Program-made: the position numbers and the translations under genes
IMG/VR virus record: IMGVR_UViG_2690316318_000023
Coordinates: 1 to 27,264 of that record
DNA from: a virus
Taxonomy: Duplodnaviria; Heunggongvirae; Uroviricota; Caudoviricetes
Reading direction: 5' to 3' (one strand)
DNA length: 27,264 nucleotides
Notes under the pieces: model-generated
Seen by the model: only the letters and a program-made list of their open reading frames with translations
The model's database searches: none
Told to the model about the DNA's origin: nothing
Shown here: positions 1 through 27,264 of the stretch, piece after piece
Numbering within the stretch: position 1 is the first letter of the stretch
How the letters are laid out: each line of letters begins with the position of its first letter

Positions 1-282
1 CTACCTTTGCCTCTTGCCGCCATTTAACCGGAAGGCGTTACCGTTCGGTTGCGCTATCCCCATGCGGTGTTGCGTTTCGGTAACAGCTTTATGCAGGTCG
101 CCAAATTCCTCAACCTTCACGGGCGGGCGCTTCACGTTCTCCAGACACGTTTCACGGCGGCGCTTTATCCATTCCCGATCATCGTCCTCGGTGCATAACA
201 GCATGACTTCCATCCATCGTGCGGCAGCTCTCCGGTATAGCCCTTTTGACTCCAGCTCTTCAGCTTTCCTGTCCCTTATCAT
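1..282 (-). CDS. PerC-family-like small transcriptional activator (93 aa)
   Basis: Complete minus-strand ORF (ATG at 282, TAG at 3-1) with GAGAGG Shine-Dalgarno 5 nt upstream. Sequence (MIRDRKAEELESKGLYRRAA...) recalls PerC-type activators of enterobacterial islands; this is from memory and unverified. Confidence 0.5.
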   Translation of the reverse strand: MIRDRKAEELESKGLYRRAAARWMEVMLLCTEDDDREWIKRRRETCLENVKRPPVKVEEFGDLHKAVTETQHRMGIAQPNGNAFRLNGGKRQR

Positions 283-311
283 TTCTGCCTCTCAGATTAT
301 ATAGATAAGCA

Positions 312-357
312 AAAAGGTGTTGGTTCAGTTGGTTCAGTTGGTTCAATTTGTAAAGAG
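312..357. repeat. Left copy of a 46-bp perfect inverted repeat; contains tandem GGTTCAGTT/TTGGTTCA iterons (crr-like)
   Basis: Read directly: aaaaggtgttggttcagttggttcagttggttcaatttgtaaagag is the exact reverse complement of 7776-7821. Further GAACCAAC copies lie at about 391-420. Confidence 0.85.
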
Positions 358-769
358 CGTTGTTTTTATTGTGTTTTTTCTAAAATATTGAACCAACATC
401 AACTCATTTTGAACCAACAAAAAGTGTCCGTGAACTAACACTCTGTCAAATAGTCACTACATATATTAACGGTGAAGACTAAATCCGCCAGCAAATAGCT
501 TATATAGCACCGCTTTATGCCGCAGTTATGCTGGAACAGTAATCATTTCACAGAACCGCCTAACTACTATATGGCACCTGCTAAAAAGCACATCAGCCTA
601 GTCAGTTGATCGGTGCATGGATATCCTAACAATTCAACTATATAACGTGATCTCCCATGTCGATCTACTGTCATGCAATGATTAACAAACACATAGACAC
701 ATCTGCTTGGCGCATTGATTAATCACTGATCATCCATCAGGATATGCGAACCACCGTCACCAGGTTAGG

Positions 770-1855
770 ATGATTCTCAAAAGCCACCTGTATTCAATGC
801 CTTTGATGGGTTTCATCCATAGTTATTTTCTCGTGACTGACATGGAGATTTTGATTTCAAGGTGTGCAAAAACTATCGCAGAGTACAATGGAGCTCAAAT
901 GACTGTGGCACCAAAAGATCAAAGTTTGAAATCTGTAAGGGTGGGCTTTTACACAAGCTCTGAGAATATTCGCACTAGTAACAAGGGGTTAACCGCAGAG
1001 GCCTTTAAAAATCTGTATGATCGGTGTTCTAAAGACTTCAAGATGACCCACTATGCAGACTTTGGTGAAAGAGAACTTAAAATTCATTTTCTAGACATCT
1101 CACCCGAGGATGGCTCCTACTTCGGATTCATGTCTCGAAGAAGAAAAAGCGCAACACTGGCATATATTACAGATAAAGAGTGGGTGGAAGAGAAAATCCC
1201 TCTAGCCGGGGCAAAGACTCTTTCAGAACGTACATACTTTATTTATTATCCTCAGACAGACATTCTAGTATTGTCTTTAAATCATTTAGGTCCACGCCAT
1301 AGTGACTTAGCCTTCCTTCTTTTCAACTCCAGTGATCGCGGAGTCCCTGTTTCTTTTGAAGCCATTTGGAAAGAAGAAAGCATCAAAGAACTACTCGAAA
1401 CTGGATCCAATCTAAGAAGCTGCGAGATTTCTGTGGCCATCCCAAGAAACTTCAATGCCGCACAGTATCAACTCGATGGAATGTTCGCGAATCAGATGAT
1501 TGAGATGATCAGAGGCACCAGTTCAAGCCACCTGACTATTTCGTTACGCGGACATTCTCCATTAAAAAGAAAAGCAAAGGGATGGCTTGAGGATGACGTT
1601 AAAAAAAGCCTTAAGGAGATGCTAGAAAAGTTCCCTGGTGGTGATGGTCGTTTAACTTTTGAGAAAGCAAATGTTGTTGCTCAGGGCGATAAAAAGAAGA
1701 AAAGTCTTGTAGACGAAGTTCTTACGGTAAAGAAGATGGTGCCTATCCAAGCAGATGGGTATCCGACCGATACTGACGTTAAAAATGCTATGCTACAAGC
1801 AAAGAATGACAACCTTAGGTATCTAACCCAGTACTATTTGGTTAGTCAAACGTAA
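770..1855 (+). CDS. Hypothetical protein, large subunit of cargo module A (361 aa as drawn; true start may be ATG 899)
   Basis: Long ORF in visibly AT-rich DNA. The best Shine-Dalgarno (GGAG, 5-nt spacer) precedes the in-frame ATG at 899, so the N-terminus is uncertain. No catalytic motif recognisable by eye. The next gene follows 12 nt downstream. Confidence 0.6.
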   Translation: MILKSHLYSMPLMGFIHSYFLVTDMEILISRCAKTIAEYNGAQMTVAPKDQSLKSVRVGFYTSSENIRTSNKGLTAEAFKNLYDRCSKDFKMTHYADFGERELKIHFLDISPEDGSYFGFMSRRRKSATLAYITDKEWVEEKIPLAGAKTLSERTYFIYYPQTDILVLSLNHLGPRHSDLAFLLFNSSDRGVPVSFEAIWKEESIKELLETGSNLRSCEISVAIPRNFNAAQYQLDGMFANQMIEMIRGTSSSHLTISLRGHSPLKRKAKGWLEDDVKKSLKEMLEKFPGGDGRLTFEKANVVAQGDKKKKSLVDEVLTVKKMVPIQADGYPTDTDVKNAMLQAKNDNLRYLTQYYLVSQT

Positions 1856-1867
1856 CAGGAATACATT

Positions 1868-2305
1868 ATGAGTTCTCGGAAATTGTTTGCTGCCAAGTCA
1901 TTGTTTGCTCTAGCTATGGCTATTGCTGGTGCCCATTTTTTACACGACCTAGATCACAATGCTGTCATTTCGGCTGCTGGTGCTCTTTCAACTATTTCTG
2001 GAGTTCTCTTTGGTTTTGTTTTGGCATCAGTCACCATGCTAAGTAGCTTTGATAGTTCAAAGGGAATTGTAGGCGCTCTAAAAAGTAACGGAGTACTAAA
2101 AGGCATTATTGAGGGGCTTTTTGATACAGGAACTACGCTGATCACAGCCTGCCTATTAGCAATGATCTCGATGTTTGCCCCTGTTGTCAGCAATCTGCCT
2201 CTGGATTATTATGCCCTGCTACTCGCAGGGGCATATTTGATTATATCAATGATAACTTTTTTCTTTAACTGGAAATCTTTATCTAAAATAATAAGTTACA
2301 TATGA
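1868..2305 (+). CDS. Small four-helix integral membrane protein (145 aa), second gene of cargo module A
   Basis: ATG preceded by AGGA. Four hydrophobic helices are visible (LFALAMAIAGAHFL, ISGVLFGFVLASVTML, TLITACLLAMISMFAPVV, YYALLLAGAYLIISMITFFF). Same strand and AT-rich composition as 770-1855. Confidence 0.7.
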   Translation: MSSRKLFAAKSLFALAMAIAGAHFLHDLDHNAVISAAGALSTISGVLFGFVLASVTMLSSFDSSKGIVGALKSNGVLKGIIEGLFDTGTTLITACLLAMISMFAPVVSNLPLDYYALLLAGAYLIISMITFFFNWKSLSKIISYI

Positions 2306-3067
2306 TAAATATTTCAAAATGAGTCCCCCTGCTACGGATAGTCCTTGGCTTAAAAAATACCGTCACCGCTGAATACCCACACAGTGCCCCCACCCATTTA
2401 GTTGGCATAATGTATTCAACTGATTGAGGAATGGCTCCTCTTTTACTACCAAACGGCCATCGCTGGCGCATTCATCCGCTGGTAGTGGAACTTTTTAGCC
2501 ATCAGCGCCTCCCTAAATCAATTCCTTACATCGCTCAAATTCAACAACCATTGTTGTAATCTTGCTGCTATCAAGTAACGCCTTTGTATTACGCCGACTT
2601 TATCTTGCCAGCAACATACGCCATCCGATAATTTCGATGTTACGCGCGCATACTTGTCGCAAAATATCAGACAAAAGCCAGATTCAGAACGTCGTGATAA
2701 CCACCAGCACAACAGAGAGGTCATGTAACGCGATTTATCACATCAGATACATGTGATTGGTGTACCAGCATAAAACATCGTCATAGCGCGTCCTGTGCGC
2801 ATATACGCCGATAATCAACACATCACCACCACTCTGTCTCGTGTAGAGAACAGTTTCATGGTATCCCCCGCCATCGTGTGCGTACTGGTCGGACGCAGTT
2901 GCAAAAAATTTTGCAACTGATACCCCTCGCGCGCGTACTGGTCACGAAATTGGTGTTTTGCTGTGGCAGTGATATCAGAAAAATCTTCCTGTTTCACATA
3001 AAGCGGATATGCGCGTACTGTAACGGCCCCATCAACGGGGATCGGATTTGAAATCCCGACCCAAGCT

Positions 3068-3487
3068 ATGTACCAAATGCCATGTCTTGGATATATGATG
3101 ATTGCCATTCTAAACAAAGCTAAAGGGAGGGTTGGTGTGAATGCTCAGGCTGTCATCATGGTTTTCCTTGGTCTGATTGTCGCAAAACTATATCCAGACT
3201 GGTGGAAAGGGGCATTAGCAACTGTCGCCATCTATTTGCTTTTATCCGTCGTTAAGCGATCGTTCGTTAAGACCGTAAATCAAGCAAAACGTTTCTCATT
3301 TAAGAATTTAATAAACTATATTACTGGGCTTATTTTTTGCCTTTCAATTTTGATCGCCTCAGCTTTTTTGCCCGTATCAATAGCTAATTTTTTTGGCGCA
3401 CCATATGAGGTAGGTTATCTATTCTCTGTTTTTTGCCTTGTTCTTTCCCTTCTTTACCTATGGATGAGAGCAAAGAACAAAAATTAG
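3068..3487 (+). CDS. Small multi-pass membrane protein (139 aa as drawn; probable start GTG 3137, about 116 aa)
   Basis: GGGAGGG Shine-Dalgarno sits 6 nt before the in-frame GTG at 3137. Four hydrophobic segments. Convergent with the 701-aa gene. Confidence 0.55.
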   Translation: MYQMPCLGYMMIAILNKAKGRVGVNAQAVIMVFLGLIVAKLYPDWWKGALATVAIYLLLSVVKRSFVKTVNQAKRFSFKNLINYITGLIFCLSILIASAFLPVSIANFFGAPYEVGYLFSVFCLVLSLLYLWMRAKNKN

Positions 3488-3500
3488 CCATCCATGGCTA
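3485..3500. terminator. Short hairpin (TAGCCA-TCCA-TGGCTA) between convergent genes; T-run follows on the minus strand
   Basis: Palindrome read directly. Flanked by an A-run on plus (ATTTTTGTTC on the minus strand), consistent with termination of the minus-strand three-gene operon. The stem is short, so confidence is low. Confidence 0.3.
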
Positions 3501-3505
3501 ACCAG

Positions 3506-5611
3506 TTATTGAGCTTCTTTTTGTGATGCCTGTGCGACTCTGGTGAGCGATTGTGTGACCGTACTGATCGCTCTGTCATATGCTGTGCTACCTTTTGGCG
3601 TATTTGCCAGACGTAACAAGGCATTTCGTATAACAGGGCTTTCGTATGCCTTCGCTGCTCCGCCTACGGCACCAGCAGCAGGAACAACAAACGCAGCCGT
3701 TTTTAGCATCCCCGCTAATACTGCTGCGTTTATGATGCCACCACCAACTAACAATCCATAAAGCTGCTGACCATTTAAGTTTTGAACGTTCGCTTTTGCC
3801 GCGTGTCTTGTATCGTTGAGGTATTTAATAACGCCGTCCAGTTCCTTTCCATGTACGCCTTTAAAGAAAGTTGCTGATTGCTTCCTGTTCCGGTGTAACG
3901 CATTAATAAACTTCTCAACACTGATATTTCCAGACGGATCAGTCGCCTTATCTACAGCATTCTGAACTATGGCTGCTCGTGCGTTTTGCCTACCATTGTC
4001 ATCCAGAAGCCTGTAAAGCTGAGAACGTTCTGATGGGCTTTGGCTAAAAACGAGTTTTGTTACATCCTCAGGCGTGGCCTTGCCGCTGGCTATTGCCTTT
4101 TGAACGCGCGTTCTTCCCATCATGTCATTGAATTTAGACCATGAGCGATCAACCCTTGCCATATTAATGGCTTCGTCTGCTCCAAGATTTTTGGCTACGG
4201 CTTTTTTCATATCCGCCGTATATGCCTTGTAGATAATATCGCTGGCTTTCTGGAGCGTATCTTTATCAACAGTGTCAGATGACGCCATAAATCGCTTTCG
4301 AAGATCGGTTCTGTTTTCCCTCGCCAGACGCAGGTCATTTGGTCCGCTGGTGATATCGTCTTTAAATTGCTGCAAGACTTTTACCGCGGCTCTATCCTGA
4401 GATTTGCCCGGGCGGCTTAACACGGCAATCTGATTGTCGATAGCTTTTACCGTGTTTGAGAGATCGACAGGGGTATCCCCCATAGCGTCAATTATGCGGT
4501 TATATCGCTTTCCTGCTGCCTCAATGAATTTTTGTTGCCCTTTAGTCGCAGATTCATAAAGCTGTTTATCAGAAATGCCACCCAGACCATCGCTAAATGT
4601 TCTGACTAAATTTTCTCGTGCTTGTTGTTGATTCAGCCGATTCTTACCGGTTCCAAAAAAAGGAACTCTTTCGCCTAATGTCTGAGCCTGACTCTGCATA
4701 AAGGTTTTATCTTTCAGCATGTCACTGGTCATTAACGGCAGATTTCTTTCCGATGCAAAGTCGACAGCAGCCTTTGCTTCAGGCGACATATCACCACGAA
4801 CAGCCCTCGAAACCGCACTCGCTGTATTTTCCAGCCCCTTACCAATACCACCAATGCCAGCAGAAATTACCGTTTGTAACGGATCAATATCTTCTCCACC
4901 AGCAAGGCTGGTGGCTCCCTGTAGTGCTAAATCTGTAGCTGCTGATTTTCCTATGGCACCAAGCACCGTTCCAGCCCTGCCCGCTGGTGTAAACGCCAAC
5001 GCATTAGCAAGAAACGAGGTCAGGTCTTGCGGTGATAAACCCGGCTTGTTCAGGGCATAATCACCTGATGGCAGAGAAACGATAGTATTCCCCTTCTCAT
5101 CCTGCCTTAATGTCGCCCCCATTCCCTGAAGAATCTTTTCCTGAGACGCGTCAGAGCCGAAAAGTTGAGACCATCCAGCCTTTAGGGCATCCATGCTTAG
5201 TGAGTTCAATTCTGGGGCAGAGGCGACATTTTGCAGTCTCTCCATCTCTGGAGTCATTCGGCTTTCGCCTGTTATAGCATCGCGCATCGCAGCCCCAAGA
5301 CTGGCTCCCTGTTCTGCTGAACGCTCAAGCCCCTCTCTTTGCTGAGTAGCTAACTTTGCATACCCTGACGCAAGAGAATTATCAGATGATGTATGTTGAA
5401 TATTTTGAGTTGCTGATTGGGATCGGTCTATTTCATTCGTTGATGGTAGTGGATAGGCAGCATAAAAAGCCTGCTTAGCCTGCTCTACACTTTCTCCGGC
5501 TTGCGGGGCCACGACTTCATTGAAGTATTGCTCCTGAGCCTGCGCTTTTTGTTCTGGTGCTAACGCCTGATACTGTGGAGAGGCGATAACATCTTTCCAT
5601 GCTTTAGCCAT
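3506..5611 (-). CDS. Hypothetical protein (701 aa), distal gene of the three-gene cargo operon; Ala/Gln/Ser-rich with a C-terminal hydrophobic Gly/Ala-rich segment
   Basis: ATG at 5611-5609 overlaps the upstream stop (TAATG) and is preceded by GGGGTGA. No Walker A or nuclease motif seen by eye. C-terminal LLVGGGIINAAVLAGMLKTAAFVVPAAGAVGGAA looks membrane-associating. Confidence 0.8.
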   Translation of the reverse strand: MAKAWKDVIASPQYQALAPEQKAQAQEQYFNEVVAPQAGESVEQAKQAFYAAYPLPSTNEIDRSQSATQNIQHTSSDNSLASGYAKLATQQREGLERSAEQGASLGAAMRDAITGESRMTPEMERLQNVASAPELNSLSMDALKAGWSQLFGSDASQEKILQGMGATLRQDEKGNTIVSLPSGDYALNKPGLSPQDLTSFLANALAFTPAGRAGTVLGAIGKSAATDLALQGATSLAGGEDIDPLQTVISAGIGGIGKGLENTASAVSRAVRGDMSPEAKAAVDFASERNLPLMTSDMLKDKTFMQSQAQTLGERVPFFGTGKNRLNQQQARENLVRTFSDGLGGISDKQLYESATKGQQKFIEAAGKRYNRIIDAMGDTPVDLSNTVKAIDNQIAVLSRPGKSQDRAAVKVLQQFKDDITSGPNDLRLARENRTDLRKRFMASSDTVDKDTLQKASDIIYKAYTADMKKAVAKNLGADEAINMARVDRSWSKFNDMMGRTRVQKAIASGKATPEDVTKLVFSQSPSERSQLYRLLDDNGRQNARAAIVQNAVDKATDPSGNISVEKFINALHRNRKQSATFFKGVHGKELDGVIKYLNDTRHAAKANVQNLNGQQLYGLLVGGGIINAAVLAGMLKTAAFVVPAAGAVGGAAKAYESPVIRNALLRLANTPKGSTAYDRAISTVTQSLTRVAQASQKEAQ

Positions 5612-7077
5612 TAATCACCCCATAGTGAAGAAAAGTTACTGCTGGCTGCTGGCTGTGATACCTGCTCAGATTGCGGCAATGTCTGCGACGAAGAAGCAGT
5701 TCCTCTGTCAACTGCTGAAATAACCCGCAAAGCATCATAAGTTCGACCAGAAGCAGCTTTCAGCGAATTGAACTGGTTTTCCATCTTCCGGCGCTTGGTA
5801 TCAATGGTTTTTGTGGAATCACCAGGCTGAGGGAAATACATTTGATAATATTTGGACATTTCAGCTGGTAGGATAGATGCCCCTGTTTCCTGACGGAGTA
5901 TTGCCATTATTGCGTCATTAGCATTAACAACGTATTGCTGCTCTGCTGGGCTGAGCGTTAAGTTAGCCAGCGTCCCATTACCCAAAGCATTATTAATGAT
6001 CGCCACTCGCTGTGGGCTAAGCTGGTCTTTCAGTGTATCTATTGAATCAAGAGCATCCCTAACCCTGTATGCAAATCCAGCAGCTTTTTTAGCCCCTTCT
6101 GGCGACTTTTCCATGATCTTTTGGGCTGTTGGCAAAGCTATTGGACGAAACCCATCTCCAGATATTGGCTGGTTTAGTTTTCCCTGCTCTTCACTTCCGT
6201 CTGTGTAGTATTTTGTGACAGTGCCATCATCGTTTTCTCTAACACTCATTAATTTTTTGGCGTTTGTATTAATTCCAGCCGCTGCCGCAAATGCCGCCGC
6301 CCCCTCTGGATCCGCCTTTAACATTTGCGCGTACTGATTGTAATTCTGCATTGCTGCTGTTGGTGCATATGCTGACGTTAACGCATTTGCTCGGCTAATA
6401 TCCTGCCCTCTCGCCTGAAGTGCTTCGCCAGCCTGATTGCTGCGGATTGTCTCTGCCAACTTGCCACGCTCAATATCCCGACCTTCCATTTGATCTTTGA
6501 TATCGAAATACTTCTCATGACCGAGAGAAAACAGCGCCAGATTACCTGCGAAATGCTGGAAGCCCTGCGGGTCATTAACCTGCATTTCAGCAATAGTTTC
6601 TGGAGGGATACCTAAACGACGCATCTCCTGCTCATTATCCATCATGAACCTGCCAAATGCGCCCTGACCAAGCGATGAGGCTACCTGTGCTTTGAGCGCC
6701 AGATTGCCATAATCATCCCTTTGAGCATCATCGACATAACTCATCCCTTTACGGACTTCCTCAAACTCTTCTGGGAATGCTGTAATAAGATTACGCATCT
6801 GCTCCCTGTCACCGGACGCATAAGCATCTGCATAACCTTTCTGGAATGCCGCTTTACGCTCCTGCTGTTGCTGCTGCTTATAAATATCAGCAACGCCAGC
6901 CAGACCACGAAGACCTGTCAGAGCAACGTTATTTGCACCTGAGCGAGCCAGTTCATTGTTTTCGCGGATCAGACCAAGCGTTGCGTTAATGTCGCTTGCC
7001 TTTGGCGCATTCTCGTTTTGCGCACCAATGCCAGCCAGAAAACCACCAGAATTAATACCCTGTTGCCACGTAGCCAT
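5611..7077 (-). CDS. Hypothetical protein (about 488 aa from ATG 7077; ORF open to GTG 7089), middle gene of the three-gene cargo operon
   Basis: Long ORF, translationally coupled to the 701-aa gene. Gln/Ala-rich (QQQQQERKAAFQ), no recognisable enzymatic motif. Confidence 0.8.
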   Translation of the reverse strand: MATWQQGINSGGFLAGIGAQNENAPKASDINATLGLIRENNELARSGANNVALTGLRGLAGVADIYKQQQQQERKAAFQKGYADAYASGDREQMRNLITAFPEEFEEVRKGMSYVDDAQRDDYGNLALKAQVASSLGQGAFGRFMMDNEQEMRRLGIPPETIAEMQVNDPQGFQHFAGNLALFSLGHEKYFDIKDQMEGRDIERGKLAETIRSNQAGEALQARGQDISRANALTSAYAPTAAMQNYNQYAQMLKADPEGAAAFAAAAGINTNAKKLMSVRENDDGTVTKYYTDGSEEQGKLNQPISGDGFRPIALPTAQKIMEKSPEGAKKAAGFAYRVRDALDSIDTLKDQLSPQRVAIINNALGNGTLANLTLSPAEQQYVVNANDAIMAILRQETGASILPAEMSKYYQMYFPQPGDSTKTIDTKRRKMENQFNSLKAASGRTYDALRVISAVDRGTASSSQTLPQSEQVSQPAASSNFSSLWGD

Positions 7078-7081
7078 TGAT

Positions 7082-7255
7082 TTACCCACGTCCAGTTAAA
7101 GTGTAAGCCAGCGCCTTATCCATTAATCCCCGAGCAATTTCATGGATCGTTGGCGCAACTCCTACCTCTGATTTTTTACGCTGCTCCTCCTGAATTTTCT
7201 TTATCGCTTCCATTTGCTTCTCACTTATCAATACTGGCTTTACTGAAATAGCCAT
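7082..7255 (-). CDS. Small hypothetical protein (57 aa), first gene of the three-gene cargo operon; possible small DNA-binding or regulatory protein
   Basis: ATG at 7255 preceded by AAGGGGG (4-5 nt spacer); its stop lies 2 nt before the next gene's ATG. Translation: MAISVKPVLISEKQMEAIKKIQEEQRKKSEVGVAPTIHEIARGLMDKALAYTLTGRG. Confidence 0.5.
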   Translation of the reverse strand: MAISVKPVLISEKQMEAIKKIQEEQRKKSEVGVAPTIHEIARGLMDKALAYTLTGRG

Positions 7256-7288
7256 AACGCCCCCTTAGAACTGTATAAAACAACAGTC

Positions 7289-7294
7289 ATTATA
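7289..7294 (-). promoter_or_regulatory. Candidate -10 hexamer (TATAAT on the minus strand) for the three-gene cargo operon
   Basis: Perfect TATAAT about 35 nt upstream of the 57-aa ORF start. No good -35 at 17-bp spacing, so it may be activator-dependent. Confidence 0.3.
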
Positions 7295-7350
7295 GTTTCA
7301 TAAAACGCAACATTCATCATTGTGATTGCAAAATATGAAACAAATAGCAC

Positions 7351-7383
7351 AAAAAAATGCCACCGCTCAGTAGCTGGTGGCAT
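7351..7383 (-). terminator. Rho-independent terminator (minus strand) downstream of the primase/iteron region, insulating the cargo operon
   Basis: Hairpin ATGCCACC(GCTcagtAGC, T bulge)GGTGGCAT with 8+3 bp stem; on the minus strand it is followed by a 7-nt U-run (plus-strand A-run 7351-7357). Confidence 0.55.
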
Positions 7384-7577
7384 CGTTCTGTGTGTCAGGT
7401 TTTGACAGGTTTTTTATGGACTCTAAAAACTATATTTATGGTGTCGCATTACTCTTCACGGCAGGCGCTTTTCAGTTCTGCCCTTGCTTCTGGCTCCATT
7501 GGTAATTTGATTCGCGATCAGCTATGCGGATGGTTTGCTGAACAGGCATAACAACTTCTCAGGGGCTGTTTTCTGAA

Positions 7578-7653
7578 CTACGAAAATTTCGTAGTGCTCA
7601 CTTTCAAAAACGTCACGCCCTTGTACACAGGATTTTACGAAAGTCTCGTAAAA
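7578..7653. promoter_or_regulatory. Two related palindromes (CTACGAAA-a-TTTCGTAG at 7578-7594; TTTTACGA-agtc-TCGTAAAA at 7634-7653), operator-like
   Basis: Both read directly; they share a TACGA/TCGTA inverted core. Located between the ori-like iterons and the terminator. Confidence 0.3.
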
Positions 7654-7689
7654 CACTCTCTGATGCCAGCCAGGTGTTGTGCGCATCAA

Positions 7690-7821
7690 TTCAGTCACAT
7701 TGTGTTGGTTCAAAATACCGTGTTGTTGGTTCGGTGTTGGTTCAATAAAAAGAATAAAATCCTTACAAAACAATACTCTTTACAAATTGAACCAACTGAA
7801 CCAACTGAACCAACACCTTTT
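7690..7821. repeat. Iteron array immediately downstream of the primase gene (ori-like); includes the right copy of the 46-bp perfect inverted repeat (7776-7821)
   Basis: Multiple TTGGTTCA/GAACCAAC copies. 7776-7821 (ctctttacaaattgaaccaactgaaccaactgaaccaacacctttt) is the exact reverse complement of 312-357. Confidence 0.8.
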
Positions 7822-7839
7822 CTACGCACATGAAGAAGC

Positions 7840-10596
7840 TCATTCTTCGGATGAGTTATAATCTCCTGGCTGGTAATTGAGTACATAAACGTTTATTTGT
7901 CGTCCCTGAATACGTGGTGATTTTCTTTGGTATCCACGACCGCTGTTTGGTGGGGTTAGCATCCCGGCTTTTTTCAACACTTCAGCAAACTGTTTTGCGT
8001 TGAAACCACATGCGATCTCCTTTTCAAATGTGGCCGGGAATGTGTAGAAAATCATTGGGCTTTCGTCATGTTCTCCACGCTGACGGTATCCGGCTAAATC
8101 TTTGATGGGCAAATCTGCCGGGCTGTATGGAAATGGTGCAAAACGGCTAAGCCCATAGGCATTAAGAAATGCCTCCGTTTGTTCAATAATCTGCTGATGC
8201 TCTTTGTTACCTGTGCCGAACTCGCGCAACCATGCGTTATAGCTGTGCTGTATCGCATCACGGCATGTCTGAGCATCCCAGCCTGTTACAACCTCGCCTA
8301 ACAGCAATGCGGCCTCCAGAATGGCAAATCGCGCGGCTACACGGTGAACCTGCTCACCATAATCGGATGGGATCAGGCTTCTCCATCTGCTTTCGCAGTC
8401 ACGAACAGTTTTAATAGCCTGTTGCTGGTGGTCTGCCAGCCATTTAATCCACTCACGCCCGGCTGCGCCGTGGTGATGCTGGTAAGCGTCTTTCAGTGCG
8501 TCTGCGTGCTGTTTTCCGTTCTGGTAATCGTGAAAGCGTACTGCTTTACTCAACGGAATATTCAGCAGTCGCACCAGTTGCCCGGCTTTGGTTTTTCGCC
8601 CGGAAGTAGCGATAAATGTTTCTAAATCCATTTCTCCGGTGCTGATTGCCACTGTACGCCAGCGTTTTAGATCCCGGTTTCCACCATCTTTAGCGCCTTG
8701 CAGTTTCCCTACACCGTTAAATAACGCATAGGCAGACTGTGAAACACTGACAGGATCAGCGCCCTGACCAACTTCATCAAGCGGCATTAATCCGTCATTG
8801 TGGGCGGCGGCTTCATTTGCCAGCCCCAGCGCGGTTCCGTACCACGTCAGCCGCAGTAAATCAGGGTTGCCGTATAAGCTGCTCGCCACGTTTGCCGTGG
8901 TGGTCTTACCTGCGCTCGACTGCTCATAGAAATGAATACCGAACCCGTCAGCACCCACCAGCCCAATCAATGGCGCTGCCAGTGCTGCGCCGATCCCGGT
9001 CATCATTGAATAGTTACCAAAGGCCAGACGCGCCACGTTATCACGCCAGCTTTTCGCGCTCCCTGAGACGGTATATCCGGCTGCGGCTGAGCTTCTCCCG
9101 CTGAACAGCACAGGATTTTCAGGTGTTCCGATGATTTCCCCATCAGACATGATGTACGCTCCGCATTGCCAGCCAGTGGCATGAGCAACACGCCACAATT
9201 CACGAGAGCCACTGCGTTGTAGCCAGTCTGCCAGTATTGCTCTGAGGCTGCTTTTGGTCGTGACATTTACCCCACCAGCTTTAAGTGTGCGCCATCCTTC
9301 ACGTTCACCAATATCAGCCAGTGGAATGGCAGCGGTTGTCGGCGTTTCAGAACCAAACGACAGCCAGCGAAGAATGAGATACTGGTCTTTATCGTCTCTG
9401 CCAGTACCGATAACGCTTAAAGGAGAACATAACCAGCTTTCGTTATTGATGATTTCTCCACTCTGGCTGTCAGCTCTCGGAGATACCCAATAAATACCAT
9501 CCTCGCGGCTTTCTATTCTTGGTTTCAGTGGGTCGGTATCCATAACCTTAAAATCGCTTCCCTCAATGGTCTGTGGCTCCTGTTTCACGCCATTACCCTG
9601 TGGTTGGTACATTGACTTATTGAACGCTTCTGTGGCGCATTTAATGCCGTGTTTTTGGTGGTAATCATTCCAGTCTGCTTTGTGATCTGTCGGGGGTAAT
9701 GCCACCCATCCAGAAACAGATAAAGCTGCTTTTTCTGCTGCTATTCTCCCCGTGTTTTGTCTTCCTTCGCTGTGGTCGTTATCCGCAGCAATGATGATTT
9801 GTGCTGAAGGAAATTTATCCCGCAGTACCTGGGCGACATATAACAGGTTCCCGGCATCAATCGCCGCCACTGTCAGCGCTTCTGAACGAATTAAATGGGC
9901 AGATAATGCCGTTGCCAGCCCTTCTGCGATTAAGATGCTCTGTGTTGTTTCTGGTGCGTTTATGGCGTGATATGCCCCTCGCTTTGCTGAACCTGTCAGG
10001 AGTCTTTTTTCACCATGTGAGGTAATAGTCTGTGCTGCTGTGACTGCGCCGGATTTATCCACCAGCGCCAGCAACAGAGATCCATCGGGCAACACGGGGA
10101 ATGTAAAATCACCTACCCCTTTCGCAACCAGATAATCAGATTTGCCGTTTACAGCCTTTCTGCGCATGTCATCAAACTGACGGGAAAACGTATCCCGTCT
10201 TTGTTGTTCGTCCTTCTCTGCCCTTTTCAGGCGCTCCTGTTCGCGTCGCTGGCGCTCGGTTTCCAGTTGTTCCCGTTTCTGGCTGGTGGCTTCTGGTGTT
10301 TCCGTTGTCCGGTAATCAATACCCAGAACATCAGCGGCAAGAAGCGCCGCCTCTGTTGTGTCGCAGTTATTTACGCGTTTAATTAAATCCAGCCCATCAC
10401 CAGCGCCGCACTGATTACAGATGAAGCTACCGCGCCCGTTGTCATCGAACCGGAATCGATCTTTGCCCCCACATGCAGGGCAGGGAGCATGACGGCGCGG
10501 AGAGTCAGGGACATTTATGTTCAGGCAGCCCAGCACATGAGGCCAGTTGTTTTCAGACGCACTGATAACCTGACGGATAAGATCAATGTTTCGCAT
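7840..10596 (-). CDS. P4 alpha-like DNA primase/helicase (918 aa): N-terminal zinc-ribbon, TOPRIM, C-terminal P-loop NTPase
   Basis: CPACGG...CNQCG zinc-binding motif near the N-terminus; TOPRIM-like IIIAADNDHSEG; P-loop-like SSAGKTT. ATG preceded by GGGGG Shine-Dalgarno. Confidence 0.9.
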   Translation of the reverse strand: MRNIDLIRQVISASENNWPHVLGCLNINVPDSPRRHAPCPACGGKDRFRFDDNGRGSFICNQCGAGDGLDLIKRVNNCDTTEAALLAADVLGIDYRTTETPEATSQKREQLETERQRREQERLKRAEKDEQQRRDTFSRQFDDMRRKAVNGKSDYLVAKGVGDFTFPVLPDGSLLLALVDKSGAVTAAQTITSHGEKRLLTGSAKRGAYHAINAPETTQSILIAEGLATALSAHLIRSEALTVAAIDAGNLLYVAQVLRDKFPSAQIIIAADNDHSEGRQNTGRIAAEKAALSVSGWVALPPTDHKADWNDYHQKHGIKCATEAFNKSMYQPQGNGVKQEPQTIEGSDFKVMDTDPLKPRIESREDGIYWVSPRADSQSGEIINNESWLCSPLSVIGTGRDDKDQYLILRWLSFGSETPTTAAIPLADIGEREGWRTLKAGGVNVTTKSSLRAILADWLQRSGSRELWRVAHATGWQCGAYIMSDGEIIGTPENPVLFSGRSSAAAGYTVSGSAKSWRDNVARLAFGNYSMMTGIGAALAAPLIGLVGADGFGIHFYEQSSAGKTTTANVASSLYGNPDLLRLTWYGTALGLANEAAAHNDGLMPLDEVGQGADPVSVSQSAYALFNGVGKLQGAKDGGNRDLKRWRTVAISTGEMDLETFIATSGRKTKAGQLVRLLNIPLSKAVRFHDYQNGKQHADALKDAYQHHHGAAGREWIKWLADHQQQAIKTVRDCESRWRSLIPSDYGEQVHRVAARFAILEAALLLGEVVTGWDAQTCRDAIQHSYNAWLREFGTGNKEHQQIIEQTEAFLNAYGLSRFAPFPYSPADLPIKDLAGYRQRGEHDESPMIFYTFPATFEKEIACGFNAKQFAEVLKKAGMLTPPNSGRGYQRKSPRIQGRQINVYVLNYQPGDYNSSEE

Positions 10597-10608
10597 TCTG
10601 GCCCCCGT

Positions 10609-11211
10609 TTAGTGCGTCACTGGTGCTTCTGGGATGCCGTTTTCGTTTAGTTCGGCAATAAAGCTGTTGTGAAGATCGGCAAGCACTTCTCGCCCAAACG
10701 AAGTGAGTGTTCCCTGTTCGACATCGAACATGTTGCTGTAAAAAATGATGGCATTCTTTGTTCCGACATCAACACCATATTTCTCGATCATTGCGCCCTC
10801 AATGTTGTTTGCCATAGCGAGGCGCTCTGCTACTGGATACAGCGGCATGGCGACGATGCCATTGGAATAAACAGAAACCACGGAATGATTGCCACTGTCA
10901 TCAATAATGCTGACGGTGCCGTTTTCCTTTCTCATTTCATTGATGAATGCTGTTGCTATCAGCCAGCGCCACATAATCACGTGATGCTGTGATGTGTAAT
11001 CGAAATATCCCTGGTTGCCGCCACTGGCAATAGCGAGATGTATAAACATGCCTTCATCTGGTTTATCGTCATAATCCCCGGCATCCAGACGATTTACGGC
11101 ATCAATATATGAGACGGCCTCAACGCGTTCTGTCATGCCATCGTTGCTGCGGTACATGATGTTTACGCCGTCAGGCGTTGCTTCTGCATGGAAGGTTAAG
11201 AAATTATTCAT
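10609..11211 (-). CDS. Hypothetical protein (about 200 aa from ATG 11211), immediately upstream of the primase
   Basis: ORF extends to 11316 in the track, but the ATG at 11211 overlaps the upstream stop (ATGAATAA) and is the likely start. No recognisable motif. Confidence 0.6.
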   Translation of the reverse strand: MNNFLTFHAEATPDGVNIMYRSNDGMTERVEAVSYIDAVNRLDAGDYDDKPDEGMFIHLAIASGGNQGYFDYTSQHHVIMWRWLIATAFINEMRKENGTVSIIDDSGNHSVVSVYSNGIVAMPLYPVAERLAMANNIEGAMIEKYGVDVGTKNAIIFYSNMFDVEQGTLTSFGREVLADLHNSFIAELNENGIPEAPVTH

Positions 11212-11425
11212 GTTTCGCCTCGCCTGAATGATTCTGTAACTCATATTTGCCCAACAATTCGTCCGCTTCCTGAATAGCTTCTGGTACGCCATTGAGCAGT
11301 GACATAACCGCGCCAATCATTAACTTGTCTCTGTTGCTGGGGCTGGCCCCTTCAAGCCAGAACCCTAAAACAGTCTGAACCTGTTCGATGCGACATTGCG
11401 CTTCAATGAGCTGGATGTTGGTCAT
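11204..11425 (-). CDS. Small hypothetical protein (73 aa)
   Basis: ATG preceded by GGAGAG; overlaps neighbours in operon fashion. Confidence 0.55.
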   Translation of the reverse strand: MTNIQLIEAQCRIEQVQTVLGFWLEGASPSNRDKLMIGAVMSLLNGVPEAIQEADELLGKYELQNHSGEAKHE

Positions 11426-11685
11426 TTCGCACTCTCCACATCGATTAAACTGATATCTATCAGGGAGGTAACTTTTTGTAGCCAGCTATTGATTACTGTC
11501 GCCTGTTCCCCTCCCACCGAGGGAACAATCTCATTCATCACATGAACCAGACCTGTGCGCGCTCTGGTAAGCCGTTCAGTCGCGCAATCTGCGAGAGTGA
11601 ATGTGTCTGGATATGGCTCTTCTCTCCCCAGCAATGATTCAATTTCCAGCTCACACGGATGACGATAAATTAAGTTGATATTCAT
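11422..11685 (-). CDS. Small hypothetical protein (87 aa)
   Basis: ATG preceded by GGGGG; start overlaps the upstream stop (ATGA). Confidence 0.55.
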   Translation of the reverse strand: MNINLIYRHPCELEIESLLGREEPYPDTFTLADCATERLTRARTGLVHVMNEIVPSVGGEQATVINSWLQKVTSLIDISLIDVESAK

Positions 11686-11876
11686 TTTTCACCCCCAAGA
11701 ATTACCAGCTCTGCACGGGCATCGTTAACCAAAGATGAGCACGCTTTAATCGCATCCACGACATCAGCAGCGTCCATTTCTTCAGCCGAAAGACTGACAG
11801 CAACCAGGACAGCCGCTACTTGCTCAATTAATTGAAGTGCTGACGTAAGGCGAGGGGTATTAATTGAGTTATTCAT
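11682..11876 (-). CDS. Small hypothetical protein (64 aa from ATG 11876)
   Basis: GGGGG Shine-Dalgarno 6 nt before the ATG at 11876. The track ORF extends to 11933 but has no ribosome-binding site there. Confidence 0.45.
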   Translation of the reverse strand: MNNSINTPRLTSALQLIEQVAAVLVAVSLSAEEMDAADVVDAIKACSSLVNDARAELVILGGEK

Positions 11877-12936
11877 TGGTTGCCCCCGTTTTTCCTGGCA
11901 TTTGTCCACCTTCCAGCAGGAAATGAACGTCACGAACGGCGAGATCCAATATCGCGAGTAACGCCTTCAGCCTTTCGTCTCGTGAGGGAGAGTTGCTCAC
12001 CAGAATGTCGTTAATCACTTCTGTCAGTGTGATGATCTGGCTTGTGCGTTCGAGGGGATCCATATGCACATCGTAGGTTTTAATCATGTGCCACCTCCAT
12101 GCGGATACGACCAGCAAAAAAGCAGACGTGATCGCGCACCAGAGAACGGCGAGCATCGCGTTCAGACTCGGCAGCAATATGATGAATTTTGGCGGTAATT
12201 GTCGGGCAATCGCGGCGAACTGCGGCGATAATCCAGATAAATTGCGGTTTTTGGGTAGGGGTAGTAGCCAGCATGTGGCAGCCTCCTTCAGATAGCAGGT
12301 TACGCTACCACCGGAAACGCCAATTTCGCTGGTGGTAGCCCAGACAGGGTTGGCGTAACCGGCTCTGAAGGATACCGGCGCTTCCGAAGAAGCCCCCGCC
12401 TGAGCCACCATTGATTGACAAAGGCGCTGGATTATACACCAACGCCCAAAAAATGGGTGAGTCAGACCTACGACATAAAAAAAGACGCTCGGCGCGTCAT
12501 ATGTCGCCTTCAGAATTTTCAGGACGCCAATCCCGGCACCCGTTTTATGAGGTGCCTTATAACCATAAACCGTGTTGCCGCATAACGGCAAGCTCTTTTT
12601 TATGGACTCCGAAAACTCAGTATTGGAAGCACCAGATGCACAATACATCGCGCTCATTTCGTTAACGTCGCGCGTATGGACGAAGGTTTTTGTGGAGTCA
12701 CTACGCGAGCAGAGAAAGCCATCTACGACCAGAAATTCTCTGGCGCAGCCGCTGACCTTCTCAACGCTAACACCATCGACCGTAATTTCTGACATAGTTA
12801 AGGCATCCGCTCCTACCACCAGAAAATGATAAACTTTGCTTGTATCTGCTGTATTAATGCCAGACTTTGCTGTCATATTGCTGGATTTTGGTGACATACC
12901 AGCCAGTGAAAATATCTTCTTCTGGACGGTTAGCAT
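11869..12936 (-). CDS. ORF of uncertain structure (355 codons open); N-terminal part looks like a real protein, C-terminal part overlaps alternative small genes
   Basis: ATG at 12936 has a GGAGG Shine-Dalgarno. The frame is open to 11869, but strong GGAGG-ATG sites also occur at 12274 (other frame, 64 aa) and 12087 (same frame, 72 aa), so the real gene boundaries are unclear. Confidence 0.35.
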
Positions 12937-13112
12937 TTGTTAACCTCCGCGAACTCCTTCATGAAGCGCGCCAGCGGTTGTACGCATGGCGATTGATACC
13001 CGTCGCGATAAAACGTCACTCGGTTGTGAGACACGCTTTCGACAGTAACGAGTGCTCCGTGGGCATCTTTGTAGCGTTTTTGAGGTTGTGGTGTTCCTGT
13101 TGGCTTAGACAT
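12930..13112 (-). CDS. Small hypothetical protein (about 60 aa from ATG 13112)
   Basis: GGAGG Shine-Dalgarno 6 nt upstream of ATG 13112, which overlaps the end of the upstream gene. Confidence 0.45.
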   Translation of the reverse strand: MSKPTGTPQPQKRYKDAHGALVTVESVSHNRVTFYRDGYQSPCVQPLARFMKEFAEVNKC

Positions 13113-13938
13113 TGACCGCCTCCAGACGCTTGGCGAGCCAGCGTTGCGACAGGCGGGTGAGTTCTCCTTTGCGCTGCTCATATTCCATGCCCATATCAAT
13201 TAACGTGATATTGGTGCTTTCGAGATATGAGAGGTGCTCAAGCTGTTCTGCGTTCATATGGTCGCGAGGTTCGCCAGAATAGCCATTTATCCGCGCCCAC
13301 TGCTTAGCAGTTAGCCCACCAAGAACGATACGAGAAATCATATTGCTCTCGTTTGTGTAGTGGTGTTGCTGCGTCGTTTTCCCCTGCTCGGCACGGGCCA
13401 TATTCAGCGCATCGCACATTGGCTTAAAGTTGTTTGCGGCACTGATACGGGCTTTTAGCTGGCGACGATAGCGGGCGGCGATTTCAGGCACGCTACGCTG
13501 TAATTCTTCCTCGCACTGGATGAAATAACGGCGGATAGCGCGACCCTGATCATTGCGTTCGATCATTGCCAGTTCTTTCGCCATTCCGACACTTAACAGA
13601 TAGTCTTTGCCGGGTCTGCCAGACTGCTTAATCTTGCTGTAAGCCGCGCCATTCGGGCTTTTCCCCAAATTTGGGGAAATTGTTTTATGGACTGAGTAAT
13701 CGTGCCCAATGGTGAAGTCATATTCAGAGATGCGATCAGTGATCCATGTAGAGAAGTCTTTTCCCACGCCCAACGCTTTGTGTAACGCTTTTGCGCTAAC
13801 AATATTGGTTTCACGCCCACCGATATGACCAGGAATAACCGGGACAATTGCGGCAAATTCATTACCGTTAATTGTGCTCAGAGAGGCGTTCAGATGAGGG
13901 GCGGCCTCAGAAATTAATCTGCTTTTTTCGATGTTCAT
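13105..13938 (-). CDS. Phage antirepressor-like protein (277 aa)
   Basis: GGAGA Shine-Dalgarno. The N-terminal region (DYLLSVGMAKELAMIERNDQGRAIRRYFIQCEEEL) resembles the antirepressor/Rha-type N-terminal domain of phage regulatory proteins; recalled, unverified. Confidence 0.7.
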   Translation of the reverse strand: MNIEKSRLISEAAPHLNASLSTINGNEFAAIVPVIPGHIGGRETNIVSAKALHKALGVGKDFSTWITDRISEYDFTIGHDYSVHKTISPNLGKSPNGAAYSKIKQSGRPGKDYLLSVGMAKELAMIERNDQGRAIRRYFIQCEEELQRSVPEIAARYRRQLKARISAANNFKPMCDALNMARAEQGKTTQQHHYTNESNMISRIVLGGLTAKQWARINGYSGEPRDHMNAEQLEHLSYLESTNITLIDMGMEYEQRKGELTRLSQRWLAKRLEAVNV

Positions 13939-13950
13939 TTTCAGTCTCCG

Positions 13951-14382
13951 TTAAGCGGCGTTAAACGCGTCCGGGTAGAGTTTCAGAATGTCGGCAATTT
14001 CCTGCTGAGAAAGTCCGTTGTGATCATTTATGTTCGCAAGATGGTTAATATGAGTGATCACTTTCAGAACATCACCACGGCAGGAGAAACGGTAGCGAAG
14101 GTGTGTTCCGATACCATCAGGATTCTTTTCGTCGATACGCTCCAGAGTGATTCCAAGCTGGCGTTCTAACTCTGTTGCATAGTTACGACCAGAAGACAGA
14201 CGGCAGTAGCGAAGAATGTCGTTTTCTGTCCATCCCTCTATACCAGTACGCAGCATATAGACTCGGGCACGATGCTTTTTCGGTGTGCGCTTTGGTGCTT
14301 GAAGGGATTTTGTAAGGGGCGTAATATCAGATACGCGAATATCTGAATTAGCCGCCTGTAATGGGCGGTTTTTCTTTTCCAT
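13951..14382 (-). CDS. Hypothetical protein (143 aa), basic N-terminus
   Basis: ATG overlaps the alpA stop (ATGA); no recognisable domain. Confidence 0.65.
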   Translation of the reverse strand: MEKKNRPLQAANSDIRVSDITPLTKSLQAPKRTPKKHRARVYMLRTGIEGWTENDILRYCRLSSGRNYATELERQLGITLERIDEKNPDGIGTHLRYRFSCRGDVLKVITHINHLANINDHNGLSQQEIADILKLYPDAFNAA

Positions 14383-14585
14383 CAGGCCACCTCGTCTCTA
14401 GATTCTAATATACACTTCTCAATCCATTCATCTATTTCAGACTCAACAAAAGCAATAGCCCGACTTCCAATTTTTACCTGTTTAGGGAACCTCCCCTGAC
14501 TAATAAGACGATAAATCCATGCTTTGCTATAACCAGTTCGCCTTTGAACTTCAGAGAGACGAATTAATGAATTGTAATTAGCCAT
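14382..14585 (-). CDS. alpA: AlpA-family phage regulatory protein / excisionase-like HTH (67 aa)
   Basis: Size, position next to int, and the motif ...RLSEVQRRTGYSKAWIYRLISQGRFPKQVKIGSRAIAFVESEIDEWI are typical of AlpA-type regulators. Confidence 0.85.
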   Translation of the reverse strand: MANYNSLIRLSEVQRRTGYSKAWIYRLISQGRFPKQVKIGSRAIAFVESEIDEWIEKCILESRDEVA

Positions 14586-15012
14586 TTATTAATATCCTGT
14601 ACTAATGACGCAATAACCCCCTCCTGCAACGAATGGCGAGAGTTTTATTTGCGTCAAATGTCGAATACGCCAAAGACCACAATATGAAAAACATATTGCG
14701 GTCTTTTATAAAAGATAGTCAGATTGTTTTGGTTTGTTTGCTCCACAAGGGTAGAGCTACCCTGCATTTCGGCAGGATCACGCTATTAGGCGTGACATCC
14801 AGTAGTTTTAAAGAACAATTGCGCTTTGTCAGCGCCAAAGCCTGTTAAAGAACATTCCGCTTTTCAGCAGCGTAGAAGGCTCAATACACCTTCGTTTATA
14901 AAAGAGCGATTGCCCTTCTCCAGGGCTAACTGTTAAATAGCAATCCTCTGTGAGTTTTTATCAATCTACTCCCCTATACTTTAGTAAACCTCTGTATACT
15001 TGTCCAGTTGTT

Positions 15013-16227
15013 TCATGCGTGTTTTTCAAACACCATATGCACCACATTTCCGCCATGCTCGAGAGAATCCATATAGTCGGCATACCATTGAAGCATCTCC
15101 CGCCTTCCATCCAGATATTGCGCATGGTTGTATGTGCCACGAATTGAGTTCTTATCAACGTGAGCGAGCTGCGTTTCTATCCACGCGGTGTTATAGCCCT
15201 GCTCATGCAAAATCGTACTCATAGTGTGCCGGAACCCATGACCAGTTACACGTCCAGCGTAGCCAATGCGCTTAAACACTTGGTTTATGCTGGCCTCACT
15301 CATTGTTTTCCTTGGATCATTGCGCCCGGGAAACATAAGAGGGTAATTGCCTGTTATTTCTCTAATCTTCCCAATAAGCGAAAGAGCCTGCTCAGACAAT
15401 GGCACAATATGAGGCCGCCGCATTTTCATACGTGAAGCGGGTATCTCCCAGAGAGCCTTGTTGAAATCAATTTCATCCCATAATGCGCCACGTAGTTCGC
15501 CAGTCCGCAAGCCTGTGATAATCAGTAGACGAGCCGCCATAACAACCAATGCGCTTCCTGAGTAACTGGACAATGCCTTGAAAAAATCAGGTAATTCTTT
15601 GGCTGTAAGGAAAGGGTAATGATTAGATTCATGGCCTTGCATCGCGCTAGTAAGGTCTGGTGCAGGGTTATACTCTGCGCGACCAGTGACTATTGCATAG
15701 CGGAAAACTTCCCCGCACCGCTGCCTCACTTTTTTGGCTTTTTCTGTAGCACCGCGCCCCTCGATGCGCCGCAGCACATTCAGAAGTTCAAGTGGTTTGA
15801 TTTCGGCGATTGGTTTTTTGCCAATGTAAGGGAACACATCTTTGTTGAAGGCTTCGAGGATGTCTGAAGCATAACCAGCAGACCATTTTTTTAATTTGCT
15901 GCTGTGCCACTCAAGGGCAATATCTTTGAAGGTGTTGTTTAACTGCGTTTCCCGGGCAATCTTTTCCTCTCGTTTCGCTTCCATCGGATCGATACCACCA
16001 GCGATACCTCTTTTCGCATCTTCACGTTTTGCCCGAGCATCGGCTAGAGTAACCTCAGGATACACACCTAGTGCCAATAGCTTCTCTTTACCAGCTACAC
16101 GATATTTAAGTCGCCAGTATTTACCTCCATTAGGTTTTACCAAGAGATACAAACCGCCACCATCGGCCAGCTTGTAAGCCTTCTCTTTTGGCTTGGCTGT
16201 GTCTATTTGACGGGCATTGAGTTTCAC
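15013..16227 (-). CDS. int: P4-type tyrosine site-specific integrase (404 aa)
   Basis: N-terminus MKLNARQIDTAKPKEKAYKLADGGGLYLLVKPNGGKYWRLKYR and C-terminal HGFRHT...LAH...Y catalytic region. GTG start with GGAGG upstream. Adjacent to the tRNA fragment. Confidence 0.95.
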   Translation of the reverse strand: MKLNARQIDTAKPKEKAYKLADGGGLYLLVKPNGGKYWRLKYRVAGKEKLLALGVYPEVTLADARAKREDAKRGIAGGIDPMEAKREEKIARETQLNNTFKDIALEWHSSKLKKWSAGYASDILEAFNKDVFPYIGKKPIAEIKPLELLNVLRRIEGRGATEKAKKVRQRCGEVFRYAIVTGRAEYNPAPDLTSAMQGHESNHYPFLTAKELPDFFKALSSYSGSALVVMAARLLIITGLRTGELRGALWDEIDFNKALWEIPASRMKMRRPHIVPLSEQALSLIGKIREITGNYPLMFPGRNDPRKTMSEASINQVFKRIGYAGRVTGHGFRHTMSTILHEQGYNTAWIETQLAHVDKNSIRGTYNHAQYLDGRREMLQWYADYMDSLEHGGNVVHMVFEKHA

Positions 16228-16291
16228 TTGGGGGTACCTCCACTAAACCGAACAGCAAATACCCCCATAAGTACCCCCATCTGACCGTAGA

Positions 16292-16375
16292 TTTTGAGGG
16301 ACTTTAGTAGACGTCAAAAGACGAACGGGGCTTTAATACGCGGATTATAAGGGGTTTTGAAAGACTTTAGTAGAC
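16292..16375. repeat. Pair of 21-bp direct repeats (TTTTGAnnGACTTTAGTAGAC) between int and the att core; candidate integrase arm-type sites
   Basis: Read directly at 16292-16312 and 16355-16375 (2 mismatches). Confidence 0.4.
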
Positions 16376-16392
16376 TTGGGGAGATGTTTGAA

Positions 16393-16438
16393 TGGTGCCG
16401 ATAATAGGAGTCGAACCTACGACCTTCGCATTACGAAT
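16393..16438 (-). pseudogene. tRNA-Thr 3' fragment (46 nt: anticodon loop through CCA end), att-core repeat beside the integrase; not an intact tRNA
   Basis: The minus strand reads ...TTCGTAATGCGAAGGTCGTAGGTTCGACTCCTATTATCGGCACCA (T-loop GGTTCGACTCC, acceptor stem, CCA), matching my recollection of E. coli thrW. The upstream sequence cannot form the 5' acceptor/D arm. Confidence 0.6.

Positions 16439-27264: not shown

Follow-up and report, generated by a model that had tools for sequence, protein, structure and literature searches.

Gene content of the locus

The left part of the window, the whole 27,264-nt stretch of DNA analysed here, carries a tyrosine integrase gene beside a tRNA fragment, followed by genes for an AlpA regulator and an antirepressor, a small-RNA region, a chain of small genes and a primase-helicase gene, a pair of large virion-protein genes, and two plus-strand cargo genes with a PerC-family regulator gene at the far end (Table 1). 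A first-pass annotation, made from the letters alone, had listed an integrase, AlpA, an antirepressor, overlapping small genes and a zinc-ribbon/TOPRIM primase on the minus strand, and domain searches and ORF coordinates confirmed all of them.

Table 1. Features of the island and its right-hand neighbour, in window coordinates.
Feature	Position	Strand	Details
PerC-family regulator, 93 aa	1..282	-	Pfam PerC, E 4e-30; 100% identical to EcCIMP1_025 (MP1) and A29
Distal iteron cluster	319..418	.	5 exact TGAACCAAC; inverted duplicate of primase-side cluster
RexA-like protein, 318 aa	899..1855	+	homologues bear DUF6731
RexB-like small membrane protein, 145 aa	1868..2305	+	4 predicted TM helices
Segment conserved with EcCIMP1	2598..3062	.	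94% identity (blastn vs MP1); right border of variable cargo slot
Small protein, 4 predicted TM helices	3068..3487	+	convergent with gp16-like gene, 18 nt from its stop
P22 gp16-type DNA ejection/transfer protein, 701 aa	3506..5611	-	phrog_770 'DNA transfer protein', E 2e-163
P22 gp20-type ejection protein	5611..7089	-	Pfam Inj_translocase, E 1e-83; phrog_917
Conserved leader gene of ejection cassette, 57 aa	7082..7255	-	predicted: extended N-terminus, then two helices (AF2 model)
Intrinsic-terminator-like hairpin and T run	7348..7392	-	between origin region and ejection cassette
Proximal iteron cluster	7703..7814	.	directly 3' of primase gene; candidate replication origin
Primase-helicase, 918 aa	7840..10596	-	Zn_Ribbon_Prim, Toprim_3, DUF927; phrog_1139
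Five small genes, overlapping stops/starts	10609..12087	-	between Icd-like gene and primase; 87-100% identity to EcCIMP1
Icd-like protein, 64 aa	12080..12274	-	NCBIfam phage_ICD_like, E 4e-20
C4-type antisense RNA	12328..12415	-	Rfam RF01695, 79.9 bits
isrK-like element	12478..12555	-	Rfam RF01394, 67.8 bits; upstream a1/b1 target sites, terminator hairpin at end
DUF4222 protein	12930..13112	-	Pfam E 2e-24; RefSeq gene call in A29
AntA/AntB-family antirepressor, 277 aa	13105..13938	-	AntA E 1e-21; 98.6% identity to EcCIMP1
Conserved 143-aa protein (orf143)	13951..14382	-	100% identity to EcCIMP1; in 57 of 80 related loci
AlpA regulator, 67 aa	14382..14585	-	E 7e-20; 100% identity to EcCIMP1
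P4-type tyrosine integrase, 404 aa	15013..16227	-	Arm-DNA-bind_3, Phage_int_M, Phage_integrase; 99.5% identity to EcCIMP1
att-arm direct repeats	16257..16375	.	AA(A/G)TACCCCCAT x2; TTTTGA..GACTTTAGTAGAC x2
tRNA-Thr(CGU) thrW 3' 45 nt	16394..16438	-	ends in anticodon loop
Recombination core GATAATAGGA, 10 bp	16400-16409
attP-derived arm of thrW-integrating lambdoid prophage	16439..16640	.	context, outside island

The backbone is almost identical to that of EcCIMP1, a published island of E. coli MP1 (Pick, Stadel & Raivio, ISME J 2025; PMC11773190), so the kind of element is already known. The DNA is 96-98% identical over 7107-16438 (blastn) and the backbone proteins are 87-100% identical, with Icd and PerC at 100% and the primase-helicase at 99.5%. 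By experiment, EcCIMP1 excises, circularises and moves only with a helper phage (PMC11773190). Its alpA is switched on upon helper induction, and in lysogens only; alpA and int are both needed for excision and circularisation, and transfer likewise requires the AlpA that is encoded here without change (PMC11773190). Transfer by the helper, the podophage Kapi1, was shown at very low efficiency (PMC11773190).

Integration site and tandem prophage

ARAGORN found no intact tRNA gene in the window, and positions 16394-16438 are identical to the 3' 45 nt of tRNA-Thr(CGU) thrW of E. coli A29. The tRNA-derived att core of the first-pass annotation therefore stands as to its origin but not its extent: only the 10-bp GATAATAGGA serves as the recombination core, and the remaining tRNA fragment up to 16438 also belongs to the att site of the adjacent prophage. 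This core is the one mapped by attP sequencing of EcCIMP1. MP1 has exactly two copies of it, separated by the published 19,963 bp, and A29 and ABU 83972 have two each. The second copy, which the annotation had suggested seeking in the flanking genome, is present in the source contig 1.7 kb to the left of the window. Hence, the element measures 18.1 kb and position 1 is a mere window edge. The far end of the element bears TACCCCCAAAAGTACCCCCA, a counterpart of the att-arm repeats.

Window positions 16387-16640 match the attP of thrW-integrating phages; the annotated attP sites of HK446, mEpX2, HK542 and mEp213 are 93-95% identical. The attP arm to the right of 16438 thus places the island and a prophage in tandem, and E. 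coli HS is among the genomes that have the same junction. The J, lom, stf and tfa genes of this prophage occupy 20868-27261; its tail genes are of the lambda type, not what a P22-type virion would have, and the window shows no P22-like phage. In CFT073-like strains, the island adjoins the vat island.

At least 80% of positions 1-16500 is present in 162 complete E. coli genomes, and among the 15 matches listed (about 97-99% identity) all 15 stop at or just before 16438. The gene arrangement is therefore no chance pattern.

Replication module and predicted RNA switch

Starts and stops in the chain of small genes overlap by 4-8 nt (10609-12274). A comparison of the primase and integrase with satellite families, proposed in the first-pass annotation, placed both proteins in such families and gave 33% identity to P4 alpha for primase residues 7-361 and a match of residues 403-813, in the C-terminal half, to the solved helicase 'Pathogenicity island protein' (PDB 8tch_A). 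In the proximal iteron cluster, TGAACCAAC is repeated three times in tandem, and an AT-rich spacer separates these copies from two exact inverted ones with a near-copy at 7724-7732. The window contains 10 exact copies in two clusters, against 0.21 expected, and both clusters are kept in all relatives examined (A29, ABU 83972, MP1). The primase-helicase would initiate replication at the proximal cluster, immediately downstream of its own gene. The inverted cluster, 7.4 kb away, is a candidate second cis replication site and may act like the P4 crr site.

A TATAAT hexamer (12431-12436) lies 16 nt upstream of the C4-type RNA. The a' and b' loops of this RNA are complementary both to the upstream sites and to those at the icd ribosome-binding site, and across four elements all three vary together. 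Of 50 related loci, 47-48 keep the complementarity, with nine b' words and four a' words. The Icd-like protein does not vary among the four elements (100% identity), yet the RNA regions of different immunity types diverge by about 40%. The icd-like gene would be the first one under antisense RNA control. In the quiescent state, the island's own promoter would drive the C4-type RNA, which would pair with two short sites overlapping the icd ribosome-binding site and hold the translationally coupled operon of icd, small genes and primase off.

Several of these features would also suit a true P4-like satellite, one that remodels the capsid of a P2-like helper in order to exploit it: the P4-type integrase with AlpA, the primase N-terminus, a Pfam Phage_ASH match, the C4/CI-type RNA immunity, and two iteron clusters reminiscent of P4 ori and crr. 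We nevertheless consider this reading very improbable. The helicase half is of the DUF927 rather than the P4 alpha type, P22-type ejection proteins are encoded by the module after the primase, and the experimentally established helper of the near-identical EcCIMP1 is a podophage, not a P2-like phage. Furthermore, the Psu, Delta and Sid families matched no ORF, in agreement with the first-pass annotation. At most four of the seven core components that define the strict P4-like class in SatelliteFinder (PMC10085698) are thus present, and strict membership is ruled out by the absence of psu, delta and sid. The annotation had left the choice between P4-like satellites and phage-inducible islands; the near-identity to EcCIMP1 settles it on the latter.

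Ejection cassette

The 57-aa leader gene occurs in 57 of the 80 related loci, and stands directly upstream of large virion-protein genes in all 53 loci in which both were detected; a fold search with its product gave no significant match. The gp20-like protein (492 aa from a GTG, or 488 aa from the ATG at 7077) is 51% identical to proteins of APSE phages, and its N-terminal half is 56% identical to P22 gp20 (tblastn). The gp16-like protein is 68% identical to proteins of phages N7 and HZ41 and 32% to those of P22-like phages and Sf6; the identical protein of the source contig matched Pfam Phage_P22_gp16. The convergent gene at 3068-3487 is placed as sieA is in P22. Its product showed no similarity to P22 SieA, lacks the conserved SieA motif and had no PHROG match. 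The cassette slot of relatives holds tape-measure or internal-virion genes.

The first-pass annotation had pointed to 358-7775 as a place for accessory cargo. The stretch is more than that: 3506-7255 is a P22-type ejection cassette that is probably part of the island's helper exploitation. No phage protein in the collection searched exceeds 29% identity to the gp20-like protein of EcCIMP1, which indicates that the cassette is no copy of a known helper's genes. Lacking capsid and terminase genes, the island would be carried inside helper particles, as transfer of EcCIMP1 shows. Behind the conserved leader it would add its own gp20-like and gp16-like proteins, which most likely enter helper virions and alter the mode of DNA delivery or the target cells.

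The gp20-like, gp16-like and convergent membrane-protein genes in P22 order might instead be what is left of a decayed, immobile P22-like prophage that kept its integrase, regulators and ejection genes. AntA and the Icd/C4 module are known in phages too, and the MP1 copy of EcCIMP1 was earlier described as an 'incomplete prophage' (PMC11773190). We give this explanation very little credence. An 18-20 kb unit with the same att core at both ends recurs in the E. coli genomes examined, and its core genes are intact in the four copies compared. The layout Int, AlpA, AntA, C4/Icd, primase, orf57 and cassette is fixed in 80 related loci, with other kinds of virion-internal genes also occupying the cassette slot. 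Capsid, portal and terminase families matched none of the ORFs scanned in the window (Pfam and PHROG profile searches), and capsid, portal and large-terminase families matched none of 56 ORFs in four related loci, three of which are complete predicted-provirus contigs. Moreover, EcCIMP1 is mobilised only with a helper.

Cargo genes

The RexA-like gene may be read from 899, and a longer ORF begins at 770. The hydropathy layout of the RexB-like protein nearly matches that of lambda RexB (144 aa), to which no sequence similarity was found, and PADLOC models did not pick up the pair. Both proteins are likely abortive-infection cargo of benefit to the host. In relatives, Abi_2 sits in the same slot. 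The identical PerC-like protein of EcCIMP1 silenced LEE1 expression in C. rodentium (PMC11773190), and the copy here may likewise modulate host virulence regulation.

Such cargo, with Abi_2 in the slot of relatives and the vat island adjoining in CFT073-like strains, could also sit in a non-satellite genomic island (defence or pathogenicity) that simply inserts by means of a tRNA integrase, or in a fragment of plasmid or ICE backbone. This appears most unlikely, as the element encodes its own primase-helicase beside a candidate iteron origin and carries virion genes of the helper type, and a phage packages and transfers its near-identical relative. The ORFs scanned in the window gave no relaxase, T4SS or plasmid partition gene. 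The plasmid backbone that the first-pass annotation had kept as an alternative was not borne out either, since 11028 of the 11074 matching places are chromosomal and only 46 are on plasmids.

Identity of the element

Taken together, positions 1-16409 are very probably the right-hand 16.4 kb of an 18.1-kb phage-inducible chromosomal island (PICI) of the EcCIMP1 type, a phage satellite. This reading includes integration by the P4-type integrase at GATAATAGGA in the thrW 3' end, and a tandem lambdoid prophage that uses the same tRNA. The present copy carries a predicted DNA-injection gene set of its own, an RNA-based immunity switch and a Rex-like, putatively anti-phage pair. The roles given to the origin, RNA switch, Rex-like pair and ejection cassette are predictions from sequence and fold.

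Comparison with known systems

The island shares with EcCIMP1 the thrW att core and the gene order Int, AlpA, orf143, AntA, DUF4222, 'Ash', Icd, small genes, DUF927 primase, leader, ejection genes and PerC. In contrast, its ejection cassette is of another allele class: the gp20-like proteins are 26% identical, the gp16-like protein has no match at E 1e-4, and the transglycosylase-fused gp16 of EcCIMP1 is absent. EcCIMP1 and ABU 83972 both have gp14-like (DUF2824) and gp7-like genes, which are missing here. Because the ejection proteins differ so strongly and these two genes are absent, the helper use of EcCIMP1 cannot simply be transferred to the present variant. Furthermore, the two islands differ in RNA immunity type, at the a sites as well as the b sites, and where EcCIMP1 has alpA_1 in its cargo slot the present copy has the RexAB-like pair. 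The present element is also shorter (18.1 kb against 19,963 bp) and lies behind a tandem prophage, whereas EcCIMP1 directly adjoins intact thrW.

As in the P22 ejection module (14, 7, 20, 16, sieA), the gp20 homologue precedes that of gp16, and a small gene for a membrane protein follows in convergent orientation. Here, however, the cassette lies in an 18-kb island without other virion genes, and genes 14 and 7 are absent. With lambda RexA/RexB, the Rex-like pair has only a GPxxSDL motif in common and otherwise no detectable sequence similarity, and its exclusion role is putative.

Gram-negative PICIs such as EcCICFT073 and EcCIEDL933 likewise have Int, AlpA as master regulator, a pri-rep gene, a PerC-like gene and a helper-dependent life cycle. 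They are reported to be phylogenetically distant, and the present island differs in its RNA immunity module. It lacks their capsid-morphogenesis, small terminase and Rpp-type packaging genes, and therefore reaches only Type C in the SatelliteFinder scheme.

P4 has ori and crr sites and CI RNA immunity. P4 and P4-like satellites resemble the island in their P4-type integrase at a tRNA, AlpA/Vis-type regulator, alpha-like primase domain, C4/CI-type antisense-RNA immunity ahead of the replication operon, and two separated iteron clusters. The island differs in lacking the psu-delta-sid operon, in the DUF927 helicase that replaces the C-terminal half of P4 alpha, and in the podophage helper of its close relative. 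It brings ejection proteins, whereas P4-like satellites bring capsid-size and decoration proteins.

Finally, the immI region of P1 and P7 (c4, icd, ant), with Rfam C4, c4-a1b1 and isrK, has in common with the island a C4 RNA with a'/b' loops, a1/b1 upstream and a2/b2 over the icd ribosome-binding site, and many specificity types. In the island the antirepressor gene precedes the RNA, whereas in immI it follows; downstream of icd the island has its replication operon, as in P4 and unlike immI.

Identity of the element and its distribution

An integrase, an AlpA regulator, an antirepressor, a series of small coupled genes and a primase are all present on the minus strand of the window, according to the ORF listing and family searches. 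This is the backbone from which the first-pass annotation had proposed a P4- or satellite-like element, and its items all held, because the gene and family searches and a 45-nt identity to thrW recovered them. The proposed tRNA-derived att core beside the integrase lies within 16394-16438, which agrees at every base with the 3'-terminal 45 nt of thrW, tRNA-Thr(CGU); the same integrase adjoins this fragment in E. coli A29. ARAGORN found no intact tRNA in the window.

Features of the island in the window, with strand and basis of assignment
Feature	Position	Strand	Basis
PerC-family regulator	1-282	-	Pfam PerC
Iteron cluster, PerC side	319-418		9-mer copies
RexA-like gene	770/899-1855	+	ORF listing
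RexB-like gene	1868-2305	+	ORF listing
Small membrane-protein gene	3068-3487	+	ORF listing
P22 gp16-type ejection protein	3506-5611	-	phrog_770
P22 gp20-type ejection protein	5611-7089	-	Pfam Inj_translocase, E 1e-83
57-aa ORF (orf57)	7082-7255	-	no family match
Iteron cluster, primase side	7703-7814		9-mer copies
Primase-helicase	7840-10596	-	Zn_Ribbon_Prim, Toprim_3, DUF927
Five small overlapping genes	10609-12087	-	ORF listing
ORF of 355 aa, 'ash family protein'	11869-12936	-	RefSeq name
Icd-like gene	12080-12274	-	NCBIfam phage_ICD_like
C4 antisense RNA	12328-12415	-	Rfam
isrK-like element	12478-12555	-	Rfam
DUF4222	12930-13112	-	Pfam
AntA antirepressor	13105-13938	-	Pfam AntA
143-aa ORF (orf143)	13951-14382	-	no family match
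AlpA	14382-14585	-	Pfam Phage_AlpA
P4-type integrase	15013-16227	-	three integrase domains

EcCIMP1 (Pick, Stadel & Raivio, ISME J 2025; PMC11773190) is a PICI of 19,963 bp from E. coli MP1. It lies at tRNA-Thr between proA and yagU, is flanked by the direct repeat TCCTATTATC, and has no recognisable capsid or terminase genes (PMC11773190). Without the helper phage vB_EcoP_Kapi1 it does not circularise; excision and transfer require alpA and int, and Kapi1 transduces the island at a low frequency (PMC11773190). Helper dependence of excision, circularisation and transfer has been demonstrated for EcCIMP1 and Kapi1 alone (PMC11773190). Furthermore, its PerC-like gene silences LEE1 expression, and the island increases superinfection immunity in Kapi1 lysogens (PMC11773190).

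DNA identity to EcCIMP1 was 96-98% over window 7107-16438 and 95% over 1-441. Backbone proteins were 87-100% identical (Int 99.5%, AlpA 100%, orf143 100%, AntA 98.6%, Icd 100%, primase 99.5%, PerC 100%), and the order Int, AlpA, antirepressor, Ash region, DUF927 primase and PerC was the same. The middle of the element, 442-7106, is unlike EcCIMP1, yet matches A29 and ABU 83972, two E. coli strains with relatives of the island. The 'DNA transfer' genes that EcCIMP1-type elements carry downstream of the primase are present as gp20-like and gp16-like genes, but they form a very different allele class from those of EcCIMP1, without its DUF2824 and gp7-like genes. Judged by its att core, gene order and near-identity in sequence, the element is a member of the EcCIMP1 type.

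In a megablast search, at least 80% of 1-16500 was present in 162 complete E. coli genomes. In each of the 15 listed records, at about 97-99% identity, the match stopped at 16438 or shortly ahead of it, and matching places numbered 11028 on chromosomes versus 46 on plasmids. The satellite call was right but already known: a 2025 study had described and tested the family, and more than 160 complete E. coli genomes contain near-identical copies.

Integration site and neighbouring prophage

The published core, in reverse complement GATAATAGGA, is found at window 16400-16409. It occurs twice each in MP1 (19,963 bp apart, as published), A29 and ABU 83972, and once only in the window because the window begins inside the element. 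Contig CYCK01000037.1 of assembly GCA_001286085.1, the source contig (L094), was identified through its exact copy of the 488-aa gp20-like protein; it is 100% identical to window 1-17077 with 0 mismatches, and carries core copies at L094 669 and 18777. The latter, 1.70 kb left of window position 1, is the second copy that the first-pass annotation had sought in the flanking genome, and it gives the element a length of 18.1 kb. Three further genes, one of them a PRiA4_ORF3 gene, occupy the 1.7-kb part outside the window, and A29 and MP1 agree with it in this.

From the chromosome into the island, the left junction reads GATGGTGC followed by GATAATAGGA, a slightly degenerate thrW 3' end; ATAGATACCCCCAAAAGTACCCCCA, just inside the island, mirrors the repeat AA(A/G)TACCCCCAT near int. 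In both A29 and ABU 83972 the element lies at thrW adjoining proA. Neither contains a second copy of the full 46-nt tRNA fragment, and the repeat consists of the 10-bp core alone. Genes resembling asrC, asrB and asrA (anaerobic sulfite reductase) occupy the chromosomal flank beyond the left junction (L094 18790-21467). Because asrCBA-like genes occur in E. coli genomes at 77% identity only, and on plasmids, the host is probably not ordinary E. coli but another Escherichia species or a near relative.

On the other side, the 200 bases right of 16438 are 93-95% identical to the annotated attP of HK446, mEpX2, HK542 and mEp213, which are lambdoid phages that integrate at thrW. The same junction between thrW fragment and prophage arm, beside P4-type integrases, is also found in E. 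coli HS and other genomes, and an exact junction search of species-representative genomes returned four loci with it, none of them the source of the window. The attP-like arm and the recurrence of the junction thus indicate that island and prophage stand in tandem at thrW, with the 45-nt fragment as the junction between them. The island uses the left part of this fragment as far as the 10-bp core; at the right end, in the anticodon loop, the prophage attP departs from the tRNA sequence.

At 16439-27264 the window holds a lambdoid prophage's distal end, which has an attP arm of the thrW type and the genes J (truncated where the contig ends), lom, stf and tfa. Beside these lie moron-like genes for GGDEF, YkgJ-like CxxCxxCC, HTH-cupin regulator and GNAT acetyltransferase proteins; the MASE4-GGDEF diguanylate cyclase gene (19167-20528) is very AT-rich, with a GC content of about 0.29-0.33. 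Rfam placed an IS009 match of 184.9 bits at 20911-21109 on the minus strand, within the tail fibre assembly gene. The homologous prophage end in E. coli ECOR29 has an argU fragment in place of the thrW-type arm, which implies that the att module was swapped.

Some copies at thrW carry a DUF6387 gene between int and alpA (at 1420-2301 in the related loci L093 and L095-L097), and this interval may be a second variable slot. An int-alpA RNA (RF02996) sits there in relatives (L025, L040, L043, L050 and L051), and five of the seven relatives scanned with Rfam had it. The window has neither the gene nor the RNA, the latter being undetected even at E 0.1.

Iterons and primase

The 9-mer TGAACCAAC occurs in 10 exact copies in the window, against 0.21 expected, and these form two clusters. 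The cluster directly after the primase stop consists of three tandem copies, an AT-rich spacer and two exact inverted copies, with a near-copy at 7724-7732. The cluster adjoining PerC is an inverted duplicate of it. Both are kept in MP1, A29 and ABU 83972, hence in all four elements, and they lie 7.4 kb apart and bracket a variable segment of 7.3 kb. This paired layout recalls the ori and crr sites of P4, and we infer that the clusters are a candidate origin.

Residues 7-361 of the primase align with P4 alpha at 33% identity, while no other part aligns. The helicase half, DUF927, is related to the solved 'Pathogenicity island protein' helicase (8tch_A) and to the SCCmec Cch1 helicase family. 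The primase, through P4 alpha, and Int, through EcCIMP1, show the homology to satellite families that the first-pass annotation had proposed to look for.

A proposed antisense RNA switch upstream of the replication genes

The EcCIMP1 paper makes no mention of an RNA immunity module (PMC11773190). Just upstream of the Icd-like gene, Rfam identified an isrK-like element, which a terminator closes in our reading of the sequence, and a C4 antisense RNA (79.9 bits). A TATAAT hexamer is located 16 nt before the start of the C4 model. The C4 loop CCUUCAGA is complementary to UCUGAAGG, which occurs both in the isrK-like element and directly over the icd ribosome-binding site, and the single-stranded ACGCCAA of C4 is complementary to UUGGCGU at the same two places.

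Pairing sites of the C4 RNA (a', b'), their upstream targets (a1, b1) and their targets at the icd ribosome-binding site (a2, b2)
Type	b'	b1	b2	a'	a1/a2
Window	CCUUCAGA	UCUGAAGG	UCUGAAGG	ACGCCAA	UUGGCGU
A29	CCAUUCGA	UCGAAUGG	UCGAAUGG	ACGCCAA	UUGGCGU
MP1, ABU 83972	CCUUGUAC	GUACGAGG (one G.U pair)	GUACAAGG	CUGCGAA	UUCGCAG

In the four elements compared, the C4 loops covary three ways with both targets. The icd gene is identical in all four, and 12287-12531 differs by about 40% between types. Among all related loci fetched, 47 of the 50 C4-type hairpins with icd context had a loop word of 8 nt with two complementary sites, one upstream and one downstream, and these loci contained nine b' words and four a' words in 12 combinations. 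The pair of C4 and isrK was detected by Rfam in six of the seven diverse relatives scanned. This architecture is that of the immI region of P1 and P7 and, in logic, that of the P4 CI RNA. In the window, icd is followed by translationally coupled genes, the last of them the primase. We infer that the RNA would hold replication off and set heteroimmune types; the covarying loops together with a constant icd point to many such types within one satellite family.

Both RNAs lie inside the 355-aa 'ash' ORF. Its Pfam Phage_ASH match, residues 124-232, corresponds to 12241-12567 and covers exactly the two RNAs and the icd leader. Because of this coincidence, and because the ORF is truncated in the functional EcCIMP1, the conservation of the 'Ash' family may derive at least partly from structured RNA. 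The overlap matters, as Ash/epsilon serves as a core marker of P4-like satellites.

Accessory slot with a Rex-like gene pair

The first-pass annotation had also suggested that 358-7775 is a hotspot for accessory cargo. That view stands for the slot with the Rex-like genes, but 3506-7255 encodes an ejection cassette that is perhaps not cargo. The pair at 899-1855 and 1868-2305 combines a RexA fold with an adjacent four-TM partner of about 144 aa. TM prediction gives this 145-aa partner four helices, placed almost as in lambda RexB (144 aa). Sequence homology to lambda RexA and RexB was not significant (hhalign probability 0.3, BLASTP E 1.8), and one motif, GPxxSDL, is shared with lambda Rex. 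PADLOC models gave no matches to the cargo and cassette proteins except a weak one, for a candidate system, on AntA. Where the window has the Rex-like pair, EcCIMP1 has alpA_1 and two relatives have an Abi_2 gene, and because the content of the slot differs in this way we read it as a defence and accessory hotspot.

The ejection cassette

For the gp16-like protein, identity is 68% to its counterparts in phages N7 and HZ41 and about 32% to those in P22-like phages and in Sf6. For the gp20-like protein it is 51% to the APSE phage proteins, with 56% between the N-terminal half and P22 gp20. In P22 the gene order is 14, 7, 20, 16 and then a convergent sieA, whereas in the window orf57, 20 and 16 are followed by a convergent gene, whose small product has four predicted TM helices. 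This membrane-protein gene lies 18 nt after the gp16-like gene, in the position of sieA. Its product has no similarity to P22 SieA and lacks the conserved SieA motif, so that only gene position agrees, and we rejected its identification as SieA. The gp14-like (DUF2824) and gp7-like genes occur in EcCIMP1 and ABU 83972 and are absent from the window variant. The EcCIMP1 cassette is at most 29% identical to any phage record; as this holds for its gp20-like protein, the cassette is not a simple copy of the helper's genes.

A scan found no sigma-70 promoter upstream of the cassette. A fold search with orf57 gave nothing significant, and a ribbon-helix-helix protein is an idea suggested by its predicted secondary-structure layout. 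P22 pac had no match in the window at up to three mismatches, a result of little weight.

At least 80% of the window cassette was found in 302 E. coli genomes. In E. coli MS 21-1 (L011) it is present at 99.8% DNA identity beside a different integrase at a yicC/ligB site, an arrangement shared by L092 and L098. The primase next to this same cassette is of the DUF5906 (P4-alpha) type in MS 21-1 and L098, and of the DUF927 type in L092. Hence, the int/att, primase, immunity and cassette modules reassort independently.

Cassettes in the wider family

An IMG/VR scan with the primase yielded 204 relatives, of which 80 were surveyed. The order Int, AlpA, orf143, AntA, DUF4222, C4/Icd and primase was widely kept in these 80 loci, and orf57 was present in 57 of them. 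Large genes for virion-internal or DNA-delivery proteins followed orf57 directly, on the same strand, in all 53 loci in which both were detected. These genes encoded P22-type gp20/gp16 in seven loci and a tape measure protein at its full length, 903-1046 aa, in 18. In six loci the tape measure protein had a transglycosylase domain, mostly with a baseplate hub; nine loci encoded a 'lytic tail protein', mostly with a hub, and about nine encoded internal virion proteins with a transglycosylase domain. Examples of the other cassette types are L018 11451-14162, L025 15436-18147, L050 15062-17666, L030 9077-16244 and L040 15660-22643.

The 56 ORFs of four such loci, three of which are complete predicted-provirus contigs, contained no capsid, portal, large-terminase, tail-tube or lysis families and one Sf6-type small terminase. 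No distal att was located in the IMG/VR relatives: in many contigs the sequence breaks off at the integrase, and the repeats of 12 nt that were found look like chance. Because the distal ends of these loci are not fixed, the family-wide generalisation of the cassette is provisional. The literature searched contained no description of a satellite family with swappable cassettes.

SieA blocks DNA injection in P22, and the mutations that escape it map to the C-terminal parts of gp16 and gp20 (PMC10883804). Of the virion genes, 16 and 20 rank with the most variable, and P22's own E-proteins can be replaced in virions by very different foreign ones (PMC10883804). The window variant retains exactly the gp20 and gp16 homologues of the P22 module. 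We regard it as possible, if on the doubtful side, that the gp20-like and gp16-like genes are neither cargo nor debris, and are instead one of several allele classes in an exchangeable 'ejectosome' cassette, by which a wide enterobacterial satellite family is defined. The satellite would then put its own DNA-delivery proteins into helper particles, perhaps bringing its DNA past injection-blocking superinfection exclusion in helper lysogens, or widening the range of cells entered. By analogy with P22, a satellite that enters cells, helper lysogens included, would gain from its own gp20 and gp16 in helper particles. Alternatively, the cassette might interfere with helper infectivity, or act in superinfection immunity of the kind seen for EcCIMP1. 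Delivery by satellite-encoded proteins, if true, would explain both how EcCIMP1 does without packaging or capsid genes and its effect on superinfection of helper lysogens; a variable DNA-delivery cassette is maybe how these satellites exploit or evade their helpers.

Comparison with known satellites

The PICI core components integrase, AlpA/Stl-type regulator and primase-replicase, as defined in SatelliteFinder (PMC10085698), are all present. Pfam and PHROG gave no match to a capsid-morphogenesis gene or small terminase in any ORF scanned, which makes the element a Type C PICI with three of the five core components. EcCIMP1 was also called Type C by its authors (PMC11773190). Of the P4-like core, at most four of the seven components are present: as the first-pass annotation had noted, psu, delta and sid are absent, with no match to this operon in any ORF of 1-16438 in the Pfam and PHROG scans, and the 'Ash' match is doubtful.

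The SatelliteFinder PICI model treats tail genes as forbidden components (PMC10085698), and the tape-measure and hub variants may therefore be rejected by it. This kind of satellite is in itself published and common already; new are the covarying RNA switch, the paired iterons, the Rex-like cargo, the tandem with a prophage at thrW and, possibly, a family-wide 'ejectosome' cassette. The Pseudomonas satellite phiAH14b, which has experimental support, is a more distant relative. The element would work as PICIs do, with a logic of immunity and replication in common with P4. Although classed with the PICIs, the island has the P4-like trait of an antisense-RNA switch in front of its replication genes, and hence blurs the boundary between P4-like satellites and PICIs.

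Follow-up and report, generated by a model that had tools for sequence, protein, structure and literature searches.

An inverted pair of iteron arrays in a Gram-negative PICI

The question raised by this locus is why two copies of an iteron array should lie in mirror orientation, 7.4 kb apart, in a single element. In the window (the whole 27,264 nt stretch of the viral record IMGVR_UViG_2690316318_000023 that was analysed) positions 312-357 are the exact reverse complement of 7776-7821 over 46 nt, the longest exact stretch, and the repeat finder extended these to arms of 55 nt (312-366 and 7767-7821, 96% complementary) and found a second inverted pair of 37 nt (390-426 and 7696-7732, 81%). Random sequence of 27 kb would, on our own estimate, contain an exact inverted repeat of 46 nt about 1e-19 times. 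Ten exact copies of the iteron GTTGGTTCA were found in the window, every one within the two loci, compared to 0.28 expected (0 of 100 shuffles reached 10). The initial annotation had reported the 46-bp perfect repeat, degenerate iteron copies near it and arrays adjoining the primase and PerC genes, and all of these were confirmed, with the right array 25 bp from the primase stop codon (7840-7842) and the left array 36 bp upstream of the PerC start codon at 282.

We identify the element as a Gram-negative PICI of the EcCIMP1 type, not as a P4-like satellite. It carries genes for an integrase (15013-16227), AlpA (PF05930, 14382-14585) and a Pri-Rep fusion (7840-10596, identified by Pfam), all three on the minus strand, together with AntA, Ash and PerC, and it has a partial tRNA-Thr att copy at 16393-16436; a complete relative has 16.3 kb between 12-bp att repeats. 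The full-length alpha-type protein of P4-like satellites is absent, and none of their sid, delta and psu genes was found among the Pfam and PHROG matches or in the RefSeq annotation of five relatives. A homologue of the C4/isrK immunity RNA is also present in the element. EcCIMP1 of E. coli MP1 is mobilised by phage Kapi1, and its excision, replication and transfer by this helper have been shown experimentally (ISME J 2025, PMC11773190). It belongs to the same family as the element studied here, and shares with it the thrW/proA site, an identical PerC protein (WP_000617443.1, gene EcCIMP1_025 in PMC11773190), a DUF927 primase and DNA-transfer genes downstream of the primase, while its cargo differs in detail (DUF2824, transglycosylase, alpA_1). 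Both of the modules described below are present in EcCIMP1, with an exact inverted repeat of 48 nt compared to 46 nt here; a term search of the main text of PMC11773190 found no mention of iterons, the matches to “ori” being apparently just “origin” or “original”.

Between the arrays lie a variable accessory block on the plus strand (770-3487; ORFs 770-1855, 1868-2305 and 3068-3487), whose PHROG matches (phrog_7651 and phrog_8552) are both of unknown function and whose ORFs had no PADLOC or NCBIfam match, and, on the minus strand, P22-type DNA ejection/transfer genes (3506-7089; gp16-like 3506-5611 and gp20-like 5611-7089; PF16928, E 1.3e-83; phrog_770 and phrog_917). The first gene after the right-hand module is a small conserved minus-strand ORF of 57 amino acids (7082-7255), which gave no family match and is 46-76% identical in many genera by tblastn. 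The cargo between the arrays varies among relatives, which carry Abi or other genes in place of the accessory block, while the arrays are conserved, as had been proposed as a check. The repeats had been thought to bracket the entire cargo, but beyond the left array, before attR, there is the PerC-family regulator (1-282, minus strand; PF06069, E 3.7e-30) plus 1-2 more genes in relatives, and so they bracket the late/accessory block and not all of the non-core genes.

Each arm belongs to a complete origin-type module

The loci had been annotated as plain iteron arrays; tandem iterons are present, but each arm belongs to a complete module of about 115 bp, in which three tandem GTTGGTTCA iterons are followed first by an AT-rich spacer of exactly 43 bp and then by three iterons that are phased and inverted. 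The distal module D (319-439, 121 bp) has its tight triple of GTTGGTTCA on the plus strand with a 9-bp period (319-345) at the outer side, adjoining PerC, then a spacer of 79% A+T (346-388) beginning with a D-specific box ATTTGTAAAGA, then inner iterons on the minus strand (389-439), inverted relative to the triple and spaced 21+21 bp (TGAACCAAC at 389 and 410 and TGAACTAAC, with one mismatch, at 431). The proximal module P (7704-7814, 111 bp) lies 3' of the Pri-Rep gene, with its tight triple of TGAACCAAC on the minus strand (7788-7814), a spacer of 81% A+T (7745-7787) and inverted inner iterons on the plus strand (7704-7744), namely GTTGGTTCA at 7704 and 7736 and GTTGGTTCG, with one mismatch, at 7725. 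The P inner spacings on the plus strand are 21 bp then 11 bp (11+21 outward from the triple), unlike P of EcCIMP1, which has the D-like 21+21 spacing. The inner flank of P (7655-7703) includes a CCAGCCAGG box (7664-7674) that was also seen in the compact relative L005 when the sequences were read by eye, with no alignment. The spacer is 43 bp long in 19 of the 22 modules compared. Gram-negative PICI origins have two iteron sets flanking an AT-rich region 3' of pri (Fillol-Salom et al. 2018, PMC6092414); this is the arrangement found at P, whose spacer is the presumed unwinding region, and D shows the same design.

Outside the D triple, by 11 nt, there is a -10-like box, TATCTATATAAT, on the minus strand (296-307), and an exact TATATA/TATAAT-type hexamer lies 11-19 nt outside the triple at 16 of 20 loci, of both the split and the compact architectures described below. 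At about half of these 20 loci an ORF co-oriented with the TTATATA-like box starts 36-117 nt out. The box outside D, a putative promoter, was not called by a simple sigma-70 promoter scan.

The primase-helicase and its match to the iterons

Pri-Rep contains a Zn-ribbon, a TOPRIM primase, a DUF927 helicase and a C-terminal winged-helix-like domain. Similarity to P4 alpha is confined to residues 7-361 (33% identity, E 1e-41), the remaining two thirds of the protein being unrelated to it. A phmmer comparison aligned residues 403-813 with SaPIbov1 Rep (8tch_A, E 1.1e-10), and a model of the C-terminal 200 amino acids (pLDDT 83.8) had SaPIbov1 Rep and Cch as its best matches by Foldseek (8tch_A, E 7.7e-5; SCCmec Cch 5dgk, E 3e-4). 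By these homologies Pri-Rep has a helicase of the SaPI Rep/Cch (MCM-like) type with a predicted C-terminal DNA-binding part, and joins a P4-alpha-like primase to this helicase.

Among some 45 relatives, in which iterons begin 26-99 bp past the primase end, there are seven iteron types, each paired with a distinct segment of about 25 residues in the primase C-terminus, and this segment tracks the iteron sequence for both D and P. The segment in Pri-Rep here (...GRGYQRKSPRIQGRQINVYV...) accompanies TGAACCAAC iterons, while a Citrobacter relative has TTATCCCA/TTGTCCCA iterons at P and D alike, 7.8 kb apart. This co-variation supports the view that the primase-helicase of the element has its cognate iterons in each of the two arrays, and the C-terminal winged-helix-like domain would be the part that binds the iterons.

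Conservation of the modules and their split layout

The identity of the two arms had been ascribed to functional constraint or recent gene conversion. Constraint is borne out at D, where the iterons are 0.91-1.0 identical across genera compared to 0.43-0.57 for the gaps between them and the triple has a mean pairwise identity of 0.96 across 7 genera; the ATTTGTAAAGA box is conserved at 0.95 in D compared to 0.50 in P, and the spacer sequence drifts between genera while its 43-bp length stays fixed. Short P/D conversion patches do occur in E. coli, but the duplication itself is not recent. The P and D lineages are distinct in at least 7 genera, D modules of different genera being more alike than each is to its own P, and in several genera P and D share little past the 27-bp triple. 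These comparisons identify D as an old paralogue of P, from an ancient duplication, and not a fresh copy.

The split form, seen in 11 genome loci, the E. coli elements and three viral contigs that carry P and D on a single locus, has the two modules 0.6-10.5 kb apart and inverted in every case. A compact form was found at 24 loci, including the validated origin of EcCICFT073, as one field of 170-315 bp (most 220-300 bp) with inverted outer tight repeats; in these relatives the same inverted triples are separated by 190-230 bp, and the distal half has a GC-rich, non-melting spacer. In nine relatives P alone was seen within the 10 kb examined, D being absent or farther out.

At the inner edge of D, homology gives way to variable cargo at about 419/420. 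The boundary of an exchangeable replication cassette lies at about 7654/7655, at the inner edge of P, where homology to the DUF5906-type sibling L129, read by eye with no alignment, appears to end. About 120 E. coli records align with the primase query in its N-terminal part only. Two of these were examined, and in both the helicase/OBD half and P are replaced by a DUF5906 replicon and D is kept as an orphan; such siblings (seen in two backgrounds) have GGTAYAGGT iterons beside a perfect but non-cognate D. A domain swap within the primase gene thus exchanges helicase/OBD and P together, while remnant islands keep D together with PerC. D is neither obligatory for every carrier nor tightly coupled to the initiator, and segregates with PerC and cargo instead.

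Relation to known replication systems

The EcCICFT073 origin has the same iteron/AT-rich design and inverted outer tight repeats as P and D, in an element with the same int, alpA, pri and PerC backbone, but there a single compact field spans about 230 bp (7010-7237), the iterons are CTGTCTACC and the primase is unrelated, whereas here the field takes the form of two complete modules 7.4 kb apart with late/accessory genes between them. The EcCICFT073 pri-ori segment drives plasmid replication (PMC6092414), and in so compact an origin the half that is needed is not distinguishable. SaPIbov1 Rep and SCCmec Cch are related to Pri-Rep in the helicase/C-terminal region by both sequence and fold, and the SaPI origin has iterons either side of an AT-rich stretch by the rep gene, as here, but Pri-Rep has the extra N-terminal P4-alpha-like Zn-ribbon/TOPRIM primase. 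We know of no second distant module in SaPIs. In the literature searched we found no description of the mirrored two-module layout, with P after the primase-helicase and D some 7.4 kb off, and comparison of sequences indicates that the split layout conserved across genera is a variant of the published PICI/SaPI origin design.

The initial annotation had likened the arrays to the ori/crr pair of P4. In P4 a single primase-helicase does have two sets of iterons at sites separated by several kb, of which crr (4291-4590) adjoins the 3' end of the alpha gene (4636-6969) and ori (9086-9809) is 4.5 kb off, and the primase domains are homologous; so far the comparison stands. It does not extend to the class of element or to the helicase/origin-binding part, which is unrelated to that of P4 and akin to SaPIbov1 Rep/Cch. 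The P4 iterons differ, the annotated type 1 repeats being 8 bp (of sequence TGTTCACC) compared to 9 bp here, and the two P4 sites are unlike in structure, with crr made of two direct 120-bp repeats, while the modules here mirror each other. The alpha operon lies between the two P4 sites, and P4 needs its crr in cis, whereas orphan copies of D exist in sibling elements, which argues against D being an obligate partner of that kind.

Among plasmids, R6K gamma with alpha/beta, P1 incC/incA and F incB/incC have one initiator with separate iteron clusters, and long-range looping or handcuffing activates or restrains initiation, with iterons overlapping a promoter. Those plasmids have direct arrays of 19-22 bp iterons with the rep gene between arrays; here there are 9-bp iterons in mirror-symmetric modules with their own AT-rich spacers, and a helicase-type initiator.

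Proposed role of the two modules

We propose that the arms mark the outer ends of a pair of paralogous origin modules of an EcCIMP1-type PICI, set in mirror orientation, and that D acts with P as an auxiliary cis site or second origin, a proposal in which our confidence is evenly balanced. P, directly 3' of the primase gene, would be the canonical origin, and it forms a single inherited cassette together with the half of Pri-Rep that comprises the helicase and the DNA-binding part. D would be a second full site for initiator assembly, and the pair may represent a compact bipartite PICI origin that was split apart by the late/accessory block. The outer triple of D overlies the -35 region of the outward promoter-like box, so that binding of the initiator there would be coupled to how the downstream gene, in this case PerC, is expressed.

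The same overlap would also suit a role for D in negative control, as a titration locus and operator which handcuffs or sequesters Pri-Rep, represses the outward promoter and limits copy number before helper induction. Two-array layouts of this control type are established for iteron plasmids, the iterons of P1 incA and F incC handcuffing or sequestering the initiator. D also stays with PerC upon replicon swap, and the GC-rich, non-melting distal spacer of compact relatives implies that unwinding need not take place at a distal set of iterons. Such a locus would, however, have no need of a fixed 43-bp AT-rich spacer and three phased inner iterons, both of which are kept across genera, and the promoter scan called no sigma-70 promoter; we consider a purely controlling role rather unlikely.

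Another alternative is that D plays no part of its own in replication but is what remains of the distal half of a compact origin interrupted by insertion of the late/accessory block, kept because it carries the downstream promoter and offers a conserved homology anchor for the exchange of cargo cassettes between islands. The cargo and replicon breakpoints at the inner edges of D and P, the orphan D in DUF5906-type siblings, its retention with PerC in remnant islands and the P/D conversion patches, which show recombination to be active here, all fit this. Conservation across genera, however, is concentrated precisely on the iterons with their phasing and on the length of the spacer, and not on the whole stretch, and in the TTATCCCA lineage D has the iteron type that suits its own primase; neither would be expected of a passive anchor, which makes this account improbable in our view.

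Kapi1 is P22-like and packages by headful. With 46-55 bp of near-perfect inverted homology in the element and Kapi1 as the helper of EcCIMP1 (PMC11773190), the repeats could be imagined as a recombination switch, inverting the 7.4-kb segment or flipping one replication fork to give double rolling-circle replication of the kind known from the yeast 2-micron plasmid, with the resulting concatemers feeding headful packaging. A query with the synthetic inverted junction found it in 0 of 637 E. coli genomes that carry the sequences, at a coverage of at least 80%, however, whereas flipping during replication should leave both isomers after transfer, and in several genera there is little homology past the triple to recombine, making a switch very improbable; an invertible segment, as the initial annotation had suggested, is disfavoured, and the deletion of cargo it also envisaged would not be caused by inverted repeats. 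That the repeats are terminal inverted repeats of a cargo-carrying transposon, which only the geometry of inverted repeats around a gene block favours, is scarcely credible and was rejected, as no transposase was found among the cargo ORFs (358-7775), the 8-bp flanks beyond the arms (GATAAGCA and CTACGCAC) are unlike and so show no target-site duplication, the repeats consist of iterons of the type that goes with the neighbouring primase, and compact relatives have the same inverted triples close together.

Returning to paired origin modules, a stronger form of this proposal, which we put forward only tentatively and think somewhat doubtful, is a truly bipartite PICI replicon in which D would fire as a second functional origin or would cooperate with P as a partner looped to it by Pri-Rep, comparable to P4 crr or R6K, and in which occupancy of D would switch the PerC-side promoter. 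If this is true, the island would replicate from, or through, two mirror-image modules either side of exchangeable late/accessory genes, and this would represent a conserved dual-origin design of phage satellites across the Enterobacterales.

Two mirror-image iteron modules in the window

The 46-nt exact inverted repeat that the initial annotation placed at 312-357 and 7776-7821 was recovered as the longest exact stretch, and a repeat search of the window showed that 312-366 and 7767-7821 are complementary at 96% over 55 nt, with a second inverted pair (390-426 and 7696-7732) that is 81% complementary. The GTTGGTTCA 9-mer has 10 exact copies in the 27-kb window, all 10 of them inside these two loci (0.28 expected by chance). 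The loci had been described as tandem iteron arrays and tandem iterons are present at both, but each also holds a spacer and opposite-facing iterons: three iterons at a 9-bp period are followed by 43 bp at 79-81% A+T and then by three oppositely oriented iterons. The inner iterons are spaced 21+21 bp in the left locus (319-439, the distal module, D) and 11+21 bp, counted outward from the triple, in the right locus (7704-7814, the proximal module, P). D and P are mirror images with their tight triples at the outer ends, and the 46-nt identity consists of the 27-bp triple and short flanks, the flank match between P and D being restricted to Escherichia elements and, in large part, Cedecea. The box ATTTGTAAAGA and the 21+21 spacing are conserved features of D. 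This anatomy and its conservation establish that these are two mirror-image, paralogous origin modules of a phage-inducible chromosomal island (PICI).

The gene layout of the window is that of a Gram-negative PICI, with genes on the minus strand for an integrase (15013-16227), AlpA (14382-14585), an AntA antirepressor, an Ash-family protein and a 918-aa Zn-ribbon, TOPRIM and DUF927 protein (7840-10596), followed past the P iterons by a 57-aa ORF, P22-type ejection protein genes and accessory ORFs of no assigned function; a PerC-family gene is next beyond D. Among published elements the closest is EcCIMP1 of E. coli MP1 (locus L071 of our comparison), which has the thrW/proA site in common with the window element; it carries both modules, separated by 8.4 kb, and its exact inverted repeat is 48 nt long. 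EcCIMP1 is excised and transferred by phage Kapi1 (PMC11773190), and in a term search of the main text of that paper iterons were unmentioned and matches to “ori” were apparently only “origin” or “original”. The primase is present in approximately 360 complete E. coli genomes, and all 38 of the near-full-length E. coli records sampled across the ranking were matched in two or more places, as expected if there is a second repeat copy; the presence of both modules was confirmed directly in loci L001-L004 and in EcCIMP1.

Inside the Ash-family ORF there are matches on the minus strand to C4 antisense RNA (Rfam, 79.9 bits; 12328-12415) and isrK (67.8 bits; 12478-12555), which is the P4 CI/seqA-type immunity RNA arrangement, here in a PICI. 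The PICI ends at a partial tRNA-Thr copy (an att scar, 16393-16436), beyond which (16440-27264) come GNAT and HTH-cupin genes, then a low-GC GGDEF/MASE4 gene (19167-20528) and, further out, an IS009 RNA match (20911-21109) and the lambdoid tail genes Tfa, tail fibre, Lom and J (20868-27261), so the PICI adjoins other mobile DNA.

A Pri-Rep initiator whose C-terminus tracks the iteron type

The N-terminal 360 residues of the 918-aa protein have 33% identity to the P4 alpha primase domain and the remainder is unrelated to alpha. Sequence similarity to SaPIbov1 Rep (8tch, E 1.1e-10) and to SCCmec Cch spans residues 403-813, and the C-terminal 200 residues, when modelled (pLDDT 83.8), again gave SaPIbov1 Rep and Cch as best matches, with winged-helix DNA binders matching more weakly; the protein is therefore a Pri-Rep fusion. 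Primase relatives were found at 63 loci in a scan of species-representative genomes; in essentially all informative loci the iterons, of seven types, start 26-99 bp past the end of the primase match. Iteron type tracks a segment of approximately 25 residues at the primase C-terminus, RKSPRIxGRQINVYV being found with TGAACCAAC, GRVREDGRQIRVYV with TGAGACAAC and WQIRTPRLKHLNNARPW with TTATCCCA. Because of this co-variation, the position of the iterons and the homology of the protein, Pri-Rep is predicted to bind the iterons, and the predicted specificity segments fall in the C-terminal domain (approximately residues 815-918), being RKSPRIQGRQINV here and GRVREDGRQIRV expected with TGAGACAAC. The pairing of an approximately 25-residue initiator segment with a 9-bp iteron is a simple and testable code.

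Compact and split origins in related elements

Published accounts give PICIs and SaPIs a single origin site beside the rep gene. For the published PICI EcCICFT073, a pri-ori segment was shown to drive plasmid replication (Fillol-Salom et al. 2018, PMC6092414), and P agrees exactly with the description of the PICI origin in that paper; both the origin type and the element are already published. In EcCICFT073 the CTGTCTACC iterons of the origin form a single compact field (7010-7237) with inverted tight repeats on the outside, whose arms are 190 bp apart. This compact form was found in 24 loci and in E. coli ET479 as a single field measuring 170-315 bp (220-300 bp in most), ordered as a tight triple, an AT-rich spacer, five iterons (one inverted), a GC-rich spacer and an inverted tight triple directly beside the next gene. 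The split form, found in 11 loci and in all the E. coli elements, has a 111-bp P and a 121-bp D placed 0.6-8.8 kb apart, and D mirrors P in every split locus (genera include Lonsdalea, Rosenbergiella, Chimaeribacter, Cedecea, Serratia, Enterobacter, Leclercia, Citrobacter and others). Both forms also turned up in viral contigs scanned for the exact triple, where paired P and D were 7.6-10.5 kb from each other and invariably inverted. Nine loci had P alone within 10 kb, a distance in which an att-repeat search reached no convincing attR. A literature search with the iteron sequence returned unrelated papers only, and no description was found in the literature searched of the split mirrored layout, of how widely it occurs among genera or of the code linking iteron and C-terminus.

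Several variants were seen among these origins. A GC-rich box, GCCGCGCCATTACTGG, precedes the distal tight repeats in two compact origins (L005, approximately 13882-13915, and L069, 7189-7205) despite their unrelated primases and iterons, and so may be a host-factor site. In Yersinia pekkanenii (L032) the whole iteron field is present three times within 6 kb as direct copies (8154-8421, 12736-13003 and 13917-14214), and the primase match is stretched to 3.8 kb, with a protein from a Y. pekkanenii contig annotated as an HNH endonuclease; this is possibly an insertion carrying an origin copy. The tight array has grown from three to 6-7 or more tandem 9-bp iterons in L050 (3988-4050) and in the viral contigs L085, L086, L111 and L120.

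Conservation and age of the distal module

A spacer of exactly 43 bp is kept in 19 of 22 modules despite drift in its sequence, and across seven genera the iterons of D are 0.91-1.0 identical, compared to 0.43-0.57 for the gaps between them, with phasing kept. In a Citrobacter relative with a TTATCCCA-type primase the D iterons are TTATCCCA/TTGTCCCA and the geometry is unchanged. These patterns suggest that selection maintains D as an origin-like module to which protein binds. P is closer to the P of other genera than to its own D, and likewise D to D, therefore the duplication is old, and P and D have each kept features of their own; a recent duplication is ruled out by this clustering. Short patches have passed between the modules in E. 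coli lineages, the P of L003 having a D-type patch and the D of MP1 a P-type patch. The identity had been attributed to functional constraint or recent gene conversion and both hold in part, as conserved iterons between unconserved gaps and as short conversion patches, but the duplication itself is not recent.

Variable cargo and an outward promoter-like box

Comparison of related elements, proposed as a check by the initial annotation, confirmed that the cargo varies while the arrays are conserved. The ejection protein genes are essentially Escherichia-only, with one weak partial match elsewhere (L048), and this near-confinement suggests that they are captured helper genes; the P22-type gp20-like and gp16-like ejection/DNA-transfer genes lie at 3506-7089 in the window and at 12598-17766 in L071. 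Accessory genes beside D differ by strain (phrog_7651/phrog_8552 in the window, Abi or others elsewhere), those of the window having no PADLOC or NCBIfam match. The variable block directly inside D (window 770-3487; L002 11994-13887; L003 6955-9887; L130 1-2535) resembles a hotspot for genes of accessory or defence function. Among E. coli elements homology breaks at approximately 419/420, the inner edge of D, and breakpoints at the inner edges of the modules reveal where late and accessory genes are swapped. The attR lies 0.8-2.9 kb from D. The first gene after P, the 57-aa ORF (7082-7255, minus strand), has 46-76% identity to ORFs in PICIs of many genera; it matched no Pfam or PHROG family and is dissimilar to the small ORF before the EcCICFT073 capsid gene.

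An exact TATATA/TATAAT-type hexamer is found 11-19 nt outside the distal triple in 16 of 20 loci of both architectures, with a close variant in three of the remaining four, and in about half of the 20 the start of a co-oriented ORF is 36-117 nt away from the triple. Such an arrangement suggests an outward promoter with its -35 region covered by the triple. A simple promoter scan, run together with a terminator scan, called no sigma-70 promoter at either module, so the outward promoter is inferred from the -10-like box and the ORF spacing.

It had been proposed that the repeats could mediate inversion or deletion of the cargo. Neither was seen, a synthetic inverted junction being matched at ≥80% coverage in 0 of 637 E. 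coli genomes and a synthetic cargo-less single-module junction in 0 genomes; inverted repeats do not cause loss of intervening DNA. Terminal repeats of a transposon are ruled out, as there is no transposase and no target-site duplication.

A natural swap of the initiator

In approximately 120 E. coli records the primase query is matched over its N-terminal part only, and the two that were examined (L129 and L130) differ in integration and cargo background. The primase gene of one encodes 215 N-terminal residues identical to those of the window protein and then switches to a DUF5906 helicase, the breakpoint lying inside the gene after residue ~215. In both, P is gone and D, with six perfect TGAACCAAC iterons, is still beside PerC. 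GGTAYAGGT iterons lie past the DUF5906 gene in two clusters approximately 1 kb apart with two small genes between (L129 10248-10343 and 11352-11454; L130 9248-9343 and 10352-10454), therefore a split iteron region recurs in a second initiator family. On this sequence comparison P and the helicase/DNA-binding half are one exchangeable cassette, their joint swap supporting P as the cognate origin. D, by the same comparison, is inherited separately from the initiator, and elements whose D is mismatched persist. Of the D-only matches in O111 strains, the one inspected, L128 (E. coli O111 RM9322, 11228-13865), is an uninformative decayed island in which only D, PerC and neighbouring genes are left, the primase side having been lost; IS1203 copies lie within a few kb.

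Possible roles of the distal module

Likeness to the ori/crr pair of P4 had been suggested, and it holds for the presence of two sites, one of them at the primase 3' end, for the homologous primase domain and for the shared immunity-RNA type, but membership of the P4 family fails on the helicase/origin-binding part, the iterons and the late genes. The P4 site next to the 3' end of alpha is crr (4291-4590); ori (9086-9809) is 4.5 kb off, on the other side of the alpha operon, and the same type 1 repeats occur at both (GenBank annotation). The persistence of elements with a mismatched D weakens a strict dependence of the ori/crr type.

The reading that we rank first, and to which we give about an even chance, is that P would be the origin and D a second initiator-assembly site that assists or duplicates P and is coupled to the outward promoter. 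Distant iteron sites are known to cooperate in P4 and R6K and to restrain replication in P1 and F, and D might instead be a negative-control or operator site, which we regard as unlikely. That D is a passive anchor or relic seems about as unlikely, iteron conservation across genera speaking for selection. The orphan D of the siblings is undecayed, which says little since the recombinants look recent.

A conserved, mirror-image second module several kb away would change how the satellite replicon is delimited, and occupancy by the replication protein may connect to the expression of PerC-family virulence regulators. EcCIMP1 together with the P22-like phage Kapi1 is a tractable system in which to study whether iteron sites far from each other work jointly in the manner of P4 and R6K or hold replication back as those of P1 and F do.

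Follow-up and report, generated by a model that had tools for sequence, protein, structure and literature searches.

A divergent DUF6731 gene pair in an exchangeable cargo slot of an E. coli island as a probable remote homologue of the lambda rexA-rexB operon

The two-gene cassette at positions 770-2305 of the window, by which we mean the whole 27,264-nt stretch of DNA analysed here (IMG/VR record IMGVR_UViG_2690316318_000023), is best read as remotely homologous to rexA-rexB, the operon for phage exclusion in lambda, and as exchangeable cargo of an integrase/primase island. We give this reading a probability of roughly 0.6. The homology of the pair to Rex is fairly secure, while its function in defence by phage exclusion is something that we infer by analogy with characterized systems. 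Architecture, gene order, protein sizes, fold and carriage on a mobile element all match systems of the RexAB type. An earlier note on this DNA had gone as far as a parallel in architecture with lambda RexA/RexB; with a fold match to RexA and a profile link to RexB through intermediate family members, homology is now proposed.

The cassette contains two co-directional open reading frames on the plus strand, 770-1855 and 1868-2305, which comprise 361 and 145 codons and are separated by 12 nt, in agreement with the layout described previously. The length of 361 aa given earlier for the large protein corresponds to the longest open reading frame, but the real product is most likely a 318-aa protein that starts at the ATG at 899 (899-1855, +). 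This start is favoured by a GGAG motif located 5-6 nt upstream of the ATG, by RefSeq, which annotates a 318-aa protein in E. coli genomes that are 99% identical, by the PHROG 7651 profile, which spans only residues 46-360 of the 361-aa reading, and by the full-length homologues, which are about 309-323 aa long and begin at the residue encoded at 899. No good Shine-Dalgarno sequence was found before position 770, and the 43-codon 5' extension of the longest frame (770-898, +) is probably untranslated. The second gene (1868-2305, +) is preceded by an AGGA Shine-Dalgarno motif. We refer to the products as a RexA-like cytoplasmic protein, a putative sensor or DNA binder, and a RexB-like membrane protein, a putative effector. 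The dN/dS values for the two genes in comparison with a 91%-identical relative were 0.054 and 0.065, and values of about 0.06 indicate strong purifying selection on both.

The G+C content of the cassette is 40.8%, compared with a median of 47.5% for windows of the same size in the island, a gap of about 7 percentage points. This places the cassette in the lowest 1.2% of same-size windows in the island and in the lowest 10.5% in the whole window, where the segment 19001-20500 is far more AT-rich. The cassette is thus poorer in G+C than the island, as the earlier note had it, but to call it much more AT-rich was an overstatement. Downstream of the genes, about 290 nt of non-coding DNA (2306-2597) form the 3' end of the variable module. 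A consensus scan yielded two weak terminator-like hairpins followed by T-runs on the plus strand (2426-2440 and 2475-2489), a number not above chance, and the scan for promoters and terminators gave nothing that exceeded the shuffled expectation.

Neither of the two window proteins matched a model in Pfam (E <= 0.1), PADLOC (E <= 1) or NCBIfam; as a positive control, lambda RexA and RexB matched those Pfam/PADLOC models at 1e-97 and 8.6e-61. In PHROGs, the matches were to unnamed families only, PHROG 7651 for the large and PHROG 8552 for the small protein. The 318-aa query did not match Pfam DUF6731 (PF20505) above the gathering threshold, whereas relatives at 43-49% identity scored 31-45 bits against this model, for which the cutoff is 27. 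A profile search of 1.84 billion representatives yielded 136 clusters at 50% identity, 118 of them full-length, and 104 of the 118 full-length relatives matched DUF6731 at E <= 0.01. Since its relatives match DUF6731 and the query does not, we place the query in a divergent subfamily of the same superfamily. The earlier statement that the large protein has no recognisable motif is therefore correct for direct HMM scans but does not extend to its relatives, which are members of DUF6731. Named relatives come from Shewanella, Pseudoalteromonas, Vibrio, Chromobacterium and a Magnetococcus MAG, and the family ranges over Gamma- and Betaproteobacteria and beyond. Kyte-Doolittle analysis revealed no TM-like segment in the large product, as expected for the soluble protein described before.

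An AlphaFold2 model of the 318-aa protein was built from a 32-sequence alignment (pLDDT 79.8, pTM 0.73). A Foldseek search of the PDB with this model, the check that the earlier note had proposed, returned lambda RexA as the best match (8twq_B, E 2.1e-6, prob 1.0), followed by RdgC. The fold match to E. coli RdgC (PDB 2OWL) was much weaker than that to RexA. RdgC is a stand-alone chromosomal recombination modulator that is not known to have a membrane partner. The whole-chain TM-score of the model to RexA was 0.32, with about 14% identity in the structural alignment, and a differing hinge angle between the domains could explain this low score. In the model, a sheet flanked by helices at the N-terminus is followed by a central four-strand/helix unit and then by a strand and a long helix at the C-terminus, and we predict that the protein takes a RexA/RdgC-type fold, in which a split globular domain carries an inserted beta-sheet domain. 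RexA has been described as a globular domain split by the insertion of a dimerisation domain, which the order of elements in the model fits, and the list of structural neighbours of RexA in Adams et al. 2024 is the list found for the 318-aa model (PMC11077077).

At the level of sequence, the tie of the large protein to RexA is weak. HHalign of a broad DUF6731 alignment against a 5-sequence RexA family gave an E-value of 5.9e-4 over 151 columns from the N-termini, compared with 0.42 for the reversed control. The close-family alignment yielded no significant match to lambda RexA alone or to the 5-sequence family (E 0.16-0.19), and phmmer searches of the PDB sequences with both proteins and the DUF6731 profile recovered neither RexA nor RexB.

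The small protein resembles RexB in size and topology (145 aa here, 144 aa and four TM helices in RexB). Its hydrophobic segments on the Kyte-Doolittle scale cover residues of about 6-25, 32-61, 87-113 and 110-135, and the AlphaFold2 model, which is of low confidence (pLDDT 63), contains four long helices at 3-24, 30-61, 76-103 and 112-144. Both results bear out its previous description as a four-helix membrane protein. When the small-protein family was pooled and aligned to a family of 27 RexB sequences using HHalign, the probability was 91% and the E-value 1.1e-6, against 0.36 for the reversed control. The aligned region covers TM2, the central loop and TM3, which is the most conserved part of the family. 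The signal comes from distant members. The enteric subfamily to which the window protein belongs aligned to the partners of canonical DUF6731 genes with a probability of 98% (E 2.6e-13; reversed control 2e-3), and the canonical partners aligned to the RexB family with a probability of 86.5% (E 4.6e-6; reversed control 0.39). Two of the canonical partners were also matched by the PADLOC RexB HMM (L008, 4.6e-5; L010, 3.1e-6). The direct comparison of the enteric subfamily to RexB was not significant (E 0.076; reversed control 0.19), the window protein alone reached a probability of 0.4% against the RexB profile, and BLASTP of the small protein against RexB returned nothing. The homology to RexB is therefore transitive, by way of the canonical DUF6731 partners, and in these profile comparisons it is moderately supported.

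A fold search of BFVD with the small-protein model, at its pLDDT of 63, gave no match at E <= 1e-3. Second in rank was a Sbash protein of 165 aa, a weak match (prob 0.93, E 0.12) that may be gp31. In Sbash gp31, the central cytoplasmic loop is essential for defence, as seen for the substitutions R70A and D73A (PMC6426596), and the block of the small-protein family that aligns to RexB corresponds to the same region.

We also examined the gene neighbourhoods of the relatives, for which loci on viral contigs (n = 80) were gathered with the close-family alignment. A TM-rich partner gene, of roughly 145-153 codons or, in one locus, 113, was located directly downstream on the same strand in all 80 of these loci. 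The partner was equally present in all 8 others, which makes 88 of 88. Adjacency, the sensor gene in first position and strict co-inheritance, as in RexAB-type systems, are thus found throughout. The pair is flanked by the gene for the Q antiterminator and by holin/endolysin genes in 66 of the 80 viral-contig loci, which are in lambdoid prophages. Its orientation relative to Q is convergent there, and the adjoining holin and endolysin ORFs are on the other strand. The upstream neighbours in the lambdoid loci encode holins (PF05106, PF04971) and an endolysin of GH108. The slot between Q and the lysis genes is a common site of morons in lambdoid phages. The pair is found both in this slot and in satellite-like islands, and it moves between these two types of element. 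A different placement was seen in a prophage of Chromobacterium sp. CV08 (L011, 5897-6573), where the pair is part of the early region, with RecT/PDDEXK recombination genes on one side and cI/Cro-like HTH genes on the other, which is nearer to the location of rex in lambda; the partner ORF of about 144 aa had been missed by the gene caller.

In the window, the pair occupies a variable cargo module (420-2597) that differs between islands otherwise 94-98% identical. In blastn comparisons of positions 1-3600 to three such islands (L017, L018 and L019), the homology ends at 419/441 and resumes at 2464/2598. Of 5,426 complete E. coli genomes, about 700 contain the flanks, whereas 42 contain the cassette, always at >=99% identity. 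Elsewhere, the same slot of about 2.2 kb is filled by a hypothetical gene together with one for an Abi family protein, by a set of genes with an ImmA/IrrE metallopeptidase, or by an HTH gene alone. Because the same flanks enclose alternative contents, including an Abi-family gene and ImmA/IrrE, the designation of this site as a cargo hotspot holds up. Some E. coli copies match a query of positions 500-3600 in two pieces with a coverage of only 89%, which indicates that these copies differ by an insertion or deletion outside the two genes.

The conserved left flank (1-419, -) contains a perC-family gene at 1-282 (Pfam PerC, E 3.7e-30) and GTTGGTTCA repeats. The conserved right flank (2598-3487, +) includes a TM-rich gene, annotated in RefSeq at 3098-3487 with a product of 129 aa (+; the longest ORF encodes 139 aa). 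This protein has four TM-like segments and is encoded in about 700 E. coli genomes, and its gene is convergent with an ejection-protein gene. It matched no family, and HHalign showed no similarity to the RexB-like family, with E-values of 0.13-0.27. An inverted repeat at 526-545 and 2754-2773 was considered as a bracket of the cassette; its right arm falls within the conserved flank and about 0.2 such pairs are expected by chance on a rough estimate, for which reasons we treat it as a chance occurrence.

The left 16.4 kb of the window represent an E. coli chromosomal island. Its genes include those for a tyrosine integrase (15013-16227), a zinc-ribbon/TOPRIM/DUF927 primase (7840-10596), an Ash-family protein (ORF 11869-12936) and an AntA-family antirepressor (13105-13938), as well as two P22-type ejection-protein genes (3506-7089, -; Pfam Inj_translocase, E 1e-83; one product a 701-aa 'injection protein'). 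The neighbours of the pair in the island are perC on one side and the ejection-protein genes on the other. No capsid or tail genes were found in the island. With an integrase and a primase but no capsid genes, the island is satellite-like and may be a satellite, as it was termed earlier. Ejection proteins encoded by the island itself may be supplied to a P22/Sf6-like helper.

Several other features of the island and the adjoining DNA were observed. The 9-mer GTTGGTTCA has 20 matches with at most one mismatch, compared with 7.1 expected, and none of 100 shuffles reached 20. It forms mirror-image clusters at 319-439 and 7704-7814, each with 3 direct and 3 inverted copies and about 7.4 kb apart, one of which abuts the left edge of the cargo slot while the other is located just 3' of the primase gene. 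These clusters may be iterons of a replication region of the P4 ori/crr type. On the minus strand at 12328-12555, inside the Ash-family ORF and near the AntA antirepressor gene, matches to Rfam C4 antisense RNA (79.9 bits) and the isrK Hfq-binding RNA (67.8 bits) exceeded the gathering score, a combination with AntA that resembles antirepressor control of the P1/P7 immI type. The similarity to a thrW-integrated island of AMSCJX02 stops at 16438, within a partial 3' copy of tRNA-Thr (16393-16438), and ARAGORN detected no intact tRNA in the window. To the right of 16438 are a GNAT gene, an HTH-cupin gene, a MASE4-GGDEF cyclase in DNA of 27-35% G+C and lambdoid tail genes, along with an IS009 RNA match at 20911-21109. 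This DNA was not contiguous with the island in any complete E. coli genome searched. The arrangement suggests a tandem or composite insertion.

Among known systems, lambda RexA/RexB (PF15969/PF15968; PDB 8TWQ) has the same gene order and a gap of 15 nt, compared with 12 nt here. It differs in that RexA is 279 aa rather than 318 aa, that the window pair has no direct membership in the Rex HMMs, and that lambda rexAB is part of the cI-rexA-rexB immunity operon, whereas the window pair is located in a cargo hotspot and not beside cI. In the RexABpp system of the Pseudomonas putida prophage P1 (PP_5643/PP_5644), RexBpp is longer, with substitutions reported up to residue 181, and HHpred revealed no similarity of it to RexB (PMC12894663), unlike the partner family of the window, which does link to RexB. 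Sbash gp30/gp31 and gp44/gp43 of the Gordonia phage CarolAnn are prophage-expressed pairs of a Rex-like sensor and a four-TM effector; their hosts are Actinobacteria, and gp30 is 372 aa in size with a DUF4747 motif common to RexA (PMC6426596). The PADLOC candidate PDC-M67A was matched by 7 of the 118 DUF6731 relatives (best E 1.6e-8) and PDC-M67B by one small partner (L007, E 9.7e-4), so that a portion of the family had been picked out by computation before. PDC-M67 is a bioinformatic candidate only, and the window's own proteins matched neither of its models.

If the pair works in the manner of lambda RexAB, Sbash gp30/31 and P. putida RexABpp (PMC11077077, PMC6426596, PMC12894663), the 318-aa protein would act as a sensor that forms dimers, binds DNA and reacts to an infecting phage. 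It would activate the 145-aa membrane protein, putatively an oligomer, which would then dissipate the membrane potential and ATP. The infected cell would be arrested and phage growth aborted, which would protect the island and the host population.

Instead of excluding phages, the pair might serve the life cycle of the mobile element itself, with the RexA-like DNA binder biasing a switch between lysogeny and induction and the RexB-like protein modulating proteolysis in the host or the activity of a toxin-antitoxin system. We consider this unlikely, but secondary roles of both kinds have been reported for lambda RexA and RexB, and Adams 2024 found that RexA acts on the lambda bistable switch independently of RexB and that its DNA binding does not track exclusion (PMC11077077). 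The Chromobacterium pair, which has cI/Cro-like HTH genes as neighbours in the early region of its prophage, would also fit such a role. However, more than 90% of the islands that are similar in other respects lack the cassette and carry Abi-family or ImmA/IrrE genes instead, and a cassette that can be exchanged in this manner is not a core regulatory part. The large majority of the viral-contig loci (66/80), in the Q-lysis slot and on the opposite strand, are likewise far from the immunity region, and the strict pairing in 88 of 88 loci argues that both proteins act together. The same pairing bears on whether the small protein could mediate superinfection exclusion at the membrane in the manner of Sie or Imm, so that entry of DNA is blocked without killing or arresting the cell. 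A small, predicted inner-membrane protein that is carried by prophages and islands, here beside P22-type ejection-protein genes, would suit an entry block. Yet blockers of the Sie/Imm kind usually need no cytoplasmic partner with a RexA/RdgC fold, whereas this pair always has a cytoplasmic partner, and the TM2-loop-TM3 block resembles RexB; we judge an entry block to be improbable.

Most relatives adjoin holin and endolysin genes, as would be expected if the pair were an accessory to lysis timing that combines a holin- or antiholin-like membrane protein with a regulator. We find this very improbable given that in the 66 loci the pair converges with Q while the holin/endolysin ORFs occupy the other strand, that it also occurs in the present island, which has no lysis cassette, and that no holin family was matched in Pfam or PHROGs. 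Kiwa offers a similar parts list. It combines a four-helix membrane protein, KwaA, with a soluble, DNA-binding protein of about 315 aa, KwaB. There was no match to KwaA, KwaB or DUF4868 in PADLOC or Pfam for the query and the 118 relatives, and the top structural match was RexA, which makes a Kiwa-like system hardly credible. Remote homology to rexA-rexB with a probable role in phage exclusion is thus the reading that we prefer.

The RexAB kind of system is already known, and a 2026 paper puts the described RexAB-like systems at just five. The literature searched contained no mention of DUF6731, PDC-M67 or the RefSeq protein accessions and nothing that ties DUF6731 to Rex. The link between DUF6731 and Rex is new to this literature, and it concerns a remote sequence in a new genomic niche. 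We tentatively suggest, at slightly less than even odds, that DUF6731 together with its unannotated membrane partner of about 145 aa constitutes a large unrecognised branch of the Rex superfamily, comprising at least 136 clusters at 50% identity. This branch would have moved out of the immunity operon to travel as independent cargo, which shuttles between the Q-lysis moron slot in lambdoid prophages and the hotspots of satellite-like islands.

Rex was the first abortive-infection system to be discovered. If the proposed link is true, hundreds of natural variants would become available for comparative and mutational work, and the conserved TM2-loop-TM3 block would be the likely interface between sensor and effector. 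The link would also account for an unannotated moron that recurs in lambdoid prophages between Q and the lysis genes, add a type of defence cargo to the E. coli integrase/primase islands, and suggest new names for PADLOC PDC-M67 and Pfam DUF6731. If the branch is active, sensing of the Rex type, in which a DNA binder with an RdgC fold gates a four-TM effector, would be a widespread strategy of defence rather than a handful of cases.

Follow-up and report, generated by a model that had tools for sequence, protein, structure and literature searches.

The unannotated DNA between a two-gene cargo and a membrane-protein gene in a chromosomal integrative island probably consists of two parts: a cargo trailer at 2306-2597, and a conserved junction module at 2634-3136 that contains the fossil of an open reading frame (ORF) and ends in sieA-type expression signals. 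The trailer would travel with the upstream cargo. About 370 bp of the module would be the remains of a 105-codon orphan ORF on the strand opposite to the membrane gene, in which a 53-bp segment, comprising a 24-bp palindrome and a 20-nt duplicated flank, puts the two halves out of phase. The region encodes no working gene in the stretch analysed here and is an ordinary decayed spacer, in which gene debris adjoins the start signals of the neighboring membrane gene.

Organization of the island and the region

The window, which is the whole stretch of DNA that was analysed (27,264 nt, IMGVR_UViG_2690316318_000023:1-27264), is part of such an island. Apart from the features listed in Table 1, its content includes a Toprim-DUF927 primase, an AntA antirepressor, an integrase, and the small RNAs C4, isrK, and IS009. 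The island belongs to a family found in E. coli and Salmonella that is characterized by an integrase, AlpA, an AntA/C4-RNA region, the Toprim-DUF927 primase, and P22-type gp20/gp16, and that also carries a sieA slot, a cargo hotspot, and PerC. The two cargo genes upstream of the region had no match in PADLOC.

In RefSeq genomes that are about 98% identical over 2200-3200, nothing is annotated between the 145-aa gene and the membrane gene (L001), or, in one genome (L002), only a 60-aa hypothetical protein. These annotations agree with an earlier reading made from the sequence alone (the sequence-only reading), which had seen no convincing gene at this position. Within the trailer, two weak terminator-like hairpins are present on the plus strand (2426-2449 and 2475-2498; the terminator scan called two sites, with 1.0 expected), and none of the ORFs in 2306-2597 matched a family.

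Table 1. Features of the region and its surroundings, in window coordinates.
Feature	Position	Strand	Basis or remark
PerC regulator	1-282		Far-left flank of the island cargo hotspot
Two-gene cargo, 361 aa/145 aa	770-2305		phrog_7651 and phrog_8552; function not assigned
Region under study	2306-3067		About 760 bp between the 145-aa gene and the membrane-protein gene
Cargo-linked 3' trailer	2306-2597		Accompanies the 361-aa/145-aa cargo pair; mosaic junctions at ~2464 and ~2598
Conserved ~0.5-kb module	2634-3136		Left end reaches 2598 in one class of copies
Relic of 105-codon orphan ORF	2738-3108	-	ATG at 3108; split here by the 53-bp insert
C5 run (G5 on the minus strand)	2865-2869		Alignments, L003 ORF list, ORF states
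53-bp indel segment with duplicated flank	2871-2943		Direct repeats at 2871-2890 and 2924-2943
24-bp near-perfect palindrome within the insert	2896-2919		CAGTTGCAAAA-AA-TTTTGCAACTG
P22 pac-like 22-mer, GAAGATTTTTCTGATATCACTG	2967-2988	-	Weak lead
Invariant 60-nt block	3051-3110	+	No variable column in 16 haplotypes
sieA-type leader with SD GGGAGG (3125-3130) and GTG (3137-3139)	3114-3139	+	P22 alignment
116-aa membrane protein, sieA slot	3137-3487	+	GTG at 3137; ORF list
gp16-like gene	3506-5611		Convergent with the 116-aa membrane gene; P22 gp16 homology, E 4e-53
P22-type gp16-like and gp20-like ejection genes	3506-7089		

A constant module with variable neighbors

The module, extending from 2598 or 2634 to 3136, was found in 545 of 5426 complete E. 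coli genomes (~10%), mostly at 95-97% identity and always on the chromosome. At least 80% of the interval 2306-3136 is covered in only 96 genomes, compared to the 545 that have its right part. Homology breaks on the left at ~2464, ~2598, and ~2634 (query positions 159, 293, and 329) and on the right at ~3143, directly after the start codon of the membrane gene, from which point the alleles diverge. Among the E. coli carriers are ETEC H10407, EAEC 042, and ABU 83972. Salmonella also carries the module, as seen from protein fragments. It was not found in GenBank phages (searched by blastn and tblastn), in true plasmids, or among GTDB species representatives.

The cargo that flanks the module differs among the loci compared (L001-L005, L006, L009, L010, and L030). 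On its left lie at least five different cargo sets, including an Abi_2 protein, an ImmA/IrrE protein, and several unknowns, with PerC always at the far flank; on its right, at least three alleles of the membrane gene occur. With variable neighbors on both sides and conservation in between, the module is a constant junction between the PerC-bounded cargo hotspot and the gene in the sieA slot. The sequence-only reading had described the region as a decayed spacer between cargo modules, a description that this distribution bears out.

Divergence of the module (~2-4%) is uncoupled from that of the gp16 third codon positions (0-16%), which indicates recombination. In comparisons with L026, the module diverges by only 0.4-3.3% while gp16 third codon positions differ by 13-16%; this low divergence could reflect constraint instead of recombination. 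The module may act passively as a homology arm for cargo exchange.

A 53-bp segment splits one reading frame into two

Two overlapping minus-strand frames in different phases had been noted in the sequence-only reading and interpreted as a possible frameshifted remnant. Both are present. Frame A, at 2815-3117, encodes 100 aa from a TTG at 3117 or 97 aa from the ATG at 3108 and stops at 2815-2817, and frame B, in phase -1 relative to frame A, reads ...YTRQSGGDVLIIGVYAHRTRYDDVLCWYTNHMYLM to its stop at 2738-2740. The two are halves of one 105-codon ORF, which is uninterrupted in L006, L009, L010, and L030, in the metagenomic proteins P0003 and P0004, and in E. coli 18SZHZ655Rt (CP080056). In the window, the frame switches inside 2871-2943, and the ORF starting at ATG 3108 ends after 97 codons without the canonical C-terminus. 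A 123-aa version exists in L003 and L013-L018 and is the form expected from strain RM9975 (CP028432), and a 122-aa variant was also seen; further copies are truncated at 97, 89, 83, or 37 aa, the 37-codon forms having an extra 1-nt deletion in the N-terminal half. Among 19 haplotypes, four are short and intact, four encode the 123-aa form, and 11, including the window, are truncated; the alignment took in 23 of the ~545 copies. The uninterrupted 105-aa and 123-aa versions in other copies support the reading of a frameshifted remnant in the window.

Alignment revealed that exactly 53 nt are missing from the short forms L006, L009, and L010. Since 53 is not a multiple of three, presence of the segment puts the two halves of the ORF out of phase. 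On either side of the palindrome within it lies one copy of a 20-nt imperfect direct repeat that the sequence-only reading had missed (17/20 identical, at a spacing of exactly 53 nt), and the indel is not uniquely placeable in this repeat, with positions from 2879-2931 to 2891-2943 being equivalent. Copies with six bases in place of the C5 run regain the frame and yield the 123-aa form.

The long, 53-bp-containing form accounts for ~98% of E. coli copies. A 43-nt probe for the insert matched 535 genomes, which belong to the ~545 module carriers, at a median of two places per genome, as expected if a palindromic probe matches both strands of the same site. The number of short forms, ~10 genomes, is the difference between 545 and 535; a 130-nt probe did not separate short from long forms, and the top 60 E. 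coli hits to this short-form probe all span 130+53 nt. A 44-nt junction probe for one of the short haplotypes matched none of the E. coli genomes. The insert appears to occur at one locus only in these genomes, and a dispersed miniature repeat of the MITE or REP type was rejected on this ground.

Pairs of copies differ by one to four indel events in ~500 nt, compared to none in the adjacent 2.1-kb gp16, which is intact in 11/11 loci compared. The polymorphisms flanking the short forms match those of different long forms, and in P0016 a bigger deletion joins another copy of the AGTACGCGCGCG motif. Duplication of the full 53 bp in tandem was rejected as the origin of the insert because its non-repeat tails show no significant similarity (p = 0.12). 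These sequence patterns suggest that slippage, or a switch of template, produced the insert, with insertion as the putative direction of the change. The direct repeats and the hairpin would then permit precise loss of the 53 bp in rare copies through slippage between the repeats, and 1-bp indels would accumulate freely in the relic, in which point changes look neutral.

Coding capacity of the minus-strand ORF

The 26 point variants in the ORF are distributed 10:7:9 over codon positions 1, 2, and 3; seven are synonymous and 19 non-synonymous (pN/pS 0.77). Their density, 0.083 per site, compares with 0.086 in the downstream non-coding DNA of the module, and the excess of synonymous or third-position changes that marks purifying selection was not seen in the ORF. 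Neither ATG 3108 nor TTG 3117 is preceded by a purine-rich SD sequence. Upstream of the minus-strand ORF, the DNA beyond 3143 is allele-specific, and therefore no conserved promoter is possible for this strand. PGAP does not call the ORF even in intact copies, and a single-sequence AlphaFold model was poor (mean pLDDT 46.5).

An exhaustive HMMER search of 1.84 billion representative proteins yielded 16 matches, 15 of which are pieces of the same module and the last of which is a repetitive 1669-aa protein (E 2.5e-4); no homologue of the ORF outside the module was found in this set. In a set of 5.8 billion proteins, 40 hits were obtained; the best local match of each reaches 49% identity or more, and all named sources are E. 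coli or Salmonella. The sequence-only reading had proposed a search for intact homologues in related elements; such homologues exist as other copies of the module, intact ORF forms among them, and none was detected outside it. Pfam, PHROGs, NCBIfam, and PADLOC contained no match to the ORF, and for Pfam, PADLOC, and NCBIfam this applies to the fused 85-, 105-, 123-, and 125-aa versions.

Several specific identities were considered for the relic. The small toxin-like gene suggested in the sequence-only reading found no support in these searches, and a toxin or defence gene was rejected for want of any Pfam, PADLOC, or NCBIfam profile match. An apparent relation to DUF4222, seen in P0029, goes back to a chimera (L027) in which a deletion has joined the island's own DUF4222 gene to the relic, and BLASTP between the island DUF4222 protein and the relic protein gave no match. 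A DapA/HOGA-like relic was judged a chance resemblance, as the best two PDB hits (E 0.29 and 0.45) are non-collinear, only three chains gave a hit at all, and Pfam lends it no support. Expression of both frames through a -1 ribosomal frameshift was likewise rejected: the slippery site, sought by eye, is an A_AAT_TTT at the palindrome center in this copy only, and it is out of phase or absent in the other center variants.

In the short forms, the open frame of 105 codons is longer than chance would produce (roughly 0.5% per frame), and the simplest reading of the ORF is on this basis a former orphan gene that is now decaying. Given several independent frame-restoring variants, namely the 54-bp and 51-bp forms and four short haplotypes, some selection for an intact product may have acted in some lineages.

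The palindrome and the right end of the module

The palindrome that the sequence-only reading pointed out is real and exceeds chance expectation. Its two 11-nt arms are 100% complementary and lie 2 nt apart; it is the sole match in the window even with three mismatches allowed, and 0 of 100 dinucleotide-preserving shuffles produced a match. Among copies, the arms are kept while the center varies and flips, with AAAATTTTTT, its reverse complement AAAAAATTTT, AAAAAGTTTT, and AAAA-ATTTT found on the minus strand; the outermost arm positions vary as well, and the spacer differs in length by 1 nt in L005 and L019. In E. coli genomes the palindrome appears restricted to this locus, and the 27 kb of the window contain neither a second copy nor an isolated half-site (two matches, the palindrome's own arms, versus four expected). 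Relative to the GTG, the palindrome lies 218-241 bp upstream, and ~190 bp separate it from the site that corresponds to the P22 sieA promoter. Short-form copies, which lack it, keep the same invariant leader block and the slot gene. Based on its uniqueness, this distance, its absence from short forms, and its variable center, the palindrome is best read as part of a hairpin-associated insertion/duplication scar, not as an operator. An intrinsic terminator was rejected, since no T-run follows on either strand (ATACCCC on the plus strand, CGTCCGA on the minus strand) and the center of the hairpin is A/T-rich; the terminator scan did not call the palindrome.

The right end of the module resembles the sieA locus of phage P22. 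Local alignment of 3114-3139 with the region upstream of P22 sieA (ACAAAACTAAGGAGGTTGGTGTG) gave 22 identical positions out of 26, GTG included. In P22 (NC_002371.2), the annotated sieA promoter at 13861-13891 lies 31-61 nt upstream of the sieA start; its equivalent here is 3076-3106, which falls inside the invariant block at 3051-3110, and this block contains TATGAT at 3094-3099. A scan for consensus promoters called none at 3051-3110. Leader homology and the equivalent promoter position together suggest that the right ~25-90 bp of the module most likely provide a promoter, assigned by position, and a leader for whichever allele occupies the sieA slot. One such allele, the 204-aa protein in L009, is a homologue of P22 SieA (E 8e-8); the 116-aa slot protein of the window is not detectably related to SieA (E 0.84). 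P22 also has an unannotated 121-codon ORF divergent from sieA, and a relationship between it and the minus-strand ORF was rejected (E 6.5). Of the operator and promoter that the sequence-only reading had considered possible for the region, the expression signals hold up, at the right end, and the palindrome as operator does not.

Alternative readings

Two alternatives assign a function to the indel segment or to what it interrupts. According to one, which is improbable, the minus-strand ORF is a real orphan gene toggled by reversible indels (the 53 bp and slippage between G5 and G6) and is OFF in the window. In-frame 105-, 122-, and 123-aa versions in several haplotype backgrounds would fit such a switch, as would the ORF's greater-than-chance length and the match of short-form flanks to different long forms, which suggests recurrent precise excision. 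Against it stand a pN/pS of 0.77 with variants spread evenly across codon positions, a further frameshift in the N-terminal half in L001, L002, L024, and L026, the lack of an SD and of a conserved upstream promoter, the missing PGAP call for intact copies, the absence of homologues elsewhere, and a poor single-sequence AlphaFold model; moreover, a homopolymer of 5-6 nt is short for a contingency locus. Similarly unlikely is a role of the palindrome as an operator, at which a dimeric regulator from the island or from a helper phage would control either the sieA-slot gene or a promoter in divergent orientation. Such a role would account for arms that stay perfectly complementary in long-form copies while the center varies, for their statistically non-random nature in the shuffling test, and for their presence in ~98% of copies. 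Templated correction of quasi-palindromes can, however, preserve arm complementarity without selection, and an operator in single copy with no further half-sites in 27 kb, far from both the start codon and the promoter-equivalent position, absent from short forms that retain leader and slot gene, and with changes in spacer length and outer arm positions would be unusual. The decaying orphan gene and its hairpin-associated scar are preferred over both.

The remaining alternatives concern the conservation of the module itself. That the conserved 5' half of the relic was kept as a P22-type pac site, derived from a gp3-like small-terminase gene and used for packaging by a P22-like helper phage, is a very unlikely reading; the evidence for a small-terminase relic or pac site did not rise above chance. 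The 22-mer at 2967-2988 matches the annotated P22 pac site at 16/22 positions, with 13/14 in the core (putative core sequence AAGATTTTTCTG), and in the same reading phase (EDFSDI versus EDLSEV). It also fits the published pseudo-pac regular expression (PMC10996546) at 16/17 positions. Yet 19% of shuffles reach 16/22, a second 16/22 match lies at 12682, and, with up to one mismatch allowed, the regular expression finds two sites in the window versus 1.22 expected; the resemblance is not above chance at window level. An identical 18-mer does occur in an unrelated viral contig (L034), where it occupies the pac-equivalent codons of a gene of the gp3 family; the island bears P22-type gp16/gp20, and the 22-mer sits in a 60-nt block with only one variable column. 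An hhalign comparison aligned ORF residues 34-57 with gp3 83-106 (P = 0.0015), but at a probability of only 16.5% over 24 columns, and the test, having been prompted by the motif, is not independent of it. P22 gp3 gave no BLASTP match to the ORF, Pfam PF16677 (GP3_package) did not match the ORF, and short-query blastn against 50,697 phage records matched no terminase gene. In addition, P22 infects Salmonella, and an E. coli helper may have a TerS of another type. It is extremely unlikely that the module acts as a structured non-coding RNA or as a long regulatory 5' UTR. Some 500 conserved bases without a working ORF, in an island that has the small RNAs C4, isrK, and IS009 elsewhere, might suggest this. 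A search of 2200-3300 against Rfam 15 up to E 10 gave no hit at the gathering threshold and only chance-level hits at E 1.3 or above, and the folding z-scores of the module (-0.23 on the plus strand, -1.15 on the minus strand) are no better than those of shuffled sequence; a structured RNA was rejected on these two results. Indels and substitutions are also scattered through the module, with no evident compensatory pattern except in the palindrome. A constant junction containing gene debris and sieA-type signals remains the reading adopted here.

Significance

The analysis assigns 0.8 kb of unannotated DNA in a common E. coli island mostly to gene debris plus a sieA-type signal, and not to a hidden toxin or regulator. 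It offers a clean natural example of an indel, built from a palindrome and direct repeats, by which an ORF is broken and, in rare copies, made whole again. It also defines the constant right flank of the cargo hotspot, of which PerC is the left, and this helps to delimit the hotspot and to mine it for new defence genes. Only the pac-site reading, if true, would alter the view of how these islands move: they would spread via P22-like helper phages by pac mimicry while encoding no terminase themselves.

Comparison with known systems

Among the toxin, defence, RNA, terminator, operator, and dispersed-repeat families tested, none includes the region. With the small toxins of the RelE/ParE type, the ORF shares only its size and the stretch ...VLIIGVYAHRTRY..., which we take to be loosely reminiscent of the C-termini of these toxins. 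It differs from them in having no match in Pfam, NCBIfam, or PADLOC, no adjacent antitoxin-like ORF, and no homologues outside the module. Compared to the pac site in P22 gene 3 (PF16677), the pac-like 22-mer has the 16/22 match, the codon phase, and the 16/17 pseudo-pac fit in common; unlike that site, it does not stand above chance, its ORF has no BLASTP similarity to gp3, and synteny is lacking, as gene 3 and sieA are ~13 kb apart in P22.

Slippage classically takes place between direct repeats on either side of a hairpin, and deletion, duplication, and template switching at quasi-palindromes are established in E. coli mutagenesis. The 53-bp segment resembles such systems in several respects: the spacing of its 20-nt direct repeat equals the indel length exactly, the repeat encloses a palindrome able to form a hairpin, several haplotype backgrounds show precise loss, the palindrome center exists in both orientations, and the larger P0016 deletion joins another AGTACGCGCGCG motif copy. 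It differs in that the mechanism is here proposed from sequence patterns.

The closest counterpart of the right end is the sieA locus of P22 (sieA at 13336-13830, NC_002371.2). In both, gp20-like and gp16-like genes are followed by a convergent membrane gene; the leader, SD, and GTG are homologous (22/26 nt); the 204-aa slot allele of L009 is a SieA homologue; and ~320 nt of unannotated DNA are present upstream of the sieA promoter in P22. On the other hand, outside the leader the module resembles neither P22 nor any other GenBank phage in nucleotide sequence, the 116-aa slot protein of the window is not detectably SieA-like (E 0.84), and the element carrying the module, an integrative island that encodes a primase and PerC, is no P22-like prophage. 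Leader homology and synteny place the right end among the P22 sieA-type expression regions, with a putative promoter.

For the region as a whole, the nearest parallel is found in the defence hotspots of satellites and prophages, of which small intergenic pseudogene relics are typical and where such relics are interpreted as the debris of intense recombination (PMC13586616). As in those hotspots, a short unannotated gene remnant lies between fast-swapped cargo and conserved flanks, with PerC and the module constant while the cargo differs (Abi_2, ImmA/IrrE, unknowns). The present island, however, is neither P4-like nor P2-like by gene content, its relic has no recognizable parent family, and, unlike the debris described there, the relic itself is conserved as a module in ~10% of E. 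coli genomes.

Divergence and repeats in the module

Divergence between loci is uncoupled across the boundary of the conserved module and the adjacent gp16 gene, amounting to about 2-4.5% in the former (window 2634-3140) and ranging from 0.05 to 8% in the latter (3506-5611). The window and locus L004, for example, differ by 16 changes in 507 nt of the module and by a single change in 2106 nt of gp16, whereas in the pairing of loci L001 and L026 the module differs by 0.4% and the third positions of gp16 by 13.7%. This lack of coupling points to recombination breakpoints between the module and the gp16 gene.

The module also contains a repeated motif, GCGC(R)TACTKGT (minus strand: AGTAYGCGCGCG), which occurs in three to four copies of one orientation within 380 bp; a pattern search of the window returned 4 matches, compared to 0.47 expected. 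The direct repeats of the 53-bp indel that splits the relic ORF account for two of the copies, and a ~290-bp deletion in P0016 has its junction at a third.

L005 carries, at the module's left edge, a minus-strand ORF of 36 aa (MAYAAGNMKTDSINRKAKELLDNGKIAARVAEFEQM; ~6140-6250) that weakly matches phrog_51, terminase small subunit (E 0.035); its counterpart in the window (~2520-2630) is frame-broken. A 1-nt deletion at 2714/2715 is private to the window (CAACA-GAGAGG, versus CAACATGAGAGG in all other aligned copies) and falls in the module's non-coding part.

Coordinates of features in the window
Feature	Position	Strand or orientation	Basis or family
GCGC(R)TACTKGT motif copies	2646-2657, 2878-2889, 2931-2942, 3010-3020	same orientation	pattern search
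361-aa protein, function unknown	770-1855	+	phrog_7651
145-aa predicted membrane protein, function unknown	1868-2305	+	phrog_8552
C4 antisense RNA	12328-12415	-	Rfam match at gathering threshold
isrK	12478-12555	-	Rfam match at gathering threshold
Island DUF4222 gene, source of the 5' part of P0029	~12930-13112	-	
IS009	20911-21109	-	Rfam match at gathering threshold

Neighboring cargo and small RNAs

Neither protein of the two-gene cargo to the left of the module was matched by PADLOC or NCBIfam. Because the same hotspot is occupied by Abi_2 and ImmA/IrrE genes in other loci, the pair is a candidate two-gene defence system. Elsewhere in the window, a 355-aa ORF (11869-12936) overlaps the positions of both C4 antisense RNA and isrK, and is probably spurious.

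Composite proteins and comparison with P22

A deletion derivative of the island, L027 4001-4285, encodes the chimeric protein P0029, in which the first ~37 codons of the island DUF4222 gene run into the central part of the relic ORF; roughly 10 kb are gone, including the primase and ejection genes. Another composite protein, P0049, is 209 aa long and was seen on 25 contigs. It has both a GP3_package and a Phage_P22_gp16 domain (Pfam), which suggests an origin in P22-like prophage remnants where genes 3 and 16 became joined through a deletion.

In phage P22 itself (NC_002371.2), a plus-strand ORF of 121 codons, at about 13868-14233, sits in the ~320-nt unannotated spacer upstream of the sieA promoter. 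Its similarity to the relic ORF of the window is not significant (E 6.5), and it had no match in Pfam. The ORF is divergent from sieA, overlaps the sieA promoter with its start, and contains a HECAH (HExxH-like) motif.

Follow-up and report, generated by a model that had tools for sequence, protein, structure and literature searches.

Small inner-membrane proteins of a resident element, T4 Imm and HK97 gp15 among them, exclude further phages by stopping DNA transfer across the inner membrane. In phage P22, the inner-membrane protein SieA blocks the gp16/gp20 DNA conduit and is alone capable of blocking DNA injection by P22-like phages, with escape mutations located in the C-terminal parts of gp16 and gp20 (PMC10883804). 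A recognisable sieA is present in 22 of 66 sequenced P22-like phages, and the SieA types are ~25% identical to each other (PMC10883804, Leavitt et al. 2024). A satellite with ejection-protein genes, EcCIMP1, has also been described. It is a phage-inducible chromosomal island found in E. coli MP1; the P22-like phage Kapi1 acts as its helper, inducing and transducing it, and the island is reported to add to superinfection immunity against Kapi1, with no known defence system detected (PMC11773190, Pick et al. 2025).

Here we analyse a small membrane-protein gene in 27,264 nucleotides of viral DNA (Caudoviricetes; IMG/VR record IMGVR_UViG_2690316318_000023), referred to as the window throughout, and compare it with these systems. 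Membrane exclusion genes that follow gene 16 are already known; what is new is an unnamed family, unrelated to SieA in sequence, which also resides in phage satellites. The features on which the comparison rests are as follows.

1-282: PerC gene
2598-3062, no strand assigned: conserved non-coding or pseudogenic block of 465 nt, present in EcCIMP1-like islands and one P22-like prophage contig
3068-3136, plus strand: in-frame upstream extension with ATG codons at 3068, 3095 and 3098, in island-type upstream sequence only
3125-3130, plus strand: Shine-Dalgarno sequence GGGAGG, 6-nt spacer to GTG 3137, the first conserved position in all contexts
3137-3487, plus strand: coding sequence of the small membrane protein, GTG start, TAG stop at 3485-3487, 116 codons, 351 nt
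3482-3503, no strand assigned: hairpin between the convergent stop codons, with palindrome TTAGCCATccATGGCTAA at 3484-3501
3506-5611, minus strand: ejection (DNA transfer) protein of the P22 gp16 type, 701 aa, constant neighbour of the small gene in convergent orientation
5611-7089, minus strand: P22 gp20-type ejection protein (PF16928, Inj_translocase), part of the same exchanged cassette
16400-16409: EcCIMP1 att core TCCTATTATC

Start site, constraint and distribution of the small gene

The open frame runs on the plus strand from 3068 to 3487 and offers in-frame starts at ATG 3068, ATG 3095/3098 and GTG 3137, with ATG 3098 being the RefSeq start in near-identical E. coli loci (129 aa). Seven genomic contexts were used to align the start region: two island lineages, one of them that of the window, the prophages of APEC O1 and Yersinia, an Edwardsiella island and two viral contigs. 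Similarity sets in abruptly at GGAGG-N6-GTG and the sequence 5' of this point is unrelated, the extension 3068-3136 not being conserved in the prophage, Edwardsiella or Yersinia contexts. Since similarity and start signal alike begin at the ribosome-binding site and position 3137 across contexts, 3068-3136 is most likely a non-coding 5' leader, despite the RefSeq start at 3098. All close copies (22/22) have GTG at the equivalent of 3137, a length of 351 nt and zero indels. Relatives at 36-38% identity, recovered from Serratia fonticola, Pluralibacter gergoviae and metagenomes, are 115-120 aa long and start at the same residue (MN.Q...), with an ATG behind GAGG/GGAGG-like purine-rich sites. These alignments uphold the start at GTG 3137, the 116-aa product and the Shine-Dalgarno sequence that had been proposed in a preceding, sequence-only reading of this DNA.

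Conservation in related sequences, which that reading had made the touchstone of its proposal, was found, and the gene is under purifying selection. Relative to the Yersinia copy, dN/dS is 0.12-0.16 at a dS of ~1.2-1.4, which is saturating, and 54 of the 89 nucleotide differences lie in third codon positions. At intermediate distances dN/dS is 0.3-0.5, and among very close island copies it is near 1, a value obtained from just 7-10 substitutions. The GC content of the gene is 38.2% versus 47.5% for the adjacent genes, a low value of the kind typical of morons.

The small gene was detected in 229 of 5426 complete E. coli genomes (4.2%), with a full-length match in 227 of them; carriers include O111 EHEC, APEC O1 and the ABU 83972 lineage, and the family is annotated everywhere as hypothetical. 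At 50% identity it comprises seven clusters among 1.84 billion representative proteins, and three fringe variants came to light when 5.8 billion proteins were searched with a profile. It is absent from all 50,697 sequenced phage genomes searched, and a scan of GTDB representative genomes gave no confirmed locus. Literature searches with the RefSeq protein accessions of the small protein, and for satellites with ejection-protein genes, returned nothing beyond the EcCIMP1 paper.

Truncated or fused copies exist in some genomes (P0015, P0017-P0019). In one of these, P0019 of some E. coli genomes, the first ~56 codons (3137-3300) are fused to the frame of window ORF 7357-7551, which implies a deletion that has removed gp16 and gp20.

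Upstream of the gene, the block 2598-3062 is conserved at 94-96% in the islands, in EcCIMP1 and in viral contig L013. Copies of it differ by frame-breaking indels of 1-2 nt and hold no annotated CDS or library match, congruent with the decayed DNA described here earlier. Six-frame pieces of 2306-3136 and a frameshift-corrected conceptual protein of 180 aa gave no Pfam match and only noise in PHROGs; for the block, neither an Rfam family nor a phage DNA match was obtained. A minus-strand ORF of 100 aa at 2815-3117 was considered as a remnant of a tailspike head-binding domain (gene 9) or of mnt/arc/ant, and was dismissed as tblastn with four tailspikes and the immI proteins returned nothing. 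The block may represent a pseudogene, the leader or promoter of the slot gene, or a recombination joint. A consensus promoter scan 5' of the small gene, in island and prophage contexts, revealed no convincing sigma-70 site near the start; the sole match (10/12, at 2605-2632) lies ~500 nt upstream. The promoter is presumably located within the block or just after it.

The decayed upstream DNA, the outcome of the promoter scan and the truncated or fused copies would all suit a non-functional leftover frame in decaying island DNA. This explanation is nevertheless very improbable, considering that the close copies are uniformly intact and equal in length, that nearly all E. coli matches are full-length, that dN/dS is low even at saturating dS, and that the start signal is kept across genera. 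We conclude that 3137-3487 is almost certainly a functional gene, encoding a small polytopic inner-membrane protein of the accessory slot after gene 16.

Predicted topology and database searches of the 116-residue protein

Hydropathy analysis reveals four hydrophobic segments in the 116-aa protein. AlphaFold2, run twice with alignments of 7 and 12 sequences, also gives four helices, at low confidence (pLDDT 57.6 and 58.9), comprising residues 3-18, 22-48/50, 55-85 and 90-114/115. Hydropathy and the low-confidence models thus agree with the four-helix membrane character assigned by the sequence-only reading. In nucleotide coordinates the predicted helices are as follows.

~3143-3190, plus strand: predicted helix, residues 3-18
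~3200-3280, plus strand: predicted helix, residues 22-48
~3299-3391, plus strand: predicted helix, residues 55-85
~3404-3478, plus strand: predicted helix, residues 90-114

Basic residues are found in the loop 40-57 (six) and in the C-terminal tail (three). According to the positive-inside rule, basic segments are cytoplasmic, and the distribution of these residues therefore suggests that both termini and the central basic loop 40-57 face the cytoplasm. The loops YPDWWKG (19-25) and GAPYEVGY (87-94) would then be periplasmic, and the protein is probably located in the inner membrane. Neither loop varies within the close family, and all 12 aligned family members keep K-L-Y-P.

Scans of the small protein against Pfam, PHROGs, NCBIfam, PADLOC and PDB sequences returned nothing above noise. 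No family member reaches a Pfam gathering score, the best matches being DUF2070 (E 0.012) and Phage_holin_3_6 (E 0.063); the local Pfam-A copy is without PF26849 (SieA) and PF26808 (P22 gp16) and leaves P22 SieA and gp16 themselves unmatched, so that its negatives are void for these two families. A Foldseek search of the low-confidence model against viral models was uninformative (best E 1.2). Of the homology and structure comparison that had been suggested on the basis of the sequence, the sequence scans yielded no relative in the libraries.

Linkage to gene 16 and exchange between prophages and islands

In the window, the small gene runs tail to tail against the minus-strand pair 3506-5611 and 5611-7089, which agrees with the convergent layout described from the sequence, and its stop codon is 18 nt away from the facing one. 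A check of homologues elsewhere for a partner demonstrated that a convergent gp16-type neighbour is present in all loci with a downstream flank but one, down to 36% identity of the small protein, and that the stop-to-stop gap is 17-23 nt across lineages. The linked loci at 36-38% identity are from Serratia, Pluralibacter and metagenome contigs. A hairpin occupies the space between the stops, and its core AGCCATCCNTGGCT, stop codon included, is kept in the relatives at 36% identity. Because a T-run follows the palindrome on the minus strand, the hairpin at 3482-3503 looks like a terminator of the gp16/ejection-gene transcript.

The lone exception to the linkage is L026, a degraded island in O111 strains from which gp16 has been deleted; here the small gene is intact at 99.7% identity and adjoins ykgL. 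The convergent arrangement of the small gene and gp16 is ancestral and not a remnant, since intact P22-like prophages have the same layout, as does every lineage of the family. This speaks against the earlier suggestion that the gene survived the loss of a partner. The accompanying description of an orphan encoded on its own is correct as regards a monocistronic gene, and is not correct as regards a gene without neighbour, gene 16 being constantly next to it.

The small gene diverges in the same rank order as gp16, but faster: the small protein is at 36-38% identity where the C-terminal half of gp16 keeps 61-69%. Since the two are co-inherited as one cassette, and gp16 is membrane-active (PMC10883804), the small protein might serve the ejection proteins of its own element, either by protecting the producer membrane from newly made gp16 or by aiding gp16/gp20 handling. 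We consider such a role unlikely. The small gene and the late operon are transcribed towards each other, with the terminator-like hairpin in between, so that the small gene would not be co-transcribed with gp16; phages that bear gp16 of other types are without the small gene; and the O111 strains have kept it intact after gp16 was lost.

The family resides in two kinds of element, complete P22-like prophages and integrase/AlpA/primase islands that have the ejection-protein genes only. Island loci with the small gene comprise those of the window, E. coli, Edwardsiella, Serratia and Pluralibacter. Gene 9 is absent from the islands, and the gene 16 junction is identical to that of the prophages. 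The window itself holds an integrase, an AlpA-type regulator, an antirepressor, Ash, a TOPRIM-DUF927 primase, PerC and the att core, and its closest described relative is EcCIMP1. Positions 7107-16438, from the primase through the integrase gene to the att core, are 96-98% identical to EcCIMP1, and the PerC gene and the block 2598-3062 are also common to both. In contrast, similarity ends at 3062 and resumes at 7107, with another ejection-protein cassette between these points in EcCIMP1.

The gp16 in the cassette of the window is 100% identical to that of the P22-like viral contig L013 and shares 94% identity with its APEC O1 prophage counterpart over residues 69-701; the small gene and its L013 copy agree at 99.4% of their nucleotides and encode the same protein. 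As the cassette matches L013 and APEC O1 while the flanks match EcCIMP1, cassettes of small gene, gp16 and gp20 move between prophages and islands. The small gene would have reached the EcCIMP1-like island of the window through such a swap of all three genes.

After gp16, EcCIMP1 (L033) carries a 232-aa lipoprotein gene (MIKNLLLILSLSLLAGC...; L033 12632-13330, minus strand) on the strand of gp16, not the small gene, and the lipoprotein has no family match. The immunity phenotype of EcCIMP1 can thus not be credited to the small protein, because EcCIMP1 is without it; the lipoprotein is a candidate for the unexplained superinfection immunity against Kapi1.

Other parts of the window also differ between the islands. 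Positions 770-2305, between PerC and the conserved block, encode on the plus strand a 361-aa protein (phrog_7651) and a 145-aa membrane protein (phrog_8552), and the equivalent segment holds ImmA/IrrE and other genes in strain cq9 and an AlpA-like gene in EcCIMP1. This segment is a hotspot at which the cargo varies, and defence genes may be part of that cargo; PADLOC gave no match on 770-2305. ARAGORN found no tRNA in the window despite the att core at 16400-16409, and EcCIMP1 sits in tRNA-Thr, so that the island of the window appears to occupy another site or a rearranged one. Prophage tail-fibre genes lie to the right of the att core.

The sieA slot and a proposed exclusion of P22-like phages

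In P22, sieA (164 aa) lies between genes 16 and 9; it faces gene 16 in convergent orientation, 22 nt past the stop of the latter, and the type B sieA of prophage HS1 in E. coli HS has the same layout with a gap of 21 nt. The small gene occupies the equivalent position. The APEC O1 prophage at argW encodes terminase, portal, coat, gp4, gp10, gp26, gp14, gp7, gp20 and gp16, followed by the small gene, and beyond it the Arc/Ant genes and then the tailspike. A P22-like prophage of Yersinia enterocolitica has its homologue between gene 16 and the antirepressor and tailspike genes. In APEC O1 and Yersinia, the gene is thus located between homologues of P22 genes 16 and 9 and is transcribed towards gene 16, and several IMG/VR contigs have a similar P22-like prophage layout around it. 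By tblastn, SieA types A and B were absent from the 30 loci that carry the family or its N-terminal variants, and were found in P22 and HS1 only. As SieA never co-occurs with the family in the sampled loci, the slot holds, in this sample, either SieA or the small gene.

The likeness would extend to the proteins. SieA is a small polytopic membrane protein, with three helices in type A and four in types B and C, and the small protein is predicted to be one as well; types B and C and the small protein have in common four predicted helices and a basic, putatively cytoplasmic loop and tail, and in SieA as in the predicted topology of the small protein the basic loop precedes the last helical hairpin. 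Both genes also occur in P22-like prophages of Enterobacterales. The differences are that the small protein has 116 aa versus 164-212 for SieA, that it is without the ~50-residue cytoplasmic loop of SieA, and that its gene is also present in phage-inducible islands, where SieA has not been reported.

Comparison of the sequences revealed no relationship. BLASTP of the small protein against P22 SieA gave an E of 0.84, and hhalign a probability of 1.9%, which fell to 0.2% with wider alignments including type B. An HMM of SieA types A and B scored at most 11 bits on any family member versus 228-287 bits on its own members, and the reverse HMM, of the small-protein family, at most 3.3 bits on SieA. 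None of the 12 aligned members has the C-terminal SieA motif FxRYPxEAxxFNK, the C-terminus here being ...LLYLWMRAKNKN. In precomputed Pfam assignments, PF26849 is found on SieA relatives and on no member of the small-protein family. For comparison, a tblastn search with either of SieA types A and B recovers the other at E ~1e-19 to 1e-20. A faint correspondence of 'KRFSFKNLINYITG...' to 'EKFSPxxFENRITD...' of SieA, which came up repeatedly in BLASTP, hhalign and HMM output, was discarded as not significant, its register being lost with wider alignments. From these comparisons, the small protein is best described as occupying the same slot and belonging to the same kind of protein as SieA, with common ancestry not demonstrable. 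The proposal of immunity or superinfection exclusion in the sequence-only reading is thus backed by context, that is, by the sieA position and the constant absence of a SieA gene, and is not backed by sequence homology to SieA. The likeness to T4 Imm and HK97 gp15 is by analogy only: there is no sequence relationship, as judged from the lack of a Pfam or PHROG match, and their phage groups and gene contexts are unlike those of the small gene.

Considering position, gp16 linkage, exclusivity with SieA, topology and low GC, we favour the view, at a probability of roughly 0.5, that the small protein is a new superinfection-exclusion protein against P22-like phages, a fourth type unrelated in sequence to SieA, that blocks the gp20/gp16 conduit. 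The location of the SieA escape sites in gp16 and gp20 provides a functional rationale for an exclusion gene beside gene 16. The envelope proteins at this position in other elements and the superinfection immunity reported for the related EcCIMP1 also count in its favour; counting against it are the lack of homology to SieA, the negative promoter scan, the absence of the gene from EcCIMP1, the mosaic make-up of the region between genes 16 and 9, and the dN/dS near 1 among very close island copies. We infer the membrane location, the topology, expression in the lysogen and the exclusion function, and the proposed chain is as follows. The gene would belong to the accessory ('moron') region after gene 16 of P22-like phages and would be expressed from the resident prophage or island, placing the four-helix product in the inner membrane. 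There, the protein would interfere with the gp20/gp16 conduit across the periplasm and inner membrane, and DNA entry of incoming P22-like phages would be blocked, as has been shown experimentally for P22 SieA.

The small protein may also be another kind of membrane moron, which we regard as possible though less probable: an abortive-infection or membrane-depolarising effector similar to RexB, a protein that defends against unrelated phages, or one that contributes to host fitness, the spot beside gp16 being simply one that tolerates accessory genes. Mosaicism is indeed seen between genes 16 and 9, as P22 specialists would expect of morons at this site, and the region carries unrelated cargo such as YafO toxin/toxin-antitoxin and ClpP genes in APEC O1, with different genes in N7, L and EcCIMP1. 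The lack of homology to any exclusion protein is also compatible with a different function, and so is the free recombination in the slot to which the variants P0044 and P0046 attest by sharing only the first ~25 codons with the family. On the other hand, linkage to gp16 at 17-23 nt, together with the hairpin, persists down to 36% identity in prophages and islands, which is unexpected for loose cargo. Neither a rexA nor a gtrB/gtrC partner is present nearby, and no Pfam match above noise to the RexB, holin, GtrA or SMR families was obtained at E<=10.

Further observations concern what else occupies the slot. Other occupants are envelope proteins, with a one-helix protein in phage N7 and the lipoprotein in EcCIMP1. 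The slot variants P0044 (131 aa; L034 1695-2090) and P0046/P0045 (146/98 aa; L036 4505-4945 and L035 2335-2631) have the ribosome-binding site and the first ~25 codons (..IIILLGLIVAKLYP..) in common with the family and diverge completely thereafter, so that the mosaic junction is inside the first helix or the first loop.

An extension of the exclusion reading, for which we see rather little chance, is that the cassette works as a lock and key: the small protein would exclude P22-like phages with ejection proteins of other types, and gp16 and gp20 of its own cassette would pass the block. Diversifying pressure of this sort would fit the faster divergence of the small gene and the existence of variants that share only the first helix.

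If exclusion is indeed the function, the family fills the sieA slot in further prophages with an unrelated protein, which would point to proteins that block entry at the gp16/gp20 conduit having been invented more than once or having diverged to an extreme degree. EcCIMP1-like satellites swap whole cassettes of ejection proteins and slot gene with P22-like prophages, and the slot genes are concrete candidates to explain the satellite-mediated superinfection immunity reported in 2025 (PMC11773190). Should the lock-and-key arrangement hold, a satellite could shut out competitors, and even its helper, while securing its own entry, and cassette swapping between prophage and satellite would be a currency of their arms race.

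Follow-up and report, generated by a model that had tools for sequence, protein, structure and literature searches.

Positions 3063-7383 of the window (the whole stretch of 27,264 nucleotides that was analyzed) are read here, with moderate confidence, as a cassette for DNA delivery carried by an EcCIMP1-like phage-inducible chromosomal island (PICI), a satellite whose helpers are P22-like podophages. The element most likely brings along a matched pair of gp20- and gp16-type ejection proteins of its own, which would be packaged into the capsids of the helper phage for the delivery of DNA (Table 1).

Table 1. Features of the candidate delivery cassette and the adjoining satellite backbone (coordinates refer to the window)
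Feature	Position	Strand	Remarks
Convergent polytopic membrane protein, 129 aa (139 aa from upstream ATG at 3068)	3098-3487	plus	Part of the swapped cassette
Downstream terminator, hairpin and T-run	3482-3503	minus	Terminator scan; overlaps the end of the convergent ORF; closes the operon
gp16-type ejection protein, 701 aa	5611-3506	minus	Predicted inner-membrane DNA-transfer type; start overlaps gp20 stop
gp20-type ejection protein, 488 aa from ATG	7077-5611	minus	P22 'Inj_translocase' periplasmic conduit type; mosaic allele
57-aa head ORF	7255-7082	minus	Small ORF heading the slot; preceded by RBS AAGGGGG at 7266-7260
Inverted repeat ACTGT-N8-ACAGT	7270-7287	minus	Just after the -10
-10 hexamer TATAAT	7289-7294	minus	Without recognizable -35
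Conserved upstream regulatory region	7296-7340	minus	Imperfect 16-nt dyad TTTCATATTTTGCAAT / GTTGCGTTTTATGAAA; spans the -35 position
Intrinsic terminator	7351-7383	minus	8-bp GC-rich stem (7374-7359) and T7 run; tail ATTTTTTTGT; terminator scan
Satellite primase (Zn-ribbon, Toprim, DUF927)	7840-10596	minus	Pfam; bounds the slot upstream of the module
Satellite backbone	10609-16438	minus	phrog_1515 protein, small ORFs, Ash, AntA, AlpA, tyrosine integrase, att end (Pfam)

The compact three-ORF operon on the minus strand (57, 488, and 701 aa) that was noted in a preliminary description of this DNA is directly borne out in the sequence, as are its TATAAT hexamer, its AAGGGGG ribosome-binding site, the terminators on both flanks, and the TAATG overlap (5613-5609, minus strand) that joins the stop codon of the 488-aa ORF to the start of the 701-aa ORF. 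The distance between the 57-aa and 488-aa ORFs, previously given as 2 nt, has to be corrected to 4 nt (stop codon at 7084-7082, ATG at 7077). In the ORF listing, the middle ORF begins at a GTG further upstream (7089) and comprises 492 aa; the ATG of the 488-aa protein agrees with P22 gp20's MATWQQGINSGG and with the RefSeq gene models.

The two large proteins had been considered unrecognizable. Both show strong full-length matches to P22 ejection-protein families (Pfam, PHROG, and BLASTP), and their genes already bear the RefSeq names 'phage DNA ejection protein' (gp20-type) and 'P22-gp16 family phage DNA ejection protein' (701 aa). Judged by these matches, the 488-aa protein is homologous to P22 gp20: PF16928 (Inj_translocase, P22 gp20) is matched at E=1.3e-83 with a score of 280.4 bits (curated cut-off 29.7), profile positions 1-217 of 218 being aligned to residues 16-232 of the 492-aa reading; phrog_917 matches over the full length; and BLASTP against P22 gp20 gives E=2e-85 with 56% identity over 239 aa. 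Its first 50 aa are 96-98% identical to gp20 of P22 and Kapi1 (96% to P22), and the rest is 8-58% identical. The gene lies directly upstream of, and is coupled to, the gp16-type gene, as in P22 and Kapi1. The 701-aa protein is, on the same kind of evidence, assigned to the P22 gp16 family, with a match to phrog_770 over residues 19-700 (E=2.4e-163), a BLASTP match to P22 gp16 (E=4e-53, 30% over 482 aa), and 74% and 76% identity to the gp16 of a Yersinia P22-like prophage and of an Edwardsiella satellite, respectively. PF26808 did not match it at E<=1 in the local Pfam scan, where the model may be missing from the Pfam copy, and homologues that are 74-76% identical to it carry PF26808 in precomputed tables. 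The Gly/Ala-rich hydrophobic C-terminal segment described earlier is real, spans residues about 617-649, and is the one sign of membrane association in this protein. In the Yersinia prophage, gp16 has structural neighbors in the order portal-scaffold-coat-...-gp7-gp20-gp16. The notion of an undescribed system is left without support by this homology to internal virion proteins beside structural genes, and also by EcCIMP1, whose homologous module has already been described in the literature under 'DNA transfer' (PMC11773190); the option of virion-associated or injected proteins, which had been offered as well, was right by homology to the P22 ejection proteins.

The satellite setting that had been proposed for the operon is confirmed by the backbone genes and by their identity to EcCIMP1, from which the surrounding element is classified as an EcCIMP1-like PICI, a phage satellite. 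Integrase, AlpA, antirepressor, Ash, and primase are found in conserved order, no capsid, tail, or lysis genes occur in the satellite backbone, and one backbone ORF of 143 aa had no family match in the Pfam search. The primase shares 99.5% amino acid identity with that of EcCIMP1, and the backbone DNA is 96-98% identical (96.4% over positions 10611-16438 of the window). EcCIMP1 excises only upon induction of the P22-like phage Kapi1, its helper, which transduces it very inefficiently (about 5e3 particles per ml, PMC11773190). Its genes in the corresponding position were called 'DNA transfer/DUF2824', and a packaging role was guessed for them by Pick, Stadel, and Raivio (ISME J 2025, PMC11773190). 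Following their suggestion for EcCIMP1_017-019, the proteins could redirect or support the packaging of satellite DNA into helper capsids, and the genes do occupy the region past the primase in which packaging genes are found in other E. coli PICIs (PMC11773190). However, they resemble neither terminase nor Rpp/Ppi nor capsid-size factors, and the known role of their homologues is in DNA exit and entry, which makes a packaging function extremely improbable.

Relative to EcCIMP1, positions 3063-7106 are a swapped cassette consisting of gp20, gp16, and the convergent 4-TM protein, and the last ~8 codons of the 57-aa gene fall within it. Between the window and EcCIMP1, gp20 is 26% identical, and no significant BLASTP match was obtained between the two gp16 proteins. 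At least five gp20 types and at least four gp16 types occur behind one conserved small ORF and promoter in related satellites, and gp20 and gp16 are adjacent in every satellite examined. The combination of small ORF and promoter, the head of the slot, was detected in 499 of 5,426 complete E. coli genomes (9%). The unit of gp16 and membrane protein is common to the satellite and a genuine P22-like prophage, the gp20 gene is frameshifted in one relative, and some gp16 copies are flagged as pseudogenes by PGAP, all of which would also suit a fragment of a P22-like prophage that was captured by recombination and now decays without serving the satellite at present. These flags, however, are artefacts of the annotation: in each of the five genomes that were checked, the 701-aa ORF is uninterrupted, and its dN/dS values of 0.04-0.31, well below 1, are signs of purifying selection on gp16. 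Given also that the slot keeps its place behind a promoter and head ORF that are conserved between genera, that it has received several independent allele replacements, and that the head is as frequent in E. coli as stated above, only a slim chance is left to such debris.

The TATAAT hexamer is invariant in 10 of 10 aligned loci from five genera and is for that reason held to be more than a chance occurrence. An acceptable -35 hexamer was not found upstream of it, and the site was not called by the consensus promoter scan, which demands a -35; the promoter of the module is therefore probably activator-dependent. The halves of the upstream dyad match the pattern on opposite strands at 7325-7340 and 7296-7311, and the dyad is probably a regulator binding site. 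TTTCAT and GCAAT blocks in the upstream region are kept in the alignment of E. coli, Serratia, Erwinia, Raoultella, and Klebsiella. The ACTGT half of the inverted repeat is invariant across genera in the aligned loci as well, and the repeat may represent an operator or a 5'-UTR hairpin, while the 57-aa protein is a possible ribbon-helix-helix regulator or autoregulator. The terminator at the upstream end insulates the module from the primase operon. No promoter motif common to the module and the Kapi1 promoters was found, which, with respect to timing with the helper late genes, counts against the delivery reading.

The convergent 129-aa protein has about four hydrophobic segments and co-varies with the gp16 allele. 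A 73% identical homologue sits between gp16 and the Head_binding tailspike gene of the Yersinia P22-like prophage, and an 83% identical one adjoins gp16 in the Edwardsiella satellite. The gene holds the place that sieA has beside gene 16 in P22, and like SieA, its product is small, polytopic, and encoded directly downstream of and convergent with gene 16; it differs from SieA by the absence of detectable sequence similarity (BLASTP against type A, E=0.95) and of the FxRYPxEAxxFNK motif (PMC10883804). Probably, it acts as an exclusion factor for the carrier cell. An envelope protein stands beside gp16 in every cassette (4-TM here, a lipoprotein in EcCIMP1, and a single-TM protein in Serratia).

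Such an arrangement might also serve to protect the resident cell by blocking the DNA entry of superinfecting P22-like phages, either through the membrane protein alone, as a SieA analogue, or through resident gp16 and gp20 as mismatched, dominant-negative partners of the incoming proteins. In lysogens, EcCIMP1 confers additional superinfection immunity against Kapi1 (PMC11773190), mismatched gp16/gp20 pairs are nonfunctional (PMC10883804), and the constant envelope protein beside gp16, the Yersinia homologue in the sieA slot, and the perfect -10 of the promoter agree with protection of this kind. It is nevertheless unlikely to be what the cassette is for, since neither gp20 nor gp16 carries a signal peptide, since the periplasm is where gp20 acts once it has left the virion, and since two large virion proteins would be needless where SieA alone suffices for exclusion, as it does in P22 (Leavitt et al., mBio 2024, PMC10883804). 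The strict gp20-gp16 pairing and the phage-identical gp20 N-terminus are, moreover, better explained by virion assembly. The first guess of the preliminary description, anti-phage defense, finds no backing in PADLOC-DB, whose defense models match none of the 701-, 492-, 57-, and 139-aa proteins and none of six neighboring proteins. Exclusion by the membrane protein is compatible with delivery by the ejection pair and does not compete with it.

For the favored delivery reading, the following course can be proposed. The operon would yield a small head protein together with a coupled, matched pair of gp20 (periplasmic conduit) and gp16 (inner membrane). Once a P22-like helper is induced, the satellite would excise and replicate, following the precedent of EcCIMP1 and Kapi1, and its gp20 and gp16 would be made and enter the helper procapsids, directed by their phage-like N-termini, with gp7 and gp14 provided by the helper. 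Upon infection, gp20 and gp16 would be ejected and build a channel across the envelope for the entry of the packaged satellite DNA into the cell. The divergent, self-matched pair would thereby create an entry conduit unlike that of the helper, the most likely benefit being entry into cells that exclude helper-type conduits via SieA-like inner-membrane proteins. In P22, gp16 and gp20 need to be a matched pair, gp7 is interchangeable, the C-terminal regions of gp16 and gp20 decide SieA sensitivity, and foreign E-protein sets yielded functional hybrids, with incorporation of the foreign E-proteins into the virions confirmed where measurable (PMC10883804). The need for matched gp16/gp20 and the interchangeability of gp7 would therefore explain a two-gene cassette without gp7 or gp14. 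In the validated pair of EcCIMP1 and its helper Kapi1, identity amounts to 83% for gp14, 57% for gp7, 26% for gp20, and 24% for gp16. On the other hand, a capsid would presumably receive E-proteins of helper and satellite alike, which makes an advantage private to the satellite harder to account for, and two different satellites in one genome share a single cassette type, which does not fit with a simple picture of allele diversity itself as the advantage. The low efficiency with which Kapi1 transduces EcCIMP1, the frameshifted gp20 gene of one relative, and the dissimilarity of the membrane protein to SieA also count against the delivery reading.

Interference with the helper is a common trait of satellites such as SaPIs, P4, and PLEs, and the ejection proteins might accordingly compete for incorporation, spoil helper virions, and lower the spread of the helper. 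This would be in line with satellite alleles that are far from those of the helper (24-26% identity) and with the noninfectious particles, still holding the foreign protein, that result from mismatched gp16/gp20 (PMC10883804). We regard it as very unlikely, however, as Kapi1 titres from induced lysogens are unaltered by EcCIMP1 (PMC11773190), as poisoned particles would hurt the satellite that shares them, and as both members of the matched pair are always kept, which is needless for a poison.

Compared with EcCIMP1 (the PICI of E. coli MP1), the element belongs to the same satellite family: the slot is headed by the same small ORF and promoter and holds an ejection module in either case, and a PerC gene lies at the far end of both. 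EcCIMP1's own cassette encodes gp14, gp7, a 439-aa gp20, and a 906-aa gp16 with a transglycosylase domain, followed by a lipoprotein, whereas that of the window encodes only the 488-aa gp20, the 701-aa gp16, and the convergent 4-TM protein. The cassette resembles P22 (Lederbergvirus) in that homologues of gp20 and gp16 follow each other in identical order, gene 20 is translationally coupled to gene 16, and an envelope-protein gene comes after gene 16 in opposite orientation, where P22 has sieA; the gp16 alignment reaches the C-terminus and takes in the region of the SieA-escape mutations. In contrast to P22, the satellite copy comes without portal, coat, tail, and lysis genes and without gp7 or gp14; instead of being part of a 20-kb late operon, it is equipped with a separate promoter, a small head ORF, and terminators on either side; identity is low (18-34%) in the C-terminal half of gp20 and in most of gp16; and a 9-residue hydrophobic insertion is present in gp16. 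Satellites that encode some of their own virion proteins are represented by cf-PICIs and P4 (Sid/Psu), which likewise add structural or virion-associated proteins and are not wholly dependent on the helper. While those supply or remodel capsids, the EcCIMP1-like satellite would supply internal proteins of the DNA-entry channel, and no paper describing that was found for any satellite. The parts are known; in this satellite, a P22-type ejection pair sits in a swappable cassette, where its proposed role would be DNA delivery.

The 488-aa and 701-aa products of the minus-strand operon were called unrecognisable in the preliminary description, a label that proved mistaken, as both match families of P22 ejection proteins. 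The 488-aa protein scores 280 bits against Pfam PF16928 ("DNA/protein translocase of phage P22 injectosome", cut-off 29.7), is spanned entirely by a phrog_917 match, and shares 56% identity with P22 gp20 over its first 239 residues. Residues 19-700 of the 701-aa protein match phrog_770 ("DNA transfer protein", E=2e-163), and from residue 210 onwards the protein aligns with P22 gp16 as far as its C-terminus (E=4e-53, 30% identity). RefSeq lists the first of these genes as "phage DNA ejection protein" and the second as "P22-gp16 family phage DNA ejection protein" or "injection protein". P22 itself has its genes in the order 14-7-20-16, and sieA, next in line, is convergent with them. A PDB sequence search with gp20 and gp16 gave no match to solved structures. 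No protein of the operon unit matched a PADLOC defence model, and the reading as a defence system was rejected for that reason. A published satellite family has an ejection-protein module of which this operon is an allelic variant.

The annotation of these genes is inconsistent, which is a practical warning: elsewhere the same gp16-type gene is listed as "hypothetical protein" or "injection protein", and at three loci (L001:20397-22212, L003:14397-16212, and L004:12395-14210) it is flagged by PGAP as a pseudogene of about 605 codons "missing C-terminus". These flags are artefacts, since all five genomes compared have the full 701-codon reading frame undisrupted.

The three-ORF anatomy proposed earlier could be confirmed with small corrections, because the ORFs, the TAATG junction, the TATAAT and AAGGGGG signals, and the flanking hairpins are all present in the sequence. 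The gap between the stop of the 57-aa ORF and the ATG of the second gene is 4 nt rather than the 2 nt claimed. There is no -35 hexamer at the TATAAT, and a consensus promoter scan made no call there; a P2/P4-type TGT-N12-ACA activator site was not seen by eye in the sequence. Comparison with the promoters of the helper phage Kapi1 gave no motif match better than chance, and an extended -10 motif was found in the window only. The -10, the ACTGT after it, and the upstream TTTCAT/GCAAT blocks are kept in E. coli, Erwinia, Serratia, Raoultella, and Klebsiella, where the flanks are unalignable.

Positions of the satellite genes, the ejection-protein operon, and its signals in the window
Feature	Position	Strand	Basis or remark
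Tyrosine integrase	15013-16227
AlpA	14382-14585
143-aa ORF	13951-14382		no Pfam, PHROG, or PADLOC match; counterpart in a relative annotated "PM1773 family"
AntA	13105-13938
Ash	11869-12936
Zn-ribbon/Toprim/DUF927 primase	7840-10596
Upstream GC-rich hairpin, then T7 run	stem 7374-7359		terminator scan
Imperfect 16-nt dyad formed by upstream blocks	7340-7325 and 7311-7296
-10 hexamer TATAAT	7294-7289	minus
Repeat following the -10	7287-7270
Ribosome-binding site AAGGGGG	7266-7260	minus
57-aa head ORF	7255-7082	minus	ORF reading
gp20-type gene, 488 aa	7077-5611	minus	from ATG at 7077; longest reading 492 aa from GTG 7089
Gene 2/gene 3 junction TAATG	5613-5609	minus
gp16-type gene, 701 aa	5611-3506	minus	ORF reading
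Operon-closing hairpin and T-run	3503-3482		terminator scan

The product of the first gene (the head ORF) has neither a family match nor a phage match, and its profile returned only noise against solved structures. Its homologues are confined to the Enterobacterales (45 clusters) and have a nearly invariant helix 2, GVAPTIHEIARGLMDKAL. The protein may plausibly act as an RHH autoregulator. A genome-contig scan with the 57-aa protein yielded three loci only, and the wider context was obtained through a homologous-protein search and the encoding contigs.

The integrative element that houses the operon contains no capsid, tail, or lysis genes. It is 96-98% identical in DNA to EcCIMP1, a PICI of E. 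coli MP1, across window 7107-10596 and 10611-16438, and about 95% identical at the PerC end (window 1-441); the primases share 99.5% identity. The AntA protein was considered as a relative of P22 Ant and rejected, the two being unrelated. EcCIMP1 is excised solely upon induction of the P22-like phage vB_EcoP_Kapi1 (Kapi1), which transduces it at low frequency; it leaves Kapi1 titres unaffected and confers added superinfection immunity against Kapi1 (Pick, Stadel and Raivio, ISME J 2025, PMC11773190). In the same paper, the sole one on this satellite family, a packaging role was guessed for the "DNA transfer" and DUF2824 genes 3' of the EcCIMP1 primase (PMC11773190), for which homology gives no support.

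At window 16393-16438, the similarity to EcCIMP1 stops within sequence that corresponds to tRNA-Thr in E. coli MP1, and ARAGORN predicted no tRNA anywhere in the window. The element may abut no more than a partial tRNA copy (att site) here, or it may sit at a different site; relatives are integrated beside yicC, a tRNA annotated as tRNA-Ser, or tRNA-Thr. The right flank (window 16827-27264) has chromosomal genes for a GNAT acetyltransferase, an HTH-cupin regulator, a CxxCxxCC protein, and a MASE4-GGDEF cyclase. Beyond these lies, on the minus strand, the end of a lambdoid prophage with a tail fibre assembly protein, a 955-aa tail fibre, Lom, and the C-terminal 737 aa of J; this prophage is a siphovirus and not a P22-like helper.

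Exactly one block differs from EcCIMP1, and it spans window 3063-7106. EcCIMP1 has there, in order, a 53-aa head ORF, a gp14-like DUF2824 protein and a gp7-like protein, followed by gp20 (439 aa), gp16 (906 aa, with a transglycosylase domain), and a lipoprotein, whereas the window has a head ORF with another 3' end, the 488-aa gp20, the 701-aa gp16, and a convergent 129-aa membrane protein. Further cassette combinations occur in other E. coli satellites with near-identical heads, and a BLASTP matrix separates at least five gp20 types and at least four gp16 types among the satellites. The window gp20 is itself recombinant, its N-terminal 200 residues corresponding to one satellite allele and its C-terminal 290 to another. 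The cassette is as mosaic as the corresponding genes of P22-like phages, and gp20 adjoins gp16 in every satellite examined. A Serratia satellite has a matching architecture (int, AlpA, AntA, Ash, DUF927 primase, head ORF, gp20, gp16); the recovered part of an Edwardsiella locus comprises DUF927 primase, SSB, gp20, gp16, and the membrane protein; 5' of gp20, no homologue of the head ORF could be seen there. One E. coli genome (NZ_CP062855.1, locus L022 and hit H5) carries the window-type gp20/gp16/membrane-protein cassette on at least two satellites. The copy inspected, L022, has a DUF5906 primase rather than the DUF927 primase of the window; the cassette therefore moves between satellite backbones. 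This genome was the one case checked for different cassettes on its two satellites, and both were of the same type.

The window gp16 shares 74% identity with gp16 of a Yersinia enterocolitica prophage, and the convergent membrane protein (129 aa, about four TM segments) shares 73% identity with the protein neighbouring that prophage gp16. The prophage order is portal, scaffold, coat, head-completion genes, gp7, gp20, gp16, membrane protein, and tailspike, so that the membrane-protein homologue takes exactly the position of sieA. An identity as SieA, the P22 superinfection exclusion protein, was rejected given the lack of similarity to SieA and of the SieA motif. A tblastn search of 50,697 phage records with the membrane protein gave no match. 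Among satellites, it co-varies with the gp16 allele. A small envelope protein, differing in kind, comes after every ejection cassette examined: a lipoprotein with a LAGC lipobox in EcCIMP1 (L017:11749-12447), a 91-aa single-TM protein in Serratia (L011:14378-14653), and two small secreted proteins in Kapi1 (L018:14629-15171). Such envelope proteins are candidates for the source of the EcCIMP1 superinfection immunity.

The P22 capsid is packaged with gp7, gp20, and gp16, which leave it ahead of the DNA and build a trans-envelope conduit (Leavitt et al. 2024, PMC10883804). There, gp16 and gp20 need matching as a pair while gp7 is exchangeable; complete foreign E-protein sets gave functional P22 hybrids, with incorporation confirmed where measurable, and altered C-terminal regions of gp16 and gp20 overcame SieA (PMC10883804). 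The satellites, which always keep gp20-gp16 as a matched pair, and the window version without gp7 and gp14 are consistent with these facts. Over its first 50 residues, the window gp20 shares 96-98% identity with P22 and Kapi1 gp20, against 8-58% in the remainder, and such near-identity would suit an assembly or interaction signal. In the validated pair of EcCIMP1 and Kapi1, identity amounts to 83% for gp14, 57% for gp7, 26% for gp20, and 24% for gp16. Because these cassette features (the pairing, the gp20 N-terminus, and the EcCIMP1/Kapi1 divergence) fit P22 biology, we infer packaging, function, and benefit of the satellite ejection proteins and lean towards the view that helper capsids take up satellite gp20 and gp16, which form the channel by which the packaged DNA enters. 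Being divergent from the helper pair, they would offer an alternative conduit, most plausibly past SieA-type exclusion. As for the linked membrane protein, it would be a candidate for an exclusion factor of the carrier cell. If packaged and used, the satellite proteins would decide which cells the satellite, and co-packaged helper DNA, can enter, and satellite spread would be tied to superinfection exclusion; the EcCIMP1 immunity phenotype might be accounted for as well.

A rival explanation is that the cassette guards the resident cell. The EcCIMP1 immunity phenotype supports it, but the paired conservation of two large virion proteins that lack signal peptides would be left unexplained. Poisoning of the helper by satellite ejection proteins is contradicted by the unchanged Kapi1 titres and by the satellite travelling in the same particles. 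That the cassette is functionless debris is likewise contradicted, namely by the swapping of alleles in one slot, the gp20-gp16 pairing, the promoter motifs kept across genera, the intact ORFs, and the occurrence of the head region (window 7060-7450) in 499 of 5,426 complete E. coli genomes (about 9%). Low pairwise dN/dS ratios also speak against debris (0.04-0.31 for gp16 and 0.06-0.29 for gp20, values underlain by few differences); in one relative, gp20 is frameshifted.

Satellites of other genera (primases 57-82% identical) have the same small head ORF and promoter with other cargo downstream. An Erwinia MAG (L009:9980-14225) encodes a tail protein of 607 aa, tape-measure-like or lytic, and in addition a spike bearing a gpV apex motif, a baseplate hub resembling gp41, and a Dit-like protein. 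Klebsiella quasipneumoniae (L015:10001-12602) has a 671-aa SLT protein and a Dit-like protein, Raoultella terrigena (L013/L014:10001-12648) 605-aa and 168-aa proteins without assigned function, and Serratia silvae (L010:9986-11446) a decayed tape-measure fragment. It seems that the slot after the head ORF receives proteins of envelope penetration or of the tail tip that suit the type of helper.

A second variable place lies between PerC and the cassette, where window 770-2305 contains two co-directional cargo genes (361 aa and 145 aa) absent from EcCIMP1. Their products match phrog_7651 and phrog_8552 (function unassigned) and have no Pfam or PADLOC match. The region looks like a satellite defence or cargo hotspot, because relatives have Abi_2, ImmA/IrrE, or RnlAB at the equivalent place. 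The 9-mer TGAACCAAC forms two clusters (window 312-439 and 7696-7821) with five exact copies each and near-copies; at up to one mismatch, 20 matches occur in the window against 7.2 expected. The clusters, one beside PerC and one just 3' of the primase gene, form a 55-nt, 96% inverted repeat bracketing the whole variable region (cargo and ejection cassette), and in Serratia the iteron is also found upstream of the module. They resemble the iteron pairs of P4 ori/crr, to which the alpha primase binds.

Tentatively, and with some doubt on our part, the slot in the order primase, head ORF, X of EcCIMP1-like Enterobacterales satellites could be a dedicated, exchangeable DNA-delivery slot matched to the local helper type. 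Its cargo, often with an envelope exclusion protein, would equip hijacked particles with an entry conduit of the satellite's own that escapes SieA-type exclusion in helper lysogens, and the linked membrane protein would exclude helper-type conduits. In such a delivery slot, E. coli, Serratia, and Edwardsiella would have P22-type gp20/gp16 with or without gp14/gp7, and Erwinia, Klebsiella, and Raoultella would combine spike, hub, and Dit-like proteins with tape-measure-like or lytic ones. A literature search on ejection or injection proteins with satellites or PICIs found no paper on satellite-supplied DNA-entry-channel proteins. Satellites are known to take over or reshape capsids, divert packaging, and use borrowed tails; if the delivery-slot reading is true, a satellite that brings its own injection machinery would represent a new strategy of piracy.

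Follow-up and report, generated by a model that had tools for sequence, protein, structure and literature searches.

Two palindromes beside a terminator-like hairpin in a P4-related element of E. coli are probably remnants of dyads within Rha-like antirepressor genes

The analysis of a viral DNA stretch of 27,264 nt (the whole of which is hereafter referred to as the window) indicated that the minus-strand interval between its primase gene and its cargo operon probably consists of a true-looking terminator and a variable slot in which two Rha-like antirepressor genes have left decayed fragments; the dyads of these genes would be the two palindromes P1 and P2 found there. The locus itself appeared to be ordinary, and the part of interest proved to be the conserved, covarying dyad inside Rha-like genes, which was revealed to be strongly selected in many members of this group and to have its codons fixed even in GC-rich hosts. 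Its copies in the window, P1 and P2, would most likely be inert relics.

Results

Organization of the element

As summarized in Table 1, the minus strand of the window appears, judging from its gene content, to be a P4-related integrative element of E. coli, in which the integrase gene (int) is followed by the AlpA gene, an immunity region with C4/isrK RNAs, the primase gene, iterons, the variable slot, the putative terminator, and a cargo operon led by the gene of a 57-aa protein. The stretch 7256–7840 was present at least partly in approximately 570 of 5,426 complete E. coli genomes and was mostly present in 328 of them. The immunity RNA, the primase adjoined by iterons, and the distant second iteron cluster are apparent P4-like traits, and none of the P4 genes sid, delta, and psu was seen in the element. 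The iteron GTTGGTTC occurred 13 times in the window, against 0.65 copies expected, and its two clusters, which have the cargo between them, by analogy resemble an ori/crr pair.

Table 1. Features of the window discussed in this study
Feature	Position	Strand	Remarks
Integrase gene	16227–15013	−	
AlpA-type regulator, AntA/B, DUF4222, Ash, and Icd-like genes	after the integrase gene in minus-strand order	−	
isrK RNA	12555–12478	−	
C4-type antisense RNA	12415–12328	−	
Primase-helicase gene	10596–7840	−	918 aa; zinc ribbon + Toprim + DUF927; upstream transcription unit
Iteron cluster by the primase gene	7704–7814	both orientations	GTTGGTTC, three forward (7704–7743) and three reversed (7789–7814) copies; AT-rich spacer
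Palindrome P2	7633–7653	both	TTTTACGAaagtcTCGTAAAA; TTTTACGA-aagtc-TCGTAAAA; 8-nt arms, 5-nt spacer
Putative relic of a second Rha-like gene (a2)	7604–7653	−	'FYETFVKSHGTRAG'-type; frame-breaking indels; local alignment to four intact genes (L343, L375, L399, L412)
Palindrome P1	7577–7595	both	ACTACGAAAATTTCGTAGT; ACTACGAAA-A-TTTCGTAGT; 9-nt perfect arms, 1-nt centre
Putative antirepressor-like gene relic (a1)	7506–7617	−	~110 nt, frameshifted; ~residues 49–88 of a 242-aa phage protein; no start codon
Putative relic of the 3' end of an L004-type 152-aa slot gene	7436–7505	−	in-frame TGA at 7474–7472
Intrinsic-terminator-like hairpin	7351–7383	−	stem 7358–7364/7376–7382 and 7365–7367/7372–7374; loop 7368–7371; U7 at 7357–7351
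Candidate −10 hexamer of the cargo operon	7289–7294	−	TATAAT, read by eye; poor −35; invariant in 15 haplotypes
57-aa leader gene of the cargo operon	7082–7255	−	precedes differing cargos; no family or PDB match
P22 gp20-like injectosome protein gene (cargo)	7089–5611	−	
701-aa 'injection/DNA transfer' protein gene (cargo)	5611–3506	−	
Second iteron cluster	319–418	inverted arrangement	same 8-mer GTTGGTTC; adjoins the PerC gene

Terminator-like hairpin and cargo promoter

A preliminary description of this DNA had claimed a strong hairpin with a U-run that separates the replication module from the cargo operon, and this part of it was borne out. A terminator pattern scan detected the minus-strand hairpin (7358–7382) with its U7; the calculated folding energy was −26.2 kcal/mol (z = −5.66), and none of 200 shuffled sequences was equally stable. 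The structure thus has the stable GC-rich stem and, directly after it on the transcribed strand, the U-run by which an intrinsic terminator is recognized. In addition, the stem arms were invariant across 15 haplotypes, and the hairpin was kept in all variant elements compared (L002, L004, and L005), including those having another primase or other cargo. Because of this conservation in every variant element compared, the hairpin plausibly represents the 3' end of the upstream transcription unit. According to this arrangement, which is read from the sequence, transcription arriving from the primase and the slot would be terminated at the hairpin and U-run, and the cargo operon would then start from its own signals. 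The terminator would accordingly mark a real module boundary, with the cargo operon led by the conserved 57-aa gene as a separate unit.

Meanwhile, the promoter that had been proposed for the cargo operon was not recovered by a sigma-70 promoter scan of the minus strand from 6800 to 8200; by eye, a perfect TATAAT was found with a poor −35 (Table 1). The 57-aa leader protein showed no match in Pfam, PHROG, NCBIfam, or the PDB sequences, and its model gave no Foldseek match. In the single-sequence AlphaFold model (pLDDT 77.6), an extended N-terminus and two helices were predicted, a topology compatible with the ribbon-helix-helix (RHH) fold. A regulatory role of this protein at the cargo promoter is plausible, since its gene is conserved ahead of different cargos; nothing was found in this analysis that connects it to P1 or P2.

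Sequence properties of the two palindromes

The presence of two related palindromes with a TACGA/TCGTA core, as described previously, was confirmed. The core TACGA-N5-TCGTA was found exactly twice in the window, namely in P1 and P2, against 0.01 occurrences expected, and none of 100 shuffled sequences reached two. No further copy of P1 was detected in the window with up to three mismatches allowed. In the preliminary description, the coordinates of each palindrome left out one or two terminal bases of its arms.

On the minus strand, P1 reads cAC TAC GAA ATT TTC GTA GTt, corresponding to the codons of HYEIFVV, and P2 reads TTT TAC GAG ACT TTC GTA AAA (FYETFVK) in the frame of P1, 19 codons upstream. 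Both were found to match dyads of intact genes, P1 with no mismatch and P2 with one: the 19-mer of P1 was identical in the intact phage genes of L006 (a P22-like prophage), phiKp_30, and ZX1, and P2 was one base off the dyad TTTTACGAAACTTTCGTAAAA of the 'GEFYETFVK' subfamily. Rfam gave no real match in the palindrome/terminator region at the gathering threshold, nor anything real in 7200–7900 at a permissive E-value, at which two miRNA matches reflected the inverted iterons. No mention of the dyad sequences was found in a search of the literature.

A variable slot with gene relics

Comparison of related E. coli elements revealed that 7436–7657, between the iterons and the terminator-like hairpin, is a variable slot that holds other genes in the relatives and only gene fragments in the window, with homology breakpoints near 7485/7505 and 7646/7657. 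The DNA from the 57-aa gene up to ~7485/7505, including the putative −10, the hairpin, and ~100 nt upstream of the latter, was common to the elements, and the iteron side was shared from ~7646/7657 onward. The sharing of the former stretch, on the side of the 57-aa gene, extended to elements with another primase (L002 and L005) as well as to those with other cargos, such as L005 (peptidase M41 and others) and L512–L518 (DUF2824 family). As for the slot itself, a 152-aa gene replaces 7506–7645 in L004, a 93-aa gene occupies it in L005, and L002 keeps the cassette of the window together with two additional genes and iterons of another type, CCTGTACCAC, which belong to another primase. Furthermore, an IS3 insertion was located at 7487/7488 in L003. 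These features suggest that ~7436–7657 is a recombination-prone accessory slot, in which sister elements carry intact small genes.

In the window, the slot appears to be composed of three abutting relics, namely, in minus-strand order, an a2-type relic (from ~7653), an a1-type relic, and the tail of a 152-aa-type gene (Table 1), all three of which showed similarity to an intact gene together with loss of the start or the frame. With regard to the tail, the conserved DNA of 7436–7485 closes both the L004 gene and the L005 gene at their 3' ends, in a different frame for each; since it terminates ORFs in two frames, this segment is not conserved for coding. The TGA within the tail is a Trp or Arg codon elsewhere, and site 7472 was T/C polymorphic (stop versus Trp).

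The a1-type relic was identified by a blastn match of 7506–7607 with 74% identity to an internal part of the 242-aa gene at L006 4538–5266, which belongs to the immI region of this P22-like prophage. Matches of the same segment were also obtained in two Klebsiella phages, phiKp_30 (gp080) and ZX1 ('anti-repressor'), and a weaker one in the Shewanella phage ZP9. At the protein level, the match spans KDELEGEHYEIFVVQK to VVMSIKQALRVAARES and needs two frames (tblastn versus L006, L007, L008, and L009). The family of the 242-aa protein corresponds to PHROG 1726 'anti-repressor'; it went undetected by Pfam, and its N-domain was aligned end to end with Phage_pRha domains by hhalign (probability 72%, E = 3.5e-5). 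The dyad of P2 has its counterpart in a sister subfamily, 'DELEGEFYETFVK...', and ~30 nt past P2 could also be aligned to such a gene, with indels. P1 would be the internal dyad of a Rha-like gene of the 'EHYEIFVV' subfamily, and P2 that of one of the 'EFYETFVK' subfamily. The relatedness of the two palindromes in core, half-site spacing, and reading frame is explained by descent from the homologous position of two paralogous genes.

Two ORFs of this region were considered as genes and rejected. The 25-aa minus-strand ORF 7472–7549, which is 37 aa long in most of the other haplotypes, combines parts of two relics and is probably no gene, and the 29-aa hydrophobic plus-strand ORF 7418–7507 is interrupted by a stop in L004 and truncated in L005.

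A selected dyad inside intact Rha-like genes

The exact 19-mer ACTACGAAANTTTCGTAGT was found in at least 119 IMG/VR contigs, against a roughly estimated chance expectation of ~1, and most of the copies listed sit in ORFs of 230–290 aa with the motif DELEGE-h-YE-x-FVV. To guard against ascertainment bias, a sample of the family was gathered by means of an unrelated motif, MRESKxVR, with IMG/VR and a single genome of each species as sources, which yielded 140 unique sequences (Pseudomonas, Acinetobacter, Acidovorax, Erwinia, Serratia, and others). Among the loci encoding YE[T/S/N/I]FV at the fixed position, 96 of 99 used TAC GAA AnT TTC GTA, against 0.38 expected from their own codon usage, and the dyad codons were used in all 14 clusters formed at 70% identity, against 0.055 expected. 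The central codon was AnT whatever the amino acid, and GTA and ACT were rare codons in the same genes.

Compensatory variants were also observed in which the dyad is kept at the expense of the protein: YK.FVV (ACTACAAAA.TTTTGTAGT), YYGISVV (TACTACGGAATTTCCGTAGTA), HDEIFVM (CATGACGAAATTTTCGTCATG), and HYTKSVV. Among the cluster representatives, the outer pair covaries, the second Val being encoded by GTG in 6 of 10 with His (CAC) and by GTA in 2 of 3 with Tyr (TAC), and the pair flanking the single-nucleotide centre was conserved in 121 of 139 sequences. Related dyads were not confined to this family. The classical Phage_pRha genes ('...ERLF.KGLLRS.RKT...') carry the dyad TTTTACGA-N5-TCGTAAAA at the homologous place, where it is read in another frame (cTT TTA CGA ... 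CGT AAA A; LLRS.RK), again with rare codons, and other Rha subfamilies have other covarying palindromes at the same place, e.g. TTCCACCA-T-TGGTGGAA and its variants. In the 33.7-kb phage phiKp_30, four palindromes with arms of at least 9 nt were detected, against a shuffle mean of 0.77, and three of the four fall within the N-domain codons of Rha-like paralogues, one in each of three paralogues and all differing in sequence. These observations demonstrated that the dyad is an element selected at the nucleic-acid level, a conclusion that concerns the intact genes as distinct from the copies in the window.

No strong palindrome was found at the equivalent site of HK022 roi, P22 rha, or some of the subfamilies, and no external palindrome was found near family members without an internal one. 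Likewise, no second copy of the dyad was present within ±1.5–3 kb of 109 intact genes.

As to its function in the intact genes, the dyad is most likely a duplex-DNA site for a dimeric protein rather than an RNA hairpin, because the conserved pair next to the centre is unusable by a hairpin loop. The putative binder is plausibly the gene's own winged-helix product, and the differences in dyad sequence between paralogues point to one cognate protein per site. The same evidence bears on the alternative that P1 and P2 act as RNA hairpins in read-through transcripts of the primase gene and thereby affect pausing, processing, or stability. Both are indeed folded into hairpins when the structure of the minus-strand transcript is predicted, and the inner mismatch of P2 would there be a G·U pair. 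However, neither is followed by a U-tract, no Rfam family was matched, G·U mismatches did not clearly outnumber A·C mismatches in the dyads, and the intact genes conserve precisely the central pair that such a loop would leave unused; we therefore regard this function as scarcely probable.

Conservation of P1 and P2 in the element

In the alignment of 15 distinct E. coli haplotypes of 7256–7700, a small sample, the variable sites in the palindromes were 7594 and 7595 at the edge of P1 and 7639 in the core of P2 (three haplotypes). Two sites thus varied among the 19 nt of P1 and one among the 21 nt of P2, compared with 17 among the 213 nt of 7488–7700. The non-palindromic 7500–7555 was invariant in these haplotypes, as was the 15-nt core of P1, in which only ~1 change is expected. 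P1 and P2 were hence no more conserved than their flanks across the 15 haplotypes.

Among the more distant relatives, P2 was mutated in the L002 lineage, and the palindrome cassette was absent from the L004 and L005 lineages, both of which keep the 57-aa gene and the terminator-like hairpin. In L004, which shares the GTTGGTTC iterons and the primase type of the element, P1 was missing and only half of P2 was present. The presence of P1 and P2 thus did not track the iteron or primase type. This variation and the absence from lineages argue against an essential role, an origin role, and a role as operators for the shared proteins.

It had been suggested in the preliminary description that the palindromes are either operators of the element's own regulators (AlpA, PerC-like, or the 57-aa protein) or parts of the origin, and these suggestions were for the most part not supported. 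The occurrence of two related dyads with equal half-site spacing, 57 bp apart, and the predicted RHH-like topology of the 57-aa protein are what would be expected of operators that control the primase or cargo units. However, the terminator-like hairpin and ~300 bp lie between the sites and the cargo promoter region, no sigma-70-like promoter was found at or near 7577–7653 on either strand, the sites are missing from sister elements having the same 57-aa gene, AlpA, and PerC, and their sequence was inherited from phage genes. Such operators are accordingly considered very unlikely, and P1 and P2, eye-catching as they are, seem not worth chasing as sites for AlpA, PerC, or the 57-aa protein.

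An auxiliary part in the replication origin was rated as even less probable. P1 and P2 do adjoin the iteron cluster, as does the cassette of the L002 lineage; the iterons of the latter, however, are of the different type and belong to the different primase described above, L004 does with the same iterons and primase type in the near absence of the palindromes, and no P1/P2-like palindrome was found in the second iteron cluster.

Free-standing copies and a possible role in helper sensing

Exact copies of the 19-mer were also found free-standing just past the stop codons of unrelated antirepressor genes of the P22-Ant type (L072) and the ORF6N type (L117 and L068), and in L047 a copy preceded a Rha gene by ~160 nt. 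Further copies occurred in five PerC-bearing elements with ORFs of capsid, portal, and terminase size (L111, L085, L010, L040, and L113). P22 has a non-coding relic of the same ~100-nt central gene piece between the ant terminator and gene 9, which translates as RLGNELEGETYKKIVGRKANKITSEKVVLSQK (59% identical to L006); in its dyad, GACCTACAA-aaaaa-TTGTAGGTC (16085–16107), the 9-nt pairing is kept with both sides changed in comparison with the L006-type dyad. The central piece with its palindrome survives as a relic in other contigs as well, and in L091 a P2-like dyad again stands beside a P1-like one. In the P22-like prophage, the gene of the a1-type protein itself includes the same 19-mer.

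The repeated retention of this piece might mean that the dyad is able to work without its gene, and hence that P1 and P2 are functional here; it could equally be explained by shared descent of one old relic. On the former assumption, P1 and P2 would be duplex sites for a Rha/Roi-type winged-helix protein of a helper phage, and their place next to the iterons would enable the satellite to sense or titrate this protein while a P22-like helper is active. This possibility is consistent with the strong DNA-level selection on the dyad in intact genes, with the three Rha-like paralogues of phiKp_30 each having its own palindrome, and with the persistence of free-standing or relic copies by antirepressor genes in P22 and other phages. 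In addition, P1 and 7 nt on either side were identical in the satellite and the P22-like prophage, which are otherwise 74% identical here, the P22-type ejection-protein cargo makes a P22-like helper plausible, and HK022 Roi offers a reported precedent. On the other hand, the palindromes showed no excess conservation among the 15 haplotypes, P2 has mutated in one lineage and the whole cassette is missing from two, and the lack of a second dyad around the intact genes leaves no evidence of a regulon. We consequently consider a helper-sensing function unlikely, though clearly less so than the operator, origin, and RNA-hairpin functions discussed above, and prefer inert relics as the explanation of P1 and P2. 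If any protein binds P1 and P2, the best candidate would be a Rha/Roi-type protein of a helper phage, not the element's own regulators.

Discussion

The evidence presented above favors the interpretation that the palindromes of the window were brought in with genes now decayed in an accessory slot. A wider proposal can tentatively be put forward, to which we assign a rather low probability: many, not all, Rha/Roi-type genes would hold, within the DNA for their winged-helix domain, a paralogue-specific palindrome bound by their product or its partner, satellites and P22-like phages would keep free-standing copies of it, and P1 and P2, next to the origin, would serve as a sensor or decoy for the Rha-like protein of the helper phage. 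If the dyad is the binding site of the gene's own protein, it would provide an entry point to the Rha/Roi family, which is poorly understood, and a possible route for satellites to detect helper phages. A literature search on inverted repeats of Rha or antirepressor genes retrieved nothing relevant.

Several known systems share features with this region. In P4, the ori/crr iterons work with the alpha primase-helicase. The element likewise appears to have a P4-type primase gene adjoined by short iterons that face both ways across an AT-rich spacer, a second iteron cluster kilobases off, and a C4/CI-type immunity RNA. It differs from P4 in the iteron, which is TGTTCACC in P4 and GTTGGTTC in the element, and in the primase, which is of the 918-aa DUF927 type; P1 and P2 are no part of such a system. 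As in rho-independent terminators of enterobacteria, a GC-rich stem-loop followed by seven U on the minus strand would stand at the end of a transcription unit. In the putative terminator, by contrast, an A-rich stretch upstream lengthens the stem, and the plus strand has no T-run, so it appears to be unidirectional.

With the Arc/Mnt-type operators of P22 immI, P1 and P2 share the form of short dyads of ~15–21 bp, and RHH genes adjoin an intact antirepressor-like gene in P22-like prophages. Unlike those operators, however, P1 and P2 overlap no promoter, and their sequence is unlike that of the annotated Arc and Mnt operators. Another likeness is offered by the part of P22 immI from the ant terminator to gene 9, in which a relic of the same gene piece contains a dyad with 9-nt arms. 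This relic differs in being located upstream of the tailspike gene and flanked by direct repeats, and no feature is annotated for it in the P22 record.

Finally, Roi of HK022, a Rha/KilAC protein, has been reported to bind its own gene, at a site adjacent to an IHF site. P1 and P2 similarly appear to stem from dyads in the part of Rha-related genes that encodes the N-terminal winged helix. The two cases differ in that roi has no strong palindrome at the equivalent place and the genes of the window are only fragments; by analogy with Roi, the paralogue-specific palindromes of the Rha-like genes would fit a self-recognition site.

Cargo genes and their leader

As summarized in the table below, the cargo encodes homologues of the P22 ejection proteins, namely a gp20-type Inj_translocase and a gp16-type "DNA transfer protein". 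In the sister elements L512-L518, the small leader gene is followed by a DUF2824 (gp14-like) gene in place of this cargo. The presence of ejection-protein genes on a satellite suggests hijacking of P22-like helpers, or interference with them. The 57-aa leader gene was kept before very different cargos (ejection proteins, DUF2824 and peptidase M41); its product belonged to no known family, and a ribbon-helix-helix-like topology was predicted for it.

Features located in the window and in related records
Feature	Position	Strand	Remarks
Iteron GTTGGTTC clusters	window 319-418; 7704-7814		AT-rich spacer in the middle of each
Cargo, P22 ejection-protein homologues	window 3506-7255	minus	
Leader gene	window 7082-7255	minus	57 aa (53 aa in some strains)
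Tandem 10-nt direct repeat TGTCAGGTTT/TGACAGGTTT	window 7393-7412		just upstream of the terminator on the minus strand
Hydrophobic 29-aa ORF MDSKNYIYGVALLFTAGAFQFCPCFWLHW	window 7418-7507	plus	antisense to the slot
C4 antisense RNA and isrK, side by side	window 12328-12555	minus	Rfam, above gathering score
IS009	window 20911-21109	minus	Rfam, 184.9 bits, above gathering score; region neighbouring the element
Second iteron type CCTGTACCAC / GGTGGTACAGG, two clusters	L002 (sister element) 8490-8600; 9600-9720		
Antirepressor-like gene relic	L522 (phage P22) 16040-16178		between the ant terminator and gene 9
Perfect 22-24-bp palindromes	L520 (phage phiKp_30) 24352-24373; 28337-28358; 31738-31761		inside genes

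DNA next to the terminator and the slot

The TGTCAGGTTT/TGACAGGTTT direct repeat, which falls within the approximately 100 nt retained by all variant elements in DNA not conserved for coding, could be a protein-binding site. The ORF MDSKNYIYGVALLFTAGAFQFCPCFWLHW, lying antisense to the variable slot between iterons and terminator, is preceded by a perfect TTGACA, with neither a clear -10 nor a clear Shine-Dalgarno sequence; since L004 and L005, both related E. coli elements, carry it in interrupted and truncated form, respectively, it is probably not a gene.

Relics and palindromes in phages

Direct repeats of about 20 bp (AAAATTCACCGTAGCCA...) were present on both sides of the P22 relic, resembling a cassette boundary, and the P22 record carried no annotated feature at the relic. 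Of the three phiKp_30 palindromes, one resided in the Rha gene, another in a gene for a Roi-like "DNA-binding protein" and the third in a gene of 968 aa; those in the Rha and Roi-like genes occupied the position coding for the winged-helix domain's wing region.

Immunity region, integration context and iterons

Within the immunity region of the element, C4 antisense RNA matched at 79.9 bits and isrK at 67.8 bits. No tRNA genes were found across the entire window. In the near-identical element of strain MS1494, tRNA-Thr lies 166 nt past the integrase gene; the window copy seems to be located in a different context, because the DNA past its integrase (16228-16500) matched a helix-turn-helix/acetyltransferase region instead.

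Sister elements carrying the CCTGTACCAC / GGTGGTACAGG iterons (L002) encode a DUF5906-type primase and have also retained the GTTGGTTC cluster adjoining PerC, and therefore possess iterons of two specificities. In the window, the two GTTGGTTC clusters, each with three or two to three copies in each orientation, lie 7.3 kb apart in a mirror-image layout and enclose the whole cargo region, a paired arrangement resembling the ori/crr pair of P4.

Follow-up and report, generated by a model that had tools for sequence, protein, structure and literature searches.

A P4-type RNA immunity region with a predicted eta-like read-through frame overlapping kil out of register in an EcCIMP1-like phage satellite

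An EcCIMP1-like island, a phage satellite of the P4/PICI type, has its RNA-based immunity region at 11869-12936 of the window (the whole 27,264 nt stretch analyzed, from the Caudoviricetes record IMGVR_UViG_2690316318_000023). On the minus strand, the order of elements is a promoter-like site, an isrK/SeqA-like leader with a terminator, a C4/CI-like RNA, kil, and a 72 amino acid gene coupled to kil. A 355-codon open frame runs across them. We estimate a probability of about 0.7 for the best explanation of the whole, a P4-type immunity region with an eta-like read-through frame. The system itself is known; the variant in which the long frame is +1 to kil was previously undescribed.

The long frame (11869-12936, minus strand) opens at ATG 12936, with GGAGG (12948-12944) 7 nt ahead of it; the ORF list and the sequence both confirm this part of the original prediction. 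PGAP annotates the 355 amino acid product as an ash family protein (WP_021563224.1). This start codon overlaps the stop (TAA, 12932-12930) of its upstream neighbor, a DUF4222 gene (12930-13112, minus strand), in a junction of the translational-coupling type. Of the 134 unique cores among the relatives, 132 have such a frame across the RNAs, and its median open length is 288 codons compared with 45 in the other two frames. The length of the frame exceeds chance.

Two RNA genes were found within the frame, both on the minus strand. The isrK / P4 SeqA-like leader RNA (12478-12555) matches Rfam RF01394 with 67.8 bits (gathering score 50), and the C4 / P4 CI-like antisense immunity RNA (12328-12415) matches RF01695 with 79.9 bits (gathering score 45). 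The homology of IsrK and SeqA has been stated before (PMC4825925). The leader includes the C4 target sites a1 (TTGGCGT, 12530-12524) and b1 (TCTGAAGG, 12514-12507), and a terminator scan placed an intrinsic terminator in it, a hairpin at 12498-12484 followed by a T run. P4 and 18 of 19 genome loci have both RNAs ahead of kil; the other locus has C4 only.

We also predict an internal promoter. This candidate constitutive promoter (12562-12591, minus strand), the positional homologue of P4 PLE, consists of the -35 hexamer TTGCCG (12591-12586), an 18-nt spacer and the -10 hexamer TATGGT (12567-12562), with the 5′ end of isrK 7 nt further on. With 8 of 12 consensus positions it fell under the 9/12 threshold of the scan and was recovered only through conservation across loci: both hexamers and an upstream A-tract are kept in 18 diverse loci, P4 among them, with a variable spacer.

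The C4-like RNA carries a loop b′ (TCCTTCAGA, 12372-12364) and a segment a′ (ACGCCAA, 12356-12350). A second set of target sites (12282-12323, minus strand) was identified downstream by complementarity to C4: a2 (TTGGCGT, 12323-12317) and b2 (TCTGAAGGA, 12292-12284), the latter overlapping the kil Shine-Dalgarno GGAGG (12286-12282). Loop b′ has a 9-nt complement in the kil Shine-Dalgarno region and an 8-nt complement in isrK, and a′ is complementary over 7 nt to TTGGCGT in isrK and just past C4. The 134 related loci have 31 loop variants, and the pairing of the C4 loop with its targets covaries among them. On average, 9.0 nt pair between a loop and the RBS of its own locus, and 4.3 nt in non-cognate combinations; the corresponding values for the upstream target in isrK are 7.0 and 5.0 nt. 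In 26 diverse sequences, 15 of the 27 pairs in the three-helix fold show compensatory double changes, and almost none are broken.

The first translated gene past the immunity RNA encodes 64 amino acids (12080-12274, minus strand). It lies in a different frame from the long ORF, with its GGAGG 7 nt upstream of ATG 12274. The product matches NCBIfam NF033153 (phage_ICD_like) with 71.7 bits (cut-off 25) and aligns with P4 Kil; by sequence, it is a homologue of P4 Kil and P1 Icd and a predicted member of this family of cell-division inhibitors or killing peptides. Codon-position diversity in its own frame is 0.11/0.10/0.34, with the third position about 3-fold above positions 1 and 2. The first ~70 nt of kil have the highest C/G ratio of the region (2.2), and this C-rich, G-poor 5′ end has a composition compatible with a Rho loading site.

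The 72 amino acid gene (11869-12087, minus strand; WP_000598361.1) shares the frame of the long ORF. Its ATG 12087 overlaps the kil stop (ATGATTAA), its GGAGG (12098-12094) lies 6 nt upstream within the 3′ end of kil, and its own stop is overlapped by ATG 11876, which starts the next small gene. No match to the protein was found in Pfam, NCBIfam or PHROG. Diverged protein homologues occur at the same position in other genera (L012, L013, L017). The two internal GGAGG-ATG sites had been pointed out from the letters alone, and both are borne out, as is the idea of nested or overlapping small genes typical of a P4-like regulatory region: one is the Kil/Icd homologue and the other a gene with homologues. 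The C-terminal third of the long frame had been described as off-frame in appearance. This holds for residues ~222-283, which are the +1 reading of kil, and not for the whole third, since a real small gene accounts for the last 72 residues.

The register of the long frame relative to kil divides the family. Of the 134 unique cores, 62 have it at +1 to kil, the register of the window, and 71, P4 included, have it in frame. The +1 frame of kil is free of stops in 61 of 62 out-of-register cores and in 15 of 71 in-frame cores (Fisher p = 4e-22; the synonymous-codon null for the comparison is 0.57 and 0.21), and in 15 of 15 against 6 of 20 at the level of 10%-divergence clusters (p = 2e-5); the loci are phylogenetically related and the immunity module recombines, so these open-frame statistics overstate the number of independent events, an effect that the cluster-level tests reduce and do not remove. 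At least 15 kil clusters, drawn from several genera, have the +1 register, and the same layout was seen in loci of Klebsiella, Pluralibacter, Leclercia and Symbiopectobacterium.

The original prediction had also raised a recent frameshift fusion or read error, with an indel near 12275-12300, and programmed frameshifting. The latter would join the upstream frame to kil. We consider either event very improbable. The distance from C4 to kil does differ by 1 nt (137 vs 138) from that in P4 and in a locus with identical C4 (L011), and three relatives that are nearly identical (L105, L106, L132) have kil in frame. However, copies of the region at least 98% identical occur with the same layout in many complete E. 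coli genomes, the spread of the +1 layout over clusters and genera speaks against a recent or artificial origin, and kil has its own strong SD-ATG, which is a conserved C4 target. There is no conserved slippery heptamer or stimulatory element at the junction: none was found from -150 to +150, and the sole in-frame heptamer, TTTTTTG at +153, belongs to the conserved Phe-Phe codons of kil.

Selection on the long frame has kept it open and has not kept its amino acid sequence. Across the 134-core family, no codon-position signature was found in the long frame outside the real genes (kil and the 72 amino acid gene). Diversity is flat over the three codon positions in the isrK stretch (0.23/0.23/0.24) and the C4 stretch (0.32/0.30/0.32), and is 0.41/0.51/0.37 in the spacer stretch and 0.43/0.42/0.46 in the N-terminal part (from a protein-guided alignment of very divergent sequences). 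There may be weak protein-level constraint in the N-terminal part, because two sub-segments show a slight third-position excess within the close clade that resembles the window (0.03/0.03/0.08 and 0.03/0.01/0.04). The original prediction had named a single conserved 355 amino acid protein as the finding that would speak against nested genes; the homologues share no such protein, because they keep the openness of the frame and not the protein sequence.

These profiles bear on whether the 355 amino acid product is a true, sequence-dependent Ash/Eta regulator in a Bro/antirepressor network, with the RNA genes merely embedded in its gene. The annotations favor such a protein: besides the ash family label of PGAP, the long ORF matches Pfam PF10554 (Phage_ASH) with 117.5 bits (cut-off 26) over residues 124-232 and model positions 1-106 of 107, and residues 109-233 hit PHROG "transcriptional repressor/regulator" families. 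Both the conservation and the translational coupling of the frame fit a protein as well, and P4 eta has been counted as a translated gene of the Bro network (PMC10111431); the slight third-position excess in the two N-terminal sub-segments also points this way. We nevertheless think a sequence-dependent regulator unlikely. In nucleotides, the Phage_ASH match is 12567-12241, starting at the -10 box and ending at codon 11 of kil, and no family match extends past the promoter on one side or the RBS on the other, with isrK and C4 between them. This stretch is conserved because of RNA structure and pairing and has no codon periodicity. No third-position excess, the mark of purifying selection on a protein, was seen on the Phage_ASH stretch in the isrK, spacer or C4 profiles; this stretch evolves as RNA and DNA signals, unlike a protein domain. 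The N-terminal 123 amino acids have no match in Pfam or PHROGs, are antisense to a terminase fragment (described below), and are not conserved between clades. Residues ~222-283 merely read kil at +1, and the C-terminus of the supposed protein is not conserved because in half of the family the frame ends as Kil itself. An RNA locus, translated conceptually, appears to be the source of Pfam Phage_ASH and several PHROG "transcriptional repressor" families.

If the protein sequence does not matter, the long frame could also be an untranslated by-product, with only the RNAs, kil and the 72 amino acid gene at work and the absence of stops inherited together with the RNA sequence. The missing protein-level signature agrees with this, and the PGAP annotation of other genomes has three entries here, for an ash pseudogene, an Icd-like gene and a hypothetical protein. 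The register of the frame relative to C4 is identical in nearly all loci, so openness is partly inherited with the RNA. Several features make a pure by-product improbable, about as much so as a sequence-dependent regulator. Openness runs for hundreds of codons past the conserved RNAs, into unrelated N-terminal sequences. The start of the frame overlaps or abuts the stop of the upstream ORF (within 12 nt) and has a Shine-Dalgarno in 119 of 125 loci. N-terminal length differences among close relatives are multiples of 3 (39 and 36 nt), and the +1 frame of kil has been cleared of stops in the out-of-register cores, in contrast to the others.

We return to the reading as an immunity region with an eta-like read-through frame, for which we propose the following mechanism. 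For transcription starts, RNA processing, Rho dependence and long-frame translation, we infer from P4, P1 and Gifsy-1. As in P4 and P1, the C4-like RNA would come from transcripts that start at the internal promoter in the resting state. This RNA would pair with a1/b1 in the leader and with a2/b2 at the kil RBS, and the pairing would block translation of kil and trigger premature termination, so that the downstream replication genes would be off. The 355-codon frame, as the counterpart of P4 eta, would be used when the upstream promoter transcribes the operon. Ribosomes coupled from the DUF4222 gene would then traverse the promoter, the isrK terminator, C4, the targets and kil, and their passage may prevent the RNA from folding and pairing and may exclude Rho, leaving downstream expression insensitive to immunity. 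Because the long frame is +1 to kil, these read-through ribosomes would make no Kil and would stop at the stop of the 72 amino acid gene.

The closest known system is the immunity region of P4 (PLE-seqA-cI/CI RNA-seqC-kil nested in eta), for which the eta/kil/CI/seqA model has been summarized (PMC10111431, PMC4825925) and in which immunity-dependent termination is averted when eta, transcribed from an upstream promoter, is translated. The element order is that of the window. In both, the long frame starts above the internal promoter beside the preceding gene and covers the RNAs, and a gene that overlaps the kil stop comes after kil; the P4 record labels the homologous ORF "put. ash gene / cI gene product". 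The two differ in that eta of P4 ends in kil, in the same frame, whereas the frame in the window gives kil a second, +1 reading and ends at the stop of the gene after kil. The N-terminal part of the window frame is unrelated to that of P4 and contains the terminase fragment, the downstream gene is not epsilon, and the element is PICI-like and without sid, delta or psu.

The immI region of P1 and P7 (c4-icd-ant) is also similar. It has a C4 family RNA with a′ and b′ and double targets, a1b1 upstream and a2b2 at the icd RBS, and an Icd-family peptide is encoded first with translationally coupled genes downstream. Unlike immI, the window has no antirepressor gene after kil; an AntA/B gene is upstream. 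To our knowledge, a long read-through frame has not been described for P1 immI. The isrK-orf45-anrP-isrJ region of Gifsy-1 (Salmonella) likewise has an IsrK-family leader with its own terminator, followed by a C4-like RNA, and its downstream genes differ from those of the window. In Gifsy-1, the C4-like RNA STnc1160 is processed, translation of a small ORF gates the downstream genes, and the short IsrK RNA activates the read-through mRNA in trans (PMC4825925).

About a quarter of complete E. coli genomes have a match to the region, and the copies in E. coli number ~1400. The PGAP records give either the 355 amino acid ash protein or a pseudogene with two small genes, and neither marks the two RNA genes, which are the functional core of the locus. 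The original prediction had the small genes; the RNA genes, their targets, the internal promoter, the terminator and the terminase fragment were absent from it. The family-wide data support a frame that is kept for the act of translation, by which RNA-mediated termination is overridden, an idea with experimental proof so far only for P4, and they reveal a second architecture in which the read-through frame overlaps kil out of register. If this is true, kil would be read twice, once as Kil from a C4-controlled RBS and once as a ribosome track whose product is irrelevant, and nature would offer here a clear example of selection on translatability and not on a protein.

The rest of the island includes an integrase, an alpA-type HTH gene, AntA/B, DUF4222, "ash", small genes, a TOPRIM/DUF927 primase and P22-type ejection proteins. 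By architecture, it resembles EcCIMP1, an E. coli PICI mobilized by the P22-like phage Kapi1 (PMC11773190), which has an integrase, AlpA, an antirepressor, an "Ash family protein" and a primase, with homologues of DUF2824 and DNA-transfer proteins of P22-like phages after the primase.

Opposite codons ~50-85 of the long frame, the plus strand carries part of a small terminase gene of the P22 type (12682-12788), 88% identical to nt 268-374 of P22 gene 3. It starts at a pac-like 22-mer (12682-12703) that matches at 16 of 22 positions, the next ~50 nt are nearly identical to P22 gene 3, and the pac feature of AF527608 lies under the match. The fragment is at the same position in 37 related loci. 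A literature search found no report of a satellite-borne P22 pac site. Kapi1 was considered as the source and rejected: its small terminase is shorter and of a different type from the P22 gp3-type fragment in the window, the loci contain no Kapi1 terS fragment, and the only sequence that Kapi1 shares with the window is 272 nt of a DNA-transfer gene.

We tentatively combine the two novel features, and doubt that both parts hold together: half of the family would have moved the immunity-bypass frame to the +1 frame of kil and purged its stops, and the antisense pac copy would be an EcCIMP1-like packaging signal for P22-like helpers. The fragment offers a testable hypothesis for the packaging of widespread E. 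coli islands by P22-like phages. A tRNA search found no complete tRNA in the window, and the 3′ part only of a tRNA-Thr adjoins the integrase. A 38 amino acid ORF (12676-12792, plus strand) lies over the terminase fragment and is called by PGAP in some records.

The minus strand of the window is open for 355 codons without interruption (11869-12936), starting at an ATG (12936) that has a GGAGG 7 nt upstream and shares the sequence ATGCTAA with the TAA stop of the DUF4222 gene before it. Inside this long frame lie a 64-codon ORF in a different frame (12080-12274; ATG 12274, GGAGG 7 nt upstream) and a 72-codon ORF that shares the long frame (11869-12087; ATG 12087, GGAGG 6 nt upstream); the start of the latter overlaps the stop of the former (ATGATTAA). 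The original prediction located the 355-codon frame, both internal ATGs and the GGAGG sites correctly, as re-checking confirmed. The Trp/Cys/Leu/Pro-rich stretch that it read as off-frame translation is present, and corresponds exactly to the 64-codon ORF read at +1. Its suggestion of a frameshift error or programmed frameshifting is highly improbable, because the layout is widespread and there is no slippery site at the junction. The observation is real and is explained by an already known system, the P4/P1-type RNA immunity region.

Two Rfam families score above their gathering score within the long ORF and on its strand, a C4 antisense RNA (12328-12415, 79.9 bits) and isrK (12478-12555, 67.8 bits). 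The isrK match has a terminator-like hairpin at its 3′ end, followed by a T run. Upstream is a promoter-like site, an A-tract and TTGCCG separated by 18 nt from TATGGT, with the isrK 5′ end 7 nt beyond; the hexamers are conserved across loci, including P4, and the spacer is variable. The loop of the C4 hairpin, TCCTTCAGA (12372-12364), has two complements: TCTGAAGGA (12292-12284), overlapping the Shine-Dalgarno of the 64-codon ORF, and TCTGAAGG within isrK (12514-12507). A second C4 segment, ACGCCAA (12356-12350), is complementary to TTGGCGT at two sites, one in isrK (12530-12524) and one directly after C4 (12323-12317).

The 64-aa protein matches NCBIfam phage_ICD_like (71.7 bits) and P4 Kil is clearly homologous to it, with a shared AAVRR... 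stretch; we refer to its gene as kil. Related loci gathered with a Kil probe (19 from species-representative genomes, 80 from IMG/VR and 80 from metagenomes) gave 134 unique cores, with 31 distinct C4 loop sequences. The loops covary with their targets: the mean match is 9.0 nt to the locus's own kil RBS and 4.3 nt for non-cognate pairs, and 7.0 nt to its own leader and 5.0 nt for non-cognate pairs. Of the 27 pairs in the C4 fold, 15 show compensatory double changes and almost none is broken. In every locus some gene start overlaps the kil stop, preceded by a conserved GGAGGTGG, and homologues of the 72-aa protein, though diverged, are encoded at this position in three other genera. Farther along, small genes of ~64-87 aa (11204-11933, minus strand) each have a start that overlaps the preceding stop at an ATGA-type junction, without Pfam or NCBIfam matches except a sub-threshold TY-Chap1 for 11682-11933.

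The Kil genes of several related loci (L003, L105, L106, L122, L132) are near-identical to that of the window (94-100%), and the loop/target specificities before them differ (CCTTCAGA, CCTTGTAC, CTATACAG, CCTTTGTG, CCTTGATT), so the immunity-specificity cassette is swapped by recombination independently of kil.

In 132 of the 134 cores a single frame bridges the whole distance between the isrK 5′ end and the kil ATG, with a median of 288 codons versus 45 for the other two frames. Of the 125 cores that could be assessed, 119 have its start codon at most 12 nt from the stop of an upstream ORF, usually in an ATGA or ATGnnTAA overlap with a Shine-Dalgarno 5′ of it, and N-terminal length differences among close relatives are multiples of three. 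There are two architectures. In the in-frame class (71 cores, including P4) the long frame is the kil frame and terminates at the kil stop; in the +1 class (62 cores, including the window) it is +1 relative to kil. Most +1 loci merge it with the downstream gene, which the overlap of its ATG with the kil stop places in the +1 frame, and a few end it just beyond kil. Class switches are seen between near-identical relatives and arise where the distance from C4 to the kil ATG differs by 1 nt. The +1 frame of kil is stop-free in 61/62 of the +1 class versus 15/71 of the in-frame class (Fisher p = 4e-22), or 15/15 versus 6/20 with kil clustered at 10% divergence (p = 2e-5). A synonymous-codon null gives 0.57 and 0.21, respectively, so the in-frame class behaves neutrally in this frame, and stops are depleted in the +1 class. 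This out-of-register read-through frame, kept stop-free, is undescribed so far. That the long frame is an untranslated by-product of the RNA locus is improbable beside this depletion and coupling.

The long frame is selected to be open and coupled, without constraint at the protein level. Nucleotide diversity at codon positions 1/2/3 is 0.11/0.10/0.34 for kil in its own frame; in the long frame it is 0.23/0.23/0.24 across isrK, 0.32/0.30/0.32 across C4 and 0.43/0.42/0.46 for the N-terminal part in the largest clade. N-terminal sequences are wholly different from clade to clade. Two N-terminal sub-segments have a small third-position excess in the close window-like clade and may be under weak constraint. 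A sequence-dependent Ash protein is a reading we consider unlikely.

Among 5426 complete E. coli genomes, 1393 have a match to this region (479 of them over at least 80% of the 1.6 kb), and its database annotation is inconsistent. The NCBI pipeline calls a single 355-aa "ash family protein" in certain genomes; in others it calls a partial ash pseudogene and annotates the 64-aa ORF as a "host cell division inhibitor Icd-like protein" and the 72-aa ORF as a hypothetical protein. The sole Pfam match of the 355-aa translation, Phage_ASH (PF10554), covers residues 124-232 only (12567-12241), a stretch bounded by the internal promoter's -10 box and codon 11 of kil. PHROG "repressor/regulator" families match these residues too; the N-terminal 123 aa have no PHROG match. 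PHROGs 6928, 3960, 821 and 995 and PF10554 match solely the translated promoter-isrK-C4-RBS stretch, and what they model is probably, at least partly, a conserved RNA locus and not a protein domain.

P4 has the same isrK and C4 pair under an ORF named "put. ash gene" or "cI gene product (137 aa)" in GenBank records, and the C-terminal 65 aa of that ORF are Kil. IsrK and P4 SeqA are structural homologues, and the pairing partners of CI RNA are seqA and seqC (PMC4825925). In P4, CI lies within eta, kil is a truncated eta, and eta is coupled to an upstream alpA homologue, its translation from the late promoter preventing termination; the Rfam C4 and isrK models pick up CI and seqA relatives in Gram-negative PICIs (PMC10111431). 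By analogy with P4, P1 and Gifsy-1, the internal promoter of the resting island (a P4/PICI-type satellite) would feed a C4-like RNA that prevents use of the kil RBS and leads to premature termination. Within the region the C/G ratio peaks over the first ~70 nt of kil, as would fit Rho loading on RNA that is not being translated. Upon induction, upstream transcription would bring DUF4222-coupled ribosomes across the leader terminator, C4 and the target sites, and their passage along the long frame would override immunity; in the +1 architecture it would yield no Kil. We put the probability of the whole explanation, a P4/P1-type RNA immunity region with a translated read-through frame, at roughly 70%.

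A side feature of the locus is a fragment of a P22-type small terminase gene (gene 3, nt 268-374; 88% identity) at 12682-12788, sense on the plus strand and antisense to the N-terminal part of the long frame. The match begins at the annotated 22-bp pac site: 16 of 22 positions match in the pac-like 22-mer (12682-12703) and the next ~50 nt are almost identical to P22. Thirty-seven related loci, every one in the window-like clade, carry the fragment at this position, and it varies mainly at would-be terS third codon positions. It may have been copied from a P22-like helper as a packaging signal. Homologues of P22 ejection/injectosome proteins are likewise encoded in the island (3506-7089, minus strand, and small ORFs to ~7800; Pfam Inj_translocase 1.3e-83; PHROG "DNA transfer protein"); in a collinear E. 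coli genome the island has a DUF2824 gene as well. The island shares gene order and the ejection-protein module with EcCIMP1, a PICI that the P22-like phage Kapi1 mobilises; how EcCIMP1 is packaged proved hard for its authors to characterise (PMC11773190). Over a 272-nt stretch (6809-7077) the identity to the Kapi1 DNA transfer protein gene is 86%. The Kapi1 small terminase is of a different type from the fragment and no fragment of it was found in these related loci, so a helper-matched pac mimic is a lead and not a result.

Beside the integrase gene (15013-16227, minus strand), ~16393-16438 holds only the 3′ part of a tRNA-Thr (a thrW-type attachment core), and ARAGORN found no complete tRNA in the window. 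Collinearity with E. coli NZ_AP021933 ends at 16438, so beyond this point the window consists of different DNA, which may be a second island sitting in tandem at this tRNA site. Outside the island is a full-length Rfam IS009 match (20911-21109, minus strand, 184.9 bits).

Follow-up and report, generated by a model that had tools for sequence, protein, structure and literature searches.

The window (the whole stretch of DNA that was analysed, 27,264 nt) contains two groups of genes and, between them, a 46-nt fragment of a threonine tRNA gene. The group on the left (1-16392, minus strand) is the body of an element resembling EcCIMP1, a phage-inducible chromosomal island (PICI), and runs from PerC through P22-type ejection-protein genes, primase, Ash, antirepressor and AlpA to an integrase, Int. 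The group on the right (16637-27264, minus strand) is the end of a lambdoid prophage and is made up of cargo genes followed by tfa, stf, lom and J, the last of which is cut by the window end. Each group is joined to the fragment by an att arm, 165 bp long on the left and 198 bp long on the right.

The fragment (16393-16438, minus strand) is a 3' piece of thrW, the gene for tRNA-Thr(CGU). Read on the plus strand, it is the exact reverse complement of the final 46 nt of the E. coli gene. The initial annotation had described it as the 3' part of a tRNA-Thr from the anticodon loop to the CCA end, and identity is complete (46/46), with no substitutions in the retained nucleotides. The span begins with the final base on the 5' strand of the anticodon stem and continues through the anticodon loop to CCA. 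Identity to the tRNA ends at 16439, where the window has C and the tRNA has G. The 46-mer is present as a single copy in the window, where the number expected by chance is 0.

A functional tRNA gene is recognized by a complete cloverleaf that is scored by a prediction tool, and the fragment is not scored as one. ARAGORN called 0 tRNAs in the whole window, and at the Rfam gathering score the tRNA family is absent from it. In a permissive Rfam scan, a forced global alignment to the tRNA model scored only 15.7 bits (E = 2.2), where the threshold is 29. The claim that the sequence on the 5' side is unable to form a tRNA is thus borne out, and a check for a scored tRNA at this position, run with ARAGORN and Rfam, called no intact one. 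The global Rfam alignment also hinted at a leftover 5' half of the tRNA in the phage arm. This candidate was rejected as chance level (3238 of 5000 shuffles).

The left element extends past the window. The PerC gene is located at window position 1, and the distal end of the PICI lies ~2 kb beyond the left window edge. Positions 1-16438 are collinear with the 18.5-kb thrW island of E. coli M10 at 97-99% identity, and positions 7107-16438 are 96-98% identical to EcCIMP1 of E. coli MP1. The EcCIMP1-type gene set is present, i.e., a P4-family int by a tRNA-Thr, then alpA, antirepressor, Ash, primase, and PerC. The alpA gene (14382-14585, minus strand), to which Pfam assigns Phage_AlpA in L092, the source contig of the window, encodes a 67-aa protein identical to EcCIMP1 AlpA (67/67 aa).

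The integrase gene (15013-16227, minus strand) has a GTG start and encodes a P4-family tyrosine integrase of 404 aa. Its Pfam domains Arm-DNA-bind_3 (residues 3-88), Phage_int_M and Phage_integrase are intact. The protein differs from EcCIMP1 Int by a single amino acid (402/403 identical) and matches the Int of E. coli M10 at 403/403 positions. Judged by its sequence, the left element is a variant of EcCIMP1.

EcCIMP1 is a PICI of 19,963 bp that is inserted in tRNA-Thr between proA and yagU (PMC11773190). It is flanked by TCCTATTATC, which was reported as the att core (PMC11773190). Excision and circularization of EcCIMP1 have been shown experimentally to need its own int, alpA, and a P22-like helper phage (PMC11773190).

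The right-hand arm (16439-16636, plus strand) is the distal, non-int att arm of the prophage. Together with the core, it shows 94-95% identity to the attP regions annotated in phages HK446, mEpX2, HK542, mEp213, mEp043, HK75, and SfX, and the core boundary is base-exact between the window and the free-phage attP. In free phages that integrate at thrW, xis-int abuts the opposite side of the core. An arm and core that match an attP with int on its other side fit a prophage end left without int after recombination between attP and thrW.

The prophage genes beyond this arm were assigned with Pfam and by 92% identity to phage PhiR29_1 and its relatives. The cargo genes belong, by Pfam, to the GNAT (16872-17309), HTH-cupin, YkgJ-like and GGDEF cyclase types. 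The same prophage is found in L087-L092. Positions 15000-16636 are 99.1% identical (1637 bp) to a region of E. coli SBF22, in which the arm terminates a P22-like prophage.

The phage arm has a hairpin at its outer edge (16601-16634, plus strand; -18.4 kcal/mol, z = -2.8). It is kept in lambda, mEp213, HK446, and SBF22. Positions 16588-16684 are 86% identical to lambda 27423-27519, a region that we take to be the site of the sib/tI retroregulator of int; the lambda record itself carries no sib annotation.

The 46 nt make up the entire common core of phage att sites of the SfX/HK446 type, and the boundary at 16438/16439 is the same in free-phage attP and in the prophage-only genomes L087-L091. 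This precision bears on whether the fragment is a decayed tRNA pseudogene, in which thrW would have lost its 5' half by deletion or illegitimate insertion and no site-specific recombination would have been involved. Decay would account for the absent 5' half and for the 15.7 bits of the tRNA model, but the breakpoint falls to the base on the core boundary of both the free phages and the prophage-only genomes, and the 46 nt are free of substitutions. A pseudogene of this kind is extremely unlikely.

The int-proximal att arm of the PICI (16228-16392, minus strand) is identical to the thrW-int arm in MP1 at 164 of 165 nt and was included in an alignment of 24 species loci. A sequence 100% identical to positions 15000-16438 is present in many complete E. 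coli genomes, and int is located there 165 bp from an intact, annotated tRNA-Thr by proA. The same is true of 22 of the 24 species loci (Int identity of 71% or more), where int lies ~165 bp past an intact tRNA-Thr(CGT) in the same orientation. This places the int side at the tRNA-proximal end (attL) of the PICI. The remaining two loci (L017 and L023) have a thrW fragment in place of the gene and another integrase on the far side of it.

The distal repeat of the PICI is a degenerate copy of the last ~17 tRNA nucleotides, TTCCTATTATCG-CACCATT or shorter, and stands by a different arm in M10, SBF22, L112, and L114. The proximal copy of TCCTATTATC is found at 16400-16409 in the window, and the distal copy is seen in these four near-identical islands. 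From the distal repeats of related islands, the sub-core of the PICI integrase is assigned to the final ~17 nt of the tRNA (16393-16409, minus strand), which include TCCTATTATC. Homology to the second, truncated int arm of MP1 stops at window position 16409. An ungapped search allowing up to 3 mismatches returned no second copy of the 46-nt core in the window or in SBF22. The distal copy of the island escaped this search because of a 1-nt deletion and was located through its arm sequence.

One of two readings offered by the initial annotation was that the island has its distal att repeat here. The integrase would then stand at the far end of its element, as in CP4-6 of E. coli K-12. CP4-6 is flanked by thrW and by a 48-nt thrW repeat (ptwF), which marks the distal end of the element and is separated from the start of intF by ~110 bp. 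Other integrases are arranged in this manner beyond a thrW fragment in L017 and L023. The initial annotation was factually right that K-12 has a tRNA-Thr fragment beside an island integrase, but the geometry differs, as ptwF belongs to a single element and is the distal repeat of it. In the window, int is co-oriented with the tRNA fragment and directly downstream of it. The same placement, next to an intact thrW, is seen in many E. coli genomes and in 22 of the 24 species loci. Moreover, the island has its own distal repeat in the form of the degenerate ~17-nt copy by a different arm, and on its other side the fragment borders on a phage attP arm instead of chromosome. The distal-repeat reading is contradicted on these points and has almost no likelihood.

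The segment 16393-16438 is very probably a hybrid att junction, made up of the attR of the lambdoid prophage on the right and the attL of the EcCIMP1-like PICI on the left, with the two elements in tandem in thrW. The core is the 3' part of the tRNA and ends at the phage core boundary (46/46). One flank is the non-int arm of a free-phage attP (16439-16636). The other flank is the arm that stands by an intact tRNA in single-element genomes, with 100% identity to M10 and others.

The main remaining uncertainty comes from the far ends of both elements, which lie beyond the window, and from the draft state of the source contig; the full array was read only in proxy genomes. In SBF22, the order is proB-proA, intact thrW, SfX/P22-type int-xis, a P22-like prophage ending in tailspike, the 46-nt junction, the PICI, the degenerate 17-nt repeat, and the native flank. 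The intact tRNA and the phage int are thus found at the far end of the prophage in this proxy genome. The second reading of the initial annotation, in which elements occupy one tRNA in tandem and the lambdoid prophage lies opposite the island, is supported by the flanks, the single-element genomes, and the SBF22 array. Its term "attP-like" is loosely apt because the junction has one att arm from each element; strictly, the site is attR of the prophage and attL of the island.

The two elements also occur separately. The PICI is found alone in M10, MP1, and many other genomes. The prophage is found alone in five genomes (L087-L091), which have an identical Stf, the arm and the 46 nt, followed by the native flank (tctaaatcaataagtta...) and asrC, with no PICI. 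Both elements are present in the source contig (L092, CYCK01000037.1) and in 12 of 5426 complete E. coli genomes, at two identity levels. Island-island tandems are found in Photorhabdus relatives.

The source contig is recorded in four samples, and the window ends 2 nt short of the contig end, inside gene J. As this is a 36-kb draft contig and the joining repeat is short, an assembly chimera was considered, in which the attL of the PICI, truly located by an intact thrW, was mis-joined to the attR of the prophage through the 46-nt repeat. A mis-join is very unlikely given that the contig is found in four samples, that a like junction is present in 12 complete E. coli genomes including SBF22, and that repeats usually break assemblies rather than mis-join them.

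In a hybrid junction, recombination between the phage and thrW would have rebuilt an intact tRNA by the phage int at the far end of the prophage, outside the window. A copy of the 3' part of the tRNA would be left at the tail-fibre/cargo end as attR, composed of the core, the 198-bp arm, and the sib-like hairpin. The "bacterial" side of this attR would be the int-proximal arm of the PICI instead of chromosome. Since the outer side of attR is the PICI arm, and its P4-family Int appears to use only the final ~17 nt of the tRNA, the junction would also be the attL of the PICI. Arrival of the phage first or of the PICI first would yield the same structure.

Crossover by the phage Int would take place somewhere in the 46 nt of identity, and crossover by the PICI Int in the last ~17 nt. 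Because these regions differ, the two systems need not interfere, and separate excision of each element would be expected. Excision of the phage would leave thrW adjoining the PICI, as in E. coli M10 and MP1. Excision of the PICI would leave the prophage attR adjoining the native flank, as in L087-L091.

The PICI arm was compared with the tRNA-int spacers of 24 thrW loci and of 55 more distant relatives located at tRNA-Gly, -Arg, -SeC, -Ser, and -Phe. The layout is conserved. On the tRNA side, the tRNA end is followed after ~15-20 nt by AAGTCTAC and, after another ~50 nt, by GTCTAC-N-ATCTAT-TGAA-ATCTAC. On the int side, ATCTAC is followed after ~8 nt by two direct TGGGGGTAY (G5) boxes 12 bp apart and, after ~22 nt, by an inverted copy before the int start.

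In the window, the two direct G5 boxes (16259-16279, minus strand) are TGGGGGTAC at 16271-16279 and TGGGGGTAT at 16259-16267, which are 12 bp apart from start to start. The inverted box (16229-16237, plus strand) reads GTACCCCCA in the int sense and is located between the Shine-Dalgarno sequence GGAG and the GTG start, a position that is conserved. TGGGGGTAY has exactly three sites in the 27-kb window, all of them inside the 165-bp arm. The 12-bp spacing of the boxes is kept in nearly all loci.

The copies of the box change together within a locus. GGGGGCA replaces GGGGGTA in all three copies at ten thrW loci, the inverted box changing in step with the direct ones. Other lineages have GTATAG-type boxes in place of G5 boxes and keep the layout. 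On distal arms, the same G5 pair precedes the core by ~76 nt in thrW islands of the M10/SBF22 type, in a Yersinia pestis tRNA-Gly island, and in Photorhabdus tRNA-Arg islands.

The boxes also vary with the integrase. Residues 29, 50, and 53 of Int, in the arm-binding domain, perfectly split loci with GGGGGTA (39/39) from those with GGGGGCA (20/20) when the 59 loci are compared without regard to kinship. Residue 50 is M where the boxes are of the GTATA type and K where they are GGGGGCY. Among the 15 most informative alignment columns, 11 are within Int residues 17-92 (binomial tail for at least 11 of 15 columns in the first 92 of 404 residues, 5e-5).

Location on both att arms away from the core, change in step, covariation with residues 29, 50, and 53 of the Int arm domain (kinship ignored), and clustering of the informative columns argue for the TGGGGGTAY boxes as Int arm-type sites. 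We consider this assignment, which the initial annotation missed, to be likely. Part of the covariation of boxes and residues could be due to the arm and the N-terminal domain having been inherited together as a module. A search of the available literature on the arm sites of P4 Int/Vis returned nothing usable.

The initial annotation had proposed two 21-bp direct repeats as the arm sites. These repeats (16292-16312 and 16355-16375) match at 19 of 21 positions and share an exact 13-nt core, GACTTTAGTAGAC; none of 2000 shuffles of the 165-nt spacer reached the 19/21 match or the 13-nt core. The first is part of a feature at 16287-16312 (minus strand) composed of GTCTAC box B (GTCTACTAAAGTC, 16300-16312) and the half-site ATCTAC (16287-16292), which corresponds to GTCTAC-N-ATCTAT-TGAA-ATCTAC in relatives. 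The second (16355-16375, minus strand) includes GTCTAC box A (16363-16375), which corresponds to AAGTCTAC ~15-20 nt past the tRNA end in relatives. The repeats are therefore real, conserved parts of the arm, but their proposed role fits the TGGGGGTAY boxes better.

If the GTCTAC repeats were the arm-type sites of Int, int would have another regulator, with the TGGGGGTAY boxes as its operators. In favour of this reading, the repeats exceed chance and are conserved, and they too change in step within loci, with GTCAAC in all copies of L022-L028. However, GTCTAC repeats are found on the int-proximal arm only, with none on the distal arm, and no Int column cleanly splits the GTCTAC class from the GTCAAC class, the best columns being scattered along the protein. 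The G5 boxes, in contrast, occupy both arms, and three arm-domain residues follow their sequence without exception. An AlpA homologue is encoded at 34 of 45 GTCTAC loci vs. 0 of 11 GTCAAC loci (kinship ignored), which also speaks against Int as the protein that reads the repeats. That the GTCTAC repeats are Int arm-type sites is unlikely, and the G5 boxes are the preferred candidates. The distribution of the AlpA homologue over the box classes fits weakly with a directionality-factor site, and we tentatively suggest that the GTCTAC repeats may rather bind the directionality factor (AlpA) or another accessory protein.

The 165-bp arm must hold the int promoter. A strict sigma-70 scan of the arm found no consensus promoter, and so we infer both the placement of the promoter and the regulatory step. 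By analogy with IntS of KplE1, for which experiments have shown it, the G5 boxes, including the inverted one over the int ribosome-binding site, would probably give negative autoregulation of int. In KplE1, attL and Pint overlap, and both IntS and TorI act as repressors of int (PMC2951348, PMC3509656).

The host of both elements, and of the prophage-only genomes L087-L091, is apparently Escherichia albertii. In E. albertii, thrW is flanked by proAB and asrABC, and it has been reported as a variable hot spot that is used by prophages and integrative elements (PMC11878020). The prophage is ~91% identical to E. coli genomes. The thrW-asrABC context and this level of identity together suggest the host assignment. 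An EcCIMP1-type satellite whose int region is 100% identical in nucleotide sequence to E. coli copies would thus be present in an apparent E. albertii genome.

For annotation, the partial tRNA marks the seam of two mobile elements, and boundaries belong at 16393-16438 rather than around one 60-kb "island". The int at 15013-16227 is assigned to the satellite and not to the lambdoid phage. The att-arm layout is common to a large P4/PICI integrase family. The identity of Int residue 50 (L, R, M or K) corresponds in a simple manner to the arm-box sequence, and this relationship could guide the prediction or re-engineering of arm specificity.

The tandem placement may be non-accidental, although we regard this as improbable. 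Its use of the extreme 3' end of the tRNA allows the satellite to be located directly downstream of the late-gene end of a thrW prophage, and in-situ replication or headful packaging from a pac-type neighbour would then carry the whole 18-20-kb island. In SBF22, the P22-like terminase genes are ~22 kb from the junction. A P22-size headful is ~43 kb, so packaging from there would also take in the ~20-kb island. EcCIMP1 is mobilized by a helper that is integrated elsewhere.

Several known systems resemble parts of this locus. EcCIMP1 is the counterpart of the left element in Int (402/403), AlpA (67/67), arm (164/165), int-to-primase gene order, and att core (TCCTATTATC). In MP1, however, attL adjoins an intact thrW, whereas here it is bordered by the 46-nt fragment and then by a prophage arm. 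The two also differ in the accessory/ejection-protein module, and the MP1 host is E. coli, while the host here is apparently E. albertii.

The attP sites of HK446, mEpX2, HK542, mEp213, mEp043, HK75, and SfX share with the right-hand side the same 46-nt core and boundary and an arm of ~200 bp that is 94-95% identical. Unlike in the HK446/SfX-type attP, the xis-int side of the core is replaced here by the PICI arm, as predicted for an attR. The lambda sib/tI region has its hairpin equally placed with respect to the core and likewise oriented in the sense of the int transcripts, and the hairpin here is putatively sib-like.

KplE1 (CPS-53) is similar in the layout of its integrase end. There, intS is transcribed away from the tRNA from an attL promoter that is overlapped by arm-type and directionality-factor sites, and Int is negatively autoregulated. 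The boxes here are likewise placed around and over the int start, and comparable regulation would be expected. KplE1 differs in its target tRNA, argW, and in its box sequences. The ptwF site of K-12 is a 3' thrW repeat of ~48 nt located ~110 bp from an integrase start. In contrast to the fragment here, it is the distal repeat of one element, with intF (466 aa) inside that element on the strand opposite to the fragment and chromosome (yagP) following.

The junction is an ordinary feature, in that the satellite type, the phage att type, and tandem occupancy of thrW have all been described before. The gene is listed as an integration hot spot (PMC7545054), and tandem integration of SfI and SfX at thrW was shown experimentally (PMC3306764). 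The SfI-SfX arrangement of Shigella flexneri likewise has two elements located serially at thrW with an internal hybrid att site (PMC3306764). That array is composed of two phages with one integrase type, whereas the elements here are a phage and a satellite with integrases of different families and different tRNA sub-sites.

The integrase of the satellite, an EcCIMP1-like PICI, is encoded at 15013-16227 (-). Its residues 29, 50, and 53 were compared with the proposed arm boxes at 16229-16279 over the related loci L005-L083. Residue 50 shows a simple correspondence with the sequence of the proposed arm boxes across 74 loci, where Leu accompanies GGGGGTA boxes, Arg accompanies GGGGGCA, Met accompanies GTATA-type boxes, and Lys accompanies GGGGGCY.

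Some islands of this integrase family stand in tandem, with the int-proximal arm of the second island coming immediately after the distal core of the first. Such island-island tandems were seen in Photorhabdus, a Logan contig, and strain MP1, so the arrangement is common within the family. The junctions are located at ~17095-17290 in L035, ~17111-17300 in L039, ~12009-12160 (reverse-strand position) in L097, and 8210-8718 in L115. The second int of the tandem is truncated in MP1 and in the Vat/MarR islands. Phytobacter and Enterobacter have a thrW fragment beside a PICI-type int, and a divergent, oppositely oriented integrase gene lies on the far side. The two integrases are thus back-to-back on either side of the tRNA fragment (L017, 7320-8639; L023, 623-1873).

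The att arm of the phage has a conserved hairpin at its outer edge (16601-16634). Positions 16588-16684, which span the hairpin, share 86% identity with lambda 27423-27519, presumably the sib/tI region. Between phages with different tails, similarity stops immediately past this hairpin, and int, attP, and the hairpin therefore appear to travel as a single mobile cassette.

The lambdoid prophage carries cargo at 16872-20528, between the tail fibres and att. The cargo genes encode a GNAT acetyltransferase and an HTH-cupin regulator, together with a CxxCxxCC protein of the YkgJ type, whose gene is 84% identical in nucleotides to ykgJ of E. coli, and a diguanylate cyclase with MASE4-GGDEF architecture, whose gene is split in L088, one of the sister genomes. 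A full-length Rfam match to the IS009 sRNA (184.9 bits) lies at 20911-21109 (-) and overlaps the prophage's gene for tail-fibre assembly (20868-21452).

In the satellite, an ORF at 11869-12936 called as an Ash-family gene contains Rfam matches to C4 antisense RNA (12328-12415 (-), 79.9 bits) and isrK (12478-12555 (-), 67.8 bits). Together, these matches suggest a P1/P4-like RNA immunity element.

At 3506-7089 (-), the satellite also encodes proteins homologous to gp20 (Inj_translocase) and gp16, two ejection proteins of P22. This module is present in L001, L093-L110, and L115 as well. Many relatives of the satellite additionally possess gp7 and DUF2824, directly downstream of the primase. Thousands of contigs have the module, and its content differs from copy to copy. 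Islands that share this backbone of primase and ejection-protein genes are also present at a second chromosomal site, beside yicG-ligB-gmk-rpoZ-spoT (L102, L103, L105, L106, L108, L109, and L111). The paper on EcCIMP1, the published PICI of E. coli MP1, goes no further than naming these genes as potential candidates for "DNA transfer" or packaging (PMC11773190).
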